Both the position numbers and the translations under genes were made by a program. Below are positions 1-64,000 of a stretch of 64,000 nt of DNA, piece after piece. The DNA lies in the IMG/VR virus record IMGVR_UViG_3300020048_000015, positions 32,001 to 96,000 of that record. One strand, given 5' to 3'. A model generated the notes under the pieces. The model was given only the letters and a program-made list of their open reading frames with translations. It had not been told where the DNA came from and ran no database searches. The DNA is from a virus. Every line of letters begins with the position of its first letter. Positions within the stretch are counted from its first letter, which is position 1.

Positions 1-28
1 TGGTTAGATTATAAAAGAAAAACAAGAC

Positions 29-292
29 TTAAATAAACTTAATTACCTTTAAATGTAATTCACCAGTTCCTTTTATTATTCTATGATAAACACCTTTTGG
101 AATGAATATATCACTATTTATATTAATTGGTAATTCATTATCAATTTGAAATAACCAATCAGATTCATAAATTGAAACTATTAATCTATCTTCCCTATCA
201 CGATGCCAGAGCAAAAGATTTTCTGGTGTATCTTCACTAAAAGTTCTAATAAAAGCATCATTTACTTTTTCTTCTTTAAATGGTAGTATCAT
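29..292 (-). CDS. Small cupin-like protein
   Basis: LLWHRDRED and IFIPKGVYHRIIKG resemble the two cupin His motifs. Confidence 0.5.
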   Translation of the reverse strand: MILPFKEEKVNDAFIRTFSEDTPENLLLWHRDREDRLIVSIYESDWLFQIDNELPININSDIFIPKGVYHRIIKGTGELHLKVIKFI

Positions 293-297
293 ATATT

Positions 298-747
298 TTA
301 AATATTATTTTTCCAAATAGGCATCACATCTACATTTGAAGGAACTTTATAATCTTTTGAATATATTTGAATTTCCGGAATAATGTATTCGGATTTAATA
401 GAATGTTTAGTTCTACTTTTTAAATTTTCTATACAAGCATTTGGATTATTTTCAAACCATATTTCTTCCAAAATATAGTCTTTATGTTCGTATAATTTAT
501 TTATTAATTTATTATAAAACCCATTAAATTTCAAATACTCTTCAAAATATGGGGAAGTTAAAATTATATCTGAACCAGCATTTAAAAGACTATCAATTTT
601 ATCAAATGATGCAATATCATCTAATATTTCATATTGGTTATCAATATTCATAATTTTAGCAAGATGGCTTTTTCCTGATCCAGGAAGTCCATGAATCCAA
701 ATAAAATGTTTATCAGAAAAGTCTTCAAAAAGTCTTAAATATTTCAT
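298..747 (-). CDS. P-loop kinase (AAA_33/Pnk-kinase-like) with N-terminal leader
   Basis: Walker A GLPGSGKS, EILDDI; starts MKYLRLFEDF. Confidence 0.65.
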   Translation of the reverse strand: MKYLRLFEDFSDKHFIWIHGLPGSGKSHLAKIMNIDNQYEILDDIASFDKIDSLLNAGSDIILTSPYFEEYLKFNGFYNKLINKLYEHKDYILEEIWFENNPNACIENLKSRTKHSIKSEYIIPEIQIYSKDYKVPSNVDVMPIWKNNI

Positions 748-789
748 TATTTTATTTTTCTGTGTATTTTTTTATTATAAATTTATTAA

Positions 790-1368
790 TCACCAATATC
801 CAGGATATGTCTTTCCGGAAAATAAGTGACCAAATTTAGTTAGTCTACATGACCAATATGAAGCAGTGAGCTTATCAGATGGTTTCCATGACCTATCACA
901 TTTGTGCCTTGCTGAAAATGCCTTTCTTGCTTTAGGATTACTTATTTTAGCAGTTAACCCACCTTTAACATCACCAAAGTTAACACATTTTATATTGCCT
1001 GTTTTTGGATTCTTTACGTAGACTTTATATTTCTTTGGCCCGGAACTACGCATTGGATGGTTTAAGTCAACTTCTTTTCCTTTATATTCAGCTTCATTTA
1101 ATTCATAAATATTTTCTAATGGTAAATCTAATGGAACTAATTCACCCTCAAATAAATCAAATTTACCAATATCACTTGATTCATATAATTCTTTATCCAA
1201 CTCACACAAATTTATTTTACCCAATTCAAATAATTCCCTACCTTCTTTTATAATATCAAAAAATGCTTTGGATCCAGGTCTATAAACATTTTCAGTTATT
1301 GGTTTATCATTTTGGAGATGATATTTAATAGATTCAGAATATTCATTAAAAAATTGTATATATTTCAT
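790..1368 (-). CDS. Conserved phage protein, basic C-terminal domain
   Basis: Likely start MKYIQFFNEY at 1368; C-terminal KCVNFGD...ARKAFSARHKC...TASYWSC. Confidence 0.6.
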   Translation of the reverse strand: MKYIQFFNEYSESIKYHLQNDKPITENVYRPGSKAFFDIIKEGRELFELGKINLCELDKELYESSDIGKFDLFEGELVPLDLPLENIYELNEAEYKGKEVDLNHPMRSSGPKKYKVYVKNPKTGNIKCVNFGDVKGGLTAKISNPKARKAFSARHKCDRSWKPSDKLTASYWSCRLTKFGHLFSGKTYPGYW

Positions 1369-1373
1369 AAATA

Positions 1374-1419
1374 AAAAAAGAGATTTCATTTATATATTAA
1401 TAAATGAAATCTCTTTTTT
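1374..1419. terminator. 19-bp perfect hairpin with A/T tracts
   Basis: Arms 1374-1392 and 1401-1419 are exact reverse complements. Confidence 0.65.
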
Positions 1420-1420
1420 A

Positions 1421-1720
1421 CTACAAATCAACATAAATATAAATGATTTTACCTTTATCATTTATAAACCTTTTATACTTTATTTTACCATTCATATAAT
1501 CAACTTGACCCTTTTTATAAGCTTCTTGATATATAGAATCAATATTTACTGGTTTATTATCTACAATGGTATTCTTAATTGAATTATAATCAAAAATATA
1601 TAAACCAACCACACCTATTATAACACCAATTAAACTAAAATATGTTGGTTTTATATCACCAGCCAAAGCATTTATAAAAAATGATATAGTAGATATTAAA
1701 ATTATAAAAATAAAAATCAT
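1421..1720 (-). CDS. Small membrane protein
   Basis: Two hydrophobic N-terminal segments. Confidence 0.55.
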   Translation of the reverse strand: MIFIFIILISTISFFINALAGDIKPTYFSLIGVIIGVVGLYIFDYNSIKNTIVDNKPVNIDSIYQEAYKKGQVDYMNGKIKYKRFINDKGKIIYIYVDL

Positions 1721-1722
1721 AT

Positions 1723-2151
1723 CTATTTAATTGCAAATTTAGATTTTATCTGATCAAGTGAATGAACAATCTGACTCATTATTTGGTCTTCAAATTCTTG
1801 TCTGATTATTTCAACCTTACCATCATACATTTTTATCAAACGTTCCCAATTTCTATCAGAAACAACAACATCATAATGATATACGTGATTCGTTATACTA
1901 AGCTTGTGGTTTTGAATAACCACAAACAAATCAAGTGTATCATTTTTAATATACCTTTTACCAGAAACAGGTGCTATAAGAAATTCAGAATCCGGATGTG
2001 TAATCATTGATCTTGTGATAGACATACAAATCTTCTGTGTCCTTGAAATTTCAACTTCTTCAAGGGATGAATTTCTTTGATTTAAATTTCGGTATTTAAC
2101 ATATAGTCTTTTAGACCATCTTTTAAAGAAAGATTTTATTCTTTTAAACAT
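1723..2151 (-). CDS. Hypothetical protein
   Basis: ORF; start MFKRIKSFFK preferred over the upstream TTG. Confidence 0.6.
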   Translation of the reverse strand: MFKRIKSFFKRWSKRLYVKYRNLNQRNSSLEEVEISRTQKICMSITRSMITHPDSEFLIAPVSGKRYIKNDTLDLFVVIQNHKLSITNHVYHYDVVVSDRNWERLIKMYDGKVEIIRQEFEDQIMSQIVHSLDQIKSKFAIK

Positions 2152-2305
2152 ATTAATTTTTAAATTTTTGGGTAAAATTATTTTATATCTTCTTTTAATA
2201 TTTGTTGACAGTATGAAATAAATCTTTACGTTCAATTGGAACGTTTTTATCCCATTTTATATGTGCTTTTATAGCAATATCCAATGCTTCTGTAATAGAA
2301 AAAAA

Positions 2306-2620
2306 TTAATATGTGTCCACTTTATATAGTTTTACATTTTTCATTTCTTCTGACAATATATAATTAATTTCTCCGACAATATTAGATTTTGGATCCTTGC
2401 CACCAGAACGTAATTTTATAGAATCATCAAATGTTACATAAACACCTATTTTATTCCCAGAATCATGTCCACTTTCATCCTCTACTATTACACAATCTTT
2501 ACCATAGTGAAATTTTAAAGCATTCACAGCATCTAAAACTTCATCTATACTATTGCCTATTAGTTCATATTTACTTTGTAAGTAATTTTCAAATAAATTA
2601 ATGTGTTTTAACTTTTTCAT
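2306..2620 (-). CDS. Hypothetical protein with N-terminal leader
   Basis: Starts MKKLKHINLFENY. Confidence 0.65.
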   Translation of the reverse strand: MKKLKHINLFENYLQSKYELIGNSIDEVLDAVNALKFHYGKDCVIVEDESGHDSGNKIGVYVTFDDSIKLRSGGKDPKSNIVGEINYILSEEMKNVKLYKVDTY

Positions 2621-2657
2621 AATATGTTTATTTAAATTTTAGGGTAAAATTTTAATA

Positions 2658-3338
2658 CTAAGCAAAAAGCATATATTCAGCAGTTTCTTTCCAAGATGCA
2701 GGGAAAGCTTTGATGATTTTAGAAACCATAATCAAAGTTCTGATATTAAGATTTGCGCTATCTTTATTTTCAGAAAGAAAAGACAAAGCATCTTTTTTGA
2801 TTTTCATATCAAAATCAGGCAGAATCTTTTCAAGAACAAATTTCATTCTATCAATTTTTTCGTCACCACTCATCGTAAGATCAACAGTCAAACTTCTTGA
2901 CAAAATAGCTGCATCAATTTTATTTTTACTTTTGTTGGAAATAAAAATGATACGACCAGTAAAGTCAAACTGTTGTGGGTATTGATCACTTTTAGTCATT
3001 TTTGCCATCCAAGAAATAGTTCTTTTTTCATAAGAATCCAATGCTGACTTAAGAATGTTAAGTGCAACCTTATCTTCCAAGATGGAATCACAGTCATCAA
3101 ATATAATCAATTTACCATTGTTTTCATATAGAGTGTTATACAAACCACGAGCAGTTGAATACCCTTTGAAGAAGATATAATCATCTGATGTCATATCATT
3201 GTCTTCAATTGTGCTTGTAACTGATTGTGTTTTACCCATTCCTGGATCACCAGTAACCAAAAGAGATGGTGTAAGGTTAGCAACAACCATTGTAGTCAAG
3301 TTATTAAGAATGTCAAATTTTTGATTGATATTAAACAT
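2658..3338 (-). CDS. AAA+-like P-loop ATPase
   Basis: Walker A GDPGMGKT, Walker B LIIFDDCD, IIFISN, arginine finger SRS. Confidence 0.8.
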   Translation of the reverse strand: MFNINQKFDILNNLTTMVVANLTPSLLVTGDPGMGKTQSVTSTIEDNDMTSDDYIFFKGYSTARGLYNTLYENNGKLIIFDDCDSILEDKVALNILKSALDSYEKRTISWMAKMTKSDQYPQQFDFTGRIIFISNKSKNKIDAAILSRSLTVDLTMSGDEKIDRMKFVLEKILPDFDMKIKKDALSFLSENKDSANLNIRTLIMVSKIIKAFPASWKETAEYMLFA

Positions 3339-3365
3339 AGTGTTTAGTTTTTAGTGGTGATTGAT

Positions 3366-3498
3366 TTGTTGATACAAAGATAAGAACTATATTTCATAAA
3401 AACAAATTTATTTTTGAATATATTAAAAATAAAATATAGTTCTTATCCCTTGTTGTTGATACAAAGATAAGAACTATATTTCATAAAAACAAATTTAT
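3366..3498 (-). promoter_or_regulatory. Duplicated Bacteroidota sigma70-type promoter (two 46-bp direct repeats)
   Basis: 3366-3411 = 3453-3498; minus strand reads TTTG-N20-TATCTTTG, matching the TTTG/TAnnTTTG consensus. Confidence 0.7.
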
Positions 3499-3530
3499 AG
3501 TCATTTTTTAATAAAATTAATACTAACAGA

Positions 3531-4322
3531 CTAATTATAGTCTACCCAATTTTCAAAGGCATTCATAAAATATGACATATCAAAATCCTTTAATTCTTCC
3601 TGACAATTTTTAAAAACACCGGATTTACAGAAATAATTTAATGACTTTGTTATATTAATAGCATCTTCAACATTCATATGTTGTGATAAGCCTAATGTTT
3701 TGTTGTTTAATTTATCGTTTAACTCATTTCTCAACAAATTTATTTTAACTTCATATTCACTTACAACTTCCTTACTAAAGAATAAATCTTTCATAATAAA
3801 AATCAATTCGTTATTAATTAATCTAAAATTAAATTTCTTATTAATCATATCAAGTGAATAAAGAAATCCCCTTATTATATGCCCTAATCTTTTCTTTTTT
3901 AATTCATCAGATGCTTTTGATAAGTGTTTTAAATCTCTTTTAGCCAATCCTAAATAACTTCTTATTACAGTATATGTAATAAAACTATCTTTATAAGATG
4001 ATAACCATTCTAAATTTGTATCAATCAATGAATCAGATTGAATAACTTCAAAATTTATAGTTGAATCACCATTTATAGTATTTCTTATAAAAGTGTGCAA
4101 AGAAACAAAATTATGATCAACACCATCTTCTTTATATTGTAATTGGTGATTACTTACAATAGCTGATGTCAATTCGTTTTCTGATGTTGCATAGATATAA
4201 AGAAAATCTTTATCAGACTTTTCATTGTTTGTACCATACATATGACTACCAACCAATACTTTAGCAATGGTCGCTCTTTTTAACTTATCAAATAAGTCCT
4301 TATCATCAAAATGTATATTCAT
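3531..4322 (-). CDS. Pol-beta-superfamily nucleotidyltransferase (RlaP-like)
   Basis: VGSHMYGTNNEKSDKDF signature (GS..YG...SDxD). Confidence 0.75.
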   Translation of the reverse strand: MNIHFDDKDLFDKLKRATIAKVLVGSHMYGTNNEKSDKDFLYIYATSENELTSAIVSNHQLQYKEDGVDHNFVSLHTFIRNTINGDSTINFEVIQSDSLIDTNLEWLSSYKDSFITYTVIRSYLGLAKRDLKHLSKASDELKKKRLGHIIRGFLYSLDMINKKFNFRLINNELIFIMKDLFFSKEVVSEYEVKINLLRNELNDKLNNKTLGLSQHMNVEDAINITKSLNYFCKSGVFKNCQEELKDFDMSYFMNAFENWVDYN

Positions 4323-4453
4323 AATATTATTTTATTTGCCTTATTGAATGTTTGTGTATTTTTTAAAATACTTTTTTAAAAAAATAATCTTTATCTTATA
4401 TATCAAAAAATAAAATATTTTTTTTAATATATAATAAAAAAAGAATATTTATT

Positions 4454-4759
4454 ATGAAATTTATTAGAACCTTTGAAAGTTACGAACTTAATTCCACTTG
4501 TCCATCAAGAGAAGAAATGATTTCTCACCTATATGTATGTGGTTACAACGAATCTGAGTGTGGTGAAATGTCTATGGATGAGCTTGAAATGCACTATAAT
4601 AAAGAGGTTGGTGGAATGACATATGAAGCTAGAAAAAATAAAAAAGTAGCGAAAAAAGCAAGACCAGATTTTTTAGACTTAGATAAAGATGGTAACAAAA
4701 AAGAATCTATGAAAAAAGCAAGCAAAGATTCAAAAGAAGTCCAGGGGAGAAAAAAATAA
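4454..4759 (+). CDS. Small protein with leader and DxDxDG motif
   Basis: MKFIRTFESY; PDFLDLDKDGNKKESMKK. Confidence 0.65.
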   Translation: MKFIRTFESYELNSTCPSREEMISHLYVCGYNESECGEMSMDELEMHYNKEVGGMTYEARKNKKVAKKARPDFLDLDKDGNKKESMKKASKDSKEVQGRKK

Positions 4760-4790
4760 GACTTTAATTTATATATAAAAATAAAAAAAT

Positions 4791-5228
4791 ATGAGAAAAT
4801 TTAAATATATTAAATCATTTTTGGAATCAAGCCGAAGAACAGATATAGGTCGCCAAATCGAGCCTTCAACATTTAATGACATATATGATAGTCTTAAAGG
4901 TGAAGCATATTTTAAATTTGAAAATTATGAAACTTGGTCAACAGCATATCAAGATGATATAATTGAAGATGATGCAACTAATAGAATATTAGATAAATTA
5001 ACACCATCTGAGACATTTAATTCGTATGAAGAATGGAAAAATTCAAAGTGGTATAAACTAACAGAATTTCCGTTTTCCGAAAAAGATTGGACAATGGCTA
5101 GTGTAGATGACCAGAAACCTATAAAGTGGCAATCAACTGGTCATAAGTTACAAGCAGAGTTAATTTTTAATAGTTATTTAAAAAAATTCGGAAAATTTAT
5201 AGTTGTAGATTTAACTGATAAGGTATAA
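4791..5228 (+). CDS. Hypothetical protein with leader
   Basis: MRKFKYIKSFLES. Confidence 0.65.
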   Translation: MRKFKYIKSFLESSRRTDIGRQIEPSTFNDIYDSLKGEAYFKFENYETWSTAYQDDIIEDDATNRILDKLTPSETFNSYEEWKNSKWYKLTEFPFSEKDWTMASVDDQKPIKWQSTGHKLQAELIFNSYLKKFGKFIVVDLTDKV

Positions 5229-5229
5229 T

Positions 5230-5340
5230 TCTAAAGCTGATGATAAAAAAAATCAATCTCAAGCGCAAGGTAAACTAAGCGATGGTCAAAAAAAACTTCC
5301 ACCTGCTTTACAAAAAGCTATTATGGTTAATAAAAAATAA
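5230..5340 (+). pseudogene. Start-less ORF remnant SKADDKK...GKLSDGQKKLPPALQKAIMVNKK
   Basis: 37 open codons ending TAA, with protein-like composition and no start codon. Confidence 0.5.
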
Positions 5341-5367
5341 GATTCGTCAGAAAGGAATTTTTTAATG

Positions 5368-5481
5368 TTGATCAAAGTATACACCATCTAGAAACCACAC
5401 CTTTACGTTCTGATAAGAATTCAAAGTCATATAAGTCTGATAAAGAAAATCTTTATCAGACTTTTCATTGTTTGTACCATA
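5368..5481. repeat. Intergenic mosaic of copies of two nearby genes plus a 13-bp hairpin
   Basis: 5368-5434 resembles 6455-6535 with a ~14-nt deletion; 5441-5481 = 4198-4238 exactly. Confidence 0.8.
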
Positions 5482-5506
5482 TATTATTAATTTAATTTAT
5501 TAAATA

Positions 5507-5767
5507 TTACTTACTTTCTTTTATAAAAAAAATACCTTCTTTAAATCCTAAACTGGACTTTTCGTGGAATTCATATGTTTCAGGAAATTCATCAGAACGC
5601 ATTGGTCTTGTTAGATACCAAATTTCAGTTTCTTTCCAAGTTATATTTACCAATTTTTTACCTTTAGGCAATTCAAATGTTGCTGTTCCACCAAAATTCT
5701 TAACACGATCATTTTCATTACATGACATAAAAACAGTTAAGAGTAATAAAATAAATAATCTTTTCAT
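5507..5767 (-). CDS. Predicted lipoprotein
   Basis: Signal peptide MKRLFILLLLTVFMSC with lipobox Cys. Confidence 0.65.
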   Translation of the reverse strand: MKRLFILLLLTVFMSCNENDRVKNFGGTATFELPKGKKLVNITWKETEIWYLTRPMRSDEFPETYEFHEKSSLGFKEGIFFIKESK

Positions 5768-5774
5768 ATTTTTT

Positions 5775-6044
5775 TTAGTTTTTTATAAAACAAGAAAACC
5801 TACCATTTACGTAGTCTTTGAACCATTTTTCTAAACTTGAAATTTTTTTCAAAAAATTTTCAAGTTTTTCTAAATCAAAGTTCAATTCAATATCATCCAA
5901 TAAAGCGTTAAAATAAGCTCTATCACTTAGAGAAAGTTTTTCTTCTTTAGAAGTTGATTTTATCAAAAAATCAATCTTTGATTGATTTTTTTTAAAAAAT
6001 TTAGTTCGTTCTTCAATTGAACGACAAGATATAGTTTTTTTCAT
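5775..6044 (-). CDS. Hypothetical protein
   Basis: ORF in a co-oriented run. Confidence 0.55.
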   Translation of the reverse strand: MKKTISCRSIEERTKFFKKNQSKIDFLIKSTSKEEKLSLSDRAYFNALLDDIELNFDLEKLENFLKKISSLEKWFKDYVNGRFSCFIKN

Positions 6045-6056
6045 TTATTAAATTTT

Positions 6057-6338
6057 TTAATATTCATCACAAAATCTATCACCATCAAGTTCTTCAAATA
6101 AGTTCTTGGCATTTTCGCATAAAACTTCAATAACTTCTTCATTTTCAGATAAAAATAGTTCAATATCACTATTTTCAGATTCAGTAAAATCAGATTTGTT
6201 CCAATCTATATCACCACAGTGAACGAATTTACCTTTAGATGCACCGGATTCTACCAATGAAAAATCCATAGCATTTGCTATAAATTCTACAAACAATGTT
6301 TCAACAGTATTTTTTATGGAAAATTTTGCAGTTATCAT
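6057..6338 (-). CDS. Small acidic protein, paralog of 46492..46749
   Basis: Shared VEFxANxxDFSxxESGxxKGKxVxxGDIxW motif. Confidence 0.7.
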   Translation of the reverse strand: MITAKFSIKNTVETLFVEFIANAMDFSLVESGASKGKFVHCGDIDWNKSDFTESENSDIELFLSENEEVIEVLCENAKNLFEELDGDRFCDEY

Positions 6339-6363
6339 AGTTATAGTTGGTTTAGATAAGTTA

Positions 6364-6400
6364 TATATGTATAACCAATATTATTGGCAGAAAGTTCAAA
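6364..6400 (-). promoter_or_regulatory. Candidate promoter GAACTTT-N15-GTTATA with internal CCAAT-N3-ATTGG palindrome
   Basis: Near-identical copies at 6709-6746 and 7406-7444, each just upstream of a gene start. Confidence 0.65.
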
Positions 6401-6406
6401 AAACTA

Positions 6407-6694
6407 TTATAATTTTGTATATAATCCGGTCACACTTGTGAAAACTTCTTGTAATTGATCAAAGTATACACCTTCTACCAAACGTTTTGTAGAAATCACC
6501 CCTTTACGTTCTGATAAGAATTCAAGGTCATATAAATCATTACAATTTAGAGTAATTTTCAACCATTTTGCACCAACAACATTTCTCCTTAGAGTCATTC
6601 TAAGCCAATTTTCGTGTTTTACAAATGTATGACTTCCTGTCATTGCGATAAATTTATTACCACCCAATTGCTGCAATATAGTTTGTGCTATCAT
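6407..6694 (-). CDS. Conserved small phage protein
   Basis: TILQQLGGNKFIAMTG N-terminus; own promoter copy. Confidence 0.7.
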   Translation of the reverse strand: MIAQTILQQLGGNKFIAMTGSHTFVKHENWLRMTLRRNVVGAKWLKITLNCNDLYDLEFLSERKGVISTKRLVEGVYFDQLQEVFTSVTGLYTKL

Positions 6695-6708
6695 TTTTTT
6701 ATGATTTT

Positions 6709-6746
6709 ATATATGTATAACCAATCTTATTGGCAGAAAGTTCAAA
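6709..6746 (-). promoter_or_regulatory. Candidate promoter GAACTTT-N15-GTTATA, copy 2
   Basis: aaagttc 6737-6743, tataac 6716-6721. Confidence 0.65.
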
Positions 6747-6754
6747 AAAAAAAA

Positions 6755-7201
6755 TTAATAACCATCATTATAATTTAAATCATATGTAATGTAATTCCAC
6801 ATATTTTCTTTAATATAAATTTCAACTTTTCCCTTAAAAGTTTTTTCAAGATTAGCTTTTAATTCATTTACTAAATGTCCACCACGTCCAATAAAAATAC
6901 CTGGTCGGTTCAAAACCATTGTAACATTTACAACATCGCCTTCTTTTAAAGCTGATACAAAAATAATATCTTTACAAGAAACACCACCTAATTTTTTTGA
7001 ATAAAATGTAGCAACATCATATGACGCTTTTATATTCAAAGAATTATATTCATTATCAGGAAACAAATTATCCAACTTAGATAAATCCTCCAATAATTCT
7101 TCTGTAACAGAAGGTAAAAAATTTAATTCTTTTGACTTATTTAAATAAAGCGAAAGTCTTTCTTTTAAAGACCGAACAAAATTATAATCCTGCTTATTCA
7201 T
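6755..7201 (-). CDS. KH-domain protein (ribosomal protein S3-like type II KH)
   Basis: LNRPGIFIGRGGHLVNELK matches the RPGxxIGxxG KH loop of S3. Confidence 0.6.
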   Translation of the reverse strand: MNKQDYNFVRSLKERLSLYLNKSKELNFLPSVTEELLEDLSKLDNLFPDNEYNSLNIKASYDVATFYSKKLGGVSCKDIIFVSALKEGDVVNVTMVLNRPGIFIGRGGHLVNELKANLEKTFKGKVEIYIKENMWNYITYDLNYNDGY

Positions 7202-7222
7202 TTTTATCTATTTATTTTATGA

Positions 7223-7384
7223 TTAATTATATTTTGCTTTTCTATTGTAAGTTTTTGAACTTTTATGGACTTTATTAACAGAAGCGAATCCATGTGGATT
7301 CTTTTCAAGATAAACTTCTCTTGCACCACTTCCGCAAGCATCAACTAATATTTGTGTTTTAGACTTCTTATTGAAAGTTTTCAT
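7223..7384 (-). CDS. 53-aa basic protein absent from the ORF track
   Basis: MKTFNKKSK...VHKSSKTYNRKAKYN; promoter copy directly upstream. Confidence 0.6.
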   Translation of the reverse strand: MKTFNKKSKTQILVDACGSGAREVYLEKNPHGFASVNKVHKSSKTYNRKAKYN

Positions 7385-7405
7385 AGTATTTGTATGTTTG
7401 AATGT

Positions 7406-7444
7406 TATATAGGTATAACCAATCTTGTTGGCTGAAAGTTCAAA
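7406..7444 (-). promoter_or_regulatory. Candidate promoter GAACTTT-N15-GTTATA, copy 3
   Basis: aaagttc 7435-7441, tataac 7414-7419. Confidence 0.65.
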
Positions 7445-7468
7445 AGAAGAATAGAATTTTTAAAAATT

Positions 7469-7690
7469 CTATTCTTCTAATAAATTTTCTATTTTATAAT
7501 CTCGCCAATCTTCTAATGACATAAAATTATATTTTGGAATTCCCATACAGCAATCACCAAAGTAAACCCAACAATAAAAGTAGTTATTATCATATAAGTT
7601 ATTAACATAGATTTCAACATCATATGTTTTGCCAACTATTATTGGATAATTTGCAGCATCTCTACAAATTAATTTAAGTTTTACTATCAT
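7469..7690 (-). CDS. Small protein with C-terminal RxxKIxxLL tag
   Basis: Ends SLEDWRDYKIENLLEE. Confidence 0.6.
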   Translation of the reverse strand: MIVKLKLICRDAANYPIIVGKTYDVEIYVNNLYDNNYFYCWVYFGDCCMGIPKYNFMSLEDWRDYKIENLLEE

Positions 7691-7714
7691 TCATTATATA
7701 TCATTTTTCTACCA

Positions 7715-8236
7715 TTACATCTCAATAAAACCAAATGAATCATCAAGTTTTCCAGACATCATATTATCTAAATACTCCCACATACTTGCAGAAACACGAT
7801 CTGGTTGATAAATAGCATTTCTAAATTCCTTGTATTCCTTTTTATACATATCTTTCAGTCCACCATGTTCAACATTTGCAATTCTATCTGCCAATTTTAT
7901 TACAATAGCATCTTGATTCTGTGCTAATTTAGGATATGTCTTAGACTTTCTTTCCTTTCTATTACGTCCTAACTCATCAGTTACACAATAAACCATTTCT
8001 GCAACTTCATTACCAAAATGTTTTTCAATTTTACCATAACTTAATGCGCCATCTTCAATTGTATCATGTAGATAACCTGCTACAATATATTTTCCACCAA
8101 AACCAAATCTTTTTAAGACTGAAATAACATCATCAAGGTGTTTTTCATACGGGAAAATTTCATCATATACTTGATTTCCGTGTGCTCTTATTGCTACCAA
8201 TCTGGATTCTCGAATGTTTTTTTCTGTGTAAATCAT
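7715..8236 (-). CDS. HD-domain hydrolase, SpoT/Mesh1 (small alarmone hydrolase)-like
   Basis: AHGNQ, PYxxHL, YLHDTIED, KLADRIANV. Confidence 0.8.
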   Translation of the reverse strand: MIYTEKNIRESRLVAIRAHGNQVYDEIFPYEKHLDDVISVLKRFGFGGKYIVAGYLHDTIEDGALSYGKIEKHFGNEVAEMVYCVTDELGRNRKERKSKTYPKLAQNQDAIVIKLADRIANVEHGGLKDMYKKEYKEFRNAIYQPDRVSASMWEYLDNMMSGKLDDSFGFIEM

Positions 8237-8251
8237 AATTTTTGATTTTAA

Positions 8252-8446
8252 TTATTCTAAAATTTTTTTAATTCTATTTTCCCGATATTCTTCTATTGTT
8301 TCAAAATAAAATTCCATAATAGATTTTGATATTTTCGTTATATATGAATCTTCAAGATATACATTATAATTACCATTTGTATCTTCTACAAAAATATATT
8401 CACTTCCAATAAAAAATGGATTCTTTTTACCTATCATCCTCATCAA
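8252..8446 (-). CDS. Small protein with C-terminal tag
   Basis: Ends TIEEYRENRIKKILE. Confidence 0.6.
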   Translation of the reverse strand: MMRMIGKKNPFFIGSEYIFVEDTNGNYNVYLEDSYITKISKSIMEFYFETIEEYRENRIKKILE

Positions 8447-8669
8447 ATAATCTATCTATTTTTTCATTTCTATAAGATTCTAAATCTACAAAGAATTTTT
8501 TATCAATACTATGTCCACCAATAATATAAATATTATTTATAATATGTTCAATATTATATACACCACCAATCTTATATTTTTTAAGTTGGAATATAAAATT
8601 TGGAATACATGTGGCAGGATAGATTTTTTTGCAATACTCTTCAATATCAACAACACAAACAACCATCAT
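8427..8669 (-). CDS. Small protein with C-terminal tag
   Basis: Ends DLESYRNEKIDRLFDEDDR. Confidence 0.6.
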   Translation of the reverse strand: MMVVCVVDIEEYCKKIYPATCIPNFIFQLKKYKIGGVYNIEHIINNIYIIGGHSIDKKFFVDLESYRNEKIDRLFDEDDR

Positions 8670-8959
8670 ATAATATTAAACTCTATTATTTTTTTATTTG
8701 CCTTTAGTGCGCCAATAACATCAAGACATTCATTATATCCAACCAACCAAAATCTATATTCATATAGATTTTTTGTTGATTTTATAACATCCTTTACAGA
8801 TTCCATTGATATTCTATTACCTTCAACAATTTCTAAAGACTTATTTAATATATTTAATTTATCTTTTGTAGATAAAGCATCTATAACTTTAAGACCATCA
8901 CCCAATGTTGAATTGTTTGTTAACAAAGATATCAATCTATTTTGTTCATCTTTTGACAT
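8666..8959 (-). CDS. Hypothetical protein
   Basis: ORF coupled to the downstream gene. Confidence 0.6.
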   Translation of the reverse strand: MSKDEQNRLISLLTNNSTLGDGLKVIDALSTKDKLNILNKSLEIVEGNRISMESVKDVIKSTKNLYEYRFWLVGYNECLDVIGALKANKKIIEFNII

Positions 8960-8970
8960 ATTAGATAGTT

Positions 8971-9264
8971 TTATATTCCTAATTTTGTTAATTGTAATTC
9001 TCTATGTTCTTCTAAATTAATTATTCTTTCCCAGAGACCGGAATGAACAAAATGCAGTGTCCCATCTTCTAAGTTAGTTATACTACCTGTTATACTACCT
9101 GTTTTAACACCAAACCCATCATTTAGACTATCAATTCTGTATCTATCCCCAGGTTTGAAATGATAATCATAAGAACCACCTTGTTTACCATATTTAGCTG
9201 TATAAGTAGATTTAAAATAAACTATATCTCCTATTTTCATTCTATTTTGTTTATCTTTTGACAT
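8971..9264 (-). CDS. Small protein with C-terminal tag (start may be 9240, MKIGD)
   Basis: Ends NLEEHRELQLTKLGI; flanked by 26-bp direct repeats. Confidence 0.6.
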   Translation of the reverse strand: MSKDKQNRMKIGDIVYFKSTYTAKYGKQGGSYDYHFKPGDRYRIDSLNDGFGVKTGSITGSITNLEDGTLHFVHSGLWERIINLEEHRELQLTKLGI

Positions 9265-9548
9265 ATGATTTCATTAATTTTAAAAGAATAATCTTGTAAT
9301 TTATTTATTTTATTAATTATTATATGTAATTTTTTTAAATTACAATCATCATTATATAGTTCAACAAAACTATCTCTTATTTTGTTCCATTTTTTAGAAT
9401 AATCTTTTTTATACCCATTATATAATTCAGAAAAATTTTCATTAAGCAATAATTCTAACTTAGATTCCCTATCCAAAACATCAAAATTTTCCATATTATT
9501 TATTAAAATATTTATATAATCAAAATATCCTTTTATATATTCATCCAC
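9237..9548 (-). CDS. Hypothetical protein
   Basis: ORF in a co-oriented run. Confidence 0.55.
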   Translation of the reverse strand: MDEYIKGYFDYINILINNMENFDVLDRESKLELLLNENFSELYNGYKKDYSKKWNKIRDSFVELYNDDCNLKKLHIIINKINKLQDYSFKINEIICQKINKIE

Positions 9549-9597
9549 TTTATTAGTTTTGTTTTTTAATATATATATCTAAAATATAAAATATACT

Positions 9598-9837
9598 ATG
9601 AAATATTTGAAATCATTTGAAAATTATTCAATGAATACTGAACAACAAGAAGAAAAGAATCCACATCACATAACACCAAAAGAAGTTCCTGGTAGACAAA
9701 GACCACCAAGAGTCCAAGAGGAAGAAGAAAATAATCCACATCACACAACACCAGAAGAAACCCCAAGTAGACAAACTTCTGAAATTGATATGGATGATAT
9801 GGATGATATGGATGTCCCAAGTTATGGTTACTATTAA
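9598..9837 (+). CDS. Low-complexity acidic protein with leader
   Basis: MKYLKSFENY; duplicated EExNPHHxTPxE; DMDDMDDMD. Confidence 0.65.
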   Translation: MKYLKSFENYSMNTEQQEEKNPHHITPKEVPGRQRPPRVQEEEENNPHHTTPEETPSRQTSEIDMDDMDDMDVPSYGYY

Positions 9838-9843
9838 TAAATT

Positions 9844-9873
9844 AAAAATGTCATAATATATTATGACATTTTT
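9844..9873. terminator. Bidirectional intrinsic terminator
   Basis: aaaaatgtcataa/ttatgacattttt inverted repeat between convergent genes. Confidence 0.7.
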
Positions 9874-10348
9874 AATTTAATAAAGAATCAATTTTAATGT
9901 TCCGAATAGTAGATTTGAATGATGAATTAGTATTCAAAAAACCATTTAAAATTATATTCTTTATAAAAAAACCATAATATAATAACTTTGTATCATATAT
10001 AGTATTATGTTCAATTTTTAGAAATAAATTTGGTTTTAATCTAATGATATAATAATCTTCATCAGTTTCTTTATAAAATACTTGTTCATACTCATACCCA
10101 ATATTATTAGGACTTGGTATAAATCCAATTTTTTTAAAAAAATCCACTACATATTCATATCTTGCATATTTATCAAACATCTTAGTTTCAGTATCATAAA
10201 GAAAAAACCTTGACTGAAATACATCAAACTCTTCAATTCCACCAATATAATATCCATCTTCATTAATAAAAATGAATTTTATATTATCTTCTAATATTGC
10301 TAAATTTTCACATTCATCAATTAATGTTTGTGGTATTTTTGATTCCAT
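9872..10348 (-). CDS. Hypothetical protein with C-terminal tag
   Basis: Ends TIRNIKIDSLLN. Confidence 0.6.
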   Translation of the reverse strand: MESKIPQTLIDECENLAILEDNIKFIFINEDGYYIGGIEEFDVFQSRFFLYDTETKMFDKYARYEYVVDFFKKIGFIPSPNNIGYEYEQVFYKETDEDYYIIRLKPNLFLKIEHNTIYDTKLLYYGFFIKNIILNGFLNTNSSFKSTIRNIKIDSLLN

Positions 10349-10585
10349 CTATTATTTGTGTTATTTTTATAATTCACCATTTACCTATATCATAAAATCG
10401 ACCTTTGCTATACCAGTTTATGCATAAATTATCATCTAATATTTTATATTTTTAACGACATTTCATCTAATATTTTATAGATTCTACCATATGTTAAACA
10501 ATCTAAAACAAGGAATATACATATCTCTTTCATAAAACTATATATTTTATTTTATATATAGTTTATATAAAAATAAAATATTTTA

Positions 10586-11671
10586 ATGATTAATGGATAT
10601 AAAGATTATATTATTGAACAATTAAAAAAGGAAATAATAATATTATCAAATCAGATAAATGAATCAGACCAAAAGGAGTCGCTTTTGATAAGAAAATTAA
10701 CAGATTTAGTTAATTTTGTATTAGAAAAAGGAAATAATATAGGGATGCCTATATTAAAAGCATTTTGGGATGTTATTAAATGGAATAAATATATATCACT
10801 TACCCTATTTTCATTATTAATGTTTAAATTTGGTTTAACTGCTGAAGAAATATACAATAGCTTTGGTGAAAAAAGAGAAATAAAAGAACTTATAAATAAA
10901 GCTGACCAAAGTAATATAGGAGATGATCAAGTAAAACTAAGTGTTGAAGATTCTAAAATAAAAGATGACGAAATACTAAAAATAAATGACTTTATTGATA
11001 AGGCTAAGGATAAAGCACAAGCTCAAGATGATGTAGATGATATAGATTATCATAAAGGTGATTTAATAGACTTTATGAAGGCTGTTGCATTTAGAGAATC
11101 AAGTTGGGATCCAGGCGTTGTAAATAGCTGTGGGTTTATGGGATTATACCAAATGGGTAATGATGCTTTAAGTGATATGGGAATGGTTAAACAAGTTAAT
11201 ACTAAGAAATTCATATGGTCTAAACATGGTGCTTATAAAATATTTCCAATTGAAGATCAAAATAAAGCTATGATAAAACTAATGCGATTAAATAAAAAAA
11301 GACTTCAAAAACATATTGAAAAATATGTTGGCAGGACAATAAGTTGTGTTGTTGATGGAAATGAGTTAAATATACCGATTACCGAATCTGGACTATTAGC
11401 AGGCGCACATTTATTGGGCTCTGGTAATGTTATGAAATTTTTAAATTCTAATGGGAAAATAATACCAAAAGATGGCAATGCTTCTTCTTTACATAGAACA
11501 CCAATAACAGAATATATCAATAAATTTTCACATTATGATATGACACAATTAAATTATATGTCCTTAGAAGATATAGAAGATATAGAAATAATACCAGGAT
11601 TTAAAAAAGGATCTAAATTTAGGTCTTGGGTTAAATTAGACACCAATCAAAAATCACCAAATAAACCTTAA
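10586..11671 (+). CDS. Lysozyme/lytic-transglycosylase-fold protein (putative virion-associated lysin)
   Basis: AVAFRESS (catalytic Glu-Ser), GFMGLYQMG, LLAGAHLLGSG. Confidence 0.65.
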   Translation: MINGYKDYIIEQLKKEIIILSNQINESDQKESLLIRKLTDLVNFVLEKGNNIGMPILKAFWDVIKWNKYISLTLFSLLMFKFGLTAEEIYNSFGEKREIKELINKADQSNIGDDQVKLSVEDSKIKDDEILKINDFIDKAKDKAQAQDDVDDIDYHKGDLIDFMKAVAFRESSWDPGVVNSCGFMGLYQMGNDALSDMGMVKQVNTKKFIWSKHGAYKIFPIEDQNKAMIKLMRLNKKRLQKHIEKYVGRTISCVVDGNELNIPITESGLLAGAHLLGSGNVMKFLNSNGKIIPKDGNASSLHRTPITEYINKFSHYDMTQLNYMSLEDIEDIEIIPGFKKGSKFRSWVKLDTNQKSPNKP

Positions 11672-11766
11672 AATAAAAAATCTATTAGCTAATAAACTAA
11701 TAGATTTCTTATTAAGTAAAGACATATTTATTTATATATATACTTAAAATTAGGAAAATTTTAGAT

Positions 11767-12525
11767 ATGAACATTAAACACAAAGTAATACAAGATTATC
11801 AATTTACAACAAATGATAAAAAAATAGTTATTCTAAAAATAGGAACAATTTTAGAAAACTATACTTATTCCAACAAGTCAACATTAGAAAACATAAAAAT
11901 GGATAAGGATATCATTGACAAAAACACATCTTTCTTTAAACAAATTGATTGGAAGGAAGAATTGAATTCTTTTATTAAAACAAACAAAATACCACAACCA
12001 GCAGTATTAACAAAAAAATTAGTTCCTTTTATTGAAGAAATGTTTATATTAAATAATATAAAATCAGATAATAATATTGACTTTGAAAAAGAACTAAAAT
12101 TTAAAGATAAAGAATTAACTGATACTAAAAATAAATTGGTAGTTTTAGAAACACAAATTAATGAAAAAATGCTTATATTAAATAATATAAAATCAGATAA
12201 GAATATTGACTTTGAAAAAGAACTAAAATCTAAAGATAAAGAATTAACTGATACTAAAAATAAATTGGTAGTTTTAGAAACACAAATTAATGAAAAAAAG
12301 AATTTATTCTATGATCAAGAATTGACTGAAAAGGAAAATAGATTATCAATTAAAGAAAGTATCTTAAATTCTTTTGAAAAAGAACTATTGGAAAAGCAGA
12401 AAAATATTTCAGAATTTAAAGATAAATTATTAATTAGGATAGTTGAACTGAAAAATATGGGATATTTAGATGGGAATATAAATGGTAAATCTTATACCCT
12501 AACAAATTTTATCAAAGGGATATAA
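11767..12525 (+). CDS. Coiled-coil protein with an internal 43-aa tandem duplication
   Basis: Heptad-like K/E/L-rich C-terminal half. Confidence 0.7.
   Translation: MNIKHKVIQDYQFTTNDKKIVILKIGTILENYTYSNKSTLENIKMDKDIIDKNTSFFKQIDWKEELNSFIKTNKIPQPAVLTKKLVPFIEEMFILNNIKSDNNIDFEKELKFKDKELTDTKNKLVVLETQINEKMLILNNIKSDKNIDFEKELKSKDKELTDTKNKLVVLETQINEKKNLFYDQELTEKENRLSIKESILNSFEKELLEKQKNISEFKDKLLIRIVELKNMGYLDGNINGKSYTLTNFIKGI
12044..12298 (+). repeat. 129-bp-period in-frame tandem duplication
   Basis: 12044-12169 and 12173-12298 are near-identical. Confidence 0.9.
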
Positions 12526-12834
12526 TTTATCCCTTAGATTAATTAGTCTAAAAAGCTTATCCAATTTATATTCAGAATATTCTACAAAATTAAATTTCAA
12601 ATATTTAATAAAATTAAAATCTTCAACACGCTTATTACAAACATCAATATGAGTAGAAATAAAATTATATCTAATCATATCCTTTTCAATATCTAAATTA
12701 GATAAAATATTATTAAATTTAATTATTTTATTTTTTAATTCACCCAAAATAGAATCAACATCATGGCTTTTATTAACCATGATGTTGATTTGTGTATCAA
12801 TATGTTTTAATGATATACTATACTTACTTTTCAT
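12499..12834 (-). CDS. Hypothetical protein
   Basis: ORF coupled to the topoisomerase gene. Confidence 0.55.
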   Translation of the reverse strand: MKSKYSISLKHIDTQINIMVNKSHDVDSILGELKNKIIKFNNILSNLDIEKDMIRYNFISTHIDVCNKRVEDFNFIKYLKFNFVEYSEYKLDKLFRLINLRDKLYPFDKIC

Positions 12835-14180
12835 TTCATTTTTTTCTTTAAATCACTTAAATCATCAATATACATTTTCTTTGGTTCAATCTTAGAAAAC
12901 TCTTCTATTTCAGTCTTCTTATCTTTATAATCACCTTTTAACTTTTCAAAAAGCTCTTTTGTTAATGACCATAATGGCATTCTTAATAAATAATCAAAGC
13001 TATCATCAACCTTTTCTAAACCCAAATTTTCTATATCTTTTATTATATCTTCTTTAGATCTATTTTTAATTTCCAATTTTCCATCCAATATAGCTTTTAT
13101 GAATTTGCCTTTGTTTGATAGAATTTTTAATTCCCTATTTAGCTTATCTAAAATGAACTCTTTTCGCTTAACATAAAAAGTTAATCTAAAGTTCACAAAA
13201 TATTCAATTATTTCTTTACTATTTTCAAATATTTTTAATTCACCAAATTCATCAAGCGTTGTAAAAATTTCAGTTGATGTTTCTTCCAACTTCAATAACT
13301 TAATTAATTTTTCTTCATCTAATTGCGCCAAAGTTTCCCTATTAAATTTGATTAAATAATTTACAGAATCTTTACAATTATCATCATAAGAAACAATTAC
13401 CTTATCATCAACCAATCCATCCAAAACAACTTCATACTTTTCATATGTCATTGATGGTGGCAATTCATCAATTCTAGCAGTAGATGTATTTACAATTTTT
13501 ACTATACCTCTTATAAACCATCTTTTATGATTATCTTTATCTTGTGTGTATGTACCATTGAAAAAATTACTATGTGGTGATACATCAACTATTTTTTTAC
13601 CTTTCAATAATTGTTCACAAGCATTTATAATATCAATAGGATTTCTATTTAAAATATTAGAAGCAAATCCAACTGCAATACCAGATGAACCATTAATAAG
13701 AATAGTCGGTATTATAGGCAGAAAATATTCAGGTTCAATACCAACACCTTCTTCTTGCTTATAATCCAATAATTCAAAATCTTTATAAAGCAACCTAAAG
13801 TTATTATTCAATTTAGTTCCAATGTAGCGAGGCGCTCCTGCCGTGGTACACCTGATCGATCCGAATTGACCATGTTCTTCTAATAATGACATATTATTTT
13901 TAAATGATTGCGCCATATTAATAATAGCAGATTCTAATGAACTTGAACCATGATGATAATAAGCTTGTGATGCTACACTACCAGCTAATTGAAAAACCTT
14001 TAATGGCTTTTCATTTCCAGTTCGCCATATATCATTACATATGAAAATTATTTTTCTTTGAACTGGTTTAAACCCATCAATACAAGATCCAATCGCTCTA
14101 CTTTCAATAGTATAAAGTGCGAAGTCTTTGTATTCCTGTGATAAGAAATCACTAATTGTCTTTTCATTAATTTTATCCAT
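12831..14180 (-). CDS. Type IIA DNA topoisomerase, breakage-reunion subunit (T4 gp52/GyrA/ParC-like)
   Basis: DGFKPVQRK, YYHHG, GQFGS, GAPRYI (catalytic Tyr), ILINGSSGIAVGFA. Confidence 0.93.
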   Translation of the reverse strand: MDKINEKTISDFLSQEYKDFALYTIESRAIGSCIDGFKPVQRKIIFICNDIWRTGNEKPLKVFQLAGSVASQAYYHHGSSSLESAIINMAQSFKNNMSLLEEHGQFGSIRCTTAGAPRYIGTKLNNNFRLLYKDFELLDYKQEEGVGIEPEYFLPIIPTILINGSSGIAVGFASNILNRNPIDIINACEQLLKGKKIVDVSPHSNFFNGTYTQDKDNHKRWFIRGIVKIVNTSTARIDELPPSMTYEKYEVVLDGLVDDKVIVSYDDNCKDSVNYLIKFNRETLAQLDEEKLIKLLKLEETSTEIFTTLDEFGELKIFENSKEIIEYFVNFRLTFYVKRKEFILDKLNRELKILSNKGKFIKAILDGKLEIKNRSKEDIIKDIENLGLEKVDDSFDYLLRMPLWSLTKELFEKLKGDYKDKKTEIEEFSKIEPKKMYIDDLSDLKKKMK

Positions 14181-14279
14181 ATATTTATTTCTATATTAAG
14201 TATTAATTTTGTTTATTTTTTTTCAAAACATAAGATGCCATAATTCTATATATAGAAAAAATATATCTAATTTTATAAA

Positions 14280-16028
14280 ATGAAAAAAATAGAAGATAAA
14301 TATAAAGTATTAAGTCACATTGATCATATATTACTTAGACCACAAACATACTTAGGATCAAATAAACCACACACATCTATCAAATGGGTTTGTGTTGATG
14401 AAAAGATGCTTAAAAAGGAAATAACATACACACCATCATTTCTTAAAATATTTGATGAGATCATAACGAATTGTTGCGATGAAAATAAAAGAAATCCTGA
14501 TACATTAAATATAATAAAAGTAAATGTAGATAAAGATAATGGAATAATATCAATATATGATAATGGTGGCATTCCTATATTATTACACAAAGAACATAAT
14601 AAATATGTCCCAGAAGTTATTTTTGGAACATTGATGTCAGGATCAAACTATGATGATAATGATGAAAGAACAGGCGCTGGTGTAAATGGTTATGGTTCTA
14701 AATTAACTAATGTATTTTCAAAAGAGTTTGTTGTATCTTCTTGTGATGGCAAAAATAGCTTCTATCAAGTTTTTTCAAATAATATGAGGGATAGAAATGA
14801 ACCTAAAATTAAAAAGAATAAAACAAATCATACTGAAATAAAATACAAACCGGACTTTGAAAAATTTGGATTGGATGATATAAACGAAGAACATTATTTA
14901 TTAATATACAAAAGAGTTATTGATATTGCTGGTTGTAATCCATCAATTAAAGTTTTCTTCAATAATATAGAAATCAAAATTAAATCCTTTGAAGACTATG
15001 TTAAATATTATGAAACAGAATATTATATTGAATCAAATCAAGATAAGAGTTGGAATATAGCTATATCACATTCTAACGAAGGATTTCAACAAGTTAGTTT
15101 TGTAAACACAACTGAAACATATGATGGGGGAACCCATGTTGATTATATTTTAAATCAAATACTAACACAACTAAGAGAATTTTTTCAAAAGAAGCATAAA
15201 GTTGATGTAAAGCCATCTGAATTAAAAAACCATATTGCTATATACTTAGATGTAACTGTTGTAAATCCAATGTTTTCTTCACAAACTAAAGAAAAATTAA
15301 TAACAGAAGTTAAGGATTTTGGACACATTCATCAAATATCTGAAAAATTAATAAAATGGATATTAAAATCTGAAATAGTTAATTCAATATTAGACTGGAT
15401 TCAAAGAAAAAAAGAAGCTGATGAAAATAAATTAACAAGAGAATTAAATAAAAACATATCTAAAATTAAAGTAGATAAATTGATTGATGCAAAAGGAAAG
15501 ACAAGGAATCTATGTTCCTTAGCAATATTTGAAGGGGATTGTCTATCAGAAGATACTTTTATTAGAATTTTAAGGGATGGTGAATTTTTTGATATCCATA
15601 TAAAAGATACCAAAGTTGGTGATTTGGTCATAACACATAATAATAGTTTTTCTGATATTTATGCTATTTCAAAAAAAATTAAAGAAAAAGCAACAATAAA
15701 GCTAAAAGGACTTGATGATATTATATGTAGCCACGAACATAAATGGTTTGTATATGATTACATTAAAAATCAATTTTATTTCGAAGAAACTAAAAATCTA
15801 AAAAAAGATAAACATAAATTAGTTAAAAACTATTTAGCATTTACTGATGATTTACATAGGATAAATAAAATTGATAATAACATCATAGATATATTTATTG
15901 ATACCATAGAAGCTAATCCAGAACATAAATTTGCAGTATATGATAATTCAGATAATAAATTTAAAATGATAGAAACAAAAAACTTAAATAAAGACATACA
16001 TTTTTTAGTAAACACCTTCAAATTATAA
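14280..16028 (+). CDS. Type IIA topoisomerase ATPase/TOPRIM subunit, N-extein (420 aa) fused to split intein N-half
   Basis: HILLRPQTYLGS, FDEIITN, DNGG, SGSNYDD, GVNGYGSKLTN, TYDGGTHV, IFEGD followed by CLSEDT. Confidence 0.92.
   Translation: MKKIEDKYKVLSHIDHILLRPQTYLGSNKPHTSIKWVCVDEKMLKKEITYTPSFLKIFDEIITNCCDENKRNPDTLNIIKVNVDKDNGIISIYDNGGIPILLHKEHNKYVPEVIFGTLMSGSNYDDNDERTGAGVNGYGSKLTNVFSKEFVVSSCDGKNSFYQVFSNNMRDRNEPKIKKNKTNHTEIKYKPDFEKFGLDDINEEHYLLIYKRVIDIAGCNPSIKVFFNNIEIKIKSFEDYVKYYETEYYIESNQDKSWNIAISHSNEGFQQVSFVNTTETYDGGTHVDYILNQILTQLREFFQKKHKVDVKPSELKNHIAIYLDVTVVNPMFSSQTKEKLITEVKDFGHIHQISEKLIKWILKSEIVNSILDWIQRKKEADENKLTRELNKNISKIKVDKLIDAKGKTRNLCSLAIFEGDCLSEDTFIRILRDGEFFDIHIKDTKVGDLVITHNNSFSDIYAISKKIKEKATIKLKGLDDIICSHEHKWFVYDYIKNQFYFEETKNLKKDKHKLVKNYLAFTDDLHRINKIDNNIIDIFIDTIEANPEHKFAVYDNSDNKFKMIETKNLNKDIHFLVNTFKL
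15540..16025 (+). mobile_element. Split intein N-half (162 aa)
   Basis: Block A CLSEDTFI right after EGD; VGDLVITH; block B CSHEHKW, duplicated as ANPEHKF; ends at TAA. Confidence 0.88.
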
Positions 16029-16227
16029 CATCACCTTCGAAACAGACTTTTGGGTTAATCCAAACAATAAAGAAATTACTGCAAGTGAAGCATATCTTAA
16101 ACAAGAATTAAAATTAAATACAGCTAAAGAAAAAGGTTTTTTTATTTTGGAAATTTGGTCAGATGAAGATAACAAAGTAGATAAAGTATTAAATTTTATA
16201 AAAAATAATATAAATAAAAATGGTTGA
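16012..16227 (+). pseudogene. Decayed Vsr/DUF559-like endonuclease C-terminal fragment
   Basis: Start-less third-frame ORF: ETDFWVNP...KLNTAKEKGFFILEIWSDE. Confidence 0.6.
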
Positions 16228-16351
16228 AAGTTTTTTAGAACTAATAGAAATTAATGATATCTTATTAGAAGATGAATATTTAAATATGGTTGATATATCA
16301 GTAAATGTAGAACAAAGCTTTTTATTATCAAATGGATTAATTTCCCACAAT
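16220..16351 (+). mobile_element. Split intein C-half
   Basis: Block F/G DISV..EQSF..NGLISHN, terminal His-Asn followed by +1 Ser. Confidence 0.9.
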
Positions 16352-16933
16352 TCAGCAATTTCATCATATCGGAAATATAGAAATAATGAAACACAAGGTG
16401 CTTTTGCATTAAGAGGAAAATTTATAAATGCATCAGAAGCAACTACACAGAAATTAATGGGAAACAATGAAGTTATTAATTTAATGGCAGCAATTGGATT
16501 AAAATTAGGACAGAAAGAATTATCAAATTTAAGATATGGTAAAATAATATTTTATTGTGATAGTGATCATGATGGTAGTTCAATTGTAGCACTCTTAATA
16601 AATTTTATGTATAAATATTGGCCTGAACTTTTTGATAAAGAAATGATTTTTAAAGCTGAAACACCAATTGTAGTGGTTAAAAATATTAAAAACAAAAAGA
16701 AAACATCATTCTATAAACAAGATGATTATAATAAATGGCTAGTTCAAATAAAACCAAAAGAATGGGAAATAGAATATAAAAAGGGATTGGCAGCATTACT
16801 TGATGATGAATATGCAGAGATAATAAATAATCCAATATTAACAAAAATAAAATCAGATGAAACATCTAAAACCCAACTAAATGTTTGGTTTGGAAAAGAA
16901 TCTGAATTGAGAAAAAATGAAATGTTGAAATGA
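16220..16933 (+). CDS. Split intein C-half (44 aa) fused to topoisomerase TOPRIM C-extein
   Basis: MVDISV...SFLLSNGLISHN then SAISS, FALRGKFIN, YCDSDHDGSSI, EYKKGLA. Confidence 0.92.
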   Translation: MVESFLELIEINDILLEDEYLNMVDISVNVEQSFLLSNGLISHNSAISSYRKYRNNETQGAFALRGKFINASEATTQKLMGNNEVINLMAAIGLKLGQKELSNLRYGKIIFYCDSDHDGSSIVALLINFMYKYWPELFDKEMIFKAETPIVVVKNIKNKKKTSFYKQDDYNKWLVQIKPKEWEIEYKKGLAALLDDEYAEIINNPILTKIKSDETSKTQLNVWFGKESELRKNEMLK

Positions 16934-17325
16934 CAAAACAATATCTATACAACCGATTATACGATACAGCTTTTATATACAATGACTATACATACAATTA
17001 TTTAGACAATAAAAAAATTCATATGCTTATAGATTCATATGGAAAGGGTGAACTAAATATAGATATTTACGAATTTAAAGATACAAATTTTGATTTTAAT
17101 AGTATAATTTTTATCATAATAAATCACGAAAATATACGAAAAATGCTTAGTGTTAAATTCAACAATTTTAAACAAACCTTTAATTTCAATCAAGTAAATG
17201 AACCATCAACCATATCATTGAATTTTTCTATAAATTCAATAGAAATTGAACAGGATTCAAATGATATAGACACAGAACTACCAATTATAATTAGAAACTT
17301 AAAATTGAATAATATTATAGATTAA
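16930..17325 (+). CDS. Hypothetical protein with C-terminal tag
   Basis: Ends IIRNLKLNNIID. Confidence 0.6.
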   Translation: MTKQYLYNRLYDTAFIYNDYTYNYLDNKKIHMLIDSYGKGELNIDIYEFKDTNFDFNSIIFIIINHENIRKMLSVKFNNFKQTFNFNQVNEPSTISLNFSINSIEIEQDSNDIDTELPIIIRNLKLNNIID

Positions 17326-17328
17326 AAA

Positions 17329-17356
17329 GAATAAGCACCAAATTTGGTGCTTATTC
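17329..17356. terminator. Intrinsic terminator hairpin between convergent genes
   Basis: gaataagcaccaa/ttggtgcttattc. Confidence 0.65.
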
Positions 17357-17878
17357 TAATAACATATATAACTTTATTTCCCTTTCTAATGAAGAAATAT
17401 AATCTCTTATATATTCTTCTTTAACCAAGTAATAATCTTCATTATATGGCCAACTATGTCTTATTTTAAGGCATTCACTTTTAAAATGACTATATATACT
17501 TTTAAATAAAGTATGACAGTCATAATCATTCATAAAATTAATTAAATTTTTAATATAATCAAATTCAGAATTTATTATTAAATCAAACATATCCTTATCT
17601 TTTAAGATAGATAAATATTGATCAATTATTAAAGACAAATCTTCTTTACAAATCACACCAGTTATTTTCGGACTGCCAAAATAAAAATATATCTTATTCT
17701 TAAGAAGATATTTTAACAATTTAATCAAATTAGTTTTAGCCCTTAAATCTATTATAACCCAAACATCACCATCTATAATTTCCAATAATCTTATATTAAC
17801 CTTATTGAAATAATAAATCATATTGTTCGATATCTTCCAATTTGGATCTGTATTCGGCAGGAAAGTGTTTAAGTCCAT
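17351..17878 (-). CDS. Hypothetical protein with C-terminal tag
   Basis: Ends LEREIKLYMLLE. Confidence 0.6.
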   Translation of the reverse strand: MDLNTFLPNTDPNWKISNNMIYYFNKVNIRLLEIIDGDVWVIIDLRAKTNLIKLLKYLLKNKIYFYFGSPKITGVICKEDLSLIIDQYLSILKDKDMFDLIINSEFDYIKNLINFMNDYDCHTLFKSIYSHFKSECLKIRHSWPYNEDYYLVKEEYIRDYISSLEREIKLYMLLE

Positions 17879-18203
17879 TCTTTTCTAAATTTCTTTTAAA
17901 TAATCTTTTATCATTAACCCTTGTATCTACACCATAAAAATCAGACCACCTTATTCGACTTTTAAATTTTCCTTTTTTCCCCCATTTATTTTTAGACTTA
18001 GTAGCAAAATGTGTAGTGAAATTTGTTTTAAAGAAAAAAGCATCTGATGTTCCTATTTTATCAAACCAATATGGATTATCCATAGGTATGTCATTTATAT
18101 CTCTGAATCTATAAAATGAATAGCTATATATAGACACTTTTAATCTTTTAATAACAATCTTTTCTTCACTATATCTTCTGATAGACCGTTTCATTGACTT
18201 CAT
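17802..18203 (-). CDS. Basic hypothetical protein
   Basis: ORF coupled (ATGA) to the methyltransferase gene. Confidence 0.55.
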   Translation of the reverse strand: MKSMKRSIRRYSEEKIVIKRLKVSIYSYSFYRFRDINDIPMDNPYWFDKIGTSDAFFFKTNFTTHFATKSKNKWGKKGKFKSRIRWSDFYGVDTRVNDKRLFKRNLEKNGLKHFPAEYRSKLEDIEQYDLLFQ

Positions 18204-18988
18204 ACTATCTTATTTAATACTTCGTTTAATTCACCTTTTGATATAGACCTTGGACCAACTGTTAAATCAACCCACTTAATATTATTTAATCTTTCTATTA
18301 CATTTAGAATAATATTTTTATCATCCAATATAATAAAATAATGTGATTGTTCAGATTTATCAGTATCTATAAATGCTTTTCCAGCATAAACACCAACCCT
18401 TCTAACTGACAAATCTGCTAAATTCTTATCCTTTGTATACTTAAACCCACTTTCTTTAGTGGAAACAATTTTATCACGTTTAATATCTTTCTTTTTCCAA
18501 ATTTGAAAAACACACTTTACATCATAATCATCACCATCTAATAAAAATGATTTTTCATCCAATATTTCTTCATACTCTAAATGATAATATTCTGGAATTT
18601 TATTTTTAACACTTGGTTTAGCAAAACTTAATGGTAAAATAAATGCTATAACATCAGCAAATTCTGAACACCTTTTTATAAATTTCATAGCCAATGAACC
18701 TTGCTTACCAAAAGGTGGATTAGATATAACTAAAATTTCACTACTGACGAAATTTAATTTTGTATAATCCCATTTAAGGAAATCTTCTTTTATAACATTA
18801 TCAATATGCGGTAAAATATCTATACCAATTTTATTTTGGTGTTCTATATTTAGATAGAAAGCCCCATCACCACAACAGGGATCTATAACAAGCTTATAAT
18901 CATCTAATTTAATTTTATTAATTAGATTTTTTGCCAAACTATGTTTTGTATAAAATTTATCTAAATCTGATTTTAATATTCGTTTCAT
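18200..18988 (-). CDS. Amino-DNA methyltransferase (N6-adenine type)
   Basis: DKFYT, IDPCCGDGAF (SAM binding), ISNPPFG (motif IV). Confidence 0.85.
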   Translation of the reverse strand: MKRILKSDLDKFYTKHSLAKNLINKIKLDDYKLVIDPCCGDGAFYLNIEHQNKIGIDILPHIDNVIKEDFLKWDYTKLNFVSSEILVISNPPFGKQGSLAMKFIKRCSEFADVIAFILPLSFAKPSVKNKIPEYYHLEYEEILDEKSFLLDGDDYDVKCVFQIWKKKDIKRDKIVSTKESGFKYTKDKNLADLSVRRVGVYAGKAFIDTDKSEQSHYFIILDDKNIILNVIERLNNIKWVDLTVGPRSISKGELNEVLNKIV

Positions 18989-19069
18989 ATTATATTTATA
19001 AAATAATAGTCCTTAGTTTTTTAATATATACATTAAAATATATAAACAATCAAATATATTAAAAAGTTC

Positions 19070-20077
19070 ATGAAATACATAAAAACATTTGAAGCATTAA
19101 AACCATCAACATTTAAAAAATATGTTAGTGAATGGAAATCTAATGAGTTAATACAAAATAGATATGAACCCTTATTTAAAGAATTAGGCAGTAAATATGA
19201 ACATGATAAAAAATATTATAGAATATATATACCACTTAATAAAATAATAAAACCATTTGAATTCATATCAAACACACATAGGGAAATATCAAAATTTTTA
19301 GAAGAAAATGATTGTATTATTTTGGATTATATAAATGGTGTTGCTAAATATAAAAGTGCTAAAAATAATTCTTCTATTGCAAAACTATTAAACAAGTTTG
19401 GTGAAAAAGAATTATTAAAAGACTTCATATCAGATGAAAGTAGAAAAGCTATGATAAATCCATCAAATGATATGATGATTGTATTATGCAGACATCCTTA
19501 TGATGTTGTTGGATCTGATACAGATAGAAATTGGACTAACTGTATGACACTAACACAAAAAGGTAGAAATATAAGAGTTGATAAACTTTCAACAGAATAT
19601 ATTTTATTAAAACAAAAGCTACAATTAGAAAGTGATGATAGTGATGAATATAATAGAATATTAAAGAAGATTGAAAATTTAGAACAAGACATAGAATTTA
19701 GAAAAACCCCAGGTGCTAATGTTGCATATTTAATAAATGATGTTAGATTCGGAACATTAAGTGCTTACTTAATTAAAAAGGATGATAAAAATATAGAAAA
19801 TCCATTAGCTTCAATAAGCATAAAACCATATATATCAACTAAATATATATGGAACACACCAAATATAGTTAGATTTATAAATAATCCAAATCAATTTGAT
19901 AATGAACCTTATGACGATGATGATTTAAAATATGATGATTATATGTTATTAGCAGATAATAAAATGTATGGGATGAACAATTTAAGTTTTAAGAGTAGTT
20001 TAAATGATTTATTGGATATGATAAATAATGATAAAGATAAGAATAAGTATATGTTGCACTCAAGATTATACATATAA
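19070..20077 (+). CDS. Hypothetical protein with leader
   Basis: MKYIKTFEAL; 335-aa ORF. Confidence 0.7.
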   Translation: MKYIKTFEALKPSTFKKYVSEWKSNELIQNRYEPLFKELGSKYEHDKKYYRIYIPLNKIIKPFEFISNTHREISKFLEENDCIILDYINGVAKYKSAKNNSSIAKLLNKFGEKELLKDFISDESRKAMINPSNDMMIVLCRHPYDVVGSDTDRNWTNCMTLTQKGRNIRVDKLSTEYILLKQKLQLESDDSDEYNRILKKIENLEQDIEFRKTPGANVAYLINDVRFGTLSAYLIKKDDKNIENPLASISIKPYISTKYIWNTPNIVRFINNPNQFDNEPYDDDDLKYDDYMLLADNKMYGMNNLSFKSSLNDLLDMINNDKDKNKYMLHSRLYI

Positions 20078-20113
20078 AAAAAAAGACCAAAATTTAATTT
20101 TGGTCTTTTTTTT
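20076..20113. terminator. Bidirectional intrinsic terminator
   Basis: A9-gaccaaaat/attttggtc-T9. Confidence 0.75.
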
Positions 20114-20681
20114 ATAATATTTGTTTAAGCATAAGATCACTAAAATCTTTAGGTTGGTATTTTTTAATATCATCTGACATCATTCTAAACACCATTTGCC
20201 CCATTTCTTCATTTCTACGAACACCTCTGCCATGTAAATTAACGAAATTATCAAAACCCATTTCAGTCATAGAATTTAAGGCGAAAATATTTGCTTCTTC
20301 TTCTAATTTTTTATAACCAATTATAAACTTATCAAAATCATTATTTACAACCGTATCATAATAATGTTCAGTTAGTCTACCTTCTCTATGTTGATCACAA
20401 TGTTTTGATTCGTGCAAAGCTAAGAATAATTTAAATATCCAAGGTGCTCCTTGTATTCTTGAATTTATTAAAACTCTATCAGTTCCAATAAAAACACCCA
20501 TTATTGGCTTTGTTGTATTAAATGGAAAATAGTTTAGTTTAATATCTTTTCTATTTATATTCCACCAATTTTCTATTGATTCTAATGGCTTACTTGTTTC
20601 TGCTATTTCCATTAGAAAGTTATTAATACTCATTTCCCCAGGAATGTTTTGATAATTTTCAAATAATTTTAAATGTTTCAT
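20112..20681 (-). CDS. Putative zincin-like metallopeptidase with leader
   Basis: MKHLKLFENY; LALHESKH (HExxH) and downstream LEEEAN. Confidence 0.6.
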   Translation of the reverse strand: MKHLKLFENYQNIPGEMSINNFLMEIAETSKPLESIENWWNINRKDIKLNYFPFNTTKPIMGVFIGTDRVLINSRIQGAPWIFKLFLALHESKHCDQHREGRLTEHYYDTVVNNDFDKFIIGYKKLEEEANIFALNSMTEMGFDNFVNLHGRGVRRNEEMGQMVFRMMSDDIKKYQPKDFSDLMLKQIL

Positions 20682-20701
20682 ATGTAAGTTTTTTTTTGTA
20701 A

Positions 20702-21880
20702 TTAATTACTAATTATTTTTATATGTGGATTTTCTAATATTATCTTTTTAAATATTGAATAATTAATAGCACATTGTATTCTTAATTGACCCTTACTATC
20801 TTTTTTAAATCTTAATTTAATTGGATAATCTTGTGTTATTAATGAAAATTCACTTCTATAATCTTCCCAACTTTTTTGTACATTACCAATAACTTTCAAC
20901 TTATAATTTAATAATTCATTATACATATTATTCAACATATCAAATGCTTCTGAACCTTCTGATAAATCAGGTAGATAAGATTTCCAAATATCTAAATCAA
21001 TATAAATAATATATTCTTCAATTACGTTTCCTATTCCATCATGAAATCCAATCGCAAGTATAAATCCTTTAACTTTATCATCATATATTCTTTGTAATGA
21101 ACCATCTATAAATTCCAAACCAGATATTCGTTTGAAATCACCCATGTCTATGGATCCACCTTTTCTAATACATTTTATATTCCAATATAAATCTCTTTTT
21201 AGTTTATTATCTACTAAACTAAAATCAACATCTAAACCATTTTCATTAATGACTGATATATATTCAGCTCCATTAAAATATTTAATATCAGCAGGAAATC
21301 TTTTATTTAAAAACCTTTTATCTAATGACCCATAAGCATCCCATTTATCAGGATTTGGCATACTATTAAGTTTATTTAATTTTATCAAATTTGATTCATA
21401 AACAAACCCATGATTTTGTCTTGCTCTTTGACTGTCATTAGAATTTCTAATAAATACAAAAAGATATATTTCCGAACCATTATCATTTAACTTTGAATCT
21501 TCAATTAAATAACCATTAAAATTATGTTTATTATTTTCTAATTCACCAATTTTTAATAATTCCGGTGCATCAAAATAATCTTTGTTTTTTATATCTTTAG
21601 ATGAAATTCTTATATCCCACCTTTTTTTATATTCAATTTGTTCTTCTTCAATATCATCTGATGCATTACTAAATGGTCTATTTTTAGTTGGTTCTAAGGT
21701 AACAAACATACAAAGTGCATATTCATCAAAATTATATGTTTCCATCCAATTTCTAATAATAGATTCATCATATATTGAACTTTCCAATAGACTTTTAATT
21801 CTAAATCTTCTTTGGAAAATATATAATTTTTTTTCTAAAATGAATTCAGAAAATTTATTAACTTTTAACATATTCAACAT
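20702..21880 (-). CDS. Hypothetical protein with leader; possible PD-(D/E)xK nuclease domain
   Basis: NHGFVYE...KWDAY...WNIKCIRKGGSIDMGDFKRI. Confidence 0.45.
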   Translation of the reverse strand: MLNMLKVNKFSEFILEKKLYIFQRRFRIKSLLESSIYDESIIRNWMETYNFDEYALCMFVTLEPTKNRPFSNASDDIEEEQIEYKKRWDIRISSKDIKNKDYFDAPELLKIGELENNKHNFNGYLIEDSKLNDNGSEIYLFVFIRNSNDSQRARQNHGFVYESNLIKLNKLNSMPNPDKWDAYGSLDKRFLNKRFPADIKYFNGAEYISVINENGLDVDFSLVDNKLKRDLYWNIKCIRKGGSIDMGDFKRISGLEFIDGSLQRIYDDKVKGFILAIGFHDGIGNVIEEYIIYIDLDIWKSYLPDLSEGSEAFDMLNNMYNELLNYKLKVIGNVQKSWEDYRSEFSLITQDYPIKLRFKKDSKGQLRIQCAINYSIFKKIILENPHIKIISN

Positions 21881-21975
21881 TATTTTTTAAATATAAGTAT
21901 ATATAAAATCTATCAAATCTATTTTTTAAACATACATAATATATTATCATATAATTAGAAAATAATCTAAAAAAT

Positions 21976-22950
21976 ATGATAGTTGATCTTATTATAGATG
22001 GAAATTTTCTTTTAAATCGCTTAACATTTACACTACATAAAAATAATCTTTTATTTGGTGCTTTACACAAAAGTTTAGAAATGTCAATTGCTAATTACAG
22101 AAAATGGTATCCATTTGCTAATATTTATTTAGTTTCCGATTCTAAAGAAAAATCATGGAGAAAAAAATTAAACAATAATTACAAAGCACAAAGAAAAAAA
22201 GACAGTAACATTGATTGGGGATTTGTATTTAAAACATACAATGAATTTAAAGACCAAATAAAATCAAAAGGTGTTAGAGTATTAGAATCCCCATCAATAG
22301 AAGGCGATGATTGGATTTCATTCTTAGTTGAAAAATCAAATTCTGAAAAAAAATCCACATTCATTGTTAGTAATGATTATGATATAAAACAATTAATAAA
22401 TTATTCATTAGACCCACTTACAATAAATATAATGTCTAATGAAATGTATAATAAACAAAAGTTATTCTTACCAAAGAATTATCAATTATTCTTAAATTCA
22501 TTGAATAAATTAGATAATAATGATATTTTTAATCTAAATGATAACCACGAATTTATGTATCTTATGAAAACATTTACAGAAAAATATGAAGTAAATGAAA
22601 TTGATTCAATTGAATCTTTGTTTATAAAGCTTGTTGCAGGTGATTCATCAGATAATATACAATCTGCTTGGTCAGTAACTAAAAATGGCCGCAGAAGAGG
22701 AATAGCAGACAAAGGGGCTAAGAATATATTTGATGAATATGTTACAAGTTATGGTGATCCAAGTATAGAAGACCCAGACTTAACAGAAAACATTGCTGAT
22801 ATAATATGTGAAAAGAAAAAAGTACCTAAATCTTCTATTCCAGACATTCAGAAAAATTTAAAAGATAATATGAAACTTATATTATTGAAAACTTATAATA
22901 TGCCAATTGAAATAACACAAAAAATGATTGAGATATATGATTCAATTTGA
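21976..22950 (+). CDS. 5'-3' exonuclease / T4 RNase H-like flap nuclease
   Basis: LIIDGN, YKAQR, IEGDDWI, SNDYD, GDSSDNI. Confidence 0.85.
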   Translation: MIVDLIIDGNFLLNRLTFTLHKNNLLFGALHKSLEMSIANYRKWYPFANIYLVSDSKEKSWRKKLNNNYKAQRKKDSNIDWGFVFKTYNEFKDQIKSKGVRVLESPSIEGDDWISFLVEKSNSEKKSTFIVSNDYDIKQLINYSLDPLTINIMSNEMYNKQKLFLPKNYQLFLNSLNKLDNNDIFNLNDNHEFMYLMKTFTEKYEVNEIDSIESLFIKLVAGDSSDNIQSAWSVTKNGRRRGIADKGAKNIFDEYVTSYGDPSIEDPDLTENIADIICEKKKVPKSSIPDIQKNLKDNMKLILLKTYNMPIEITQKMIEIYDSI

Positions 22951-23434
22951 TGATGATGAAAAAACGATAGAACTATATGGATATATTAAAAGAAATTTGA
23001 ATGGTTTTTACAATTATGATTTTATGGAAAAATTTAATTATAATATAACAGACGACTTCAAAAATGAAATATTTATTTATATTTATATAGTAGCAAAAAA
23101 TATAAATTATTCTCGTGGAATGGACCCAATAAAGTTTCTTCTTGAAAATAAGAATGTGAATTTTCTAAATTTTCTAAGAGAATTTGATTCAACTTTTAAA
23201 GAACATCTATTAATAAACAATAAAAGATCTAAAATTTTAGGAAAAGTATATAATTATACTACAAATAAAATTGAATATGAATTGGAAGATGGTAATTTTA
23301 TACCAGAAGATTTACAATTAAAAACAAAATTTAAAGTAGAATTCAATTGTAATGTATTTCCAAAAGAATATAGAAAGATTATTTATAAACAAGAAAATAG
23401 AGAAGAACAACTAAAAAATATCTTAGATGAGTAA
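22928..23434 (+). CDS. Hypothetical protein with C-terminal tag
   Basis: Ends NREEQLKNILDE. Confidence 0.6.
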   Translation: MRYMIQFDDDEKTIELYGYIKRNLNGFYNYDFMEKFNYNITDDFKNEIFIYIYIVAKNINYSRGMDPIKFLLENKNVNFLNFLREFDSTFKEHLLINNKRSKILGKVYNYTTNKIEYELEDGNFIPEDLQLKTKFKVEFNCNVFPKEYRKIIYKQENREEQLKNILDE

Positions 23435-23825
23435 AAACATATTAGAAATATCAAAAATTATGTTTAAAGATAGACATAAATGGAATACTGTTACAGATAA
23501 AGAAAAACAATTGTCTTTCTTTATCTACAACAGATATTTTTCAAAGAGATATCATTCATTAGCCCAACTATTAAATAGTAAAGAAATGGACTATGCTTTA
23601 GGTATGGATTTGATATATCATTATTTAAAAGACAAGCCTTATCCAAATTGGTTTTGGAGCAAGTCTGATAAAACTAAGGATAAAAATAAACTTTTCACGG
23701 AAAAAGATTATAAAAAATTAATGGAAGTATTTTCAATTAAGATGGATGAAGTTGAAATTTTAATAGAATATTATCCTGATATTGTTAAAGAAGAATTAGA
23801 TTATATAAACAAAGCAAATAAATAA
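23427..23825 (+). CDS. Possible clamp-loader small subunit (T4 gp62-like)
   Basis: Size and FFIYNRYFS..AQLLN..YHYL pattern; replication-gene context. Confidence 0.4.
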   Translation: MSKNILEISKIMFKDRHKWNTVTDKEKQLSFFIYNRYFSKRYHSLAQLLNSKEMDYALGMDLIYHYLKDKPYPNWFWSKSDKTKDKNKLFTEKDYKKLMEVFSIKMDEVEILIEYYPDIVKEELDYINKANK

Positions 23826-23827
23826 TT

Positions 23828-24364
23828 ATGATTATAGAAAAAGCAAAAAAATGGTTCACCATTAAAGTACAAAATAACAGAGAAAAAAGTATATCCGAAA
23901 AATTAAAATTAGATATGCTAAGAAATTACGATGAATACATCCAATTCCTTATTCCAACAAAAGGAATAGCTTCTGTTAAAAATGGTAAAAAAATAATAAA
24001 GGAACAAATATTATACCCAGGCTATCTGTTTGTAGAAACAAATTCAATTGATAAAGTTGAACATTTAGTTAAAGGAACAACTGGTGCAACAAATGTTTTA
24101 AAAGACAGTAATGGTAAACCGACACCAATGAAAGATTCTGAAATAGAACGAATACTTGGTGAAAAAGAAGTTATCAAAGCTATGATTGAATCATCTTTTA
24201 TAAAAGGTGAAAAAGTTGAAATAATAAATGGTCCATTTACAAGTTTTATTGGTGTTGTTGAGTCAGTTGATAATGAAAAAAATAAAATAAAAGTAGAAGT
24301 TCCTATCTTTGGTAGAAACACAGTTGTTGATTTAACCACAAATGATATAAATAAATGCAATTAG
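23828..24364 (+). CDS. nusG: Transcription antitermination factor NusG
   Basis: WFTIKVQNNREK, LYPGYLFV, KOW GEKVEIINGPFTSFIG, VPIFGRNTVV. Confidence 0.93.
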   Translation: MIIEKAKKWFTIKVQNNREKSISEKLKLDMLRNYDEYIQFLIPTKGIASVKNGKKIIKEQILYPGYLFVETNSIDKVEHLVKGTTGATNVLKDSNGKPTPMKDSEIERILGEKEVIKAMIESSFIKGEKVEIINGPFTSFIGVVESVDNEKNKIKVEVPIFGRNTVVDLTTNDINKCN

Positions 24365-24382
24365 AATTTTTATATATAATAT

Positions 24383-25120
24383 ATGAAAATTAAAAAATAC
24401 AAAGATTATATATCAGGTGGATTAGCTGATAAAATGAATATTAGCGATATCGCTAAAAAACATAATATACCCACAAAGGATTTAAATAAACAATTAGCTA
24501 AAGGAATAAAAGTTGAAATGGAACATACAAATGATCCAAAGCAGGCAGAAGAAATTGCTTTGGACCATTTGTATGAATTTCCTGATTACTATGATAGATT
24601 GGAAAAAATAGAAGAAAACTTAATAAATGAACAATTAGATTTTAATATAATACCAACTAAATACACAGATATAAAAATATCTTCATTATTTATTATTAAT
24701 AAACAAGATACTATTTATAGATTTATAACAGACAAAGATAATTCATATGATGTATATTTTTCCTTAACATTAGAAAATAATCAACTATTATCTAATAATA
24801 TTGAACTATATAAATACACAAAATCATATATACCAACTATTTATTTTTCATTGACTAAAAGAGGATTGGATCCAAATAATTTTGATAAACTCACAAACAA
24901 TGATGAATTATTTGAAGTTATGGGAAAAGTTATGTTTCTAATAATTGAATATATTAATAAACATAACTATACAGTATATTCCATTGGAGAAGTTGATTCT
25001 AAAAAATATAAATTATATTCATATTATTTATCCAATATAAATTGGCTATCCTTATTAGAAGGAACATCAAAAAATTATAACAATAAAAAATGCTACTATT
25101 TAATAAATGAAAACAGGTGA
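24383..25120 (+). CDS. Two-domain phage protein with leader
   Basis: MKIKKYKDYI; KGIKVEMEHT...IALDHL..PDYYDRL. Confidence 0.65.
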   Translation: MKIKKYKDYISGGLADKMNISDIAKKHNIPTKDLNKQLAKGIKVEMEHTNDPKQAEEIALDHLYEFPDYYDRLEKIEENLINEQLDFNIIPTKYTDIKISSLFIINKQDTIYRFITDKDNSYDVYFSLTLENNQLLSNNIELYKYTKSYIPTIYFSLTKRGLDPNNFDKLTNNDELFEVMGKVMFLIIEYINKHNYTVYSIGEVDSKKYKLYSYYLSNINWLSLLEGTSKNYNNKKCYYLINENR

Positions 25121-25346
25121 TAGAATTAAAATAATATATGTTTGTGCGCCATTTATTAATTATGATTTTTTGGGAAAAGAATCAACTATAACAGTAACAG
25201 AATCTGGTCTAATATATTTGGATGATTTTGACATATTTATAAGTCAACGACTTATAAAATTAATTGATGATGAACAAGAAGAAATTGAAAATAATGTTTT
25301 CATACCAACAATTGAAGCAATGACTGAAATAAAAAAGACTGATTAA
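25107..25346 (+). CDS. Hypothetical protein
   Basis: Overlapping coupled ORF. Confidence 0.55.
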   Translation: MKTGDRIKIIYVCAPFINYDFLGKESTITVTESGLIYLDDFDIFISQRLIKLIDDEQEEIENNVFIPTIEAMTEIKKTD

Positions 25347-25367
25347 TTTAATTAATCAGTCTTTTTT
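25331..25367. terminator. Bidirectional intrinsic terminator
   Basis: aaaaaagactgattaat/attaatcagtctttttt. Confidence 0.75.
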
Positions 25368-25371
25368 ATTT

Positions 25372-26289
25372 TTACAAAAAATCTTTTCTATACTTAAATA
25401 ATGATATATCTTTTTGTTTACATTCCAATTCAATATCAACATCAAGACCACACATATCAAATTTTTCGTGCAGAAAATCAGCATGTGCTGCTAATTTTGA
25501 TGTGCCATCTTCATATAGTTTTCTTGAAGAAGAATGATGACACAATGGCTTTATATCTTTCCAAGTTGATGCGCCTAACATAAGTGTATCAGACCAAGAT
25601 ATATTATCAGTATGACATTGATAATGTAAACTATCAACAATTATAGGTATGCCAATTTTCTTATATATCATATTATGTAACATATTAACTGAAAATTGAT
25701 TTACACTATCATCATTTTCAACAGTTAATCTTTTTTTAGTTGATTCTGATAAATATTGAAAGTTATTACAAAATTTATCAGCAGCATCTTGTAATGTTGG
25801 CTTTGTAGTTCCTATATGTATATTTATAGAATAATATGGATTCATATCTAATCCCATATAATCCAATATTTCTGAATGTTTGTTTAATTCACTAATTGTA
25901 TTTTCAACAACTCTATCATTTTCAGAAGCCAAAACATTAAATTGACCAGGATGGAAACCAATTCTTATATTATTTGATTTAACTAACTTTCCAATTTTAA
26001 TTAAAACACTTTCTATTTTTTTAAAATTTGGTAGGTCAGTAAAGTTAAAATGACTCATCCAAGGAAAAAGATCTGATGATAATCTATATATATGGATATT
26101 ATTTCTAACATTCCATTCTAATATTTTTAGAACATCAGTTAGATTTAACAGTGCTAATTCGGAAGCATAAGATATTCCTTTGCTATCAAATGTCTTTTTA
26201 ATCATACCACGATTAACAGTAATTTGGTCTTTTTTAGATAAGTTTTTATTTAAACTTAAATTAATACAACAATAACCTATATTTTTCAT
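25372..26289 (-). CDS. uvsE: UV-damage endonuclease
   Basis: IGYCC, YRLSSDLFP, FHPGQF, NIHIG, TVENDD, DSLHY, HHSS, AHAD, ELECKQKD. Confidence 0.92.
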   Translation of the reverse strand: MKNIGYCCINLSLNKNLSKKDQITVNRGMIKKTFDSKGISYASELALLNLTDVLKILEWNVRNNIHIYRLSSDLFPWMSHFNFTDLPNFKKIESVLIKIGKLVKSNNIRIGFHPGQFNVLASENDRVVENTISELNKHSEILDYMGLDMNPYYSINIHIGTTKPTLQDAADKFCNNFQYLSESTKKRLTVENDDSVNQFSVNMLHNMIYKKIGIPIIVDSLHYQCHTDNISWSDTLMLGASTWKDIKPLCHHSSSRKLYEDGTSKLAAHADFLHEKFDMCGLDVDIELECKQKDISLFKYRKDFL

Positions 26290-26356
26290 ATTTTTTTGTT
26301 TTATAATCAAAGATAAAAAAAAATTTCCAAATAAAAAAATTAATATATAGAATTAT

Positions 26357-26875
26357 ATGAAATATTTAAAATTATTCGAAAACTTTAATAAATCAGAGAT
26401 TGATGAAATTTGTAATGAATATGATATAAAAAATTATATTATAAATCCGGATGGAAGCATAGATGTAGATGGTAGTGTTGATTTAGCATACAAAAGACTA
26501 TCGGAACTTCCACTTAAATTTAATACAGTTAGTGGTGGTTTTAATTGTTCTAATAATAACTTAACTACATTAGAAGGTGCTCCTAATTATGTTGGGAAAA
26601 ACTTACTATGCCAAAATAATAACTTAACAAGTTTAGATGGGTTTCCAAATGTTGTAGGTGGTGAATCTTGGATACTATATAATCCTATACATGAAATCAC
26701 ACGTTTATTTGGCTATACTAAAATATATTTAGAATATCAAGAAACATATAATTTTGTCAGAAAGGATTCTAAAGTAGTTAAATATTTATTTGAAGAAGCA
26801 TTAAATGATTATAATGAATACTACAATAAAGAAGTTAAATTACCAGAAGAAATATACAGATATACTTATATCTAA
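26357..26875 (+). CDS. Variable LRR-like family, 2 repeats
   Basis: Leader, NPDGSIDVDG cap, 21-aa units, EYQETYNF...YTYI C-cap. Confidence 0.85.
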   Translation: MKYLKLFENFNKSEIDEICNEYDIKNYIINPDGSIDVDGSVDLAYKRLSELPLKFNTVSGGFNCSNNNLTTLEGAPNYVGKNLLCQNNNLTSLDGFPNVVGGESWILYNPIHEITRLFGYTKIYLEYQETYNFVRKDSKVVKYLFEEALNDYNEYYNKEVKLPEEIYRYTYI

Positions 26876-26893
26876 ATAAAAATAATAATTTAA

Positions 26894-27451
26894 ATGAAAA
26901 ACGATAAGATATATAAATATCATGAATATCTAAAAGAAAATCTATTAGATTCACCAGAAACCTATGTGGAATCAGCATTAAGAAAATTAGAAAATAGAAT
27001 AAAATCTATGTTTGATGTTGATGAGAAAGGTGATGATGTTAAAAAATATGGCGTAAAATCAGATATAAACAGAAAAGAAAAAGGTGAATTATCATTTAGT
27101 GACTTAGGTTTAAATTTAGAAAGTTTAGAACTATCCAAATATTCTAAAACACAAGATAATTTAAAACTTAAATTTTCTGATGAACAGTTCCTATATGATA
27201 TAACATTTTCAATTGATTTAAAAGATGCAGTTCCAAAAGATAAAGAAAGTGATTTTTCTGAATCAGATATTAAAAAATGTCAAATTAAATTTAAAAAATA
27301 TTCAACTGATGACTTTCAATTAGTAGCAGGACCTTTAACTAAAACAGATGGTTTAGATAAAATAGATGAAGAATATTTAGTAAATATAAAGATTGAACTT
27401 GATGAAACATCAGGTGATGAAGAAGATGAATTTAAAATAGAAACAGAATGA
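26894..27451 (+). CDS. Acidic hypothetical protein with leader
   Basis: KIYKYHEYLKE; coupled to the next LRR gene. Confidence 0.7.
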   Translation: MKNDKIYKYHEYLKENLLDSPETYVESALRKLENRIKSMFDVDEKGDDVKKYGVKSDINRKEKGELSFSDLGLNLESLELSKYSKTQDNLKLKFSDEQFLYDITFSIDLKDAVPKDKESDFSESDIKKCQIKFKKYSTDDFQLVAGPLTKTDGLDKIDEEYLVNIKIELDETSGDEEDEFKIETE

Positions 27452-28032
27452 AATATTTAAAATTATTTGAAAATTTTAATCAATCAGAAATTGATTATAT
27501 TTGTAGAAAATATAACATTCAAAAATATACAATAAATCTTGATGGATCTATTGATGTAGATGGTCATGTTAATTTATACAAAAAACAATTAACTGATATC
27601 CCCCTTAAATTTAATAAAGTTTCTGGTTTTTTTGATTGTTCTGGTAACAACTTAACAAATTTAATTGGGTGTCCAAATTATGTTGGTGATTTTTTTAATT
27701 GTGCAAATAATCAATTAACAAGTTTAATAGGCTGCCCAACAGAAATTTGGCAAGGTTTTGATTTTGGATTCAATAAATTGACCAATTTAGAAGGTGTTGC
27801 TAAAATTATTAATAAACATACATGGTATAGTGATAATCCAATAACACCAATAATAGATTTATTTGGATATGATGTTAAAAAATATTTAGAATATCAAGAA
27901 ACATATAATTTTTTAAGAAAGGATTGTAAGATTGTTAAACACTTATTAATAGAAGCATTGGAAGATTTCAATACAGAATATAAAGATAATGTTGAACTAC
28001 CAGAAGAAATAGAAGGATATACTTATATATGA
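27448..28032 (+). CDS. Variable LRR-like family, 3 repeats
   Basis: Same caps and units. Confidence 0.85.
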   Translation: MKYLKLFENFNQSEIDYICRKYNIQKYTINLDGSIDVDGHVNLYKKQLTDIPLKFNKVSGFFDCSGNNLTNLIGCPNYVGDFFNCANNQLTSLIGCPTEIWQGFDFGFNKLTNLEGVAKIINKHTWYSDNPITPIIDLFGYDVKKYLEYQETYNFLRKDCKIVKHLLIEALEDFNTEYKDNVELPEEIEGYTYI

Positions 28033-28736
28033 AACACTTAAAACTATTTGAAAACTTTAATAAATCTGAAATTGATGATATTTGTAAAAAATATGGAATA
28101 AGAAACTATATAATAAATCCTGATGGGTCTATTGATGTTGATGGTGATATTAATTTAGTTAATATAAATCTAATTAAATTACCACTTAAATTTAATATAG
28201 TTTCTGGGGAGTTTGATTGTCGTGGTAACAAATTAACTTCTTTAGAAGGTTGCCCTAAAGAAGTTGGTGGTGATTTTTCTTGTTATGCTAATCAATTAAC
28301 TAGTTTAGAAGGTTGCCCTAAAGAAGTTGGAGGTTATTTTGATTGTGCAAATAATCAATTAACCAGTTTAATAGGTTGCCCTAAAGAAGTTGGTGGTTAT
28401 TTTAGTTGCACTACTAATCAATTGACATCTTTAGAAGGTGGTCCAAGTAAAGTTGGTGGAAGTTTTTATTGTCAGCGTAATAAATTAATCAGTTTAGATG
28501 GACATCCAGAAGAAATTGGTAGTTCTCGTTGGTATTATAATAATCCAATTTCACCAATAATAGATTTATTTGATGATATTAAAATTTATTTAGAATATCA
28601 AGAAACATATAAATTTTTAAGAAAAGATTGTAAAATTGTTAAACACCTTTTAGATGATGCTTTAAAAGATTATAATGAATATTATAATAAAAATGTAGAA
28701 TTACCAAAAAAAATTAAAGGATTTTGGTTAACATAG
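28029..28736 (+). CDS. Variable LRR-like family, 5 repeats
   Basis: 63-bp units visible in the DNA (e.g. 28233 and 28296). Confidence 0.85.
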   Translation: MKHLKLFENFNKSEIDDICKKYGIRNYIINPDGSIDVDGDINLVNINLIKLPLKFNIVSGEFDCRGNKLTSLEGCPKEVGGDFSCYANQLTSLEGCPKEVGGYFDCANNQLTSLIGCPKEVGGYFSCTTNQLTSLEGGPSKVGGSFYCQRNKLISLDGHPEEIGSSRWYYNNPISPIIDLFDDIKIYLEYQETYKFLRKDCKIVKHLLDDALKDYNEYYNKNVELPKKIKGFWLT

Positions 28737-28776
28737 AACTATATACTTATATTTAAAAAAAAATAATAAAACTAAA

Positions 28777-29166
28777 ATGAAACACATTAAAAAATTTACA
28801 AATTTTATAAATGAAGACTTGGATCCAAATTGGAAATCATCTGATGAATTTGATACATCAATGACAAATGATACAGAAGAAGATGATGATATTATTGATG
28901 ATTTTAAAGATGAAGAATTAATTGATGATTTTGAAGATGATTATTATAATCACAAAGAAAATGATTTCGTATATGACTACGAAAAAAGAAAAAAACAACA
29001 TCAAGATTTTGATGATAATTATAGCTCACCTGATCTTGATTATGTAGATTTATATGGTGATGATGATTTTGATGATTACAATGATGATTTAGGATTTGGA
29101 TATGAAGAATTTCAAGATGACCCTGCTATAAATAGCAGAAAAGATAAACCAAACAAAAACTTTTAA
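28777..29166 (+). CDS. Highly acidic low-complexity protein with leader
   Basis: MKHIKKFTNFINE; Asp-rich. Confidence 0.7.
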   Translation: MKHIKKFTNFINEDLDPNWKSSDEFDTSMTNDTEEDDDIIDDFKDEELIDDFEDDYYNHKENDFVYDYEKRKKQHQDFDDNYSSPDLDYVDLYGDDDFDDYNDDLGFGYEEFQDDPAINSRKDKPNKNF

Positions 29167-29194
29167 TTATTTTTTCATAAAATAAATAAAACCA

Positions 29195-29710
29195 ATGAAT
29201 AAATTTAATATTGTAACTAATCTACAAATAAACTATAAGTTTAAAACAAGTAGCCACTTTATTGTTAATTTAGGATTAGCAATAACTAAACAAGATAAAG
29301 GTGGTAGAAAACTTAATGATTCTGATGAGTTTGCTTATTATTATAATTTAACATATGATTCAATTGCCCATTCACAAGGAAATATAGGCAATATAAATTT
29401 TTATTTAGATCTTAAAATTAAAGATAATACTATTATATTTTTCTATGAAAAAGAAAAATATACATATAAATATGATGAAATAATGATATTAGAAAATGGT
29501 ATTGATTTTTATTTAGGACACTTGATTAAATTGACCGAAATTGCACATAATGATAAGATTGAATTGAAAATTGAACCTAAATCAATTACTAAAAAAGAAG
29601 AACAAATGATAATAAACCTTTTAAATAAAGGCAAATTATCATTTGAAGAAATTGCAGATGTTGTTGAAGTTGATTTAGAATATATTACTAAACTTTCAAA
29701 GACTTTATAG
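29195..29710 (+). CDS. Hypothetical protein with possible C-terminal HTH
   Basis: KLSFEEIADVVEVDLEYITKL. Confidence 0.6.
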   Translation: MNKFNIVTNLQINYKFKTSSHFIVNLGLAITKQDKGGRKLNDSDEFAYYYNLTYDSIAHSQGNIGNINFYLDLKIKDNTIIFFYEKEKYTYKYDEIMILENGIDFYLGHLIKLTEIAHNDKIELKIEPKSITKKEEQMIINLLNKGKLSFEEIADVVEVDLEYITKLSKTL

Positions 29711-29935
29711 GAAAGCAGATAGTAATGAAAAAATATATATTTTTTCGTATTCTTCCAAATCATCATAATCAAATTCTACATCCAAATCACCAATAAAGTT
29801 ATGTAATATAATAGAATTATCTTCTTTTACATATTCAATTGAATGAATATATAGAAATCCTAAATCTATTTCTACATATAATTCATTCAATCCAATACCC
29901 AAGATTTTTATTATATTTATAAGTTCTTCTTTCAT
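29705..29935 (-). CDS. Small acidic hypothetical protein
   Basis: ORF. Confidence 0.55.
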   Translation of the reverse strand: MKEELINIIKILGIGLNELYVEIDLGFLYIHSIEYVKEDNSIILHNFIGDLDVEFDYDDLEEYEKIYIFSLLSAFL

Positions 29936-29983
29936 ATATCTATATATTTAGATTAATATATAATAAAAATATTTATAGCTAAA

Positions 29984-30976
29984 ATGATTTTAAAATACAA
30001 AGATTATCTATTAGAATCTTTATTATTAGAAAGTGAATTAATTCTATCTGATGATTTCATTGATTTATTAAAATCAATGAAATCTAGTAAAATAAGAGAT
30101 TTTCTACTAATAAATTTAAGTAAAAATGATAAGCAATTAAGTTTATTTACAAATGATCTTAATTTAAAATATAATTATTTAGATATATCAAAAACAAATA
30201 ATGATGAAGTAACATTCACATTAGATAAAAAAGCAAAGGAAATAACTGGTGATATATGGGATTCAAATAGAAATCCAATTAAAATAGGAAGAGTTATAAA
30301 TTCTATAATAAAATCTAATGATCTTAATATTTCACCAAAAGAAATTGAAGATTTCATAAATCTATATAAATCATCCATTGATAAGAAAAATAATCAATTT
30401 TACTATTTTGATATAGTAAAAGGCGAAGATATTAAAGCATACTATAAAAAAGAAAACTACAAAGAAGTAAAAGGTGAAACAAATTTGATAAAATCTTGTA
30501 TGAATGAAATGGATAGCAATATATTCAATATGTATTCAAATAATCCAGATGTATGTAGCTTAGTTATATTATATAGTGATGATGATAGAGATATAATAAA
30601 AGGTCGTGCATTACTATGGAAGACCACATCAAGAGAAATGGTTTTAGATAGAATCTATACACATTATGATTCTGATATTAAACTATTTCAAGAATATGCT
30701 GAACAAAATAATTGGTTTTATAAAGAAACACCAAAAGGAACTATTAGATTTATATTAAATGGTGATTTAAAAACTAAAATTTTCCAAGTAGAAGTAGAAG
30801 GTAGTTATAACTATTATCCATATCTCGACACATTTAAATATTATAATGGCGCTTATAGATTTCTAACCAATAGAGAACCTAGAGCAAGTGATTATGAAAA
30901 TGAAGAGGAATTTCTTGATGAAGAATGGATTTGCTTAGATAGTGATGAGGGTGAATTTTCTGAAGTTTATATTTAA
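29984..30976 (+). CDS. Phage protein with leader
   Basis: MILKYKDYLLES; IKIGR, SCM, GRALLW, LDRIY, YPYLDT. Confidence 0.7.
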   Translation: MILKYKDYLLESLLLESELILSDDFIDLLKSMKSSKIRDFLLINLSKNDKQLSLFTNDLNLKYNYLDISKTNNDEVTFTLDKKAKEITGDIWDSNRNPIKIGRVINSIIKSNDLNISPKEIEDFINLYKSSIDKKNNQFYYFDIVKGEDIKAYYKKENYKEVKGETNLIKSCMNEMDSNIFNMYSNNPDVCSLVILYSDDDRDIIKGRALLWKTTSREMVLDRIYTHYDSDIKLFQEYAEQNNWFYKETPKGTIRFILNGDLKTKIFQVEVEGSYNYYPYLDTFKYYNGAYRFLTNREPRASDYENEEEFLDEEWICLDSDEGEFSEVYI

Positions 30977-31091
30977 ACTTTATCATTTAAAATTATATAA
31001 AAGTATATTGATTAATTAAAAATCTGACAATATGTCAGATTTTTAATTTGGTATAAAAATTGAAATTAATTAATTAAAAAAAAAACTTAAT

Positions 31092-31664
31092 ATGAGCAAA
31101 AGTAACAAAATTATTGGAATTGATCTTGGGTCATATAATTCGGCTGTTTCTATTTATGATGGAAACGAAGTTAAAATACTACCAAATTCGGAAGGTAGTC
31201 TAACCACTCCTTCTTATGTAGCATTCACCAAAGATGGAATTAAAGTAGGTGAAGCAGCAAAAAGACAAGCGGCTACAAATCCAGAAAAAACTATCTTTAA
31301 TATTAAACGATTAATGGGTAAAACATTTGATGAAGTAAAAAATATCAAAAGACCATATAAAATCGTAAATGCTGATGGTAGAGCTGCTATCCAAATTGAT
31401 GATAGAGTATATACACCCGAAGAAATATCCGCAATTATTATTCAGAAAATGAAAAAAACTGCTGAAGAATATTTGGGACAAGATGTTGAAAGAGCAATCA
31501 TTACAGTTCCTGCACACTTTAATTCAGAAGAAAGACAAGCTACTAAAATCGCTGGTGAAATCGCTGGTCTTAAAGTAGAACGTGTTATAGCAGAACCAAC
31601 AGCAGCTATTTTAAATGTAGATTCAAAATCTGAAAAGGTATATGCAGTCTATGATTTTGGTGGT
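31092..31664 (+). CDS. dnaK: Hsp70 chaperone DnaK, exon 1
   Basis: [46 protein letters not shown]. Confidence 0.92.
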
Positions 31665-31976
31665 TAATTTTAGCCTCCAGTTTAAAAAAACCCATTAAAT
31701 TGCTGGAAAGTCTTTAGAGTCAACAATACTACAACGTAATTTGTAAAAATAAGCGTGAATGTTAAAAAATTGTTGAATTAGATAATCAGCAGCCAAGTGA
31801 CCATTAAAGTGGTTAAAGGTTCAACGACTACGAAAAGTAATCTAAGTCTTAAATGATATGATGAAATTCGCAAGAACAGTGGGAATGTTTCAACCACTAA
31901 GAAACATTAAGATATAGTCTGGGCTTATATGAAAGTATAAGAAGTTAAGATAAAGAGCTTAACGATAACAAAACCG
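31665..31976 (+). mobile_element. ORF-less group I self-splicing intron (312 nt)
   Basis: P AATTGCTGGAAA 31698, Q AATCAGCAGCC 31784, R GTTCAACGACTA 31819, S AAGATATAGTCT 31909; P1 with U.G at 31664; P3 CCCATT/AGTGGG; terminal G 31976. Confidence 0.88.
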
Positions 31977-33248
31977 CAAACAATGGATCTATCAATTGTT
32001 GATGTTGCAGATGGTGTATTTGAAATACTTGCAACTGATGGTGATTTGGATTTAGGTGGTTCAGTAATTGATGAGATAATTGTCAATCACTTAGCTGATG
32101 AATTCAAAAGAATGGAAGGTGTTGATTTAAGAAAAGATCCAATGGCTTTCCAAAGATTATTTGAAGCAGCAGAAAAAGCAAAAATCGAATTGTCCGGAAG
32201 CACTACAACCGATATCAATTTACCATACATAACATCAATTGATAATGTTCCAAAACACTTAGTTATATCTTTAACTAAAGCTAAATTTGAACAATTAGCA
32301 AATGATATTGTTGATAAAACAATTGAAATATCAAAATCAGCCCTAAAAGCTTCAAATCTAAATGCTTCACAAATAGATGAAATTCTTTTAGTTGGTGGAT
32401 CATCAAGAATACCTTTGGTTCAAGAAAAACTTGAAAAGTTATTTGGTAAGAAACCATCAAAAGCTTTAAATCCAGATACCTGTGTATCATCAGGTGCCAC
32501 AATTCAAGGTGGTGTTATCAGTGGTGACAATACTGATATTCTATTATTAGATGTTATTCCATTGTCACTTGGTATTGAAACTATGGGTGGTGTTATGACT
32601 AAATTAGTTGACGCTAATACAACCATACCTACAAGAAAAAGCGAAACTTTTAGTACAGCATCAGATAACCAACCATCAGTAGAAATTCATATTCTACAAG
32701 GTGAAAGACCTTTAGCTAAAGATAATAAATCATTAGGTAGATTCGTAATGGATGTTTTATCAGCACCAAGAGGTGTTCCACAAATTGAAATTATATTGGA
32801 TATTGATGCCAACTCTATCTTAACAGTAACAGCTAAAGATAAAGCAACTGGTAAAGAAAAGAATATAAAGATTCAAGGTGGAACTCAACTATCAAGTGAA
32901 GAAATCGAAAGAATGAAAAAAGAAGCTATTGATAATGCTGAATCTGATAAACTTGAAAAAGAAAAAATAGATAAAGTAAATCAAGCAGATTCTTTGATTT
33001 TCCAAACAGAAAAGCAAATTAAAGAATTTGATTCTAAAATATCTACTGATGACAAAGCTTCATTAGAAACTGCCTTAACAGTTCTTAAAGAATCACAACA
33101 GTCAAGAGATATTGAAAAAATTGATTCTGCTATAACTTCATTAAATGATATTTGGAATAAAATAAGCACCGAACTTTATAGTAATTCAAATAATGATAAT
33201 CAGACAAATGATGAACCAGAAGATGTAAACTACGAAGAAGTTAAGTAA
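31977..33248 (+). CDS. dnaK: Hsp70 chaperone DnaK, exon 2
   Basis: [59 protein letters not shown]. Confidence 0.92.
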
Positions 33249-33285
33249 AAAAAAAAGACCATTCATAACGAATGGTCTTTTTTTT
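33247..33285. terminator. Bidirectional intrinsic terminator
   Basis: A-tract gaccattc/gaatggtc T-tract. Confidence 0.75.
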
Positions 33286-34513
33286 ATAATTCATCTAATA
33301 ATCTTTCTTTTACATTTACATTATAGTCTTTCCAACTCACAGAAGGTTCCCATCTATCATCAATTCTTATTTTCGGAATATCTATAATTCCTTCTGATAA
33401 AGAATGATTAAATATTTCTGATACTTCTTCTGTTCCTAAGTAATCAATAGTTTCTTCAATATTATCCATAATGCCATCAAAATTTGTTATATCAACTTTT
33501 ATCTCAATTGGACTACCATATTCAAATTTAATAATTTCACCATAATATTCTAATGTACTTTTCAATTCTTCAGAATAATAATCAACTGCTAAATCCACTA
33601 ACATATCATCTTCAGTCCAAGTTAATATATGCCTTATAGTATAATCATCATCCAATTCTTTAACCATATCTTCTAAATCATCATATTCTTCCAAATTATC
33701 TTTTTTACTTAGATAATCTTTAATAATTTTTTTATTATCATTATCCAAACAAGAACGCAAATTATATTCCCATTGTCCATCATAGCTATGATATTCTAAA
33801 TATACCCAGCCTTCACCATCCATTATTTTTTCAAATAAATCAGTATTAACATCAACATAATTTTTAATTTCATCTGGTCTTATTTTTAAAATAAAATCTG
33901 TTTTTAAATCACTACTTGATAAAATTCCTAATTCAATTAACTTAACCTTAGTGTTAAATGTATGGAATACTTCATCAGGAATATCTTCACCAAGTTCTTC
34001 ACTAAACACTTCTTCTAATAAATGTCTAACAATTTTACAATCTTTTCTTAAAAACTTATATGTATCTTGTAAATCCAAATATGTTTTTAAATCAGGGAAG
34101 AATTTATACAAATCATTTATTGGATTCATGCCACATTCAAATTCATCTACACCATATTCAGCAACACCATCCAATGTTGTTAGATAATTATAACTACAAT
34201 CATAATCACCATCTATATATTTTGGACCACCTTTTAAATCTGTTAGTTTATTTCCATAACATTTAAAATCACCACCAACTTCTTTAGGCGCACCATCTAA
34301 CGTAGTTAATTGATTATTAATACAATTAAAACTACCAGTTACCCTATTAAATTTAAGTGGCAGTTTAGTTAATTTTTCTTTTCCTAACCAAACATTATCA
34401 TCTACATCAATTGATCCATCTGGATTTATTGTGTAGTTTTGAATGTTATATTTTTTACAAATCTTATCAATTTCTGATTGATCAAAATTTTCAAATAATT
34501 TTAAATATTTCAT
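33284..34513 (-). CDS. Variable LRR-like family, 3 repeats, fused to an acidic ~230-aa domain
   Basis: Family N-cap and units; C-cap diverges after RHLLEE. Confidence 0.8.
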   Translation of the reverse strand: MKYLKLFENFDQSEIDKICKKYNIQNYTINPDGSIDVDDNVWLGKEKLTKLPLKFNRVTGSFNCINNQLTTLDGAPKEVGGDFKCYGNKLTDLKGGPKYIDGDYDCSYNYLTTLDGVAEYGVDEFECGMNPINDLYKFFPDLKTYLDLQDTYKFLRKDCKIVRHLLEEVFSEELGEDIPDEVFHTFNTKVKLIELGILSSSDLKTDFILKIRPDEIKNYVDVNTDLFEKIMDGEGWVYLEYHSYDGQWEYNLRSCLDNDNKKIIKDYLSKKDNLEEYDDLEDMVKELDDDYTIRHILTWTEDDMLVDLAVDYYSEELKSTLEYYGEIIKFEYGSPIEIKVDITNFDGIMDNIEETIDYLGTEEVSEIFNHSLSEGIIDIPKIRIDDRWEPSVSWKDYNVNVKERLLDEL

Positions 34514-35091
34514 ATATAAGTATATCCTTCTATTTTTTCTGGTAATTCTACATTTTTATTATAATATTCACTAAAATCTTTAATTGCATCTTCTAATAAA
34601 TGTTTAACTACTTTACAATCTTTTCTTAAAAAATTAAATGTTTCTTGATAATCTAAATATATCTTAACATCATCAAATAAATCTATTATAGGGCTTATTG
34701 GATTATAAGAACAATAAAAATCCCCACCAACTTCTTTAGGACAACCCATTAAACTGGTTAATTGATTATAATCACAATAAAAATTCCCACCAACATAATT
34801 TGGACAACCAACTAAAGATTTTAATTTATTATCAGAACAATAAAATCCTCCACCAACATATGTTGGTGATCCATCTAAAGATGTTAAATTATTTATATAA
34901 CAATAAAAATCCCCAGAAACTATATTGAATTTAAGTGGAAGCTCTGTTAATTTTTGTTTTCCTAACAAAACATGACCATTTACATCAATAGATCCATCAG
35001 GATTTATTGTGTAGTTTTGAATGTTATATTTTTTACAAATCTTATCAATTTCTGATTGATTAAAGTTTTCAAATAATTTTAAGTATTTCAT
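34510..35091 (-). CDS. Variable LRR-like family, 3 repeats
   Basis: Same caps and units. Confidence 0.85.
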   Translation of the reverse strand: MKYLKLFENFNQSEIDKICKKYNIQNYTINPDGSIDVNGHVLLGKQKLTELPLKFNIVSGDFYCYINNLTSLDGSPTYVGGGFYCSDNKLKSLVGCPNYVGGNFYCDYNQLTSLMGCPKEVGGDFYCSYNPISPIIDLFDDVKIYLDYQETFNFLRKDCKVVKHLLEDAIKDFSEYYNKNVELPEKIEGYTYI

Positions 35092-35609
35092 ATATAAGTA
35101 TATCCTTCTATTTTTTCTGGTAATTCAACTGATTGATTATAATATTCATTAAAATCGTTTAAAGCTTCTATTAATCTATGTTTAATAATTTTACAATCTT
35201 TTCTTAAAAAATTATATGTTTCTTGATATTCTAAATAAGTCTTAATATTTCTATCAAATAAATTTATTATTGGTGTTATTGGATTATCACTACACACAAA
35301 ATAACCACCAACTTCTTTTGGACAACCATCTAAACTGATTAAGTTATTTTCTGAACAATCAAAATCCCCACCAACATAATTCGGACTTCCTTCTAAATTT
35401 GTTAATTTATTAATCCAACATATAAAATTCCCACTAACTCTATTAAATTTTAATGGGATTTCAGTTAGCTTTTTAAATGCTAAATCAATATTACCATTAA
35501 CATCAATTGATCCATCAGAATTTATTGAATAATTTTTTATCCCAAAGAATCTACACATAGAATCAATTTCTGATTTATTGAAGTTTTCAAATAATTTTAT
35601 GTATTTCAT
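35088..35609 (-). CDS. Variable LRR-like family, 2 repeats
   Basis: Same caps and units. Confidence 0.85.
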   Translation of the reverse strand: MKYIKLFENFNKSEIDSMCRFFGIKNYSINSDGSIDVNGNIDLAFKKLTEIPLKFNRVSGNFICWINKLTNLEGSPNYVGGDFDCSENNLISLDGCPKEVGGYFVCSDNPITPIINLFDRNIKTYLEYQETYNFLRKDCKIIKHRLIEALNDFNEYYNQSVELPEKIEGYTYI

Positions 35610-35665
35610 ATATAAGTATATCCTTCTATTTTTTCTGGCAATTCAACACATTCATCATAATTCAT
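35606..35665 (-). pseudogene. 19-aa remnant made only of the LRR-family C-terminus
   Basis: MNYDECVELPEKIEGYTYI, with ATGA coupling to the next gene. Confidence 0.75.
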
Positions 35666-35690
35666 ATTTTATATATATTAAAAATACTTG

Positions 35691-35720
35691 GAACTTTTTT
35701 ATCAAAATATAAGTTATTAC
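35691..35720 (+). promoter_or_regulatory. Candidate promoter GAACTTT-N15-GTTAT
   Basis: Same elements and spacing as the 6364/6709/7406 copies; upstream of the GIY-YIG gene. Confidence 0.45.
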
Positions 35721-35823
35721 CTAAATATGAAATATTTAATTGGGTAGCAACGCTGAAATTAATTAGTGGTATAATATATCTATTTTTAAATAAAGGAAGG
35801 AGATTGATTTTTATATATAGTAT

Positions 35824-37074
35824 ATGAAAATAAAACCGAAAGGATATTGGACAAAAGAAAGATGCTTGGAAGAGGCTCTAAAATACAACACTAGAGGTGA
35901 ATTTCAAAAAAAATCAAAAAAAGCATATCGAGCCGCATTGAAAAATAAATGGATAGACGAGATCTGTTCACATATGGTTCAATTGTTAAATCCAAAAGGA
36001 TACTGGACAAAAGAAAGATGCCAAGAGGAAGCTCTGAAATATAAAACAAGGAAAGAATTTCGAGATAATTCTATTACTTCATACCATACATCATTAAAAG
36101 GTGAATGGATAGATGAAATATGTTTACATATGCCTTCCAAAGTGGAAACTCTTCCACTAGGATATTGGACAAAAGAAAGATGTAAAGAAGAATCTATAAA
36201 ATACACCACAAGGAGAGACTTTAGAATAAAATCAAGAACGGCATATTCTATATCTGTTAAAAGAGGTTGGTTAGATGAAGTTTGCCAACACTTACCTGGA
36301 GAAAAACCAAAGGGATATTGGACAAAAGAAAGATGTTTGGAAGAGGCATTAAAATATAAAACAAGAACTGAATTTGAAAAAAATTCAATTAGTGCTTGTG
36401 TCACTGCTCGTAAAAATAAATGGATAGATGAGATATGTTCACATATGATTATAGTTGGTAATAGATATAAAAGATGTATATATGCTATTGAATTTTCTGA
36501 TAATCATGCTTATATTGGTCTAACATATAATATACAGGTTAGATTTAAAAATCATTTGAGGACAGATAAGTCCAATAGAAGTTCGGTTCGATACCACATA
36601 GATAGAACGGGGATATCCCCAAAATTAATTCAACTAACAGAGTATATTGATACAAAGGAAGCTTCTGAATTAGAAGGAATAGAAAAGAATAAGTATGAAA
36701 ATAATGGATGGATTTTATTAAATAGATCTAAATGTGGCGCAGTTGGTGGTCATACTCCTATATGGACAAAAGAAAAGTGTATTGAGGAAGCATCAAAATA
36801 CAAAACAAATAAAGAGTTTAGGATTAAATCACCAAATGCCTACTGGGCTTGTCAAAGCAAAGGGTGGTTAGAAGAGGTGTGTGAAAATTTAGAATATGCT
36901 AATAACAACAATTGGACATTAGAAAAGTGTATTGAAGAGGCTTTAAAATATAAAACTAGGAAAGAGTTTGAAAAATTCGGAAAAGGAGCTTATGGAAAAT
37001 GTGTAAAAAGTGGTTGGCTAAATGAATTATACTCAAATATACCAGATATAGATAATTTTACTAGACGTAAGTAA
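35824..37074 (+). mobile_element. Free-standing GIY-YIG homing endonuclease with six ~50-aa repeats
   Basis: CIYAIEFSDNHAYIGLT, R, E and N core; repeats (G)YWTKERCxEEALKYxTRxEF..KxWxDExCxH. Confidence 0.8.
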
Positions 37075-37106
37075 TAAAATTAATAAAATTTAATAATATA
37101 TAATAA

Positions 37107-38360
37107 ATGAAACTAAAGAAATATTTAGAGTTTATAAAAGAAGAAGTGAGAATTTCAAATGTATATATACCAACGTATGAAGAATGTGTTGAGATATGCT
37201 CCCAGGATGAATCTCCTTTTTATGAAACTAAATTAATAGTTGAATCCTATCCTGTTTCGCTTTTCAACTATAGGTTAGCAAAATATAGCGATTTCGTTAC
37301 ACCTTTGCCTTCTAAACCAAGCGTCTCTGGAAAAGAAATGCGTGGTTTATCATTTGTTTTTAACACAGATGGAACACTATATAATAGATATGTTTTACTT
37401 GAAAAGTTTTTTAACTTAAATCAAGTTCCTGAATCTATGTATTCAGTTATAAAAAACTATAAAATAAAATTTGTAAATAACAAAGAAGATGGAAGCATTG
37501 CATCATTTATCAAGCTTCCAAATGGAAAAGTAGTTGGTAAATCTAAGATGGGATTTGACAACGAACAAGCTAATGGTATAAACTATGTTTATAACAACAG
37601 ACCGAAAATAAAAAAGTTTGTTGATTGGTGCTTAAACAATGACATCATACCAATATTTGAATATGTATCACCAGCAAACAGAATTGTTCTAAGATATTTA
37701 GATGAAGATCTAATCTTATTAAGAATGCGTGATAATAAAACAGGAAAACATATTGATTTAAAAAATCATATGGACAAAATCGGTTCTATTAAAATTGCAC
37801 CTTTTGAAGATGATGAAAAAGATTTGGATAAGTTAATTGAAGTAACTGCTACACAAGTAGATAAGGAAGGAATCATTGTTCAAACCGAAGATTCTAATGG
37901 AAATGATTTATTCTTTAAGCTCAAAACACCGTGGTATGTAGCTCGCCACAATTTATTAACAAATGATTTATATAGAGAAAATATATTAATCGGATATATC
38001 TTAGATGATATGATAGATGATTTGTTAGGGCAAATACCAGAAGATGAGAAAGATACCCACGAAAGAATCAATAAAATTATTAATATTGTTAAAAAAGTTC
38101 TTGACCAAAAAGTAAACGATATTAAAAAATTATACCAGGTTTTTGTTTCTATGAACAAAGATAGAAAAGAATTTGCTTTGAAATACTTTAAAGATAAAAA
38201 CTTTAGTTGTGTTATGTCTATGAACAAAGGTGTTGAACCATATGAAATTGCTAAAGATTGGCTAAGAAAGGAAACTGATAGACTTTTTGCAGCAAGAGAT
38301 TTTCTACAAAAAATAGATTCAACAATCTTTTTCAAAGATGCAACAGAAGATGATAATTAA
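37107..38360 (+). CDS. ATP-dependent RNA ligase, T4 Rnl1 family, with leader
   Basis: EKFFNLN, KEDGS (motif I), SKM, FEYVSP.NRIV, EGIIV, KLKTPWY. Confidence 0.88.
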   Translation: MKLKKYLEFIKEEVRISNVYIPTYEECVEICSQDESPFYETKLIVESYPVSLFNYRLAKYSDFVTPLPSKPSVSGKEMRGLSFVFNTDGTLYNRYVLLEKFFNLNQVPESMYSVIKNYKIKFVNNKEDGSIASFIKLPNGKVVGKSKMGFDNEQANGINYVYNNRPKIKKFVDWCLNNDIIPIFEYVSPANRIVLRYLDEDLILLRMRDNKTGKHIDLKNHMDKIGSIKIAPFEDDEKDLDKLIEVTATQVDKEGIIVQTEDSNGNDLFFKLKTPWYVARHNLLTNDLYRENILIGYILDDMIDDLLGQIPEDEKDTHERINKIINIVKKVLDQKVNDIKKLYQVFVSMNKDRKEFALKYFKDKNFSCVMSMNKGVEPYEIAKDWLRKETDRLFAARDFLQKIDSTIFFKDATEDDN

Positions 38361-38364
38361 ACTT

Positions 38365-38399
38365 AAAAGGACTGTAAATTAATTTACAGTCCTTTTTTT
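38365..38399. terminator. Bidirectional intrinsic terminator
   Basis: aaaaggactgtaaatt/aatttacagtcctttt. Confidence 0.75.
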
Positions 38400-38721
38400 A
38401 ATCTAAATATTCAGCATCACCATCTTCTAAATCAATATATCCTTCAACCCATTTAGTAAAATCTACATTATCTAATCTATCAAACATTTCATTATAAGGA
38501 ACAACTCTATTTAATAAATCTTTTAATATTGAAACATATTCTTTATGTTTGGTAATATCACCAACTATACTTTCCAAATCATCAGGAAAAGTCAATAAGA
38601 TATCACTATCATTATAAAAGAAAGTTCCTTCATAATATACATCATCATATATAATACTTATCATTACTAAGATACCATTTTCCAGTTTACCCAAATATTC
38701 TAAAATTGATATATTAAACAT
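38398..38721 (-). CDS. Hypothetical protein
   Basis: ORF. Confidence 0.65.
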   Translation of the reverse strand: MFNISILEYLGKLENGILVMISIIYDDVYYEGTFFYNDSDILLTFPDDLESIVGDITKHKEYVSILKDLLNRVVPYNEMFDRLDNVDFTKWVEGYIDLEDGDAEYLD

Positions 38722-38956
38722 CTAATTCATCTAATTTTTTAGATCTATTTTCTTCTATTATATTTTTCAAAACACCAATATTATTTAATGTATGATAATA
38801 TGATTCACCCATCTCAGGTCGACCATCAACAATATGAGATAACATATTTTGATACATAGAGTATATTCTATCAATTTCTTTTTCTGTGAAAAAAGAAGTA
38901 CCATCTTTTATAAGGTTTAGGTCTAAATAAATATTTTTAATTTGGTTTATATTCAT
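38714..38956 (-). CDS. Small protein with C-terminal tag
   Basis: Ends IEENRSKKLDELDV. Confidence 0.6.
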   Translation of the reverse strand: MNINQIKNIYLDLNLIKDGTSFFTEKEIDRIYSMYQNMLSHIVDGRPEMGESYYHTLNNIGVLKNIIEENRSKKLDELDV

Positions 38957-38960
38957 AATA

Positions 38961-39224
38961 TTAATCTACTAAAATTTCTATTTTTTTTATTTTATCATCA
39001 GTATCAGTAAATATAATTGATACTTTTGCTAATTTGGTTATTTCTTTTGATTCACCTGTGAACTCATTTACCATAACATCTTTTAGATATTTAACATCTA
39101 ATGTTGGTCTTTCCCCAAGAAATTTTCTCATATCTTCTTCAAGAATATTATAATTCCAATTATCTCGTTTCCAATCAATGTTGGAAACATATTGTCTTAT
39201 TGAAGCTTCTTTTAATGATTGCAT
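38961..39224 (-). CDS. Hypothetical protein
   Basis: ORF. Confidence 0.65.
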   Translation of the reverse strand: MQSLKEASIRQYVSNIDWKRDNWNYNILEEDMRKFLGERPTLDVKYLKDVMVNEFTGESKEITKLAKVSIIFTDTDDKIKKIEILVD

Positions 39225-39240
39225 ATTTATTATATTATTT

Positions 39241-39576
39241 TTATGGAATTTGTTTTCTTTTTATATATGTATTTTCATCATTTAAAATTTTTAAAATTTC
39301 ATGTGATTTTTTACATTCATTAATAAAATTATCAATATCTTCTTTTTCTAAAAGAAACCATTCACCTTTTATTTTTTTTGTTTTGTATTTATTATGTAGG
39401 ATTTTTTCAATTTTTGTTCCATATTCAGACTTAAAAACTGATATTATTTTGAAGTCATTTGAATTTCCAGTTTTAAATTCTTTTATTCTATCTTCTACTT
39501 TTCTTTTAGTAAAGCCAATTTTACACCCATCATCTGTTGAAATTAAATATACATTATACATAAAAGTATATATCAT
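39241..39576 (-). CDS. Small GIY-YIG-fold protein (T5orf172/MUG113-like)
   Basis: VYLI...KIGFT..VEDRIKEF.TGN, EKILH, GEWF. Confidence 0.8.
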   Translation of the reverse strand: MIYTFMYNVYLISTDDGCKIGFTKRKVEDRIKEFKTGNSNDFKIISVFKSEYGTKIEKILHNKYKTKKIKGEWFLLEKEDIDNFINECKKSHEILKILNDENTYIKRKQIP

Positions 39577-39615
39577 AAATATACTTTCTGATTTTCAAAA
39601 ATAATATATATTTAT

Positions 39616-40263
39616 ATGAAATACTTAAAATTATTTGAAAACTTCAATCAATCAGAAATTGATGAAATTTGTAGAAAATATAACATAAAAAACTATACTA
39701 TAAATCCAGATGGTTCTATTGATGTTGATGGGAATGTTTGGTTATCCGATATAAGTTTAACTGAATTACCATTAAAATTTAATAAAGTTTATGGAAGTTT
39801 TGATTGTTCTTGGAATAAATTGACTAATCTAGAAGGATGTCCTAATTATGTTGGTGATAATTTTTCTTGTGTAGCTAATAAATTAACCAGTTTAATAGGA
39901 TGTCCGAATTATGTTGGTGGGAATTTTCATTGTAATGGTAATAAATTGACAAGTTTAGAAGGTTGCCCAGATGAAGTTCGTGGTAATTTTCGTTGTGGTG
40001 CAAACAAATTAACTTCATTAGAAGGTCCTAAAGAAATAGGTGGTGAATTTACTTGTAATAGCAATCCTATAAACTTTATAACAAGATTATTTGGTGATGT
40101 TAAGATTTATTTAGAATATCAAGAAACATATAATTTTTTAAGAAAGGACAATAAAATAGTTAGACACTTATTAGAAGAAGCTTTAAAAGATTATAATGAA
40201 TATTATAAAAAATATGTATCAATTCCAACAATCTATAAAATAAAAGGATATACTTATATATGA
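39616..40263 (+). CDS. Variable LRR-like family, 4 repeats
   Basis: Same caps and units. Confidence 0.85.
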   Translation: MKYLKLFENFNQSEIDEICRKYNIKNYTINPDGSIDVDGNVWLSDISLTELPLKFNKVYGSFDCSWNKLTNLEGCPNYVGDNFSCVANKLTSLIGCPNYVGGNFHCNGNKLTSLEGCPDEVRGNFRCGANKLTSLEGPKEIGGEFTCNSNPINFITRLFGDVKIYLEYQETYNFLRKDNKIVRHLLEEALKDYNEYYKKYVSIPTIYKIKGYTYI

Positions 40264-40964
40264 AATACTTAAAATTATTTGAAAACTTCAATAGATTAGA
40301 AATTGATGAAATTTGTAAAGAATATTGGATAGCCAATTATACTATAAATCCAGATGGTTCTATTGATGTTGATGGTGATGTTAATTTTTATAAATTAAAT
40401 TTAACAAAACTACCACTTAAATTTAATAAAGTTTCTGGTAGTTTTGATTGTGCAAAGAATCAATTAACTAATCTAGAAGGATGTCCAAAAGAAGTAGGTG
40501 GTTCTTTTGATTGTTCTTATAATAAATTAACATCATTAGAATGGTGTCCTAATCATGTAGATGGTAGTTTTTATTGTCATAATAATAATTTAACAAATTT
40601 AGAAGGCTGTCCAAATTATGTTGGTTGTGATTTTGATTGTGCTGGTAATCAATTAACCAATTTAATAGGTTGTCCTAATTCAGTTGGTGATTTAAATTGT
40701 TCTTGTAATAATTTAACCACTTTAGAAGGTTATCCAGAAGAAATTGATGGTGACATTTGGATTACCGATAATCCAATATATGATGTTGTATGTTTATTTA
40801 ATTGTATTGTTAGATATTTAGAATATCAAGAAACATATAATTTTATAAGAAAAGATGGTAAAATAGTTAGACACTTATTAGAAGAAGCTTTAAAAGATTT
40901 TAATGAATATTATGATAGATCAGTTGAACTACCAGAAAAAATACAAGGATATACCTACATATGA
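40260..40964 (+). CDS. Variable LRR-like family, 5 repeats
   Basis: Same caps and units. Confidence 0.85.
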   Translation: MKYLKLFENFNRLEIDEICKEYWIANYTINPDGSIDVDGDVNFYKLNLTKLPLKFNKVSGSFDCAKNQLTNLEGCPKEVGGSFDCSYNKLTSLEWCPNHVDGSFYCHNNNLTNLEGCPNYVGCDFDCAGNQLTNLIGCPNSVGDLNCSCNNLTTLEGYPEEIDGDIWITDNPIYDVVCLFNCIVRYLEYQETYNFIRKDGKIVRHLLEEALKDFNEYYDRSVELPEKIQGYTYI

Positions 40965-41371
40965 AATACTTAAAATTATTTGAAGATTATACAAATTTAT
41001 ATCAATCTGATATTATAAGAATACAATTAATTAATGATTTTTTAGAAAATTGTAAGGAAAATCCTGATTATAATATTGAATTACCTGATTATAATGACTT
41101 AATAGATGATTGGGATGGATATGATGACCAAACATATATACAAAATAATGGAAATGAATTTATATATTGGGAAGGTTGGGTAAGAGCTTGTTGGCAAGCA
41201 GCATATAAAAAACCGGAATATAAAGATTTGGGTAAAGATTTAATTATTGAAAAAATTATAAAAGAAAGATTCCCAAGAATAGCAGAAGAGGTAAATTATA
41301 AAATAAACAATTATGATTATTTCAGACATGATGGAATATATATAATGAAAATAACTTTTACTAAAACTTAA
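40961..41371 (+). CDS. Non-LRR protein with the family leader
   Basis: MKYLKLFEDY; coupled through the same junction. Confidence 0.7.
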   Translation: MKYLKLFEDYTNLYQSDIIRIQLINDFLENCKENPDYNIELPDYNDLIDDWDGYDDQTYIQNNGNEFIYWEGWVRACWQAAYKKPEYKDLGKDLIIEKIIKERFPRIAEEVNYKINNYDYFRHDGIYIMKITFTKT

Positions 41372-41414
41372 TCATTTTTAATCATACAATTATTATAAAA
41401 TTAAATGATTAAAA

Positions 41415-41828
41415 ATGATTAAAAACGGAAACACAGTTCTAGTTCATTATACTGGAAAACTAAAAGATGGTACTAAATTTGATTCATCAGAAGGAAGAGA
41501 ACCATTGGAATTTAAAATAGGTACAAACCAAGTAATACCAGGATTCGAAAATGGTTTAATCGGTAAATTTAAAGGTGATAAATTCACTATTAATATTCCT
41601 GTAAAAGAAGCATATGGTGAACATTTACCAGAATATGTCCTCCAAGTTCCAAATTCAAACCTACCTGAAAATGTCCAAGTAGGGCAGATGCTACAAGCAG
41701 ATAGCAATGGTCAAATAATAAATGTTCTTGTAAAAGAAATTTTAGATGAATATTCGGTTTTGGATGCAAATCATTCCCTTGCTGGAAAAGACTTAATTTT
41801 TGATATTGAAATAGTAGATTTCAATTAA
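41415..41828 (+). CDS. FKBP-type peptidyl-prolyl isomerase (SlyD/FkpB-like)
   Basis: VLVHYTGKLKDGTKFDSS, VIPGFE, AYGE, DANHSLAGKDLIFDIEI. Confidence 0.92.
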   Translation: MIKNGNTVLVHYTGKLKDGTKFDSSEGREPLEFKIGTNQVIPGFENGLIGKFKGDKFTINIPVKEAYGEHLPEYVLQVPNSNLPENVQVGQMLQADSNGQIINVLVKEILDEYSVLDANHSLAGKDLIFDIEIVDFN

Positions 41829-41838
41829 ATTTTTTTTT

Positions 41839-41866
41839 AAACCCACCAAAATTTGGTGGGTTTTTT
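41839..41866 (+). terminator. Intrinsic terminator
   Basis: aaacccaccaaa/tttggtgggttt then T-tract. Confidence 0.8.
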
Positions 41867-42037
41867 CAATATAATATTTATATAATATATCATGATCTTG
41901 CACTTTTTTAAAAATTAAACTTTATTAAAACAATATATCTAATGTACACAATAGCATATCATTTAATATTTCAGACTAAAATAAACAAATAAATTTTAAT
42001 CTTTATAATAGATATAAAAATATAAATAATCTATTAG

Positions 42038-42709
42038 ATGAATAATTGTTTAGTATGCAACAAAGAAACAATAAATAGTAAATATTGTTCATATATATGC
42101 AGTGGTAAATCAAAAGTTAGACAATATGAAACCATATGCCAAAAATGTAATGCTGTATTTTACCATAATAATAAATCTTATATTAGGCTTGGTAGATTAA
42201 AATATTGTTCACAAGAATGTAAAAATAGAAAATTTGATGTTGATAATCAATACTTTTCCAGTGATTTATCAGATGAAAAATTAATAACATTAGGACAGAT
42301 AATAGCCACATCAGAAATTATAAATCATAAAAGTTTTAAAATATTTTCTGATATTGAAACTTTAAATGATATTAATGATAAGTTAAAATCTAACTATCCA
42401 ATAGAAAAATCATCAAAAGGTAAATATAGAATTACTATAATGGATGATAAAATAGTAACAGATTTAATAAGACATGGTCTAACTGATGAATATATGAAAC
42501 AAGATGTTCCAAGAGATGACTTATGGGAAGGTTTAAAGAGAACCGACTTATATTCCGAAGAAGATGGGCTATGTCTGTTTAAAACAGAAGCATATAAGAT
42601 TGCCATGTGGGTAAAGAATAAGTTTGATGGTGAAATAGTATCTAAAACATTTAAAGATGTTGCTAAAGGTGCTTTATGTATTGAATATTTAGTAATATTT
42701 AAAAAATAA
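42038..42709 (+). CDS. Zinc-finger protein with a degenerate LAGLIDADG-like domain
   Basis: CxxC...YCSxxC twice; F..D..YF...LGQIIATS..Y.I.I..D.I..DL..HG. Confidence 0.5.
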   Translation: MNNCLVCNKETINSKYCSYICSGKSKVRQYETICQKCNAVFYHNNKSYIRLGRLKYCSQECKNRKFDVDNQYFSSDLSDEKLITLGQIIATSEIINHKSFKIFSDIETLNDINDKLKSNYPIEKSSKGKYRITIMDDKIVTDLIRHGLTDEYMKQDVPRDDLWEGLKRTDLYSEEDGLCLFKTEAYKIAMWVKNKFDGEIVSKTFKDVAKGALCIEYLVIFKK

Positions 42710-42734
42710 ATTTTTTTATATTGAAAATGTTTAC

Positions 42735-42742
42735 TATCTTTG
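42735..42742 (+). promoter_or_regulatory. Bacteroidota -7 promoter element
   Basis: TATCTTTG about 25 nt upstream of 42766. Confidence 0.45.
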
Positions 42743-42765
42743 TTAAACATTAAACATACAAATAT

Positions 42766-43176
42766 ATGGAAATTTTAGCTAAAAAATTCAACTCGTCCAG
42801 ACAATTAACAACTTATATAACTAAAACGCTTAAAGATAATGGATTTAAAAGATTTGAAAAGATCCAAAGTGAAAATTCAGCAATGATTTATCTTTCAGAA
42901 AAAGAATATGTATTTGGAACAAGTTATATTATTGTTGGTGGACTTAACTCTATTTTGGAAGCCAAACAAATAAAAGAAAATCTTGATAATTTTTTTGAAT
43001 TTATATTTGGTGACAACAATAAGTGTGTATCAAATATTAGAGAAACCTTTATTGATGGTAAACAAGTATATACAAATATGCATAAAAACTTATTAAGTGA
43101 AGAAACTTTGGGAACAGTTAGATTTGATTTAGTAATTTACAAAAATGTATGGAAATATTGGAACTTTCTAAAATAA
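42766..43176 (+). CDS. Hypothetical protein
   Basis: ORF. Confidence 0.6.
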   Translation: MEILAKKFNSSRQLTTYITKTLKDNGFKRFEKIQSENSAMIYLSEKEYVFGTSYIIVGGLNSILEAKQIKENLDNFFEFIFGDNNKCVSNIRETFIDGKQVYTNMHKNLLSEETLGTVRFDLVIYKNVWKYWNFLK

Positions 43177-43189
43177 ATCTTATAAAAAG

Positions 43190-43408
43190 ATGAATACAGT
43201 AGCAATAAACAAATGGTGGGATAACTTAACCCATAAAGAAAAAGAAAGTTATATAGATAATGCTATACATTATCATTGGGGAAAACCTATAAGTATTGCA
43301 GCTATTACAAAATATCAAAAAGCAGAAATTTATAGACAAGTTCATGATTTAGATTATTTAAAAAAATTAAAAGATTATGTTTTGAACTTTTCAAACTACT
43401 ATTTATAG
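43190..43408 (+). CDS. Hypothetical protein
   Basis: ORF. Confidence 0.55.
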   Translation: MNTVAINKWWDNLTHKEKESYIDNAIHYHWGKPISIAAITKYQKAEIYRQVHDLDYLKKLKDYVLNFSNYYL

Positions 43409-43452
43409 ATAACACACACAAAATATTTCTTAAACCAAAAAATTTATTTGAT

Positions 43453-43617
43453 ATGAAATGGAACGAATTTTGTAATTTAAATTCTAACAAGATAAAAATG
43501 TTTATAATTATGACAAACAAAGAATTTACAGATTCTTTTGTAAAATGGAATTATAAATTTGAAAAACAAATACCAAACCAAGTTTCCGATACAGAAATTA
43601 TTTCATCAAAAAGATAA
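43453..43617 (+). CDS. 54-aa ORF or gene remnant ending in the direct repeat
   Basis: MKWNEFCNL...VSDTEIISSKR. Confidence 0.35.
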   Translation: MKWNEFCNLNSNKIKMFIIMTNKEFTDSFVKWNYKFEKQIPNQVSDTEIISSKR

Positions 43618-43620
43618 AAT
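43583..43620 (+). repeat. 38-bp direct repeat, left copy
   Basis: Matches 46388-46425 with 2 mismatches. Confidence 0.85.
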
Positions 43621-43673
43621 AAAAGGAATATATTTTTTATATATAGTATATAAAAAATATATTCCTTTATTTT

Positions 43674-43949
43674 ATGACAGGTAAATCAATTGATGATATT
43701 TTGAGTAAACAAGCAGCTCAACGACAAGCTCAAATTCAACAGCAACAAGCTCAAGAAAGATTTTTAAATGAACAAAAAGAAGTACAAAGGCAGGAATATC
43801 TTCTGAAAATGAAGATGTATGAAAAGGTTAGTAACTTTAATCCTGCTGCGGCTGCTGCGGCTGCTGGTGCTGCTGGTGGTAGAGTTATTCAAGATAATGA
43901 TGAAAATCAGTATGTAGTAAACGACTATGTTGATGATCACTTTGAATAA
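43674..43949 (+). CDS. Gln/Ala-rich small protein
   Basis: QAQIQQQQAQ, poly-Ala from GCT/GCG runs, C-terminal YVVNDYVDDHFE. Confidence 0.65.
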   Translation: MTGKSIDDILSKQAAQRQAQIQQQQAQERFLNEQKEVQRQEYLLKMKMYEKVSNFNPAAAAAAAGAAGGRVIQDNDENQYVVNDYVDDHFE

Positions 43950-43950
43950 A

Positions 43951-44023
43951 AAATAACACTAAAAAATACCACTAATTACAAGACAAGGAAAAGGAAGTAA
44001 ACTCACCATTCAAGAAATGGATG
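43951..44023 (+). pseudogene. Truncated duplicate of the 5' end of 44069..46111
   Basis: Near-identical to 44055-44126; ATG replaced by ATA. Confidence 0.75.
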
Positions 44024-44068
44024 TAAAGTAATCACATTTGGATAATAAAAAATAAAATAACACTAAAA

Positions 44069-46111
44069 ATGCCACTAATTTTAAGACAAACCAAAGGTAG
44101 TAAACTCACCATTCAAGAAATGGATGATAATTTATTGTATGTTAATAACCTTACTGAAGTTACCCATGCTGAACTTGTTAATTTAATTGACACAAACGAT
44201 TTAGTTCCTGGACAACACTATTTAATAACAGATTTTCAAACTTGTTATGACCGACCTGACTACGACCAAAACAAAGGTGCTATTGTGGTTTCGAATGCTT
44301 CGTATTTTCAAGGTACAGTCGAACCAATCGTGGTTCTGGCAACATCAACCAATACTTTGGCAATTGATGCTTATCAACCAGCTTATCCAAATGATAAAAT
44401 CAAGTATGATGTTACTTATAGCTCAACCGAATCTGCTGAGCTTGCATTTGGTAGAATTACTGAAAGAGTTGATAACTATAACAACCGAACAGATTACGAC
44501 CACAGAACTATTGAATTTAAAAGATATAGATTCTATTACTTCAGTAGAGAAACACCTCAAACGGGTACAATGGAATTATTAAATGATGGAACTGTAAATG
44601 GAGCAGGTACAACATTCACAAATTATTCAGTAGGACAGGTTATTGCTTATCCTAATTCAGTTGAAGGATTTTTTAGAATTGAGTTAATAGACTCAGATAC
44701 CCTGATGACTGTAAGCGGATTATCTATTAATTCCTTTGGTGGAAGCGGTGAATTTTATATTGCTAATTCAGGAAATTACGATAGTTACCATAGAAGTAAT
44801 GTTGATGACCCAACAGATTTTAATTTGTACACCACATTCGGTGATGCAATTGATGAAAGTAGAGCAATAAATAATTATATCGGAGATTACTGTAATTTAC
44901 ACATTGAAGATAGTGAAGGCGATTTTCTTCTTGCAAATAATGTTTTCAAAATTGGGGAATATAATAACAATACCATTGGAAATGGATCTTATAACAATAC
45001 TTTTAATGACGATTGTAACAATAACCGAATAGGAAATTATTGTTATAACAATATTATTAATAGTAGTTTTTATAGAAATCAAATAGGAAATGACTTCAAT
45101 AACAATTGGTTGGATAGCGATTGGGGTTTTGATTTTCAAAATAATCAAATAGGTAATCAATTTAATAATAATCTAATATACCGTGAATTCCAAGGTAATG
45201 ATGTCGGTAATGGATTTAATCAAAATGTAATTTATCAAGATTTTTATGATAATAGAATAAAAGATTATTTTAATAATAACACAATTGGTGACTTTGAAGA
45301 CATTGGCGCAGGAAATTTTGAAGATAACGTAATTGGAAATAATTTTAAAGGTAATTCAACATTAGGACAATTTACACATAATCAAATAGGAAATGATTTT
45401 TATTCTAATGGAACTGGAGATAGTTTTACTTATAATGTTATTGGAAATAATACTTTTTCTAATAACATAGGAGAAAACTTTGGTTATAATCAAATTGCTA
45501 ATATATTTAATAATAATACAGTTGCGAGTAATTTTGGTTACAGTGGAGCAAGCGGAAAAGGCAATAAGATTGGAAATAATTTCCAAGGTAATACCATAGG
45601 CGAAGACTTCTATTCTAATGTTATTTGTGATAGTTTTATAAATAATACGATAGGTTTTGAATTCCAAAATAATGATATTAAAGTTTCTGTTAGCGGTAAC
45701 GATTTTAGAAGCCAACAAGGTGGATTACTTAGTATTGTTGAAGATAATTTTCCAACCCCAGGTAGTGCAGATGATACATACGTAGGAAGTCAAAAAAGTA
45801 CCTCAGGGATTGGTCAAAATTGCACCATTGCCGTTACTGTTTCTCGTGGTAATGTAGTAAGTGCATCTATTAACGATGCTGGTTATGGTTATGTCATCGG
45901 TGATACAATCACTATTAGTGGTGCTCTTTTTGGAGGAAAAGATGGTGATGATTTAGTAGTCTCAGTTAATGGCAAGGCGGCTACAACGACAACTTTTGTA
46001 ACTGACCCAACTTCTTGTACAATTTTCAACGATTCAACAGGTAGTACAAAATTGATGTATATTGATGGAAAAGGTACTTTAAATGTAGTAAATGTAACAT
46101 CCCAATCATAA
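44069..46111 (+). CDS. Putative virion/tail-fibre-like protein with Asn-rich beta-helix repeats
   Basis: N-terminal LRQTKGSKLTIQEMDDNL; many N.IG..F..N units; C-terminal GYVIGDTITISG. Confidence 0.6.
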   Translation: MPLILRQTKGSKLTIQEMDDNLLYVNNLTEVTHAELVNLIDTNDLVPGQHYLITDFQTCYDRPDYDQNKGAIVVSNASYFQGTVEPIVVLATSTNTLAIDAYQPAYPNDKIKYDVTYSSTESAELAFGRITERVDNYNNRTDYDHRTIEFKRYRFYYFSRETPQTGTMELLNDGTVNGAGTTFTNYSVGQVIAYPNSVEGFFRIELIDSDTLMTVSGLSINSFGGSGEFYIANSGNYDSYHRSNVDDPTDFNLYTTFGDAIDESRAINNYIGDYCNLHIEDSEGDFLLANNVFKIGEYNNNTIGNGSYNNTFNDDCNNNRIGNYCYNNIINSSFYRNQIGNDFNNNWLDSDWGFDFQNNQIGNQFNNNLIYREFQGNDVGNGFNQNVIYQDFYDNRIKDYFNNNTIGDFEDIGAGNFEDNVIGNNFKGNSTLGQFTHNQIGNDFYSNGTGDSFTYNVIGNNTFSNNIGENFGYNQIANIFNNNTVASNFGYSGASGKGNKIGNNFQGNTIGEDFYSNVICDSFINNTIGFEFQNNDIKVSVSGNDFRSQQGGLLSIVEDNFPTPGSADDTYVGSQKSTSGIGQNCTIAVTVSRGNVVSASINDAGYGYVIGDTITISGALFGGKDGDDLVVSVNGKAATTTTFVTDPTSCTIFNDSTGSTKLMYIDGKGTLNVVNVTSQS

Positions 46112-46130
46112 AAATAAAAACTAAATAATT

Positions 46131-46376
46131 ATGAGAATATGTATTTTATGCGATGCTTCTAATTTAGAAGCTGCAAGACAAAAAGAAGGTAACAATAAAA
46201 TTTTGACAATTCAATTGTCACCATCAGGCGAAAAACCTGCTACACATTATTTTTGTACAATGGTTGTAGACCAAAAGAAAGCTGATAAACTTATGGCAAA
46301 AAAAGAATTTACTATAATGGAAATTGCTGAACCTAAAGATTTTCTTGAAAGTTGTGGTTTAAAGATGATTAAATAA
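46131..46376 (+). CDS. Hypothetical protein
   Basis: ORF inside the repeat-flanked block. Confidence 0.65.
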   Translation: MRICILCDASNLEAARQKEGNNKILTIQLSPSGEKPATHYFCTMVVDQKKADKLMAKKEFTIMEIAEPKDFLESCGLKMIK

Positions 46377-46387
46377 AAATGCTTAAA

Positions 46388-46425
46388 TTTCCGATAGAAA
46401 AATTATTTCATCAAAAAGATAAAAT
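46388..46425 (+). repeat. 38-bp direct repeat, right copy
   Basis: Matches 43583-43620. Confidence 0.85.
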
Positions 46426-46427
46426 AA

Positions 46428-46462
46428 TTTGAACTTTTTGACCTTTCGTTTCGTTATATATA
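46428..46462 (+). promoter_or_regulatory. Candidate promoter GAACTTT-N15-GTTATA
   Basis: GAACTTT 46431-46437, GTTATATATA 46453-46462. Confidence 0.6.
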
Positions 46463-46491
46463 CTGAACACACACAAAAATAATAAACTACT

Positions 46492-46749
46492 ATGATAATC
46501 TCTGTATATAATATCAAAAGATCCGGCAAATCAATTTATGTTGAATTTACTGCTAATGAAAAAGATTTTTCTATTCTTGAATCTGGTTATGCTAAAGGCA
46601 AATATGTCTTAGCTGGTGATATTCAATGGGATAAAGATGAGTTTTCTGATGAAGAAAATGAAGTAATTCAATCTTTTCTTGACGAACAAGAAAACAACGA
46701 AGATGTAACAGAATCCCTTTGCGAAACTGCAAAATTTCTTGCTAAATAG
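46492..46749 (+). CDS. Small acidic protein, paralog of 6057..6338
   Basis: Shared motif and same promoter class. Confidence 0.7.
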   Translation: MIISVYNIKRSGKSIYVEFTANEKDFSILESGYAKGKYVLAGDIQWDKDEFSDEENEVIQSFLDEQENNEDVTESLCETAKFLAK

Positions 46750-47034
46750 TTTAATGTTAAATAAACACCATACTAAAATAGTAAAATTAATATCAAATTC
46801 CTATAAGATAGAAGATAGAATTTATATAGTTCAAAAGTATGTAGATAGGTTTAATAAATCATCAGAAAATAACTATATGTCATTTTATAACAATTAAGAA
46901 TATATAGAACAGATTGTGGTTATAAGATTAAATCAGAAAGTTTTGATTTAAGTCAATATGTTGATATACAATTTATAAGAAATATTTTATTAGATATTTT
47001 ATTAGATTAAAAATAAAAAAATAATTTAAACATA

Positions 47035-47154
47035 ATGAAAAAAATTAAAAGTAAAGCATTGCCAATAATTTGCACTTGCATAAAATGCCAACCAATGAGT
47101 TTTGATGAACAGTTGGAAAAGCCAGGAACAGTTTGTGTTATTAACAAAGGTTAA
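47035..47154 (+). CDS. 39-aa Cys-rich ORF absent from the track
   Basis: MKKIKSKALPIICTCIKCQPMSF...VCVINKG. Confidence 0.45.
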   Translation: MKKIKSKALPIICTCIKCQPMSFDEQLEKPGTVCVINKG

Positions 47155-47218
47155 TACTAACTGCAATAAAATCATTTTTCGTAAATTATATATAATTATA
47201 TATAAAAAAAAAATAAAT

Positions 47219-47593
47219 ATGATAAACTTAAAAACTTTTGAAAACTTTGGTTCTAATCAAGATCCAAAATTAGTAAGCGCAATTAAAAGAATTTGCACAA
47301 TGTATAAATCAGAATGCCAAGGTAGTTCTGAACATCCTTGTGAATACTTTGGGGATGGTTCTTATCTTAAAGAATTATCAAAAACTTGTAGTGACGAAAG
47401 TATTTCTGATATTTTAAATAGAATGGCTGATTATTCACGATATGATGATGAAGGTAGTTCAGAAGCTATTTTTGATTATATCAATGATGATGATTGTGAT
47501 TATATTGCTAAATTTCTAAACCTACCTGCTTTGGATTATGAAGGAGAATGGACTGATGATGAAGAAGATAATTGGTCACAAAGTATGTGGTAG
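47219..47593 (+). CDS. Acidic protein with leader
   Basis: Start MINLKTFENF preferred over 47102. Confidence 0.7.
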   Translation: MINLKTFENFGSNQDPKLVSAIKRICTMYKSECQGSSEHPCEYFGDGSYLKELSKTCSDESISDILNRMADYSRYDDEGSSEAIFDYINDDDCDYIAKFLNLPALDYEGEWTDDEEDNWSQSMW

Positions 47594-47616
47594 TAATAAA
47601 TTTAGAAAGTGTCCTT

Positions 47617-47658
47617 AAAAATAAATCTGTAAATTTAAAAATTTACAGATTTATTTTT
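47617..47658. terminator. Bidirectional intrinsic terminator
   Basis: aaaaataaatctgtaaat/atttacagatttattttt. Confidence 0.75.
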
Positions 47659-49861
47659 ATTTATTTTTGAATTTATGGTAATTAAGAATTAAATTTTCGT
47701 TTGATTTTTTTGATAGAAAATTTAAAATTTTCGTTTTGGCTTTTTCGTCTTTTATGTAATCAAAAATAAATTTATAAAATTTATTTGAATTATCAATAGT
47801 AATAAGTTTACTAAGTTCAATATTATCTATTTCTTCACTAAGTTTATCATTATTATCAACAAATAAAATTGTTCCATCTCCATTTATGATTTCAGAAATA
47901 AAATCAGTTACTTTTTCCAAATTATCTTTGCTAATAAAATTAAGTATCTTTTGTTTATCTTGTATGAAATACATTCCTATTATATAAGCTACAAAATTAT
48001 CACGACTTTGATTTTCACCTTTATCGTATAACCATTTTAATAATTCTTCTGGCTTATCATCCGGATAAGAAAGTTTAAAATATTCATACCTTTCTTCTGC
48101 ATTACTTGGATTACTTAAATTTGCCTTTTTTATTTCCTTTAGTTTATTAAGGAGATTTTTATCAGTTATTATATCAGTTATTATATCATTAATGTATTTT
48201 TCATCATCAGGAACTTTTGCCATAATTTCTGGATTATCTATTAAATATTCGGCTAATTTATTATTTTGTTTTTTATTTGAACTAAATAAACTTATAATAC
48301 TATATGGTGAAAAAATATTATTAGAAATTAATTTTATTATATCATTTGTGTCACATTTTAATATTAAATCTTCTAACTTTCCATAAATATAAATTGTGTC
48401 TTTAGGTAAAAAATTATTTTTATCTAAATATATTAGTAAAGCTTCTAATTTTTCACTGTTTTTTTCCTCCAAAGCTTTTATTATTGCATATTTACCTAAA
48501 TCTTCTTTGTAATGGTAACTTAAATCAGATACATTTTCTATTATTTCTGATAGACTTACAAAATCGTAGTAATACATATCTTTTAAACTATTTGGATATA
48601 TATCCACATATTTTTTTATCAATGATTTTTTTAAATTATCGTCTTTAAAATAATCATTGGACTTTAATTTTTGAATCTCATCTTTATTCTCTGAATCAAT
48701 TTCTTTCTTTATCTTATGTATGAATAAAATCATAGAAAGAGGTTCCGGAAATAGTCCATATAAATCAAAACTTTGTGAAAGTTTTGATATATTGTAGGAA
48801 ATAGAGTCTATATGATCTTTGGGTATTTCAAATTTTTTTAAATTAGGTTTAAATTCTAATATAAAATCTTCAATTTTTTTTATTTCTTCTTCACCCCCCC
48901 TATATAAAATTTTATATATATAATTATTTATTCGCTCGTCAAGAATAGAAACATCTTCATTATTTTTTTTATGATGAATGTAAATATCAAATATATCATT
49001 ATCATCAAGAATATCAAATATATTAGAATCTTTAAAAAAGTTTAAATCTTCTTTAAAAAGTGTATCCTTCAAGCCTTGACTTATTCTTAACTTACTAGCA
49101 GAATTATCTTTTTCATATTTTATATAATCTATTATTATTGATTTAAATTCATCAACCCTATCTCTACACACTACAAAAATACCATTACCAACAATTGAAT
49201 AAAAATCGGGATCAGTGGCTATTTTTGACCACACTTTTTTTGCTGATGAACTTGCATTATCTTTAGAACTTGCATACCCTAAATGTTTAATGAATTCTTC
49301 ATATATAATATAACCTAATCCAATACCCAGAAATTCATTTGGAATTCCACCACCAAAATGTGTTCTGTTATATTTTTCTTCATCATTGTGACCTATTGTT
49401 ATTACTATATTTTCCAACCTTTTAAAATCAACTTTATTTGGATCAAAATCTAAACTTTTGTATTTTTTATACAAATGCTCAAACCCCTTTGGAAATATCA
49501 CATCTCTTTCTTTAGGGATTCTTGAATCACCATTTCTATCACCTTTAGAAAATCCAGATTTATCATCATATGATTTTTTTATATCCAAATTTCTACCAAG
49601 TTCTTTGAAATTTTTTTTAAAATCTTCTGGGAAATTAACTTTAAAAGTGTTTCCAGTTCTTTCAAATTTCAATCCCCAATTAACACCACTCGTTTTTGAA
49701 GAATCTTCAAATGGTTTTCCATACTTTTTTCTTACTAAACTTAAATTTTTACCATCACTATAACCACTTGATTTTGGTTCAAGATAAGTTCCAATTAAAT
49801 CACTTGATTTTAATTCATAAATACTTTTTATGAAATTTTCAAATTTTTTTATTTTAGCCAT
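47657..49861 (-). CDS. 734-aa protein with leader and a GNAT-like segment
   Basis: MAKIKKFENF; PNEFLGIGLGYIIYE...SSSAKKVWSKI. Confidence 0.6.
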   Translation of the reverse strand: MAKIKKFENFIKSIYELKSSDLIGTYLEPKSSGYSDGKNLSLVRKKYGKPFEDSSKTSGVNWGLKFERTGNTFKVNFPEDFKKNFKELGRNLDIKKSYDDKSGFSKGDRNGDSRIPKERDVIFPKGFEHLYKKYKSLDFDPNKVDFKRLENIVITIGHNDEEKYNRTHFGGGIPNEFLGIGLGYIIYEEFIKHLGYASSKDNASSSAKKVWSKIATDPDFYSIVGNGIFVVCRDRVDEFKSIIIDYIKYEKDNSASKLRISQGLKDTLFKEDLNFFKDSNIFDILDDNDIFDIYIHHKKNNEDVSILDERINNYIYKILYRGGEEEIKKIEDFILEFKPNLKKFEIPKDHIDSISYNISKLSQSFDLYGLFPEPLSMILFIHKIKKEIDSENKDEIQKLKSNDYFKDDNLKKSLIKKYVDIYPNSLKDMYYYDFVSLSEIIENVSDLSYHYKEDLGKYAIIKALEEKNSEKLEALLIYLDKNNFLPKDTIYIYGKLEDLILKCDTNDIIKLISNNIFSPYSIISLFSSNKKQNNKLAEYLIDNPEIMAKVPDDEKYINDIITDIITDKNLLNKLKEIKKANLSNPSNAEERYEYFKLSYPDDKPEELLKWLYDKGENQSRDNFVAYIIGMYFIQDKQKILNFISKDNLEKVTDFISEIINGDGTILFVDNNDKLSEEIDNIELSKLITIDNSNKFYKFIFDYIKDEKAKTKILNFLSKKSNENLILNYHKFKNK

Positions 49862-49902
49862 ATTTATTTATTTAATCATTTACTTATATATTAAAAAAAA
49901 TA

Positions 49903-50121
49903 TTATAAATTTATTTTTTTTATATCATTAATACTAACATCATATGTCTTATTATCTATTTCAACTGTTACTTCATCACCATCTATGGAGATTGGTCTAA
50001 CTTCTGTTGGATTGTCAAATAAGCCTTTAACTATATTAGTTTCAATAGTTCCACCATTTTCTATACATTTTATAATATCTTCTGACTTTATATAATGTTC
50101 AAATACTTTGATATATCTCAT
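49903..50121 (-). CDS. Small protein with leader
   Basis: MRYIKVFEHY. Confidence 0.65.
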   Translation of the reverse strand: MRYIKVFEHYIKSEDIIKCIENGGTIETNIVKGLFDNPTEVRPISIDGDEVTVEIDNKTYDVSINDIKKINL

Positions 50122-50178
50122 TTATAATAATTTTTTTTAATATATATTTTATATATTAAAAAATACTCTTATATTTAT

Positions 50179-51354
50179 ATGTTTATAAAAAATTACAACA
50201 AATTCTTAGAATCTAAAAATCAAAAAACTATGTGGGACATAATTCCAAATTCAGTTAAAGTGTTACATAAATTATTTACAGCTAATAATAAAAAATTATA
50301 TGTTGTTGGTGGTGCTGTTAGGGATTTCTTAAATAACGAAAAACCTAAAGACTTTGACCTTTGTACTGATGCAACTCCAGATGAAGTTATTGATATTCTT
50401 AAAGATTACAAAACTAACCTTCAAGGTAAAGCATTTGGTGTTGTTGTAGTATTTACAGATGACCAACCTGAAGGAATGGAAATTGCAACTTTTAGAGAAG
50501 ATGTTTATGATACTAAATTAGGGAAATCAAGAAATCCAAATAGTGTTAATTTTACAACTATTGATAAAGATGTTAAAAGACGTGATATCACTTATAATGC
50601 TATGTTTTTTGATTTGGATAAAAAAGAAATTGTAGATTTAGTTGGCGGACAAGAAGATATTAAAAACAAAATTACCAAATTTGTTGGTGAACCTTCTGAA
50701 AGAATTATTGAAGATTCACTTAGAATCTTAAGAATTTTGAGATTTTCTTGTAGATACAATTTTTCCATTGATGAAAAAACTGCTGATGCAATTAAAGAAA
50801 ATGCTGATACCCTTAAAATAATTTCAAAGGAAAGAATCTATGATGAAATGAAGAAAGCTTGGAAACAAGCTAAATCATACACAACTTACCTTAACTATTT
50901 TATTGAGTTTGGATTATTTGAACATATATTTCCAAATGCTTTAGTAAATAAAGAAGTTAAAGATTGTAAGTTTTTTGTAACATATATTGCTAACCTTTTT
51001 AAAAATGATAAACTATCAGATTTAGAAAAAAGATTAATTCAAACATATAAATTTGATAGTGATGTTGTTTCTAAAGCATTATTCCTAATTAACTTAGTTA
51101 ATTTATCACCAGATAATGCATTCAACTTATTTAAAATGAAAAACTCTTCACATTGTGAAGATAGTGTTATCCTTGATTGGTTTAATATTAATGATTTAAA
51201 TGATAATATGTTCATTAAATTTTTAGAATATACACCAAGTGTATCTGCTGAAGAATTAATGGCTAAGGGGATAAAAGGAAAGGAATTAGGTGACACTATT
51301 AAAAGAATGGAATCTGATAATTTTAAAAAATTAATTGAAAAAAATGAAAATTAA
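50179..51354 (+). CDS. Class II tRNA nucleotidyltransferase (CCA-adding/poly(A) polymerase family) with leader
   Basis: VVGGAVRD, DFDLCT, EIATFR, DVKRRDITYNA, EDSLRILRILRF, ISKERI. Confidence 0.9.
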   Translation: MFIKNYNKFLESKNQKTMWDIIPNSVKVLHKLFTANNKKLYVVGGAVRDFLNNEKPKDFDLCTDATPDEVIDILKDYKTNLQGKAFGVVVVFTDDQPEGMEIATFREDVYDTKLGKSRNPNSVNFTTIDKDVKRRDITYNAMFFDLDKKEIVDLVGGQEDIKNKITKFVGEPSERIIEDSLRILRILRFSCRYNFSIDEKTADAIKENADTLKIISKERIYDEMKKAWKQAKSYTTYLNYFIEFGLFEHIFPNALVNKEVKDCKFFVTYIANLFKNDKLSDLEKRLIQTYKFDSDVVSKALFLINLVNLSPDNAFNLFKMKNSSHCEDSVILDWFNINDLNDNMFIKFLEYTPSVSAEELMAKGIKGKELGDTIKRMESDNFKKLIEKNEN

Positions 51355-52087
51355 TAGATTAAATTATATTAAAGATACTGTTGGAAACAACTATCTTGGA
51401 ATAAAAATACCACAAACAATTGTTCAGCCTTTCCTGGATATATTAAAAAATATAATAGGTGTTGAAGATTATGATATATATGTTAAGAATCAACAAAATA
51501 GAGATCATGGATCACATCACATTACTGTCATTAATGTTATGGACTATAATAACTTATCTAAGGAATTTGGCATTGATAAATTTGTTAGTTCATTAGATGC
51601 TGCTTTTGATTATAATATAGATGATCTTAAATTGATGGGTGTGGGTAAAGCAGAAAAGTCAGGAAACTGTGCTTATTTTATTGTAGTAAATTCAGAAAAA
51701 TCAGATGCTATAAGAACTAGATATAATCTACCTAAACAAGATTTTCATATAACAATTGGATTTAAATATAAAGATGTATTTGGTGTTAGAAAAAATGAAG
51801 TTATTAAAGAGCATGAACCATTTCTAAAAATACTAAAGAAATACTATTATGATTACAACGAAAGGTTTGAATTCATAAAAGAAATTGATGGATTTGATTT
51901 AGACACTGAAAAAGAAATTGAACCAATTAAAATTGAATCTACTTATGCTACATTTAGAATAGATAATGTTTATTTTAATGTTAGTTTAATAGATGATAAT
52001 TTTAGAATAACTGCTCAATGGGATGGATCTGAAAAAAAACCTATATTAGCTAATACACTAATAGCAAAAAAATTTAAAGAAATATAA
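51344..52087 (+). CDS. 2H phosphoesterase
   Basis: Two HxT motifs (HHITV, FHITIG) about 80 aa apart. Confidence 0.75.
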   Translation: MKINRLNYIKDTVGNNYLGIKIPQTIVQPFLDILKNIIGVEDYDIYVKNQQNRDHGSHHITVINVMDYNNLSKEFGIDKFVSSLDAAFDYNIDDLKLMGVGKAEKSGNCAYFIVVNSEKSDAIRTRYNLPKQDFHITIGFKYKDVFGVRKNEVIKEHEPFLKILKKYYYDYNERFEFIKEIDGFDLDTEKEIEPIKIESTYATFRIDNVYFNVSLIDDNFRITAQWDGSEKKPILANTLIAKKFKEI

Positions 52088-52359
52088 TGTTGAATAAATA
52101 TTACAGCTTAGATGAATGTTTTGAACAAGATGCAGTATTTGATTATTTAGAACTCTTAGAAGAAAATAATAAAATAGAATTTGAAATAATAGATAATGAT
52201 ATTATAAAAATAAAAGATACTGGTCTTCTTTTAAAAGAAACAAAGAATTTAATTAAGTTCTTTGAAGATAATGATGTAATTGAATATAAAGATTTTGATG
52301 ATGAAGATGATTTTGAAGATGATGAAGATGAAGATGATTTTGAAGATGATGATTTTTAA
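52087..52359 (+). CDS. Small protein with an Asp/Glu-rich tail
   Basis: DDEDDFEDDEDEDDFEDDDF. Confidence 0.7.
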   Translation: MLNKYYSLDECFEQDAVFDYLELLEENNKIEFEIIDNDIIKIKDTGLLLKETKNLIKFFEDNDVIEYKDFDDEDDFEDDEDEDDFEDDDF

Positions 52360-52377
52360 AAAATAAATGAAAATAAA

Positions 52378-52983
52378 TTGAAACACTTAAAATTATTTGA
52401 ATCTTGGGTAAATACACCAACATTCTATAGACTTTCCCATTATGATTTATTAAATGGTAATTCAAATGGTGAATATCAACCAACTAAAAGAGTCCGAATG
52501 ATTGGACCATCAATAATCAATGATGCACTTGTGAATAAAGGATTTCCTGATAAAACTAATTGTGTACATTTTATGGATGAAAAAGCGTTTAATGAAAGTG
52601 GTGTAACAATGGTTAATATTTGGGGTAGAAATTCTTATGAAGTAAAAATTGATGATAATTCTATTATAGCGTGGACTTTTTTACTTAATATAAATGATTG
52701 GTATTTAAAGAGCAGTTCATATAGATATTATTCAGATGAAAAGATAATAAAAGATTTGAAAATTAGTGGATATGATGAAGTAGAAACTGCAACAGACGAA
52801 TATGATGATATAGATATAGAATCCACTAAAATTGAACAAATTGAAAGTATGACAGATTTATTGGTTAGTAACGAAGTTATAGGGTTTGGGAAAATTGATG
52901 ATTTAAAAAAATCAAAATATTATAATCAATATAGACTTTTTGCTTGGACTAATGACAAAGTATATCTAAATAAAATAAAATAA
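52378..52983 (+). CDS. Hypothetical protein with leader (TTG start)
   Basis: MKHLKLFESW. Confidence 0.65.
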   Translation: MKHLKLFESWVNTPTFYRLSHYDLLNGNSNGEYQPTKRVRMIGPSIINDALVNKGFPDKTNCVHFMDEKAFNESGVTMVNIWGRNSYEVKIDDNSIIAWTFLLNINDWYLKSSSYRYYSDEKIIKDLKISGYDEVETATDEYDDIDIESTKIEQIESMTDLLVSNEVIGFGKIDDLKKSKYYNQYRLFAWTNDKVYLNKIK

Positions 52984-52987
52984 AAAT

Positions 52988-53077
52988 ATGATTGTAATTA
53001 CAGAAAAAGCAAAAGATCAATTAATCAAATTGATGAATGAACAAAATATTGATTATAATTTAAGGGGACGAAGATGA
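52988..53077 (+). pseudogene. Possible truncated IscA/HesB-like N-terminus
   Basis: MIVITEKAKDQLIKLMNEQN...LRG then stop. Confidence 0.4.
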
Positions 53078-53213
53078 TTTTTAAGATGATTATTTCTAAA
53101 AAATAAAATTAAAAATGCGAAAAGAAAAAATTATCAGTGAACAAGAAAAAATTAGAAAAATAAATTTTCTAATCAATTTGGGCTATACATTAGAAGAATC
53201 AAATCAAAACAAT

Positions 53214-53247
53214 AAAAAAAACCACCTAAATTTTAGGTGGTTTTTTT
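53214..53247 (+). terminator. Intrinsic terminator
   Basis: aaaaccacctaaa/tttaggtggtttt. Confidence 0.75.
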
Positions 53248-53273
53248 ATATATACTAAAAATAAATAAAGAAT

Positions 53274-55046
53274 ATGAATAATAAATATAACAACACATTT
53301 ATATTAACATCAATAATTATGTTTATATTCCTTTTAATAAAACCACTAACAATATTTGATGTTATTACTATTTCAAAATTTTTAGAATGGATTGAATTTG
53401 TATGTTTTTTAATATTCATACCAACCTTTTTTATAATATTATATGATCTAAAAATTAAAAATAAAATAGATGTAAATAAAATAATGTATCTAAAAAGATT
53501 AAATAATGTTTTAATATCACAATCAAAAGATAGTCTATTTTACAATGGTGATTTAGAAGAAGAATCAAAAGAAATAATAAAGGAAATTTCAACAACCCTA
53601 AATATAGATAGATCTTCTATATGGTTATATAGCAATAATAAAAAAACACAAATAATCTGCCAACAATTATATTCAAAGAAAAATGATTCTTATACACAAA
53701 ATATAAGAATACCTACTAAAAAGCATGAATCATATTTCAATGCATTAAATAATAAGATTACAATAATCGCCAATAATACAGAAACAAATCCATTAATAAA
53801 ATCATTCTATATTGAATATTTAAAACCATTAGGTATAAAATCAACAATGGATATTCCAATTATTTATAATGGGGATGTAAAAGGTGTTATATCTATTGAA
53901 AGTTTTGATAAAAGATCTTGGAAAGAAGAAGAAATAAACTTTGTTCAAGTATTATCATCATTATATTCATTAGCTTGGTCAATAAATAAATCCAATGAGT
54001 TAAATAATAGAATAAAAGTAAAAGAACAAGAAATAAGAAACAAAATGAATGCCATAAATAAATCAAATTTAGTAATGGAATTAGATTTAAACGGATATGT
54101 ATTAAATGCAAATGATAATTTTTTATTATTAACTGGTTATGATAAAAATGAAATAATAGGTAAAAAATATACAACATTCACAAAAATTGATAATTCTTTT
54201 ATTTGGGAAAAATTAATGAAAGGTGTATATCATTCTGATAAATTTGAAATTCTTAAAAAGAACGGAGATTATATTTGGATAAGAGCTACTTATAATCCAA
54301 TTTTAGATGTAGAAGGTAAAATCTATAAAATAATTAAAATTGCAGTTGATATAAATGAATCAGTTTTACAAAGAGAAGAAATTGAAAAGAAAAACATATA
54401 TTTAGAACATGCAGCTAAAATAATTAGACATGATATGCATTCTGGTATAAACACATATCTACCAAGAGGTATATCATCATTAGAAAGAAGACTACCAAAG
54501 GAAGATATTGAAAGACTTAAATTAGAATCACCATTAAAACTATTAAAAGAAGGTCTTAAACATACACAATTAGTTTATAAAGGAGTTTATGAATTTACAA
54601 ATTTAGTTAAACATAATTCTGAATTAAACAAGACAGAATGTAATATAAAACAAATATTACAAAATTATTTAACATCAACTGTATATTTATCACAAGTATT
54701 ATTAGATGATAATTTACCAATAATACAAGTAAATGAATCACTTTTTTGCACAGCTATTGATAATTTAATAAGAAATGGATTAAAATATAATGATAGTACT
54801 AATAAATTCGTTAAAATCTATTCTGAAAATAAATATATAGTAATTGAAGATAATGGTAGAGGTTTATCACAGGAAGACTTAGATAATTATAGTAAACCAT
54901 ATTCAAGAAGAAAAGATCAAAAAGAATCTGGAACTGGGTTAGGATTGAATATATGTTTAGCAATATTAAAAGAACATGGATTCAGTATAACAACAGAAAA
55001 GGTTATTCCAAATGGAACAAAAATTAAAATTAAAATTTATGATTAA
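53274..55046 (+). CDS. Sensor histidine kinase (2 TM, GAF, PAS, His-box, HATPase)
   Basis: IRHDMHSG, DNLIRNGLKY, EDNGRG, GTGLGL; PAS NDNF..TGY..EIIG; GAF STMDIPI. Confidence 0.88.
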   Translation: MNNKYNNTFILTSIIMFIFLLIKPLTIFDVITISKFLEWIEFVCFLIFIPTFFIILYDLKIKNKIDVNKIMYLKRLNNVLISQSKDSLFYNGDLEEESKEIIKEISTTLNIDRSSIWLYSNNKKTQIICQQLYSKKNDSYTQNIRIPTKKHESYFNALNNKITIIANNTETNPLIKSFYIEYLKPLGIKSTMDIPIIYNGDVKGVISIESFDKRSWKEEEINFVQVLSSLYSLAWSINKSNELNNRIKVKEQEIRNKMNAINKSNLVMELDLNGYVLNANDNFLLLTGYDKNEIIGKKYTTFTKIDNSFIWEKLMKGVYHSDKFEILKKNGDYIWIRATYNPILDVEGKIYKIIKIAVDINESVLQREEIEKKNIYLEHAAKIIRHDMHSGINTYLPRGISSLERRLPKEDIERLKLESPLKLLKEGLKHTQLVYKGVYEFTNLVKHNSELNKTECNIKQILQNYLTSTVYLSQVLLDDNLPIIQVNESLFCTAIDNLIRNGLKYNDSTNKFVKIYSENKYIVIEDNGRGLSQEDLDNYSKPYSRRKDQKESGTGLGLNICLAILKEHGFSITTEKVIPNGTKIKIKIYD

Positions 55047-55476
55047 TTCAATATTATTAGTGGATGATGAGGATTTATTCCATTTAGTATTTGAAGATGC
55101 TTGTAGTTTATTAGATATAACACTATCATTAAAAAGTATAAATAGTGCTGATGAAGCAGAAATATTATTTAAAAATTGGTTTGAAACAAAAGAATATTTA
55201 AAAAGACCAGAATGTGTATTTGTTGACTTAAATATTGTTGGATCAACATTTGATGGGATTGAACTTATTAAGAAAATAAATTTTCAATATGGTAATAATG
55301 TTGTTATTGGAATTATATCTTCATCTGATGATATAACAGAACAACATAAAGCAAAAGATGTGGGTGCGCAATTTTGGATTATCAAATCAGATGATATTGA
55401 GCCAAGATTGGAACAATTTAAAAAAGATTATGATGGATTCAAAACAAAATCTATACCATTTAAAATCTATAAATAA
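55039..55476 (+). CDS. Single-domain response regulator
   Basis: ILLVDDED, VFVDLN, DGIELI, IISSS, IIKS. Confidence 0.88.
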   Translation: MINSILLVDDEDLFHLVFEDACSLLDITLSLKSINSADEAEILFKNWFETKEYLKRPECVFVDLNIVGSTFDGIELIKKINFQYGNNVVIGIISSSDDITEQHKAKDVGAQFWIIKSDDIEPRLEQFKKDYDGFKTKSIPFKIYK

Positions 55477-55477
55477 T

Positions 55478-55933
55478 ATGAAATATTTAAAATTATTTGA
55501 AAATTTTGATCAAACTAAAATTGATGCTATTTGTAAAAAATATGGTATATGGAATTATACAATAAATACTGATGGATCCATTGATGTTAATACTGATGTT
55601 TTATTATATAGAAGAAATCTAACTAAATTACCATTGAAATTTAATAGGGTTTCTGGTTCGTTCCATTGTCAGGATAATTTACTAACCAATTTAGATGGTT
55701 ATCCAAAAGAAATTGGTGGTTTTTCTTTTTATGATCATAATCCAATAACACAAATAATAGATTTATTTGTTAATGCTGACACATATATAGAGTACCAAGA
55801 AACATATAATTTTGTTAGAAAGGATTGTAAAATTGTTAAACACCTTTTAGAAGAAGCTTTAAAGGACTATAATGAATATTATAATAAGAATAAAAAATTA
55901 CCACAAGAAATAAAAGGATATACTTATATATAA
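55478..55933 (+). CDS. Variable LRR-like family, 1 repeat
   Basis: True start MKYLKLFENF at 55478 (151 aa). Confidence 0.85.
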   Translation: MKYLKLFENFDQTKIDAICKKYGIWNYTINTDGSIDVNTDVLLYRRNLTKLPLKFNRVSGSFHCQDNLLTNLDGYPKEIGGFSFYDHNPITQIIDLFVNADTYIEYQETYNFVRKDCKIVKHLLEEALKDYNEYYNKNKKLPQEIKGYTYI

Positions 55934-56577
55934 TGAAATACTTAAAATTATTTGAAAACTTTGATCAATCAACAATTGATGATATATGTGAAGAATATGG
56001 TATAAAAAACTATACTTTAAATGCTGATGGATCTATTGATGTAAATGGTAATGTTTGGTTATTCTGTAAAGATCTAACTGAATTACCATTAAAATTTAAT
56101 AAGGTTACTGGTTATTTCAATTGTTCTGCTAATAAATTAACCAATTTAGAAGGTGCGCCTAATTATGTAGGAACTGGTTTTTTTTGTTTTAATAATAACC
56201 TAACAAGTTTAATAGGTGGTCCTAAAGAAGTCGTTGGTAAATTTTATATAAAAGGTAATTATTTAACCAATTTAATAGGTGGTCCTAAAGAAGTTATTGG
56301 GGATTTTGATTGCTCAGATAATAAATTAACTAGTTTAGATGGATATCCTAACTATATAAGTGGTTATTTTACTCGCAACGAAAATCCAATAGATACAATA
56401 ATTATATTATTTAGAGGTATTAAAACATATTTAGAATACCAAGAAACATATAATTTTATAAGAAAAGATGGTAAAATAATTAAGCATTTATTTGAAGAAG
56501 CAATTAAAGATTATAATGAATATTATGATGATTGTGTTGAAATGCCAGAAAAAATAGAAGGATATACTTACATATGA
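55933..56577 (+). CDS. Variable LRR-like family, 4 repeats
   Basis: Same caps and units. Confidence 0.85.
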   Translation: MKYLKLFENFDQSTIDDICEEYGIKNYTLNADGSIDVNGNVWLFCKDLTELPLKFNKVTGYFNCSANKLTNLEGAPNYVGTGFFCFNNNLTSLIGGPKEVVGKFYIKGNYLTNLIGGPKEVIGDFDCSDNKLTSLDGYPNYISGYFTRNENPIDTIIILFRGIKTYLEYQETYNFIRKDGKIIKHLFEEAIKDYNEYYDDCVEMPEKIEGYTYI

Positions 56578-57095
56578 AATACTTAAAATTATTTGAAAAT
56601 TTTAATCAATCTGAAATTGATGCTATTTGTAAACAATATAAAATACAAAATTACACAATAAATCCAAATGGATCTATTGATGTTGATGGCAATGTTTATT
56701 TACCTTTAAGAAATCTAAATAAACTACCACTTAAATTTAATAAAGTAACTGGTTGGTTTGATTGTTCTGATAATGAATTGAATAACTTAGAAGGTTGTCC
56801 AAATTATGTAGGTGATATTTTTAATTGTGCTTATAATGAATTAACCAATTTAGATGGTTATCCAAAAGAAGTTGGTCGTGGTTTTTATTGGGATGGAAAT
56901 CCCATATCAGAAATTATATATTTATTTGGATATAGTATTAAAATTTATTTGGAGTATCAAGAAACATATAATTTTGTTAGAAAAGATTGTAAAATAATTA
57001 AGCACTTATTAGAAGAAGCTTTAAAGGACTATAATGAATATTATAATAGTCAGAAAGAATTGCCAAAAAAAATAGATGGATATACTTATATATGA
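56574..57095 (+). CDS. Variable LRR-like family, 2 repeats
   Basis: Same caps and units. Confidence 0.85.
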   Translation: MKYLKLFENFNQSEIDAICKQYKIQNYTINPNGSIDVDGNVYLPLRNLNKLPLKFNKVTGWFDCSDNELNNLEGCPNYVGDIFNCAYNELTNLDGYPKEVGRGFYWDGNPISEIIYLFGYSIKIYLEYQETYNFVRKDCKIIKHLLEEALKDYNEYYNSQKELPKKIDGYTYI

Positions 57096-57688
57096 AAATA
57101 ATATTATATGATAACACCAAAAAACAATTGATTGATTTATATAACAATCAAAATATCCATATTGAAGGAAATATATTAAAACTTATTGATACATCAAATG
57201 ATGTTGAATTTGAAGAATATATAAATAAATTCATAGAAAACGATAAAGATATGAGAAGAAAACGTTTAGTAATTACTAAACGTGTTCAACAACAAAATAA
57301 TGAATTATTGAAAGCAAAGGATGAATATGAAAGAATACAAACTGAATTAAGTCAATCATTAATAAAAACCCAAGAGTCTGCCATTGAAGCTGAAAAACTT
57401 AGAAAAGAAGCAGAAAATGCAAAAATAGAAGCAGAAAACGATTTAGATATTTTACAAAAGAAAAAACAAAATGAATTAATCGGTAAAATAGTAGTAGTTG
57501 CTTTATGGATTATAATAGGTGTTGGTATAGTAACAACAGGTGTTTATTTATTTTCAATATTTAGTGGAATTGATACACAATTAATAGCCTCAACATGGAG
57601 TAACATCATTGGTATATTATTAACAAATGCATTTAGTATAATTGGTACTATTATGGGTGTTAAATATGCAAGTGAAATGAAAAAATAA
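57092..57688 (+). CDS. Coiled-coil protein with two C-terminal TM helices
   Basis: E/K/Q heptads then two hydrophobic segments. Confidence 0.7.
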   Translation: MKIILYDNTKKQLIDLYNNQNIHIEGNILKLIDTSNDVEFEEYINKFIENDKDMRRKRLVITKRVQQQNNELLKAKDEYERIQTELSQSLIKTQESAIEAEKLRKEAENAKIEAENDLDILQKKKQNELIGKIVVVALWIIIGVGIVTTGVYLFSIFSGIDTQLIASTWSNIIGILLTNAFSIIGTIMGVKYASEMKK

Positions 57689-57774
57689 AATAGAAATGAA
57701 AATTAAATTATTTAAGGATTTTATCATAAATGAATTAAAGTCAAATACATATTAATTTAATTAGTTTTTTCATA

Positions 57775-58158
57775 TTATCTTCTATGATTTATTGGCATAT
57801 CAGAAACAATTTGAACTTGAATACCTAAATTATGCCCATCAATATCTAAGTCTTTATATTCTGAATTAGAATAATGTATATTTCTACTATCAAATGTAAT
57901 TGCTTTTGGTCCATACATTTTTTGGTGTTCAATTTGTTTCTTTTCTTGTTCTTGTTTTAATTGCAAATTATATAATTCATCAATAGTCATTCTATTATAT
58001 GGATTATCAACAATAGGTTGTTCAATAGGTTTATTATATTCTGGATTTTTATATCCATATTTAGCCAACAAAGCAGCAGCCTCAGCACTTGAAACATCAA
58101 CATTATTTGTTGTTTCTACTTGTTGATTATCTATTATTCTTACTTCTGGTTTATGCAT
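57775..58158 (-). CDS. Hypothetical protein
   Basis: ORF. Confidence 0.65.
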   Translation of the reverse strand: MHKPEVRIIDNQQVETTNNVDVSSAEAAALLAKYGYKNPEYNKPIEQPIVDNPYNRMTIDELYNLQLKQEQEKKQIEHQKMYGPKAITFDSRNIHYSNSEYKDLDIDGHNLGIQVQIVSDMPINHRR

Positions 58159-58210
58159 TTAATTTATTATTTTTATAAAATCTCTAAATTTAAGTATCAT
58201 TTTTTTTAAA

Positions 58211-58891
58211 TTAAATTATATCAAAAACAATGCAGGTATCACCAAAATTTTCACCTTTGTAAGACCACCAAATTCCACCCTCCCTCAAGACATCAATCTT
58301 AGGTGGTTTTGATACAAATTCATATCCATCGAAACTTCCATATCTATATTCACTTAACCAATTATACTTTCTAGTATCATAACTTCTATTACCAATATTT
58401 TTCCATTTTCCACATCCCTGAAGATCGTAATTTACATATATAATTCTTGTTCCAACATTAGCAGTCTTGAATATTTGAGAAATTATATCATACATATCTT
58501 TATCTTTAACCATTGGTCTATACATATATATAACATCTAAATTAGAATAATTGAATTTTTTAGCATCTCCATATACTACTGATATATCTTTGTGATATTC
58601 TTTATATTTAGTTTGTATTTCTATTCCACTTGCATCCATCCCAAACTTTTCTGCTAACCTTACAATATTACCAAATCCACATCCAATATCAACAAATTTA
58701 GAACCTTTTAAGTATTTTTCAAAAATAGATGTAATGAATGTACCAACTGGTATGGCATCAAATTTATTATCTAAAGGGGTATTATTTCTATCTTTAAAAC
58801 CACCAATTCTTTTGGCTTTTCTATATAGACTTAGATAGAATCTATCAATTTCAGATTGATCAAAGTTTTCAAATAATTTTAAGTATTTCAT
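58211..58891 (-). CDS. Class I SAM-dependent methyltransferase carrying the LRR-family 16-aa N-terminus
   Basis: MKYLKLFENFDQSEID; FVDIGCGFGN, GIE, GDA, DVIYMYRP. Confidence 0.8.
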   Translation of the reverse strand: MKYLKLFENFDQSEIDRFYLSLYRKAKRIGGFKDRNNTPLDNKFDAIPVGTFITSIFEKYLKGSKFVDIGCGFGNIVRLAEKFGMDASGIEIQTKYKEYHKDISVVYGDAKKFNYSNLDVIYMYRPMVKDKDMYDIISQIFKTANVGTRIIYVNYDLQGCGKWKNIGNRSYDTRKYNWLSEYRYGSFDGYEFVSKPPKIDVLREGGIWWSYKGENFGDTCIVFDII

Positions 58892-59259
58892 TATATATAA
58901 GTATAATATTTAATTTCTTTTGGTAATTCTACCTGTTTATCATAATATTCATTAAAATCTTCAATAGCTTCTTCCAATCTATGTTTAACAATTTTAAAAT
59001 CCTTTCTTAAAAAATTATATGTTTCTTGATAGTCTAAATAAATATTCACATCCCCATTAAATAAATCTACTATATCCCATCCTACAATTCTATTAAATTC
59101 AAGTGGTATTTTAGTTAAATCCATCTTATAAAAATCAACATCAGCAAGAACATCAATTGTTCCATCGGTATTTATTGTATAGTATTTAATGTTATATTCT
59201 TTACATATTTTAATAATTTCTGATTTATTAAAGTTTTCAAATAATTTTATGTATAGCAT
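58891..59259 (-). CDS. Variable LRR-like family, 0 repeats (caps only)
   Basis: N-cap joined directly to C-cap. Confidence 0.8.
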   Translation of the reverse strand: MLYIKLFENFNKSEIIKICKEYNIKYYTINTDGTIDVLADVDFYKMDLTKIPLEFNRIVGWDIVDLFNGDVNIYLDYQETYNFLRKDFKIVKHRLEEAIEDFNEYYDKQVELPKEIKYYTYI

Positions 59260-59303
59260 AATTTTTTTATTTTTATATATTAATATATAAAAATAAAAAA
59301 ATT

Positions 59304-60140
59304 ATGCTAATTAAAAATGATACCCAATCTTTAGGCAGGAATATTTTATTTAACTTGTTAAGCGAATTAGGATATACTGATATTAAAGATTTTCAAAGTA
59401 AAAATGGTTTAGATTCTGATGGATTATTTGGTATGAATTCTTATAATAAATTATATAAGATATTATTAAATGTTCAAGAAATACCATTTGATGGATTCTA
59501 CTTTAAAGAATTATTTCCAAAAAAACAAATAATTTGGCATCATTCCGCTGGTTGGGATAATGCAAGAGGTATGTTTGAATGGTGGAAAGCAGATAAAGTA
59601 ATACACGTTGCAACAGCAATTGGAATTAGTGATGATGGTAAAATAAGCAGAGGATTTGATGAATCATATTGGGCTGCTGCTATTGGATGTAAATCTAATG
59701 TTTTTACAGATAATGGTGTTCCATTAATTTATAAAAATGGAACTATTTATAACAATAGATCGTTAGACGAACAAGCAGTTGCAGTTGAAGTTTGTAATTG
59801 GGGATCACTTACAGTAAAAGATAGTAAATACTATTCTTGGAGTAATGCAGAAATAAACAAAGATAAAGTTATTGAATTAAACTACAAAAATACCAAGTAT
59901 TACGAAGCTTACACAGATGCTGAAATAAAAGCTTTAAAATATTGGACATTATTAGTAGCTATGAGATTTGATATTCCATTAGTATATAATTATGATGACT
60001 TTTTTAAAGTAAGTAAAAAGGCTTTATCAGGTGAAAAAGGTTTATTCACACACAATTCTTATAGAGTTGATAAGAATGATGTTAGCCCACAACCTAAATT
60101 GATTGAAATGGCAAAAGCTTTAGAATCTTATACAAAATAA
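59304..60140 (+). CDS. Endolysin, N-acetylmuramoyl-L-alanine amidase with N-terminal PG-binding-like domain
   Basis: FQSKNGLDSDGLFG; IIWHHSAG, AVEVCNWG, YTDAEI, THNS..KND. Confidence 0.8.
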   Translation: MLIKNDTQSLGRNILFNLLSELGYTDIKDFQSKNGLDSDGLFGMNSYNKLYKILLNVQEIPFDGFYFKELFPKKQIIWHHSAGWDNARGMFEWWKADKVIHVATAIGISDDGKISRGFDESYWAAAIGCKSNVFTDNGVPLIYKNGTIYNNRSLDEQAVAVEVCNWGSLTVKDSKYYSWSNAEINKDKVIELNYKNTKYYEAYTDAEIKALKYWTLLVAMRFDIPLVYNYDDFFKVSKKALSGEKGLFTHNSYRVDKNDVSPQPKLIEMAKALESYTK

Positions 60141-60173
60141 ATTAAACTTTTTAGAAAGCATATCATATAAGAT

Positions 60174-60494
60174 ATGCTTTCTTTAATTTTAAAAAATAAT
60201 AATATGAACAAAATTACAAAAACAAACCAGGAAACAATCACAATCACAAGTTCAGAAAAATCTTTTAAAGTATTAACTTCTAAACAAAAAGATTTGTTTT
60301 ATGTCATAACAGAATCACCCGTTTCATTTACATTAATGTCATCTGCCGAATTAATGGAAAAGTTTGATATTGAATTAAATGACCTACCAAATTCAGAAAA
60401 TAATTATACTGTAACAAAAAGTGAAATATTAGCTAACCCAAATAATTATTCATTAGGCGGAGTCGTAAGAAAAAAACTATATAATGGAAATTAA
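60174..60494 (+). CDS. Hypothetical protein
   Basis: ORF; start may be MNKITK. Confidence 0.55.
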   Translation: MLSLILKNNNMNKITKTNQETITITSSEKSFKVLTSKQKDLFYVITESPVSFTLMSSAELMEKFDIELNDLPNSENNYTVTKSEILANPNNYSLGGVVRKKLYNGN

Positions 60495-60765
60495 AGAAAT
60501 ACAAAACAAAAAAGTAGAAATCATAACTGATATAATTTGTGATTCATGTGGACAAAGCTGTAAAGTTAGAGAAGATATAATTGATAATGATTTAAGAATA
60601 GACCATGTACAACCTTCTTATAGTTTTGAATTTATGGATTTAGAAGCCCATTGGGGTTATGATAGTGGAAAAGATTGTGAAAGTTGGTCTGCACAAATTT
60701 GTGAAAAATGTGTTGATGAAAAATTATCATTTATAAAATTCAAAAAGAAAGAATATGGAAAATGA
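60484..60765 (+). CDS. Small zinc-binding protein
   Basis: CDSCG...ICEKC. Confidence 0.65.
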   Translation: MEIKEIQNKKVEIITDIICDSCGQSCKVREDIIDNDLRIDHVQPSYSFEFMDLEAHWGYDSGKDCESWSAQICEKCVDEKLSFIKFKKKEYGK

Positions 60766-61012
60766 AATCCAAAAAGAATTATTAAATTTTTTAGAACCAT
60801 TATTGATACCACATCAATTCAAAAAGGACTTCGTAGAAGAAGACGAAGTATTAATTTGGAAGAATGATGGAGAAACTTTAAGAAACCTTATTATTCATGA
60901 TGATGGAACTATGTGTTTATCAATAATAAATATTAATGATTCAAGAAAAAAACTTAGTTTTTTTGAAAGTACAGATAACCCAGAAGAAATTGTAAAATAC
61001 TTACTACTATGA
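60755..61012 (+). CDS. Hypothetical protein
   Basis: Coupled ORF. Confidence 0.6.
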   Translation: MENEIQKELLNFLEPLLIPHQFKKDFVEEDEVLIWKNDGETLRNLIIHDDGTMCLSIININDSRKKLSFFESTDNPEEIVKYLLL

Positions 61013-61599
61013 AAAATTTAATTTTAATTTTTTTATCATTATTATTTACACCAAATAATAATGATACACCACCTTTAAGAGCTTTATTTATTGGTGATAG
61101 TCTTACTTGCTATGCAAATGGTTGGCAACAACAATTATCAGAAAAATATGACTACCAATATACTAATATATCATCAGGTGGTAAAAGAACTCTTTGGATG
61201 GTTAATACATTAACAAATCATTTAAATAAAGATGATAATTATAGTAATGTTTTTATATATGGTGGTTGTAATGATGCCTTTTCATATGTTGATTTACAAA
61301 GCTCTGTAAATAACATACAAAAAATGGTAGATTTATGTAATTCAAGAAGAATAAAACCTTATGTTATTATAGGCTATAATCCAGCTAAAGTAATCTTGAA
61401 AACACCATATAGCAATGAAATAACAAAAAGATCAAGGGAACGCTATATAGAATTGCAAAAACTAATGAATGGACTTAGAAATTGTGTTATAATCCCTATG
61501 GATACAACAGTAACATATTCTGATAGTGAAGATGGTGTCCACTTAAAGGGTTCAGGACATAGAAAATTTGGTAATTGGGTAATAAACAAAATGAAATAA
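61009..61599 (+). CDS. Secreted SGNH/GDSL hydrolase
   Basis: Signal peptide; FIGDSLT, SGG, GGCND, DGVHL. Confidence 0.85.
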   Translation: MKNLILIFLSLLFTPNNNDTPPLRALFIGDSLTCYANGWQQQLSEKYDYQYTNISSGGKRTLWMVNTLTNHLNKDDNYSNVFIYGGCNDAFSYVDLQSSVNNIQKMVDLCNSRRIKPYVIIGYNPAKVILKTPYSNEITKRSRERYIELQKLMNGLRNCVIIPMDTTVTYSDSEDGVHLKGSGHRKFGNWVINKMK

Positions 61600-61600
61600 T

Positions 61601-61831
61601 ATGAAATCACCAATAAGCCCAACAACTGGAAAAGAAATGATTTTACTATCAGAAAATAAAACCTTTATTAAAAGGGGCATAGAAATTGAAATACAATATC
61701 AATTTTATCTTTGTATAGATAGTGGTGAAAAATATACAACAACTGAATTAGAAGAAATCAATCTGAATCTTTTAGATTCAGAATTCAAAAGATTAAGTAG
61801 AGAATTAAGAATAAATGACATCATAAACTGA
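61601..61831 (+). CDS. MqsA/HigA-type antitoxin N-terminal-like domain with C-terminal tag
   Basis: SPTTGKEM..L..EN..F....I...FYLCIDSGEKYTT; ends RELRINDIIN. Confidence 0.55.
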   Translation: MKSPISPTTGKEMILLSENKTFIKRGIEIEIQYQFYLCIDSGEKYTTTELEEINLNLLDSEFKRLSRELRINDIIN

Positions 61832-61845
61832 TGTCATTTTTTTTT
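61813..61845. terminator. Intrinsic terminator
   Basis: aaatgacatca/tgatgtcattt then T-tract. Confidence 0.7.
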
Positions 61846-62575
61846 ATTTTTCATAATCAACTATATTAACTAAATCCTTTATGATATTATCTATTATATA
61901 GAATCCATTATTATAATTTGGATCCTTATATAATTTAATATTTAATCTACTTGAATCTATTTCATAAATTATCCATTTATCATTTATTTTATTCTTACTG
62001 TTTTTCATTTTATTTGCAAAATAATTAATCTTCATTCTATTTATAAGATTGTAACAATCATTAATGTTTTCACAAACATATATTCTATCTAAATGCTTTG
62101 ACAATTTATTTTTTGATTTTGGCACTAAGCCATATTTTAAAATATCAGTTTTATATTCTTGTATTGAAAGATGGAATAGTTTTTTTGGTATATTAGTTTC
62201 TATATCATATTTTGATTCATATATTATTTCAACTGTTTGAAAATATTTACTATTATCACTTTTAAGCATATCTTCATCATAAGAAAATTCATTCACCATA
62301 CCAGAAAAATTAGTTATAATCATCTTACTTGGAAACCAACCATGTCTATCTATAAATAAATTATCAATTACATCTAAATATAATCCAATTCCAATTATAT
62401 ATCTATAATCTAATAATTCTAAAGATATTGTATTGTTTTGATTTATCCCAATATTAAAATTATAATTCAATAATGCCAATTCTGATTTAACATTACTAAC
62501 TGTTAAATCTATATTATGGGTTTTTAAAGTTTCATTTAATATAAACTCTGACCATTTTTTTATAAATAATTTCAT
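61844..62575 (-). CDS. Leader protein with a C-terminal ADP-ribosyltransferase-like (KptA/Tpt1-type) domain
   Basis: KLFHLS..IL.YGLVPK..DRIYV..IYEID..KDPNY..GFY; paralog of 62839. Confidence 0.55.
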   Translation of the reverse strand: MKLFIKKWSEFILNETLKTHNIDLTVSNVKSELALLNYNFNIGINQNNTISLELLDYRYIIGIGLYLDVIDNLFIDRHGWFPSKMIITNFSGMVNEFSYDEDMLKSDNSKYFQTVEIIYESKYDIETNIPKKLFHLSIQEYKTDILKYGLVPKSKNKLSKHLDRIYVCENINDCYNLINRMKINYFANKMKNSKNKINDKWIIYEIDSSRLNIKLYKDPNYNNGFYIIDNIIKDLVNIVDYEK

Positions 62576-62609
62576 TATCTATATATATAATTTAATATAT
62601 ATCCTATAT

Positions 62610-62855
62610 ATGGAAAATATTTTAAAATTTAAAGACTTCATCAGAGAAGGCGCATTACCACAAGAATCTACTGTTAAACAGTTAAAGAAAATCAAAAAGA
62701 AAATTGATAAAGAAATTGGTGGTGATATTGGTGATAAAATTTCTGATATGAATAAACAAGGTGCTAATATAGACTATATTAGAAACCCAATTGAAACTGG
62801 AATAGAATCTTATCAAGATTATCAAAAAAATAATAAAAATGATAAAAAAATTTAA
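62610..62855 (+). CDS. Small protein with leader
   Basis: MENILKFKDFIRE. Confidence 0.7.
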   Translation: MENILKFKDFIREGALPQESTVKQLKKIKKKIDKEIGGDIGDKISDMNKQGANIDYIRNPIETGIESYQDYQKNNKNDKKI

Positions 62856-63558
62856 TGAATATTTAGAAACATTAAACGAAGGAATTATAAAAACAACTGA
62901 TATAGATCAAACAATAAATAGTTCACATAATTTTTTATCTAAATTAAAAATAGACTATGAAATAACTAAATTTAATAATAAAATTTTATTAAAAATAAAT
63001 AGCTTTGATAATATACATTTAATAAGAGATATATTTAATACAATTGAATCATATTTTATAAATATGAATGGTTGGTTTCCATCTACTATGGATTTAGATA
63101 GTATACACAATTCAAATAAAATATTATCATATAACAATGAATATTTAATTGCAAGACAAAACTTTTTGAAATCAGTTACTTTATATTTTGAATCTAAATT
63201 TGATATTGAAGATATTATACCAAATAAATTATATCACTTATCTATACAAAATTTTGAAAAGGGAATTATAAAATATGGTTTAGTTCCAAAAGAAAAATCT
63301 AAATTAACACAGCATCCAGATAGAATTTATGTATGTAAAACAATTCAAGATTGTAAAAATTTAATTTATCAAATGAAGTTTTATTATAGCAATTTGAAAA
63401 TAGAAAATCCAAAAAACAAAATAAATGATAAATGGATAATATATGAAATAGATACTACATCAGTAAATAAATTATATAAAGATCCAAATTACAACAATGG
63501 ATTTTATATCTTAAATCCAATTAAACCAAGTGATATAAAAATAATAGAAAAGGAATGA
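62839..63558 (+). CDS. Paralog of 61844..62575, ART-like domain
   Basis: KLYHLS..II.YGLVPK..DRIYVC..IYEID..KDPNY.NGFY. Confidence 0.55.
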   Translation: MIKKFNEYLETLNEGIIKTTDIDQTINSSHNFLSKLKIDYEITKFNNKILLKINSFDNIHLIRDIFNTIESYFINMNGWFPSTMDLDSIHNSNKILSYNNEYLIARQNFLKSVTLYFESKFDIEDIIPNKLYHLSIQNFEKGIIKYGLVPKEKSKLTQHPDRIYVCKTIQDCKNLIYQMKFYYSNLKIENPKNKINDKWIIYEIDTTSVNKLYKDPNYNNGFYILNPIKPSDIKIIEKE

Positions 63559-64000
63559 TAATTAAAAAATATAAACTATTTATGGAAAGCAAAAATAGAA
63601 CTTATGATTATGGTTGTGTTATGGTATATTTAGATATATCTAATTGGGAAAGGATAATTTCAAATATAGATGAAAATGACCTATATAAACCAGAAGATGA
63701 ACATTATGGCAGAGAAACCGAACCACATCTAACACTTCTTTATGGATTACACAAAGAAGTTACTAAAGAAGAAATATCAACTATATTTAAAGATACAAAA
63801 TCAACAGATTTTAAAATTCAAATAGATGGTATAAGTATTTTTGAAAATGATGAATTTGATGTTGTTAAAATGGATATTAAATTAAATGATAAATTAACCC
63901 ATTATAATAGTGAATTGTCAAAATTACCAAATTCTAATTCTTATAAAGACTATAAACCACATTTAACAGTTGCTTATGTTAAAAAAGGATTAGGCAAAAA
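63555..64000 (+). CDS. 2H phosphoesterase with leader, 3'-truncated by the window end (not in ORF track)
   Basis: MIIKKYKLFMES...EPHLTLLYG...YKPHLTVAY; open to the window end. Confidence 0.8.
   Translation, partial: MIIKKYKLFMESKNRTYDYGCVMVYLDISNWERIISNIDENDLYKPEDEHYGRETEPHLTLLYGLHKEVTKEEISTIFKDTKSTDFKIQIDGISIFENDEFDVVKMDIKLNDKLTHYNSELSKLPNSNSYKDYKPHLTVAYVKKGLGK

Follow-up and report, generated by a model that had tools for sequence, protein, structure and literature searches.

A ten-residue N-terminal tag on many unrelated proteins of uncultured huge phages: a possible capsid-targeting signal

Why should about one gene in seven on a viral genome fragment begin with the same ten residues? 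On a viral contig of 182.7 kb, 40 of 271 ORFs (about 15% of the genes) open with MK(Y/H)(L/I)KxFEx(F/Y), consensus MKYLKLFENF, and 27 of these lie in the window, the 64,000-nucleotide stretch analysed here. The first-pass annotation of this DNA had described a leader on more than 30 unrelated proteins and read it as a capsid-targeting code. Every ORF it named does begin with some version of the motif, and a PSSM trained on 15 seed tags and applied to N-termini across the whole contig bears the leader out, with 40 of 271 ORFs scoring at least 8, where the frequency among 46,717 internal windows predicts 0.57. The strict regular expression gives 27 N-terminal matches and a single internal one in 50,511 residues, and that one is a mis-called start, the true start lying at window position 55478. 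Within the window 25 ORFs reach the PSSM cut-off, and corrected starts add 47219 and 55478. The leader is also absent, as had been claimed, from the topoisomerase subunits, NusG, UvdE, Hsp70/DnaK, FKBP and the 5'-3' exonuclease, judged from the N-termini of families confirmed by Pfam. The count of unrelated carriers was too generous: about half of them are one LRR family (roughly 15 paralogs among the contig's 40 tagged ORFs, 13-14 among the window's carriers), whose common sequence extends far beyond the tag. The other carriers are mutually unrelated, and about 12 in the window are both unrelated and strict.

The bodies behind the tag are varied. At 298..747 (-), MKYLRLFEDF (PSSM 24.4) begins a 149-residue protein whose kinase label comes down to weak P-loop matches in Pfam. 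At 790..1368 (-), MKYIQFFNEY stands at the second in-frame methionine, so the gene probably starts at 1368 and not at 1389. A variant with a three-residue insertion, MKKLKHINLFENY, opens 2306..2620 (-; PSSM 21.4), MKFIRTFESY a 101-residue protein of no known family at 4454..4759 (+), the weak variant MRKFKYIKSFLES 4791..5228 (+; PSSM 10.0), and MKYLKSFENY, with a TTAATATATA box upstream, a 79-residue protein at 9598..9837 (+). The 335-residue product of 19070..20077 (+; MKYIKTFEAL) falls in the LRR BLAST cluster, its N-terminal motif being common to two proteins outside the window with LRR domains at their ends. MKHLKLFENY begins a 189-residue protein of no known family at 20112..20681 (-); MKHIKKFTNFINE, with (L/I)-x-E right behind the core, begins 28777..29166 (+); MRYIKVFEHY, again with a box upstream, a 72-residue protein at 49903..50121 (-); and (M)KHLKLFESW, from a TTG start codon, 52378..52983 (+). 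MINLKTFENF (47219..47593, +) starts at an internal ATG of an ORF listed from 47102, and the variant MAKIKKFENFIKS (PSSM 12.0) heads a 734-residue protein of no known family at 47657..49861 (-). The tagged LRR paralogs tend to lie in runs: three at 26357..28736 (+; 26357-26875, 27448-28032 and 28029-28736), with a class-B gene lacking the strict tag (26894-27451; see below) among them; three chained at 33284..35609 (-; 33284-34513, 34510-35091 and 35088-35609), where every start overlaps the preceding gene's stop (ATATGA); two chained at 39616..40964 (+; 39616-40263 and 40260-40964); three at 55478..57095 (+; 55478-55933, with its corrected start, 55933-56577 and 56574-57095); and MLYIKLFENF at 58891..59259 (-).

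Such chains invite the view that the tag has no function and has simply been inherited as the opening ten codons of a promoter-plus-start cassette that recombination spreads and that captures new gene bodies. A conserved junction of about 50 bp, tag included, links one LRR gene to the next, and it also ties the non-LRR body of 40961..41371 (+; MKYLKLFEDY) to the chain at 39616..40964. A second chimera, 58211..58891 (-), combines the tag and the start of an LRR N-cap with another body, which has a weak MetW-like methyltransferase match. Shuffling of T-even IP loci via conserved CTS DNA has been proposed (in work cited by PMC3012670). The peptide, however, is kept among carriers whose upstream DNA is widely different and whose box-to-ATG distance is 9-36 nt, with one at 70, and the amino acids are retained among genomes of 22-39% GC in spite of divergence at synonymous sites. 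When body residues 14-149 of the kinase-like protein were used as the only query, all eight homologs, with bodies 46-51% identical, had the tag at the extreme N-terminus, where neutral leftovers would decay; five of the eight have, behind the tag and ahead of the body, a further domain of about 83 residues, and the tag is still at residue 1. A functionless tag seems to us very improbable.

Synonymous codons of the tag differ among copies within this genome, the GC-richer synonyms AAG, CTG and GAG encode it in other genomes, and F7, E8 and F/Y10 are invariant across the same GC range. LRR paralogs exist both in a tagged form (tag, then EIDEIC...) and in an untagged form (MNIK-EIC...). Grouped by the similarity of their bodies, 181 tagged proteins make up 85 families, a minimum for the unrelated families headed by the tag, which occurs on more than 100 viral contigs (more than 111 viral stretches); 185,579 cellular genomes (596 Gb) yield only two matches, each from a Bacteroidota MAG contig of 2-3 kb. 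Composition or translation-initiation bias as the tag's origin is ruled out by this near-absence from cellular genomes. The tag is real, selected as a peptide, dependent on the N-terminus, virus-specific and carried by many unrelated bodies.

Might the peptide instead act in late-gene expression or regulation, either while still nascent or as a site that a partner recognises? Translation on phage-modified ribosomes could be enhanced or timed by it, or it could label proteins for a partner encoded by the phage: a chaperone, a modifying enzyme, or a protease that degrades them on schedule. The tag is confined to the start of the protein and goes with a single promoter class, its codons are AT-rich, with C-ending TAC (Tyr) and AAC (Asn) in many copies, and the contig encodes an Hsp70 and an FKBP; the core, hydrophobic residues flanked by lysine, presumably resembles a DnaK-binding peptide. 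Yet the host lacks the tag, and its rarity in cellular genomes argues that there is no general ribosome effect. The three invariant residues point to a specific binding partner rather than to codon or ramp effects, and no candidate partner enzyme was identified, short of a systematic co-occurrence search. We regard a role of this kind as distinctly unlikely.

A different kind of partner is suggested by phage T4, whose internal proteins IPII and IPIII begin with MKTYQEFIAE, as the first-pass annotation correctly stated and as we confirmed in NC_000866. This is the T4 capsid-targeting sequence (CTS; Mullaney & Black 1996, reviewed in PMC9026906, PMC3012670 and PMC5694885), in which residues 4 and 7 serve targeting and residues 8 and 10 processing (PMC9026906); the T4 internal proteins are diverse and have only the CTS in common (PMC3012670, PMC9026906). 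The tag, too, is an N-terminal peptide of about ten residues on unrelated proteins, with an MK start and often aliphatic-x-Glu next, and its cargo diversifies among relatives while the tag is kept. The strict form reproduces the aromatic i/i+3 pair, and the looser class-B form reproduces all four mapped residues (...FFEEFIAE, ...YLDFIAE). Unlike the CTS, the consensus here has a front three residues longer; an acidic or polar linker is usually next, and the processing half, (L/I/V)-x-E, directly follows the strict core in only 11 of 85 families (about 13%; background 2%). Carriers number in the tens (about 46 in a relative whose complete genome has 634 kb, about 40 on the 183-kb fragment) and not a handful as in T4; among them are the LRR family, which has expanded, and proteins as long as 734 residues in the window, or 890 in the close relative G012. 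Packaging and cleavage, established in T4, are predictions here. That the tag is a CTS-like head-loading signal is, on this reading of the genes, a tentative proposal, quite possible if a little short of probable.

Class B, defined as aromatic-x-(E/D)-(F/Y)-(L/I/V)-x-E, occurs at eight N-termini in the contig against 0.32 expected. The ORFs at 20702, 24383, 26894, 29984, 37107, 50179, 61844, 62610, 62839 and 63555 carry the looser motif only. Class-B starts are ...KFSEFILE (20702..21880, -; 392 residues), ...YHEYLKE (26894..27451, +), MILKYKDYLLES (29984..30976, +; box upstream), ...WSEFILNE (61844..62575, -), MENILKFKDFIRE (62610..62855, +; box upstream) and MINGYKDYIIE (10586..11671, +), which the earlier list had missed; the G012 ortholog of 29984..30976 retains its class-B N-terminus at 33% overall identity. 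MKLKKYLEFIKEE begins a T4 Rnl1-type RNA ligase (PF09511; 37107..38360, +; box upstream), and 50179..51354 (+; box upstream) encodes a CCA-adding/poly(A)-polymerase-family enzyme (PF01743) with a weakly tag-like start, MFIKNYNKFLES, whose membership of the tag set is doubtful. These two enzymes, proposed earlier as cargo, are real, but with the loose motif and no strict tag, whereas the peptidase, GNAT, ART and 2H labels had no family match in Pfam or PHROGs among the leader ORFs scanned; the enzyme labels are mostly not confirmed. Judged by eye, tagged cargoes include SET-like, isochorismatase-like and HAD-like proteins.

Of the tagged genes with their own upstream gap, 15 of 21 in G000 and 17 of 21 in G012 have a promoter-like AATATATA box no more than 50 nt before them; among other genes the numbers are 26 of 121 (p about 1e-5) and 57 of 213 (p about 1e-6). 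Portal, capsid and endolysin genes have this box in front of them, as does a tape-measure-like gene; the genes for DNA polymerase, helicase, clamp loader, gp46, topoisomerase, DnaK and primase lack it upstream. Its late specificity is imperfect, since TATATATA variants stand before sheath, uvsX and topoisomerase genes, and this counts against the CTS-like reading. All tag properties and the late-type box would fit equally well a docking or sorting tag for some other late assembly, whether on the virion exterior (head fibres, tail, baseplate) or in an intracellular phage structure. The LRR binders, which are variable and make up about a third of carriers, could be interchangeable surface adhesins plugged in by a common N-terminal peptide; the cultured relative PTm1 reportedly bears head-fibre-like appendages, according to its authors' title; and in G012 the gene for the 890-residue tag variant and a class-B gene lie directly upstream of the sheath gene. 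Tagged bodies are acidic (median pI 4.7-4.9 versus 5.9-6.6 for others), and such cargo is easier to place outside than amid packed DNA; the T4 internal proteins are described as basic (PMC9026906). But many cargoes resemble cytoplasmic enzymes or small globular proteins, not adhesins, and it would have to be coincidence that the tag looks like the T4 CTS and like the L/I-x-E protease motif. We think such an assembly unlikely.

For head loading, the head genes of relatives are informative. Of 50 viral records that bear the tag, 24 encode a gp23-family capsid protein, among them six of the seven that are at least 90% complete, and 14 match the gp21 protease family. G012 has consecutive genes for a portal, a 718-residue protease-scaffold fusion and a capsid protein; in its scaffold a 14-residue unit containing (L/I)-A-E-(N/S/T)-(V/L) is repeated in tandem about 12 times, and similar units, from 13 down to one, occur in all seven other relatives examined. 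The relatives' protease N-termini carry L-I-(L/V)-E, like LIE-9 of T4 gp21 (PMC9026906). The lineage resembles T4 in its gp23-type capsid protein, scaffolding core and gp21-type protease with L/I-x-E logic. These T4-type heads and this cleavage logic, together with the shared box and the match to the mapped CTS residues, support the capsid-targeting reading, as do the tag's virus specificity and position dependence.

Other observations count against it. No capsid, portal, sheath or protease genes were found on the contig, and relatives with a known head module share 37 of its 271 ORFs. Among tags collected with a pattern that leaves position 6 free, only about 63% have L or I there, so that about a third of tags lack a core L/I-x-E site. 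Where the T4 LTE65 cleavage site falls in the alignment, huge-phage capsid proteins lack Glu; two tagged proteins of G012 have a hydrophobic, membrane-like stretch immediately behind the tag; and LR756501 has the same scaffold type, with 10 repeat units, and no tags. The acidity of the cargo and the size of its largest members (734-890 residues) weigh the same way, and the share of tagged genes is, to our knowledge, far higher than in any documented case.

Propeptides of head and ejection proteins are cut at (S/A/G)-x-E or A-x-E in phiKZ, 201phi2-1 and SPN3US, the last with about 50 head proteins, among them the paralogs gp53 and gp54 with identical N-terminal propeptides (PMC5694885). These, too, are giant phages with many internal head proteins and a T4 gp21-related protease cutting after Glu; their propeptides, however, are long and mostly family-specific, and no single 10-residue tag common to dozens of unrelated families has been described in them. 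Other uncultured huge phages presumably bear differing N-terminal tags, for example, in unchecked readings, MNRYDIALGKKPPP, MNWYK... and MKRYI....

Capsid targeting is nonetheless the best-supported explanation, even though the cargo list first proposed for it was right only in part, and a general pathway can be outlined. The tag would be a detachable N-terminal address, shared by a clade of jumbo and mega-phages of Bacteroidota that are related to T4 and uncultured. Consider an infected cell in which tagged proteins are made late, alongside the head proteins, as we infer. The tag would dock each cargo onto the scaffolding core of the prohead while the gp23-type shell is still open, and the gp21-type prohead protease would then trim it after Glu, at L-F-E|N in most cases and at F-(L/I/V)-x-E| in a subset. 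The mature cargo would remain in the head and may enter the next host with the DNA. If this is true, a load-then-trim signal like that of T4 would operate at a far larger scale in these phages, with a cargo that includes a variable family of LRR binders.

The ten-residue tag MK(Y/H)(L/I)KxFEx(F/Y), with the consensus MKYLKLFENF, is real and specific to the N-terminus. At a PSSM score of at least 8 it stands at the start of 40 of the 271 ORFs on the whole contig (G000), against 0.57 expected from internal windows, while the strict regular expression finds 27 N-terminal matches and a single internal one in 50,511 residues; that one stems from a mis-called start, the true start lying at window 55478. 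The shared N-terminal leader proposed in the first-pass annotation is thus borne out. Within the window the PSSM recovers 25 carriers, and start correction adds two. Roughly 15 of the carriers, all LRR paralogs, have far more in common than the tag, and the remaining bodies are unrelated. Many of the ORFs originally listed under the leader carry the strict tag, but in several the motif is just a looser one, aromatic-x-(E/D)-(F/Y)-(L/I/V)-x-E; the housekeeping genes named as leader-free were correctly identified, and their N-termini lack the tag. Tagged genes are spread over the whole contig with no obvious constant neighbour, such as the adjacent enzyme that a leader of the RiPP-like or radical-SAM type would have, and the one at window 52378 uses a TTG start codon (TTG AAA CAC TTA AAA TTA TTT GAA...). 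A Sec or Tat signal peptide, which would show a basic N-region, a hydrophobic core of ~10 or more residues and a cleavage site, was considered and rejected: Lys and Glu are interspersed with the hydrophobic residues of the tag core, and the linker behind it is acidic. A hydrophobic, membrane-like stretch occurs in only two tagged proteins, both from G012 (a related 276-kb viral contig with head genes), and it is located after the tag.

Selection acts on the tag peptide and not on the DNA. Synonymous codons vary inside the tag (TAT/TAC, TTA/CTT/CTA/TTG, AAT/AAC, TTT/TTC), GC-richer relatives use AAG, CTG and GAG codons there, and carriers differ in upstream sequence and spacing. When the homolog search for the kinase-like protein encoded at window 298-747, which has a weak P-loop match, was limited to residues 14-149, leaving out the tag, all eight homologs found through the body alone began with the tag; their bodies are 46-51% identical, except for one 99% near-duplicate. 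Five of the eight have an extra domain of ~83 residues between tag and body, and the tag is still at residue 1. LRR paralogs, too, exist both with and without the tag. Together, the eight tagged homologs, the insertion and the LRR paralogs indicate that the tag behaves as a position-dependent add-on. That the tag is a functionless inherited cassette we regard as very improbable. The ~83-residue domain is itself conserved among the longer metagenomic homologs of the kinase-like protein (P0004-P0008), and an AlphaFold single-sequence model of this protein, with a mean pLDDT of 44, was unusable for judging tag detachment. Two chimeras were also seen. One (window 58211-58891, minus strand) joins the tag and the first LRR N-cap residues to a weak MetW-like methyltransferase body, and the other (window 40961-41371, plus strand) has an unrelated body behind the tag and the junction of the LRR chain.

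Among the matches listed, an exact degenerate DNA pattern of the tag occurs in more than 111 stretches on many viral contigs, which span 5-676 kb and 22-39% GC, and these viral matches pooled with G000 and G012 give 181 tagged proteins in 85 body-similarity families. Five near-complete T4-type genomes hold 3-15 strict copies each, with none in the controls, and LR745206, a complete 634-kb relative, holds 46 copies at up to two mismatches, against one in the control. Cellular genomes (596 Gb), in contrast, yield two matches. This distribution, together with the internal-position control, excludes a composition bias or a general host translation-initiation effect, the explanation that the first-pass annotation had set against its own proposal. 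The tag is absent from PTm1, pT24, Lak-A2 and the 735-kb phage LR756501; no homologs of the tagged proteins of other contigs were found in cultured phages, nor was any cultured phage that bears the tag. The literature searched contains no description of the peptide and no link of capsid targeting to huge phages.

The source contig in IMG/VR (182,728 bp, 25% GC, linear, 84% complete by CheckV estimate), of which the window covers bases 32,001-96,000, is part of the genome of a T4-related Bacteroidota megaphage. Three affinities point to this conclusion: the nearest relatives of the topoisomerase II in the window are uncultured phages of 634-642 kb; the G012 capsid protein is closest to those same phages (64% identity), followed by 735-kb phages (49%) and by Lak phages of Prevotella and Tenacibaculum phage PTm1 (27-28%); and the two cellular tag matches come from very small contigs, assigned to Sphingobacteriales and Cytophagales MAGs. 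No gene for a capsid, portal, sheath or prohead protease could be recognised on G000 itself, and a search with T4 gp18, gp20, gp21, gp22 and gp23 (tblastn) and with Pfam PF07068 and PF03420 returned small capsid-like fragments only. An apparent synteny with the G012 head region was rejected as due to homing endonucleases. Large enzymes of this kind (phrog_3339, phrog_559) are scattered through both contigs (G000 147759-149621 and 158557-160311; G012 49739-51457, 85772-87217 and 92877-94907), in places directly adjoin the G012 capsid and sheath genes, and account for the bulk of the similarity that the two share outside the LRR genes. The Hsp70/DnaK gene in the window appears to be split. It begins with a 191-aa N-terminal piece (window 31092-31667) that matches PF00012 positions 1-195, followed after a gap of ~315 bp by a 421-aa ORF (window 31983-33248) that the first-pass annotation took for the putative rest of DnaK; the split could mark an intron, intein or insertion. 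The topoisomerase II large subunit occupies two ORFs (window 14280-16028 and 16220-16933), both matched by a T4 gp39 query, and is divided as T4 gp39 and gp60 are.

Relatives of G000 do have T4-type heads. A gp23-family capsid protein is found in 24 of 50 tag-bearing viral records and in six of the seven that are at least 90% complete, and a gp21 protease family match in 14 of the 50 and two of the seven. In G012 the portal, a 718-aa protease-scaffold fusion (L128:8884-11040, L128 being the handle of this contig) and the capsid protein lie together, a layout also annotated in PTm1. The scaffold half of the fusion contains ~12 near-perfect tandem 14-residue repeats of the unit EY(L/I)AE(N/S/T)(V/L)DKNI(A/S)Y(S/T), whose core Y-(L/I)-A-E-N-(L/V) recurs in all seven other relatives examined (L118-L122, L160, L161); repeat counts among relatives run from 13 units down to one (in G006), with some at 1-4. 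These repeats probably form a ladder of putative protease sites. In T4 the protease cleaves after Glu in L/I-x-E (PMC5694885), and the protease N-termini of the relatives carry L-I-(L/V)-E, resembling LIE-9 of T4 gp21 (PMC9026906). Scaffold repeats and protease N-termini together suggest that the T4 cleavage rule is probably kept, although in the huge-phage capsid proteins Glu is missing from the site that aligns with T4 LTE65; LAE and INE are conserved further upstream. Residues 34-40 of the T4 (L002) gp23 propeptide contain K-I-F-E-N, and (I/M)-N-E-N is conserved at the aligned place in huge-phage capsid propeptides (G012 L128:11133-11700); their likeness to K-L-F-E-N of the tag may be coincidence. 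Mimicry of a single scaffold repeat by the tag (L-F-E-N-F-D against L-A-E-N-L-D) was dropped as a claim and kept as a lead. With a PSSM built from the scaffold repeats only, the median tag score is reached by 0.8% of internal 8-mers, a figure that is not significant because several registers were tried, and LR756501, which has scaffold repeats of the same kind and no tags, counts against such mimicry.

T4 internal proteins II and III both begin with MKTYQEFIAE, the capsid-targeting sequence (CTS). Its targeting function resides mainly in residues 4 and 7 and its processing in residues 8 and 10 (PMC9026906, citing Mullaney & Black 1996). The looser motif reproduces all four mapped positions, with aromatics at 4 and 7, an aliphatic residue at 8 and Glu at 10; examples are ...FFEEFIAE at contig position 99,353 and ...YLDFIAE adjoining the G012 sheath gene. 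It stands at eight N-termini in G000 against 0.32 expected, and more weakly at four against 1.4 in G012. The strict tag shares with the CTS an aromatic pair, F7 and F/Y10, three residues apart. Among the matches listed, it continues into (L/I/V)-x-E in 11 of the 85 families, against a background of 2%. Cleavage after the Glu of L-F-E-N in the tag core would fit the L/I-x-E rule; most tags contain L-F-E, but a search pattern open at position 6 gave L or I there in only ~63%. Of the explanations we have considered, a CTS-like tag for head loading and trimming is the best, and we hold it as a nearly even call. On such a model, argued by analogy with T4, tagged proteins would be loaded inside the prohead, the prohead protease would remove the tag after Glu in the putative L/I-x-E motif, and the proteins would remain in the virion until ejected into the host. 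The packing of varied proteins by T4-like phages through a CTS is anticipated in the review literature (PMC9026906).

The upstream sequences bear on the timing of expression. The dominant element in them is a single promoter-like box, (T)TAATATATA, and in the form (T)TAATATATA(G/A) it stands 9-36 nt before 51 of the 271 ORFs, an enrichment of ~10-fold; examples are the window genes at 9598, 28777, 29984, 37107, 49903 and 62610. When the comparison is limited to genes with their own upstream gap, the AATATATA box precedes 15 of 21 tagged genes in G000 and 17 of 21 in G012, against 26 of 121 and 57 of 213 others (p ~1e-5 to 1e-6). The portal, capsid and endolysin genes of G012 and a tape-measure-like gene have it upstream as well, replication genes are without it, and TATATATA variants precede sheath, uvsX and topoisomerase genes; a second promoter class, sought as a contrast, did not emerge. 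Late co-expression of the tagged genes with head genes is therefore plausible from these upstream sequences. The tie to one promoter class would also suit a late-gene regulatory or recognition peptide, a role we consider quite unlikely.

The nature of the cargo bears on where it might go. Tagged proteins are acidic, with a median body pI of 4.7-4.9 against 5.9-6.6 for others and an acidic linker after the tag, unlike T4 internal proteins, which are described as basic (PMC9026906), and some are large. Searches of PHROGs and Pfam with the tagged proteins and the large boxed genes returned almost nothing, and most tagged proteins belong to no family. As for the enzymes first counted as cargo, the RNA ligase and CCA-type enzyme were confirmed, though neither has more than the looser motif. 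The tag might instead dock proteins to another virion part or assembly; this is unlikely in our view, with the acidic cargo on its side and the CTS-like residues on the other. A second tag, R-x-x-(K/R/Q/N/T)-(L/I/V)-x-x-(L/I/V/F)-(L/I/V/F/G), is seen at the extreme C-terminus of 20 G000 ORFs against 0.48 expected (for example window 7469-7690, 8252-8446, 16930-17325, 17351-17878, 22928-23434 and 61601-61831). No G000 ORF has both tags (40 N-terminal only, 20 C-terminal only), and G012 follows the same pattern (one with both, 41 N-terminal, 17 C-terminal). Within the LRR family 14 members have the N-terminal tag, six the C-terminal one and none both (p ~0.006), which is weak evidence of alternative addresses because each group is a subfamily by descent.

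Taken at its widest, the head-loading reading would have a clade of Bacteroidota megaphages use one ten-residue tag to pre-load ~50-100 mostly acidic proteins, among them a fast-evolving library of LRR binders and several enzyme-like proteins, into the capsid for injection with the DNA, so that the injected proteome could be read from sequence, the mutually exclusive C-terminal tag marking another destination or loading route. We offer this picture tentatively, as possible though somewhat doubtful. Should the tag prove to be a head-loading signal, the three-protein trick of T4 would have been scaled up to a large and evolvable injected proteome, and a rule based on sequence alone would predict the first proteins that uncultured megaphages deliver into the cell; these would likely be counter-defence and takeover factors, and the tag would be at hand for the loading of foreign proteins into such capsids. 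With any other function it remains a virus-specific address peptide, conserved in many phage genomes and on at least 85 protein families.

Follow-up and report, generated by a model that had tools for sequence, protein, structure and literature searches.

Fractured genes carrying split inteins were described by Dassa et al. 2009 (PMC2677866), and include gp41-1 to gp41-8, NrdJ-1, IMPDH-1, NrdA-2, DnaE, ligase and terminase. Eight enzyme types are represented, with 'topoisomerase', 'gyrase' and 'gp39' each having 0 occurrences in that paper, and one of the loci is without a nuclease. Inteins in type IIA topoisomerases are known, one survey counting 33 GyrB and 50 GyrA examples (Novikova et al. 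2016, PMC4760082), although unlike the intein examined here these bacterial and archaeal elements are contiguous, cis-splicing and located in cellular genes. Likewise, the same enzyme family is broken in T4, where a homing-endonuclease insertion, now decayed, separates genes 39 and 60 inside the TOPRIM domain (mobA; T4 annotation); however, there is no intein, the halves associate non-covalently and a 50-nt bypass is additionally present in gene 60. The full-text literature, most subscription journals being outside its coverage, yielded no report of topoisomerases with naturally split inteins. This, together with the hosts listed in Dassa 2009, agrees with the statement in the initial annotation that no characterised split intein is known from a phage type IIA topoisomerase.

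We analysed a stretch of 64,000 nucleotides (the window) from a very large uncultured T4-like phage present in marine or aquatic samples, in which the gene for a T4-type topoisomerase II large subunit (gp39-like) is, on the evidence of its sequence, very probably (~87%) a fractured gene, with a class-1 intein split over two ORFs at the TOPRIM motif EGD|SA and joined after translation. ORF1 (14280..16028, plus strand) encodes 582 residues. Its first 420 codons (14280..15539) form the N-extein, which contains the GHKL ATPase, the transducer and the first TOPRIM strand and finishes in AIFEGD. Residues 421-582, running from CLSEDT to NTFKL and followed by a TAA stop at 16026-16028, form the 162-codon N-terminal intein half (IntN; 15540..16028), assigned using intein residue C1, the block-B His and intein alignments. 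ORF2 (16220..16933, plus strand, 237 aa) lies in a different frame, which opens at 16214 directly after an in-frame TAA at 16211-16213. It begins with a 44-codon C-terminal intein half (IntC; 16220..16351) that ends in SNGLISHN and is defined by conserved blocks F/G and a docking model, followed by SAISS and the rest of a 193-codon C-extein (16352..16933, including a TGA stop), which, based on Pfam and alignment to the intein-less homologue L002, comprises the remainder of TOPRIM and a TOPRIM_C tail, with Ser+1 and the DxD motif in CDSDHDG. The initial annotation had described the EGD|SA break, the 162-aa CLSEDT tail and its stop at 16028, as well as the ORF2 start at 16220 in another frame, the TAA at 16211 and the 44-aa ISHN-S ending, and all of these were confirmed. 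Its prediction that the 420 and 193 residues join into a 613-aa protein with EGDSA restored also matches the length of intein-less homologues such as L002 (~614 aa).

The topoisomerase identity of both exteins is well defined. ORF1 matches Pfam PF00204 (DNA_gyraseB; 8.6e-24) and, weakly, PF02518 (GHKL), while ORF2 matches PF01751 (Toprim) and PF16898 (TOPRIM_C). The neighbouring gene (12831..14180, minus strand), which is divergently transcribed relative to ORF1 and ORF2, encodes an uninterrupted 449-aa gp52/GyrA-like DNA-cleavage partner subunit that covers positions 1-431 of the 432-position PF00521 profile (4.3e-93), so that the domain set of the T4-type large subunit (GHKL, transducer, TOPRIM and TOPRIM_C) is present by Pfam along with a gp52-like partner. 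T4-like genes named 'DNA topoisomerase II large subunit' were matched at ~35% identity by tblastn, L002 is 33% identical to T4 gp39, and the N-extein is 57-70% identical to intein-less homologues. In current annotation, such halves are entered as genes of their own, named 'gyrase B' or 'topoisomerase-2'.

We examined whether the break is reproduced in other sequences. The same stop and frames, with zero indels, were present in contigs from three studies, including independent public contigs of two studies besides that of the window, which run from the stop across the gap into the second start with an identical gap sequence (X3 record 7 spans 15626-16398 and X4 record 13 spans 15826-16280). Proteins identical to those of the window were encoded by 3-4 contigs, the longest measuring 353,919 bp. 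The agreement of independent contigs shows that the stop and frame change are not an assembly error; sequencing error was a possibility raised in the initial annotation. At E<=0.001, 134 proteins matched IntN, and the best 120, listed as 90%-identity cluster representatives, were N-halves of ~571-586 aa or fragments thereof, all ending with IntN at the same position; a further search at this threshold gave 244 proteins matching the C-half, and most of the best 120 listed were 237-249 aa and covered the query from residue 1, IntC included. Identity in the intein part was 53-63% among matches, and the break falls at the same homologous position in more than 100 N-half clusters and more than 100 C-half clusters. 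The split layout is far beyond chance and, as judged from these matches, is widespread rather than singular, a point missed in the initial annotation. In a library of 1.84 billion proteins, the matches listed at E<=1e-10 that were placed by length and position or inspected were phage topoisomerase N-halves or fragments, with the sole exception of a DnaE/PolIII-alpha protein (P0332). Among GenBank phages a matching IntN was detected only in an unannotated 462-kb record (LR756500.1), and the IntN of the window was found in no cultured phage. No second IntN or IntC of the family was found when the 182,728-bp record of this genome was searched by profile. In IMG/VR there are ~280 relatives. Related loci were gathered from viral contigs using a C-half alignment, as a two-sequence IntN alignment, with patterns that were too narrow, returned none.

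Both intein halves retain the residues expected for splicing. The class-1 nucleophile, Cys421 of ORF1 (intein C1), was invariant in 43 N-halves and 10 loci; block B reads SHEH, with intein H67 invariant and the third residue before it mostly S or T, and G in L070. In 43 C-halves the block-F D25, terminal H43-N44 and S45 (+1) of ORF2 were invariant, as were S33, F34, L36, S37, N38, G39 and S42, and IntC ranks among the best-conserved parts of the C-half. The two ends are also conserved, with the N-half finishing in a nearly invariant NTFKL-stop and the C-half starting with Met-(I)VENFLEL. IntN scored 19.5 bits against Pfam Intein_splicing (PF14890), under the curated cut-off of 35.8, and structural matches to its AF2 model (pLDDT 81.5) were modest overall (Foldseek E about 0.03, VIA Z 5-6). 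The best ten Foldseek rows were nevertheless all hedgehog or intein Hint folds (E 0.03-0.3), and using VIA residues 1-100 aligned with gp41-1, MchDnaB-1, Prp8 and Npu DnaE-N (Z 4.5-5.0). The nearest solved sequence is gp41-1 (PDB 6QAZ, 6RIZ), although this similarity is weak (E 0.0035). Both have Cys1, a terminal HN and Ser+1, with block B reading IICSEEH in gp41-1 and IICSHEH in the window, and residues 1-90 of gp41-1 superpose on residues 1-100 of the IntN model with Z 5.0 and an rmsd of 4.7 over 88 residues; the host protein of gp41-1, however, is not a topoisomerase large subunit.

Modelling of IntN together with IntC gave a complex score of 0.61 compared with 0.12 for the best of 3 controls, where 58 of 80 solved complexes, but only 2 of 110 mismatched pairs, attain the mark used. 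Complex runs shared at least 86% of contacts, partner pLDDT was at least 64, and the modelled IntC docks onto IntN residues 1-101. This supports an association of IntN and IntC, although because split-intein complexes have already been solved, the pass may reflect likeness to these and not binding by this particular copy.

The initial annotation overlooked the nature of the 'spacer' separating the two ORFs, which, judged by similarity, represents the 3′ end of a decayed homing endonuclease gene. This remnant (16051..16227, plus strand), defined by BLASTP, frame analysis and alignment with intact nucleases, matches the C-terminus (residues 390-443) of the intact L009 nuclease (444 aa) with 56% identity (E 2e-20), and its stop codon (TGA, 16225-16227) shares bases with the start codon (ATG) of ORF2. 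Only the last ~55 codons are kept, with neither a start codon nor the catalytic part, and the window has no complete free-standing nuclease gene between the halves. Eleven relatives (L001, L005-L009, L050, L062, L063, L067 and L070) carry an N-half, a nuclease ORF of 347-465 aa and a C-half, with the nuclease stop overlapping or abutting the C-half ATG, while L004 has an independent, shorter nuclease deletion. The intact nucleases of relatives, 434-444 aa in length, show a weak likeness to I-Bth0305I and other Vsr-like (EDxHD) enzymes: their profile matched 3R3P weakly (E 0.034), over precisely the C-terminal part retained by the window, and DUF559 was likewise matched weakly (E 0.1). The remnant itself, which lacks the catalytic part of these enzymes, matched no Pfam family, and matches to PHROGs were weak (phrog_22677, E 0.0025; 'homing endonuclease' phrog_3339, E 0.0088). 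As relatives hold an intact nuclease between their halves and the window holds its last ~55 codons, the locus is a fractured gene as Dassa et al. 2009 used the term, in which the nuclease has reached a decayed stage. It shares with those systems two co-oriented ORFs at one locus (IntN-stop, then Met-IntC), a phage genome, a DNA-metabolism enzyme as target and, in its relatives, a putatively Vsr-like nuclease gene between the halves whose end overlaps the next start. It differs in its host, a type IIA topoisomerase large subunit with the site EGD|SA, in the reduction of the nuclease to a 3′ remnant, and in a 162-aa IntN with an internal duplication. The layout is thus of a known kind, in a topoisomerase host for which no published case was found.

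Alleles without the split were also recovered. Intein-less alleles are single ORFs of ~614 aa reading EGDSA (IFEGDSAAG in L002), and 55 non-redundant loci, obtained from 66 of 80 that were fetched plus L002, have one ORF with EGDSA or a close variant across the site. The nearest extein relative of the window, L014 (70%), has no intein, and at least 9 gains or losses were needed to place the split alleles (n=12) on an extein tree, which was a quick FastTree of a similarity-selected sample. This patchy distribution fits a mobile element. Among the matches found, only P0315 has a cis form at EGD|SA; beyond the first ~15 C-extein residues it does not resemble TOPRIM, and this record may be chimeric or frameshifted.

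IntN is ~60 aa above canonical length. The IntN of gp41-1 has 88 aa and is without this 60-aa extension, which in the window comprises intein residues 103-162 (15846..16025, plus strand), as defined by an internal duplication and by conservation. The block-B unit at residues 58-98 (15711-15833) recurs as a second copy at residues 120-160 (15897-16019), which the initial annotation did not note. Internal local alignment gave z=11.1 for the window and, for nine relatives, z=2.3-7.3, and the secondary-structure pattern repeats across the duplication. Tandem duplication of the block-B unit gave IntN its additional 60 residues. The extension is conserved among relatives but absent from the shorter alleles P0311, P0323 and P0329 and the cis form P0315, and in a structural search the extension alone returned only generic small β-barrels (S4e, AXH, ModE-like; Z about 4). 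No counterpart of it is known among characterised split inteins, and it could regulate splicing or make it slower. More speculatively, the extension, modelled as a separate small β-barrel, might be a functional add-on that caps or chaperones the exposed IntN surface before IntC arrives, or that gates trans-splicing, although we consider this rather doubtful.

The conserved layout can be set against other explanations. Splicing need not occur if the only function of the intein halves is non-covalent docking and the enzyme is active in two pieces, as with T4 gp39/gp60 or the Aeh1 NrdA halves. The T4 large subunit does work as two polypeptides, broken between residues equivalent to ~474 and ~479 of L002, compared with L002 position 419|420 for the break of the window, or ~55 residues downstream, and our complex model cannot separate docking from splicing. 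However, the T4 halves have no intein, whereas here ~206 intein residues amid EGD|SA would occupy the metal and Glu site of TOPRIM, and residues required only for the chemistry (Cys1, block-B His, terminal His-Asn and Ser+1) are invariant across distant alleles, which makes docking alone unlikely. We give still less weight to a decaying pseudogene, in which a mobile insertion destroyed the topoisomerase gene and left both ORFs as remnants. The nuclease between the halves is clearly decayed, but both ORFs are full length with all Pfam domains, nothing interrupts the partner subunit, a second large-subunit gene was not seen around the locus, IntC is among the best-conserved parts of the C-half, and over 100 diverged clusters (53-74% identity) retain the same split with intact frames.

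Least credible is that the break is only apparent, with a sequencing error, stop recoding, ribosomal bypass or a group I intron restoring one ORF with a cis intein. The translational bypass in T4 gene 60 and the frequent occurrence of group I introns and alternative codes in huge phages (PMC12880540) provide precedents, but two frame changes would be required and independent contigs agree without indels. Furthermore, the N-half stop is TAA here and TAG or TGA in relatives, so that no single recoding would give readthrough; the gap in relatives is occupied by a nuclease ORF of 1.0-1.4 kb with only 22-62 nt spare before it, and the conserved NTFKL-stop and Met-(I)VENFLEL start favour separate translation.

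The reading of the initial annotation, in which a naturally split intein fractures a topoisomerase II gene, is thus supported by the conserved break, the invariant residues, the intein-less alleles and the docking model. Comparison with relatives shows that the break was made by, or kept together with, a free-standing, putatively Vsr-like nuclease gene at the usual endonuclease site of the intein, and that a deletion left the last ~55 nuclease codons here with the intein halves still under selection. With its nuclease mostly deleted, the element is no longer mobile by itself. ORF1 and ORF2 are probably co-transcribed and translated separately. No recognisable ribosome-binding site was seen before ORF2, which is usual in such AT-rich genomes; there was no terminator-like site between the halves, and promoter-like sites were no more frequent than in shuffles. 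In an Rfam search of 14000-17500 (E<=10) for a group I intron, only chance matches were obtained (SNORD123, MicA etc.), far under gathering scores. The canonical part of IntN (residues 1-~100) would pair with the 44-aa IntC, and trans-splicing would use Cys1 and the block-B His of IntN together with the block-F Asp, terminal His-Asn and Ser+1 of ORF2. This would yield a 613-aa subunit (~71 kDa) with EGDSA restored and carrying the junction peptide NLCSLAIFEGDSAISSYR, which would pair with the adjacent gp52-like subunit.

These findings would extend the set of phage enzymes kept as two trans-spliced pieces to a type IIA topoisomerase, interrupted at its catalytic EGD|SA motif. With more than 100 clusters, this is a large family of natural split-intein alleles with Cys1/Ser+1, like the fast gp41-1, and its members are candidates for orthogonal protein ligation; if the proposed role of the extension is true, this would be a natural split intein of a structurally new class and would offer a new Ser+1 pair for orthogonal ligation. 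The family holds both short and duplicated forms of IntN, and preserves an empty site, a cis mini-intein (P0315), a split with intact nuclease, and a split with decayed nuclease (the window and L004). As all of these stages are preserved in one family, the origin of fractured genes becomes testable by comparison.

The T4 gp39-like topoisomerase II large subunit gene is broken inside its TOPRIM motif, at EGD|SA. ORF1 (14280..16028; 582 aa; GHKL and DNA_gyraseB domains) runs to ...AIFEGD and continues for 162 residues, from CLSEDT... to NTFKL, as the intein N-half (IntN), before ending at a TAA. ORF2 (16220..16933; 237 aa; Toprim and TOPRIM_C domains) lies in a different frame, opens past a TAA at 16211 and begins MVESFLEL..., with residues 1-44, the intein C-half (IntC), ending ...SNGLISHN ahead of |SAISS. 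When rechecked on the sequence, all coordinates, lengths and motifs given for both ORFs in the initial annotation were right, and the topoisomerase II gene fractured by a split intein that it described is real and conserved, with the same layout in relatives, invariant catalytic residues and gp41-1 as the nearest solved sequence. Upstream of ORF1 is a complete, divergent gp52/GyrA-like gene (12831..14180), and the following ORF (16930..17325) begins at an ATGA whose TGA is the ORF2 stop (16931-16933), which places the C-half inside a tightly packed operon.

Comparison of 43 N-halves, 43 C-halves and 10 loci showed no variation in Cys1, the His of block B or the C-terminal S-H-N and Ser+1, and block B shares IICS-x-EH with the gp41-1 split intein. 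Using Foldseek, the AlphaFold model of IntN (pLDDT 81.5) gave top matches exclusively to Hint folds, at modest E-values, and VIA-align superposed residues 1-100 on gp41-1, MchDnaB-1, Prp8 and Npu DnaE-N (Z 4.5-5.0). The modelled IntN and IntC complex scored 0.61 vs 0.12 for the best control. Of 80 solved complexes, 58 reached this mark, as did 2 of 110 mismatched pairs; because solved split-intein complexes exist, the score would reflect likeness to these more than proof of binding. At least 86% of contacts agreed between model runs (partner pLDDT at least 64), with a predicted interface between IntN residues 1-101 and IntC residues 4-45. The predicted trans-splicing of the halves is strongly implied.

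The break between ORF1 and ORF2 is not an artefact. Sequencing error as the source of the stop and frame change is excluded by independent Logan contigs from two further studies, which bridge the stop, gap and second start with no indels and an identical gap. ORF2 had 244 relatives at E ≤ 0.001, and most of the best 120 are 237-249 aa and align from query residue 1, therefore including IntC; likewise, the best 120 of 134 relatives of the IntN region were N-halves of ~571-586 aa or fragments, with IntN terminal. Reassignment of one stop codon cannot account for the break, since TAA, TAG or TGA ends the N-half among 11 loci examined in detail. Rfam revealed no group I intron, and a bypass like that of gene 60 is ruled out because a protein-coding gene occupies the gap in relatives.

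Natural IntN pieces have a canonical length of about 88-123 residues, and that of the window has 162. Residues ~58-98 (block B and the next hairpin) recur at ~120-160, with an internal alignment of z=11.1 that is also significant in most relatives, and the predicted strand pattern repeats too. In LR756500.1 the His is gone from the second block-B copy, which implies that the putative catalytic copy must be the first. In the model the extension folds into a small beta-barrel of its own, has only generic structural matches and makes few contacts with IntC. It is kept in relatives, where the C-terminal NTFKL is nearly invariant. A search of 1.84 billion proteins identified other alleles at this site: in P0311, P0323 and P0329 the N-half stops after ~97-101 intein residues, a canonical length without the duplicated extension, and in P0315 EG(D)|SA is occupied by one mini-intein of about 155 aa that is apparently contiguous (cis), although the C-extein of this record is doubtful and looks corrupted. 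Conservation of the extension, together with the shorter alleles, argues that it is a derived, selected feature.

The source IMG/VR record is 182,728 bp (estimated completeness 84%; window bases 32001-96000, G+C 24.7%), and public runs with this stretch are aquatic or marine metagenomes. Identical ORF1 and ORF2 proteins occur on other contigs, the longest of 353,919 bp, and the closest GenBank records, 462-642 kb in size, come from uncultured phages and lack annotation, therefore this is a very large T4-like phage. A coiled-coil-like 252-aa ORF at 11767-12525 (+) carries a nearly exact tandem duplication of ~42 residues (...LNNIKSD.NIDFEKELK.KDKELTDTKNKLVVLETQINEK, present twice). Outside the window but in the same genome, a 641-aa ORF (G000:C1:139888-141813, = L085:889-2814) matches part of DNA polymerase B (profile positions 145-240) and, after it, the whole of an Intein_splicing domain (residues 131-275), thus the polymerase seems to contain a contiguous mini-intein. 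In the 462-kb phage LR756500.1, which has this intein too, a break also affects the neighbouring gp52/GyrA-like gene (L001:5012-5551). A 179-aa ORF there matches DNA_topoisoIV positions 1-56 as far as YHHGD and goes on into an Intein_splicing N-part of ~95 aa that starts with Cys and is closed by a stop, so that this phage has two adjacent fractured topoisomerase II genes.

The gene belongs with the fractured genes of Dassa et al. 2009, whose eight host enzyme types do not include topoisomerase (PMC2677866); cis inteins occur in cellular GyrA and GyrB (PMC4760082). According to the initial annotation no split intein is known to have been characterised in a phage type IIA topoisomerase, and the full-text literature searched likewise gave no report of a naturally split one in this enzyme class. 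In T4 the large subunit is also in two genes, 39 and 60, parted by a decayed mobA, although that break lies about 55 residues further downstream and has no intein. This IntN was present in just one of 50,697 GenBank phage records, the unannotated LR756500.1. On a quick extein tree of 67 non-redundant sequences, sampled by similarity, the 12 split alleles were scattered with at least nine state changes, about equal to shuffled labels, and the closest extein relative of the window (L014, 70%) has no intein. This scatter is compatible with homing from phage to phage or with repeated, precise losses.

Between the halves, a third frame is open at 16012-16224 without a start codon, its terminal TGA overlapping the ORF2 ATG. 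At this position loci L005, L007, L008 and L009 have a 434-444-aa ORF, with relatives in L050 (347 aa) and L067 (465 aa), and in all six its stop overlaps or abuts the C-half start. The window stretch aligns with residues 390-443 of the L009 protein (56% identity, E 2e-20), and L004 retains residues 350-443, its deletion having arisen independently. In the intact proteins the C-terminal domain follows the pattern D-F...IEYNG..FHP...W, and they weakly match DUF559 and the Vsr-like homing endonuclease I-Bth0305I (PDB 3R3P; E 0.034); half of the fractured genes in Dassa et al. 2009 had a nuclease of this family (PMC2677866). A distant branch of the split intein has a different nuclease of 373-387 aa at the same place (L001:3158-4279; L062:2869-4011; L070:2848-4011), ending ...KYGK in the first two and otherwise in L070, with that of L001 matching phrog_22677 and phrog_5104, which suggests that the nuclease was replaced while the intein site stayed fixed. 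As the gap holds a probable nuclease remnant and relatives keep the gene intact, the window shows the fractured-gene layout at a stage past nuclease decay, and this decay and the duplicated IntN extension are what is particular to its fractured gene.
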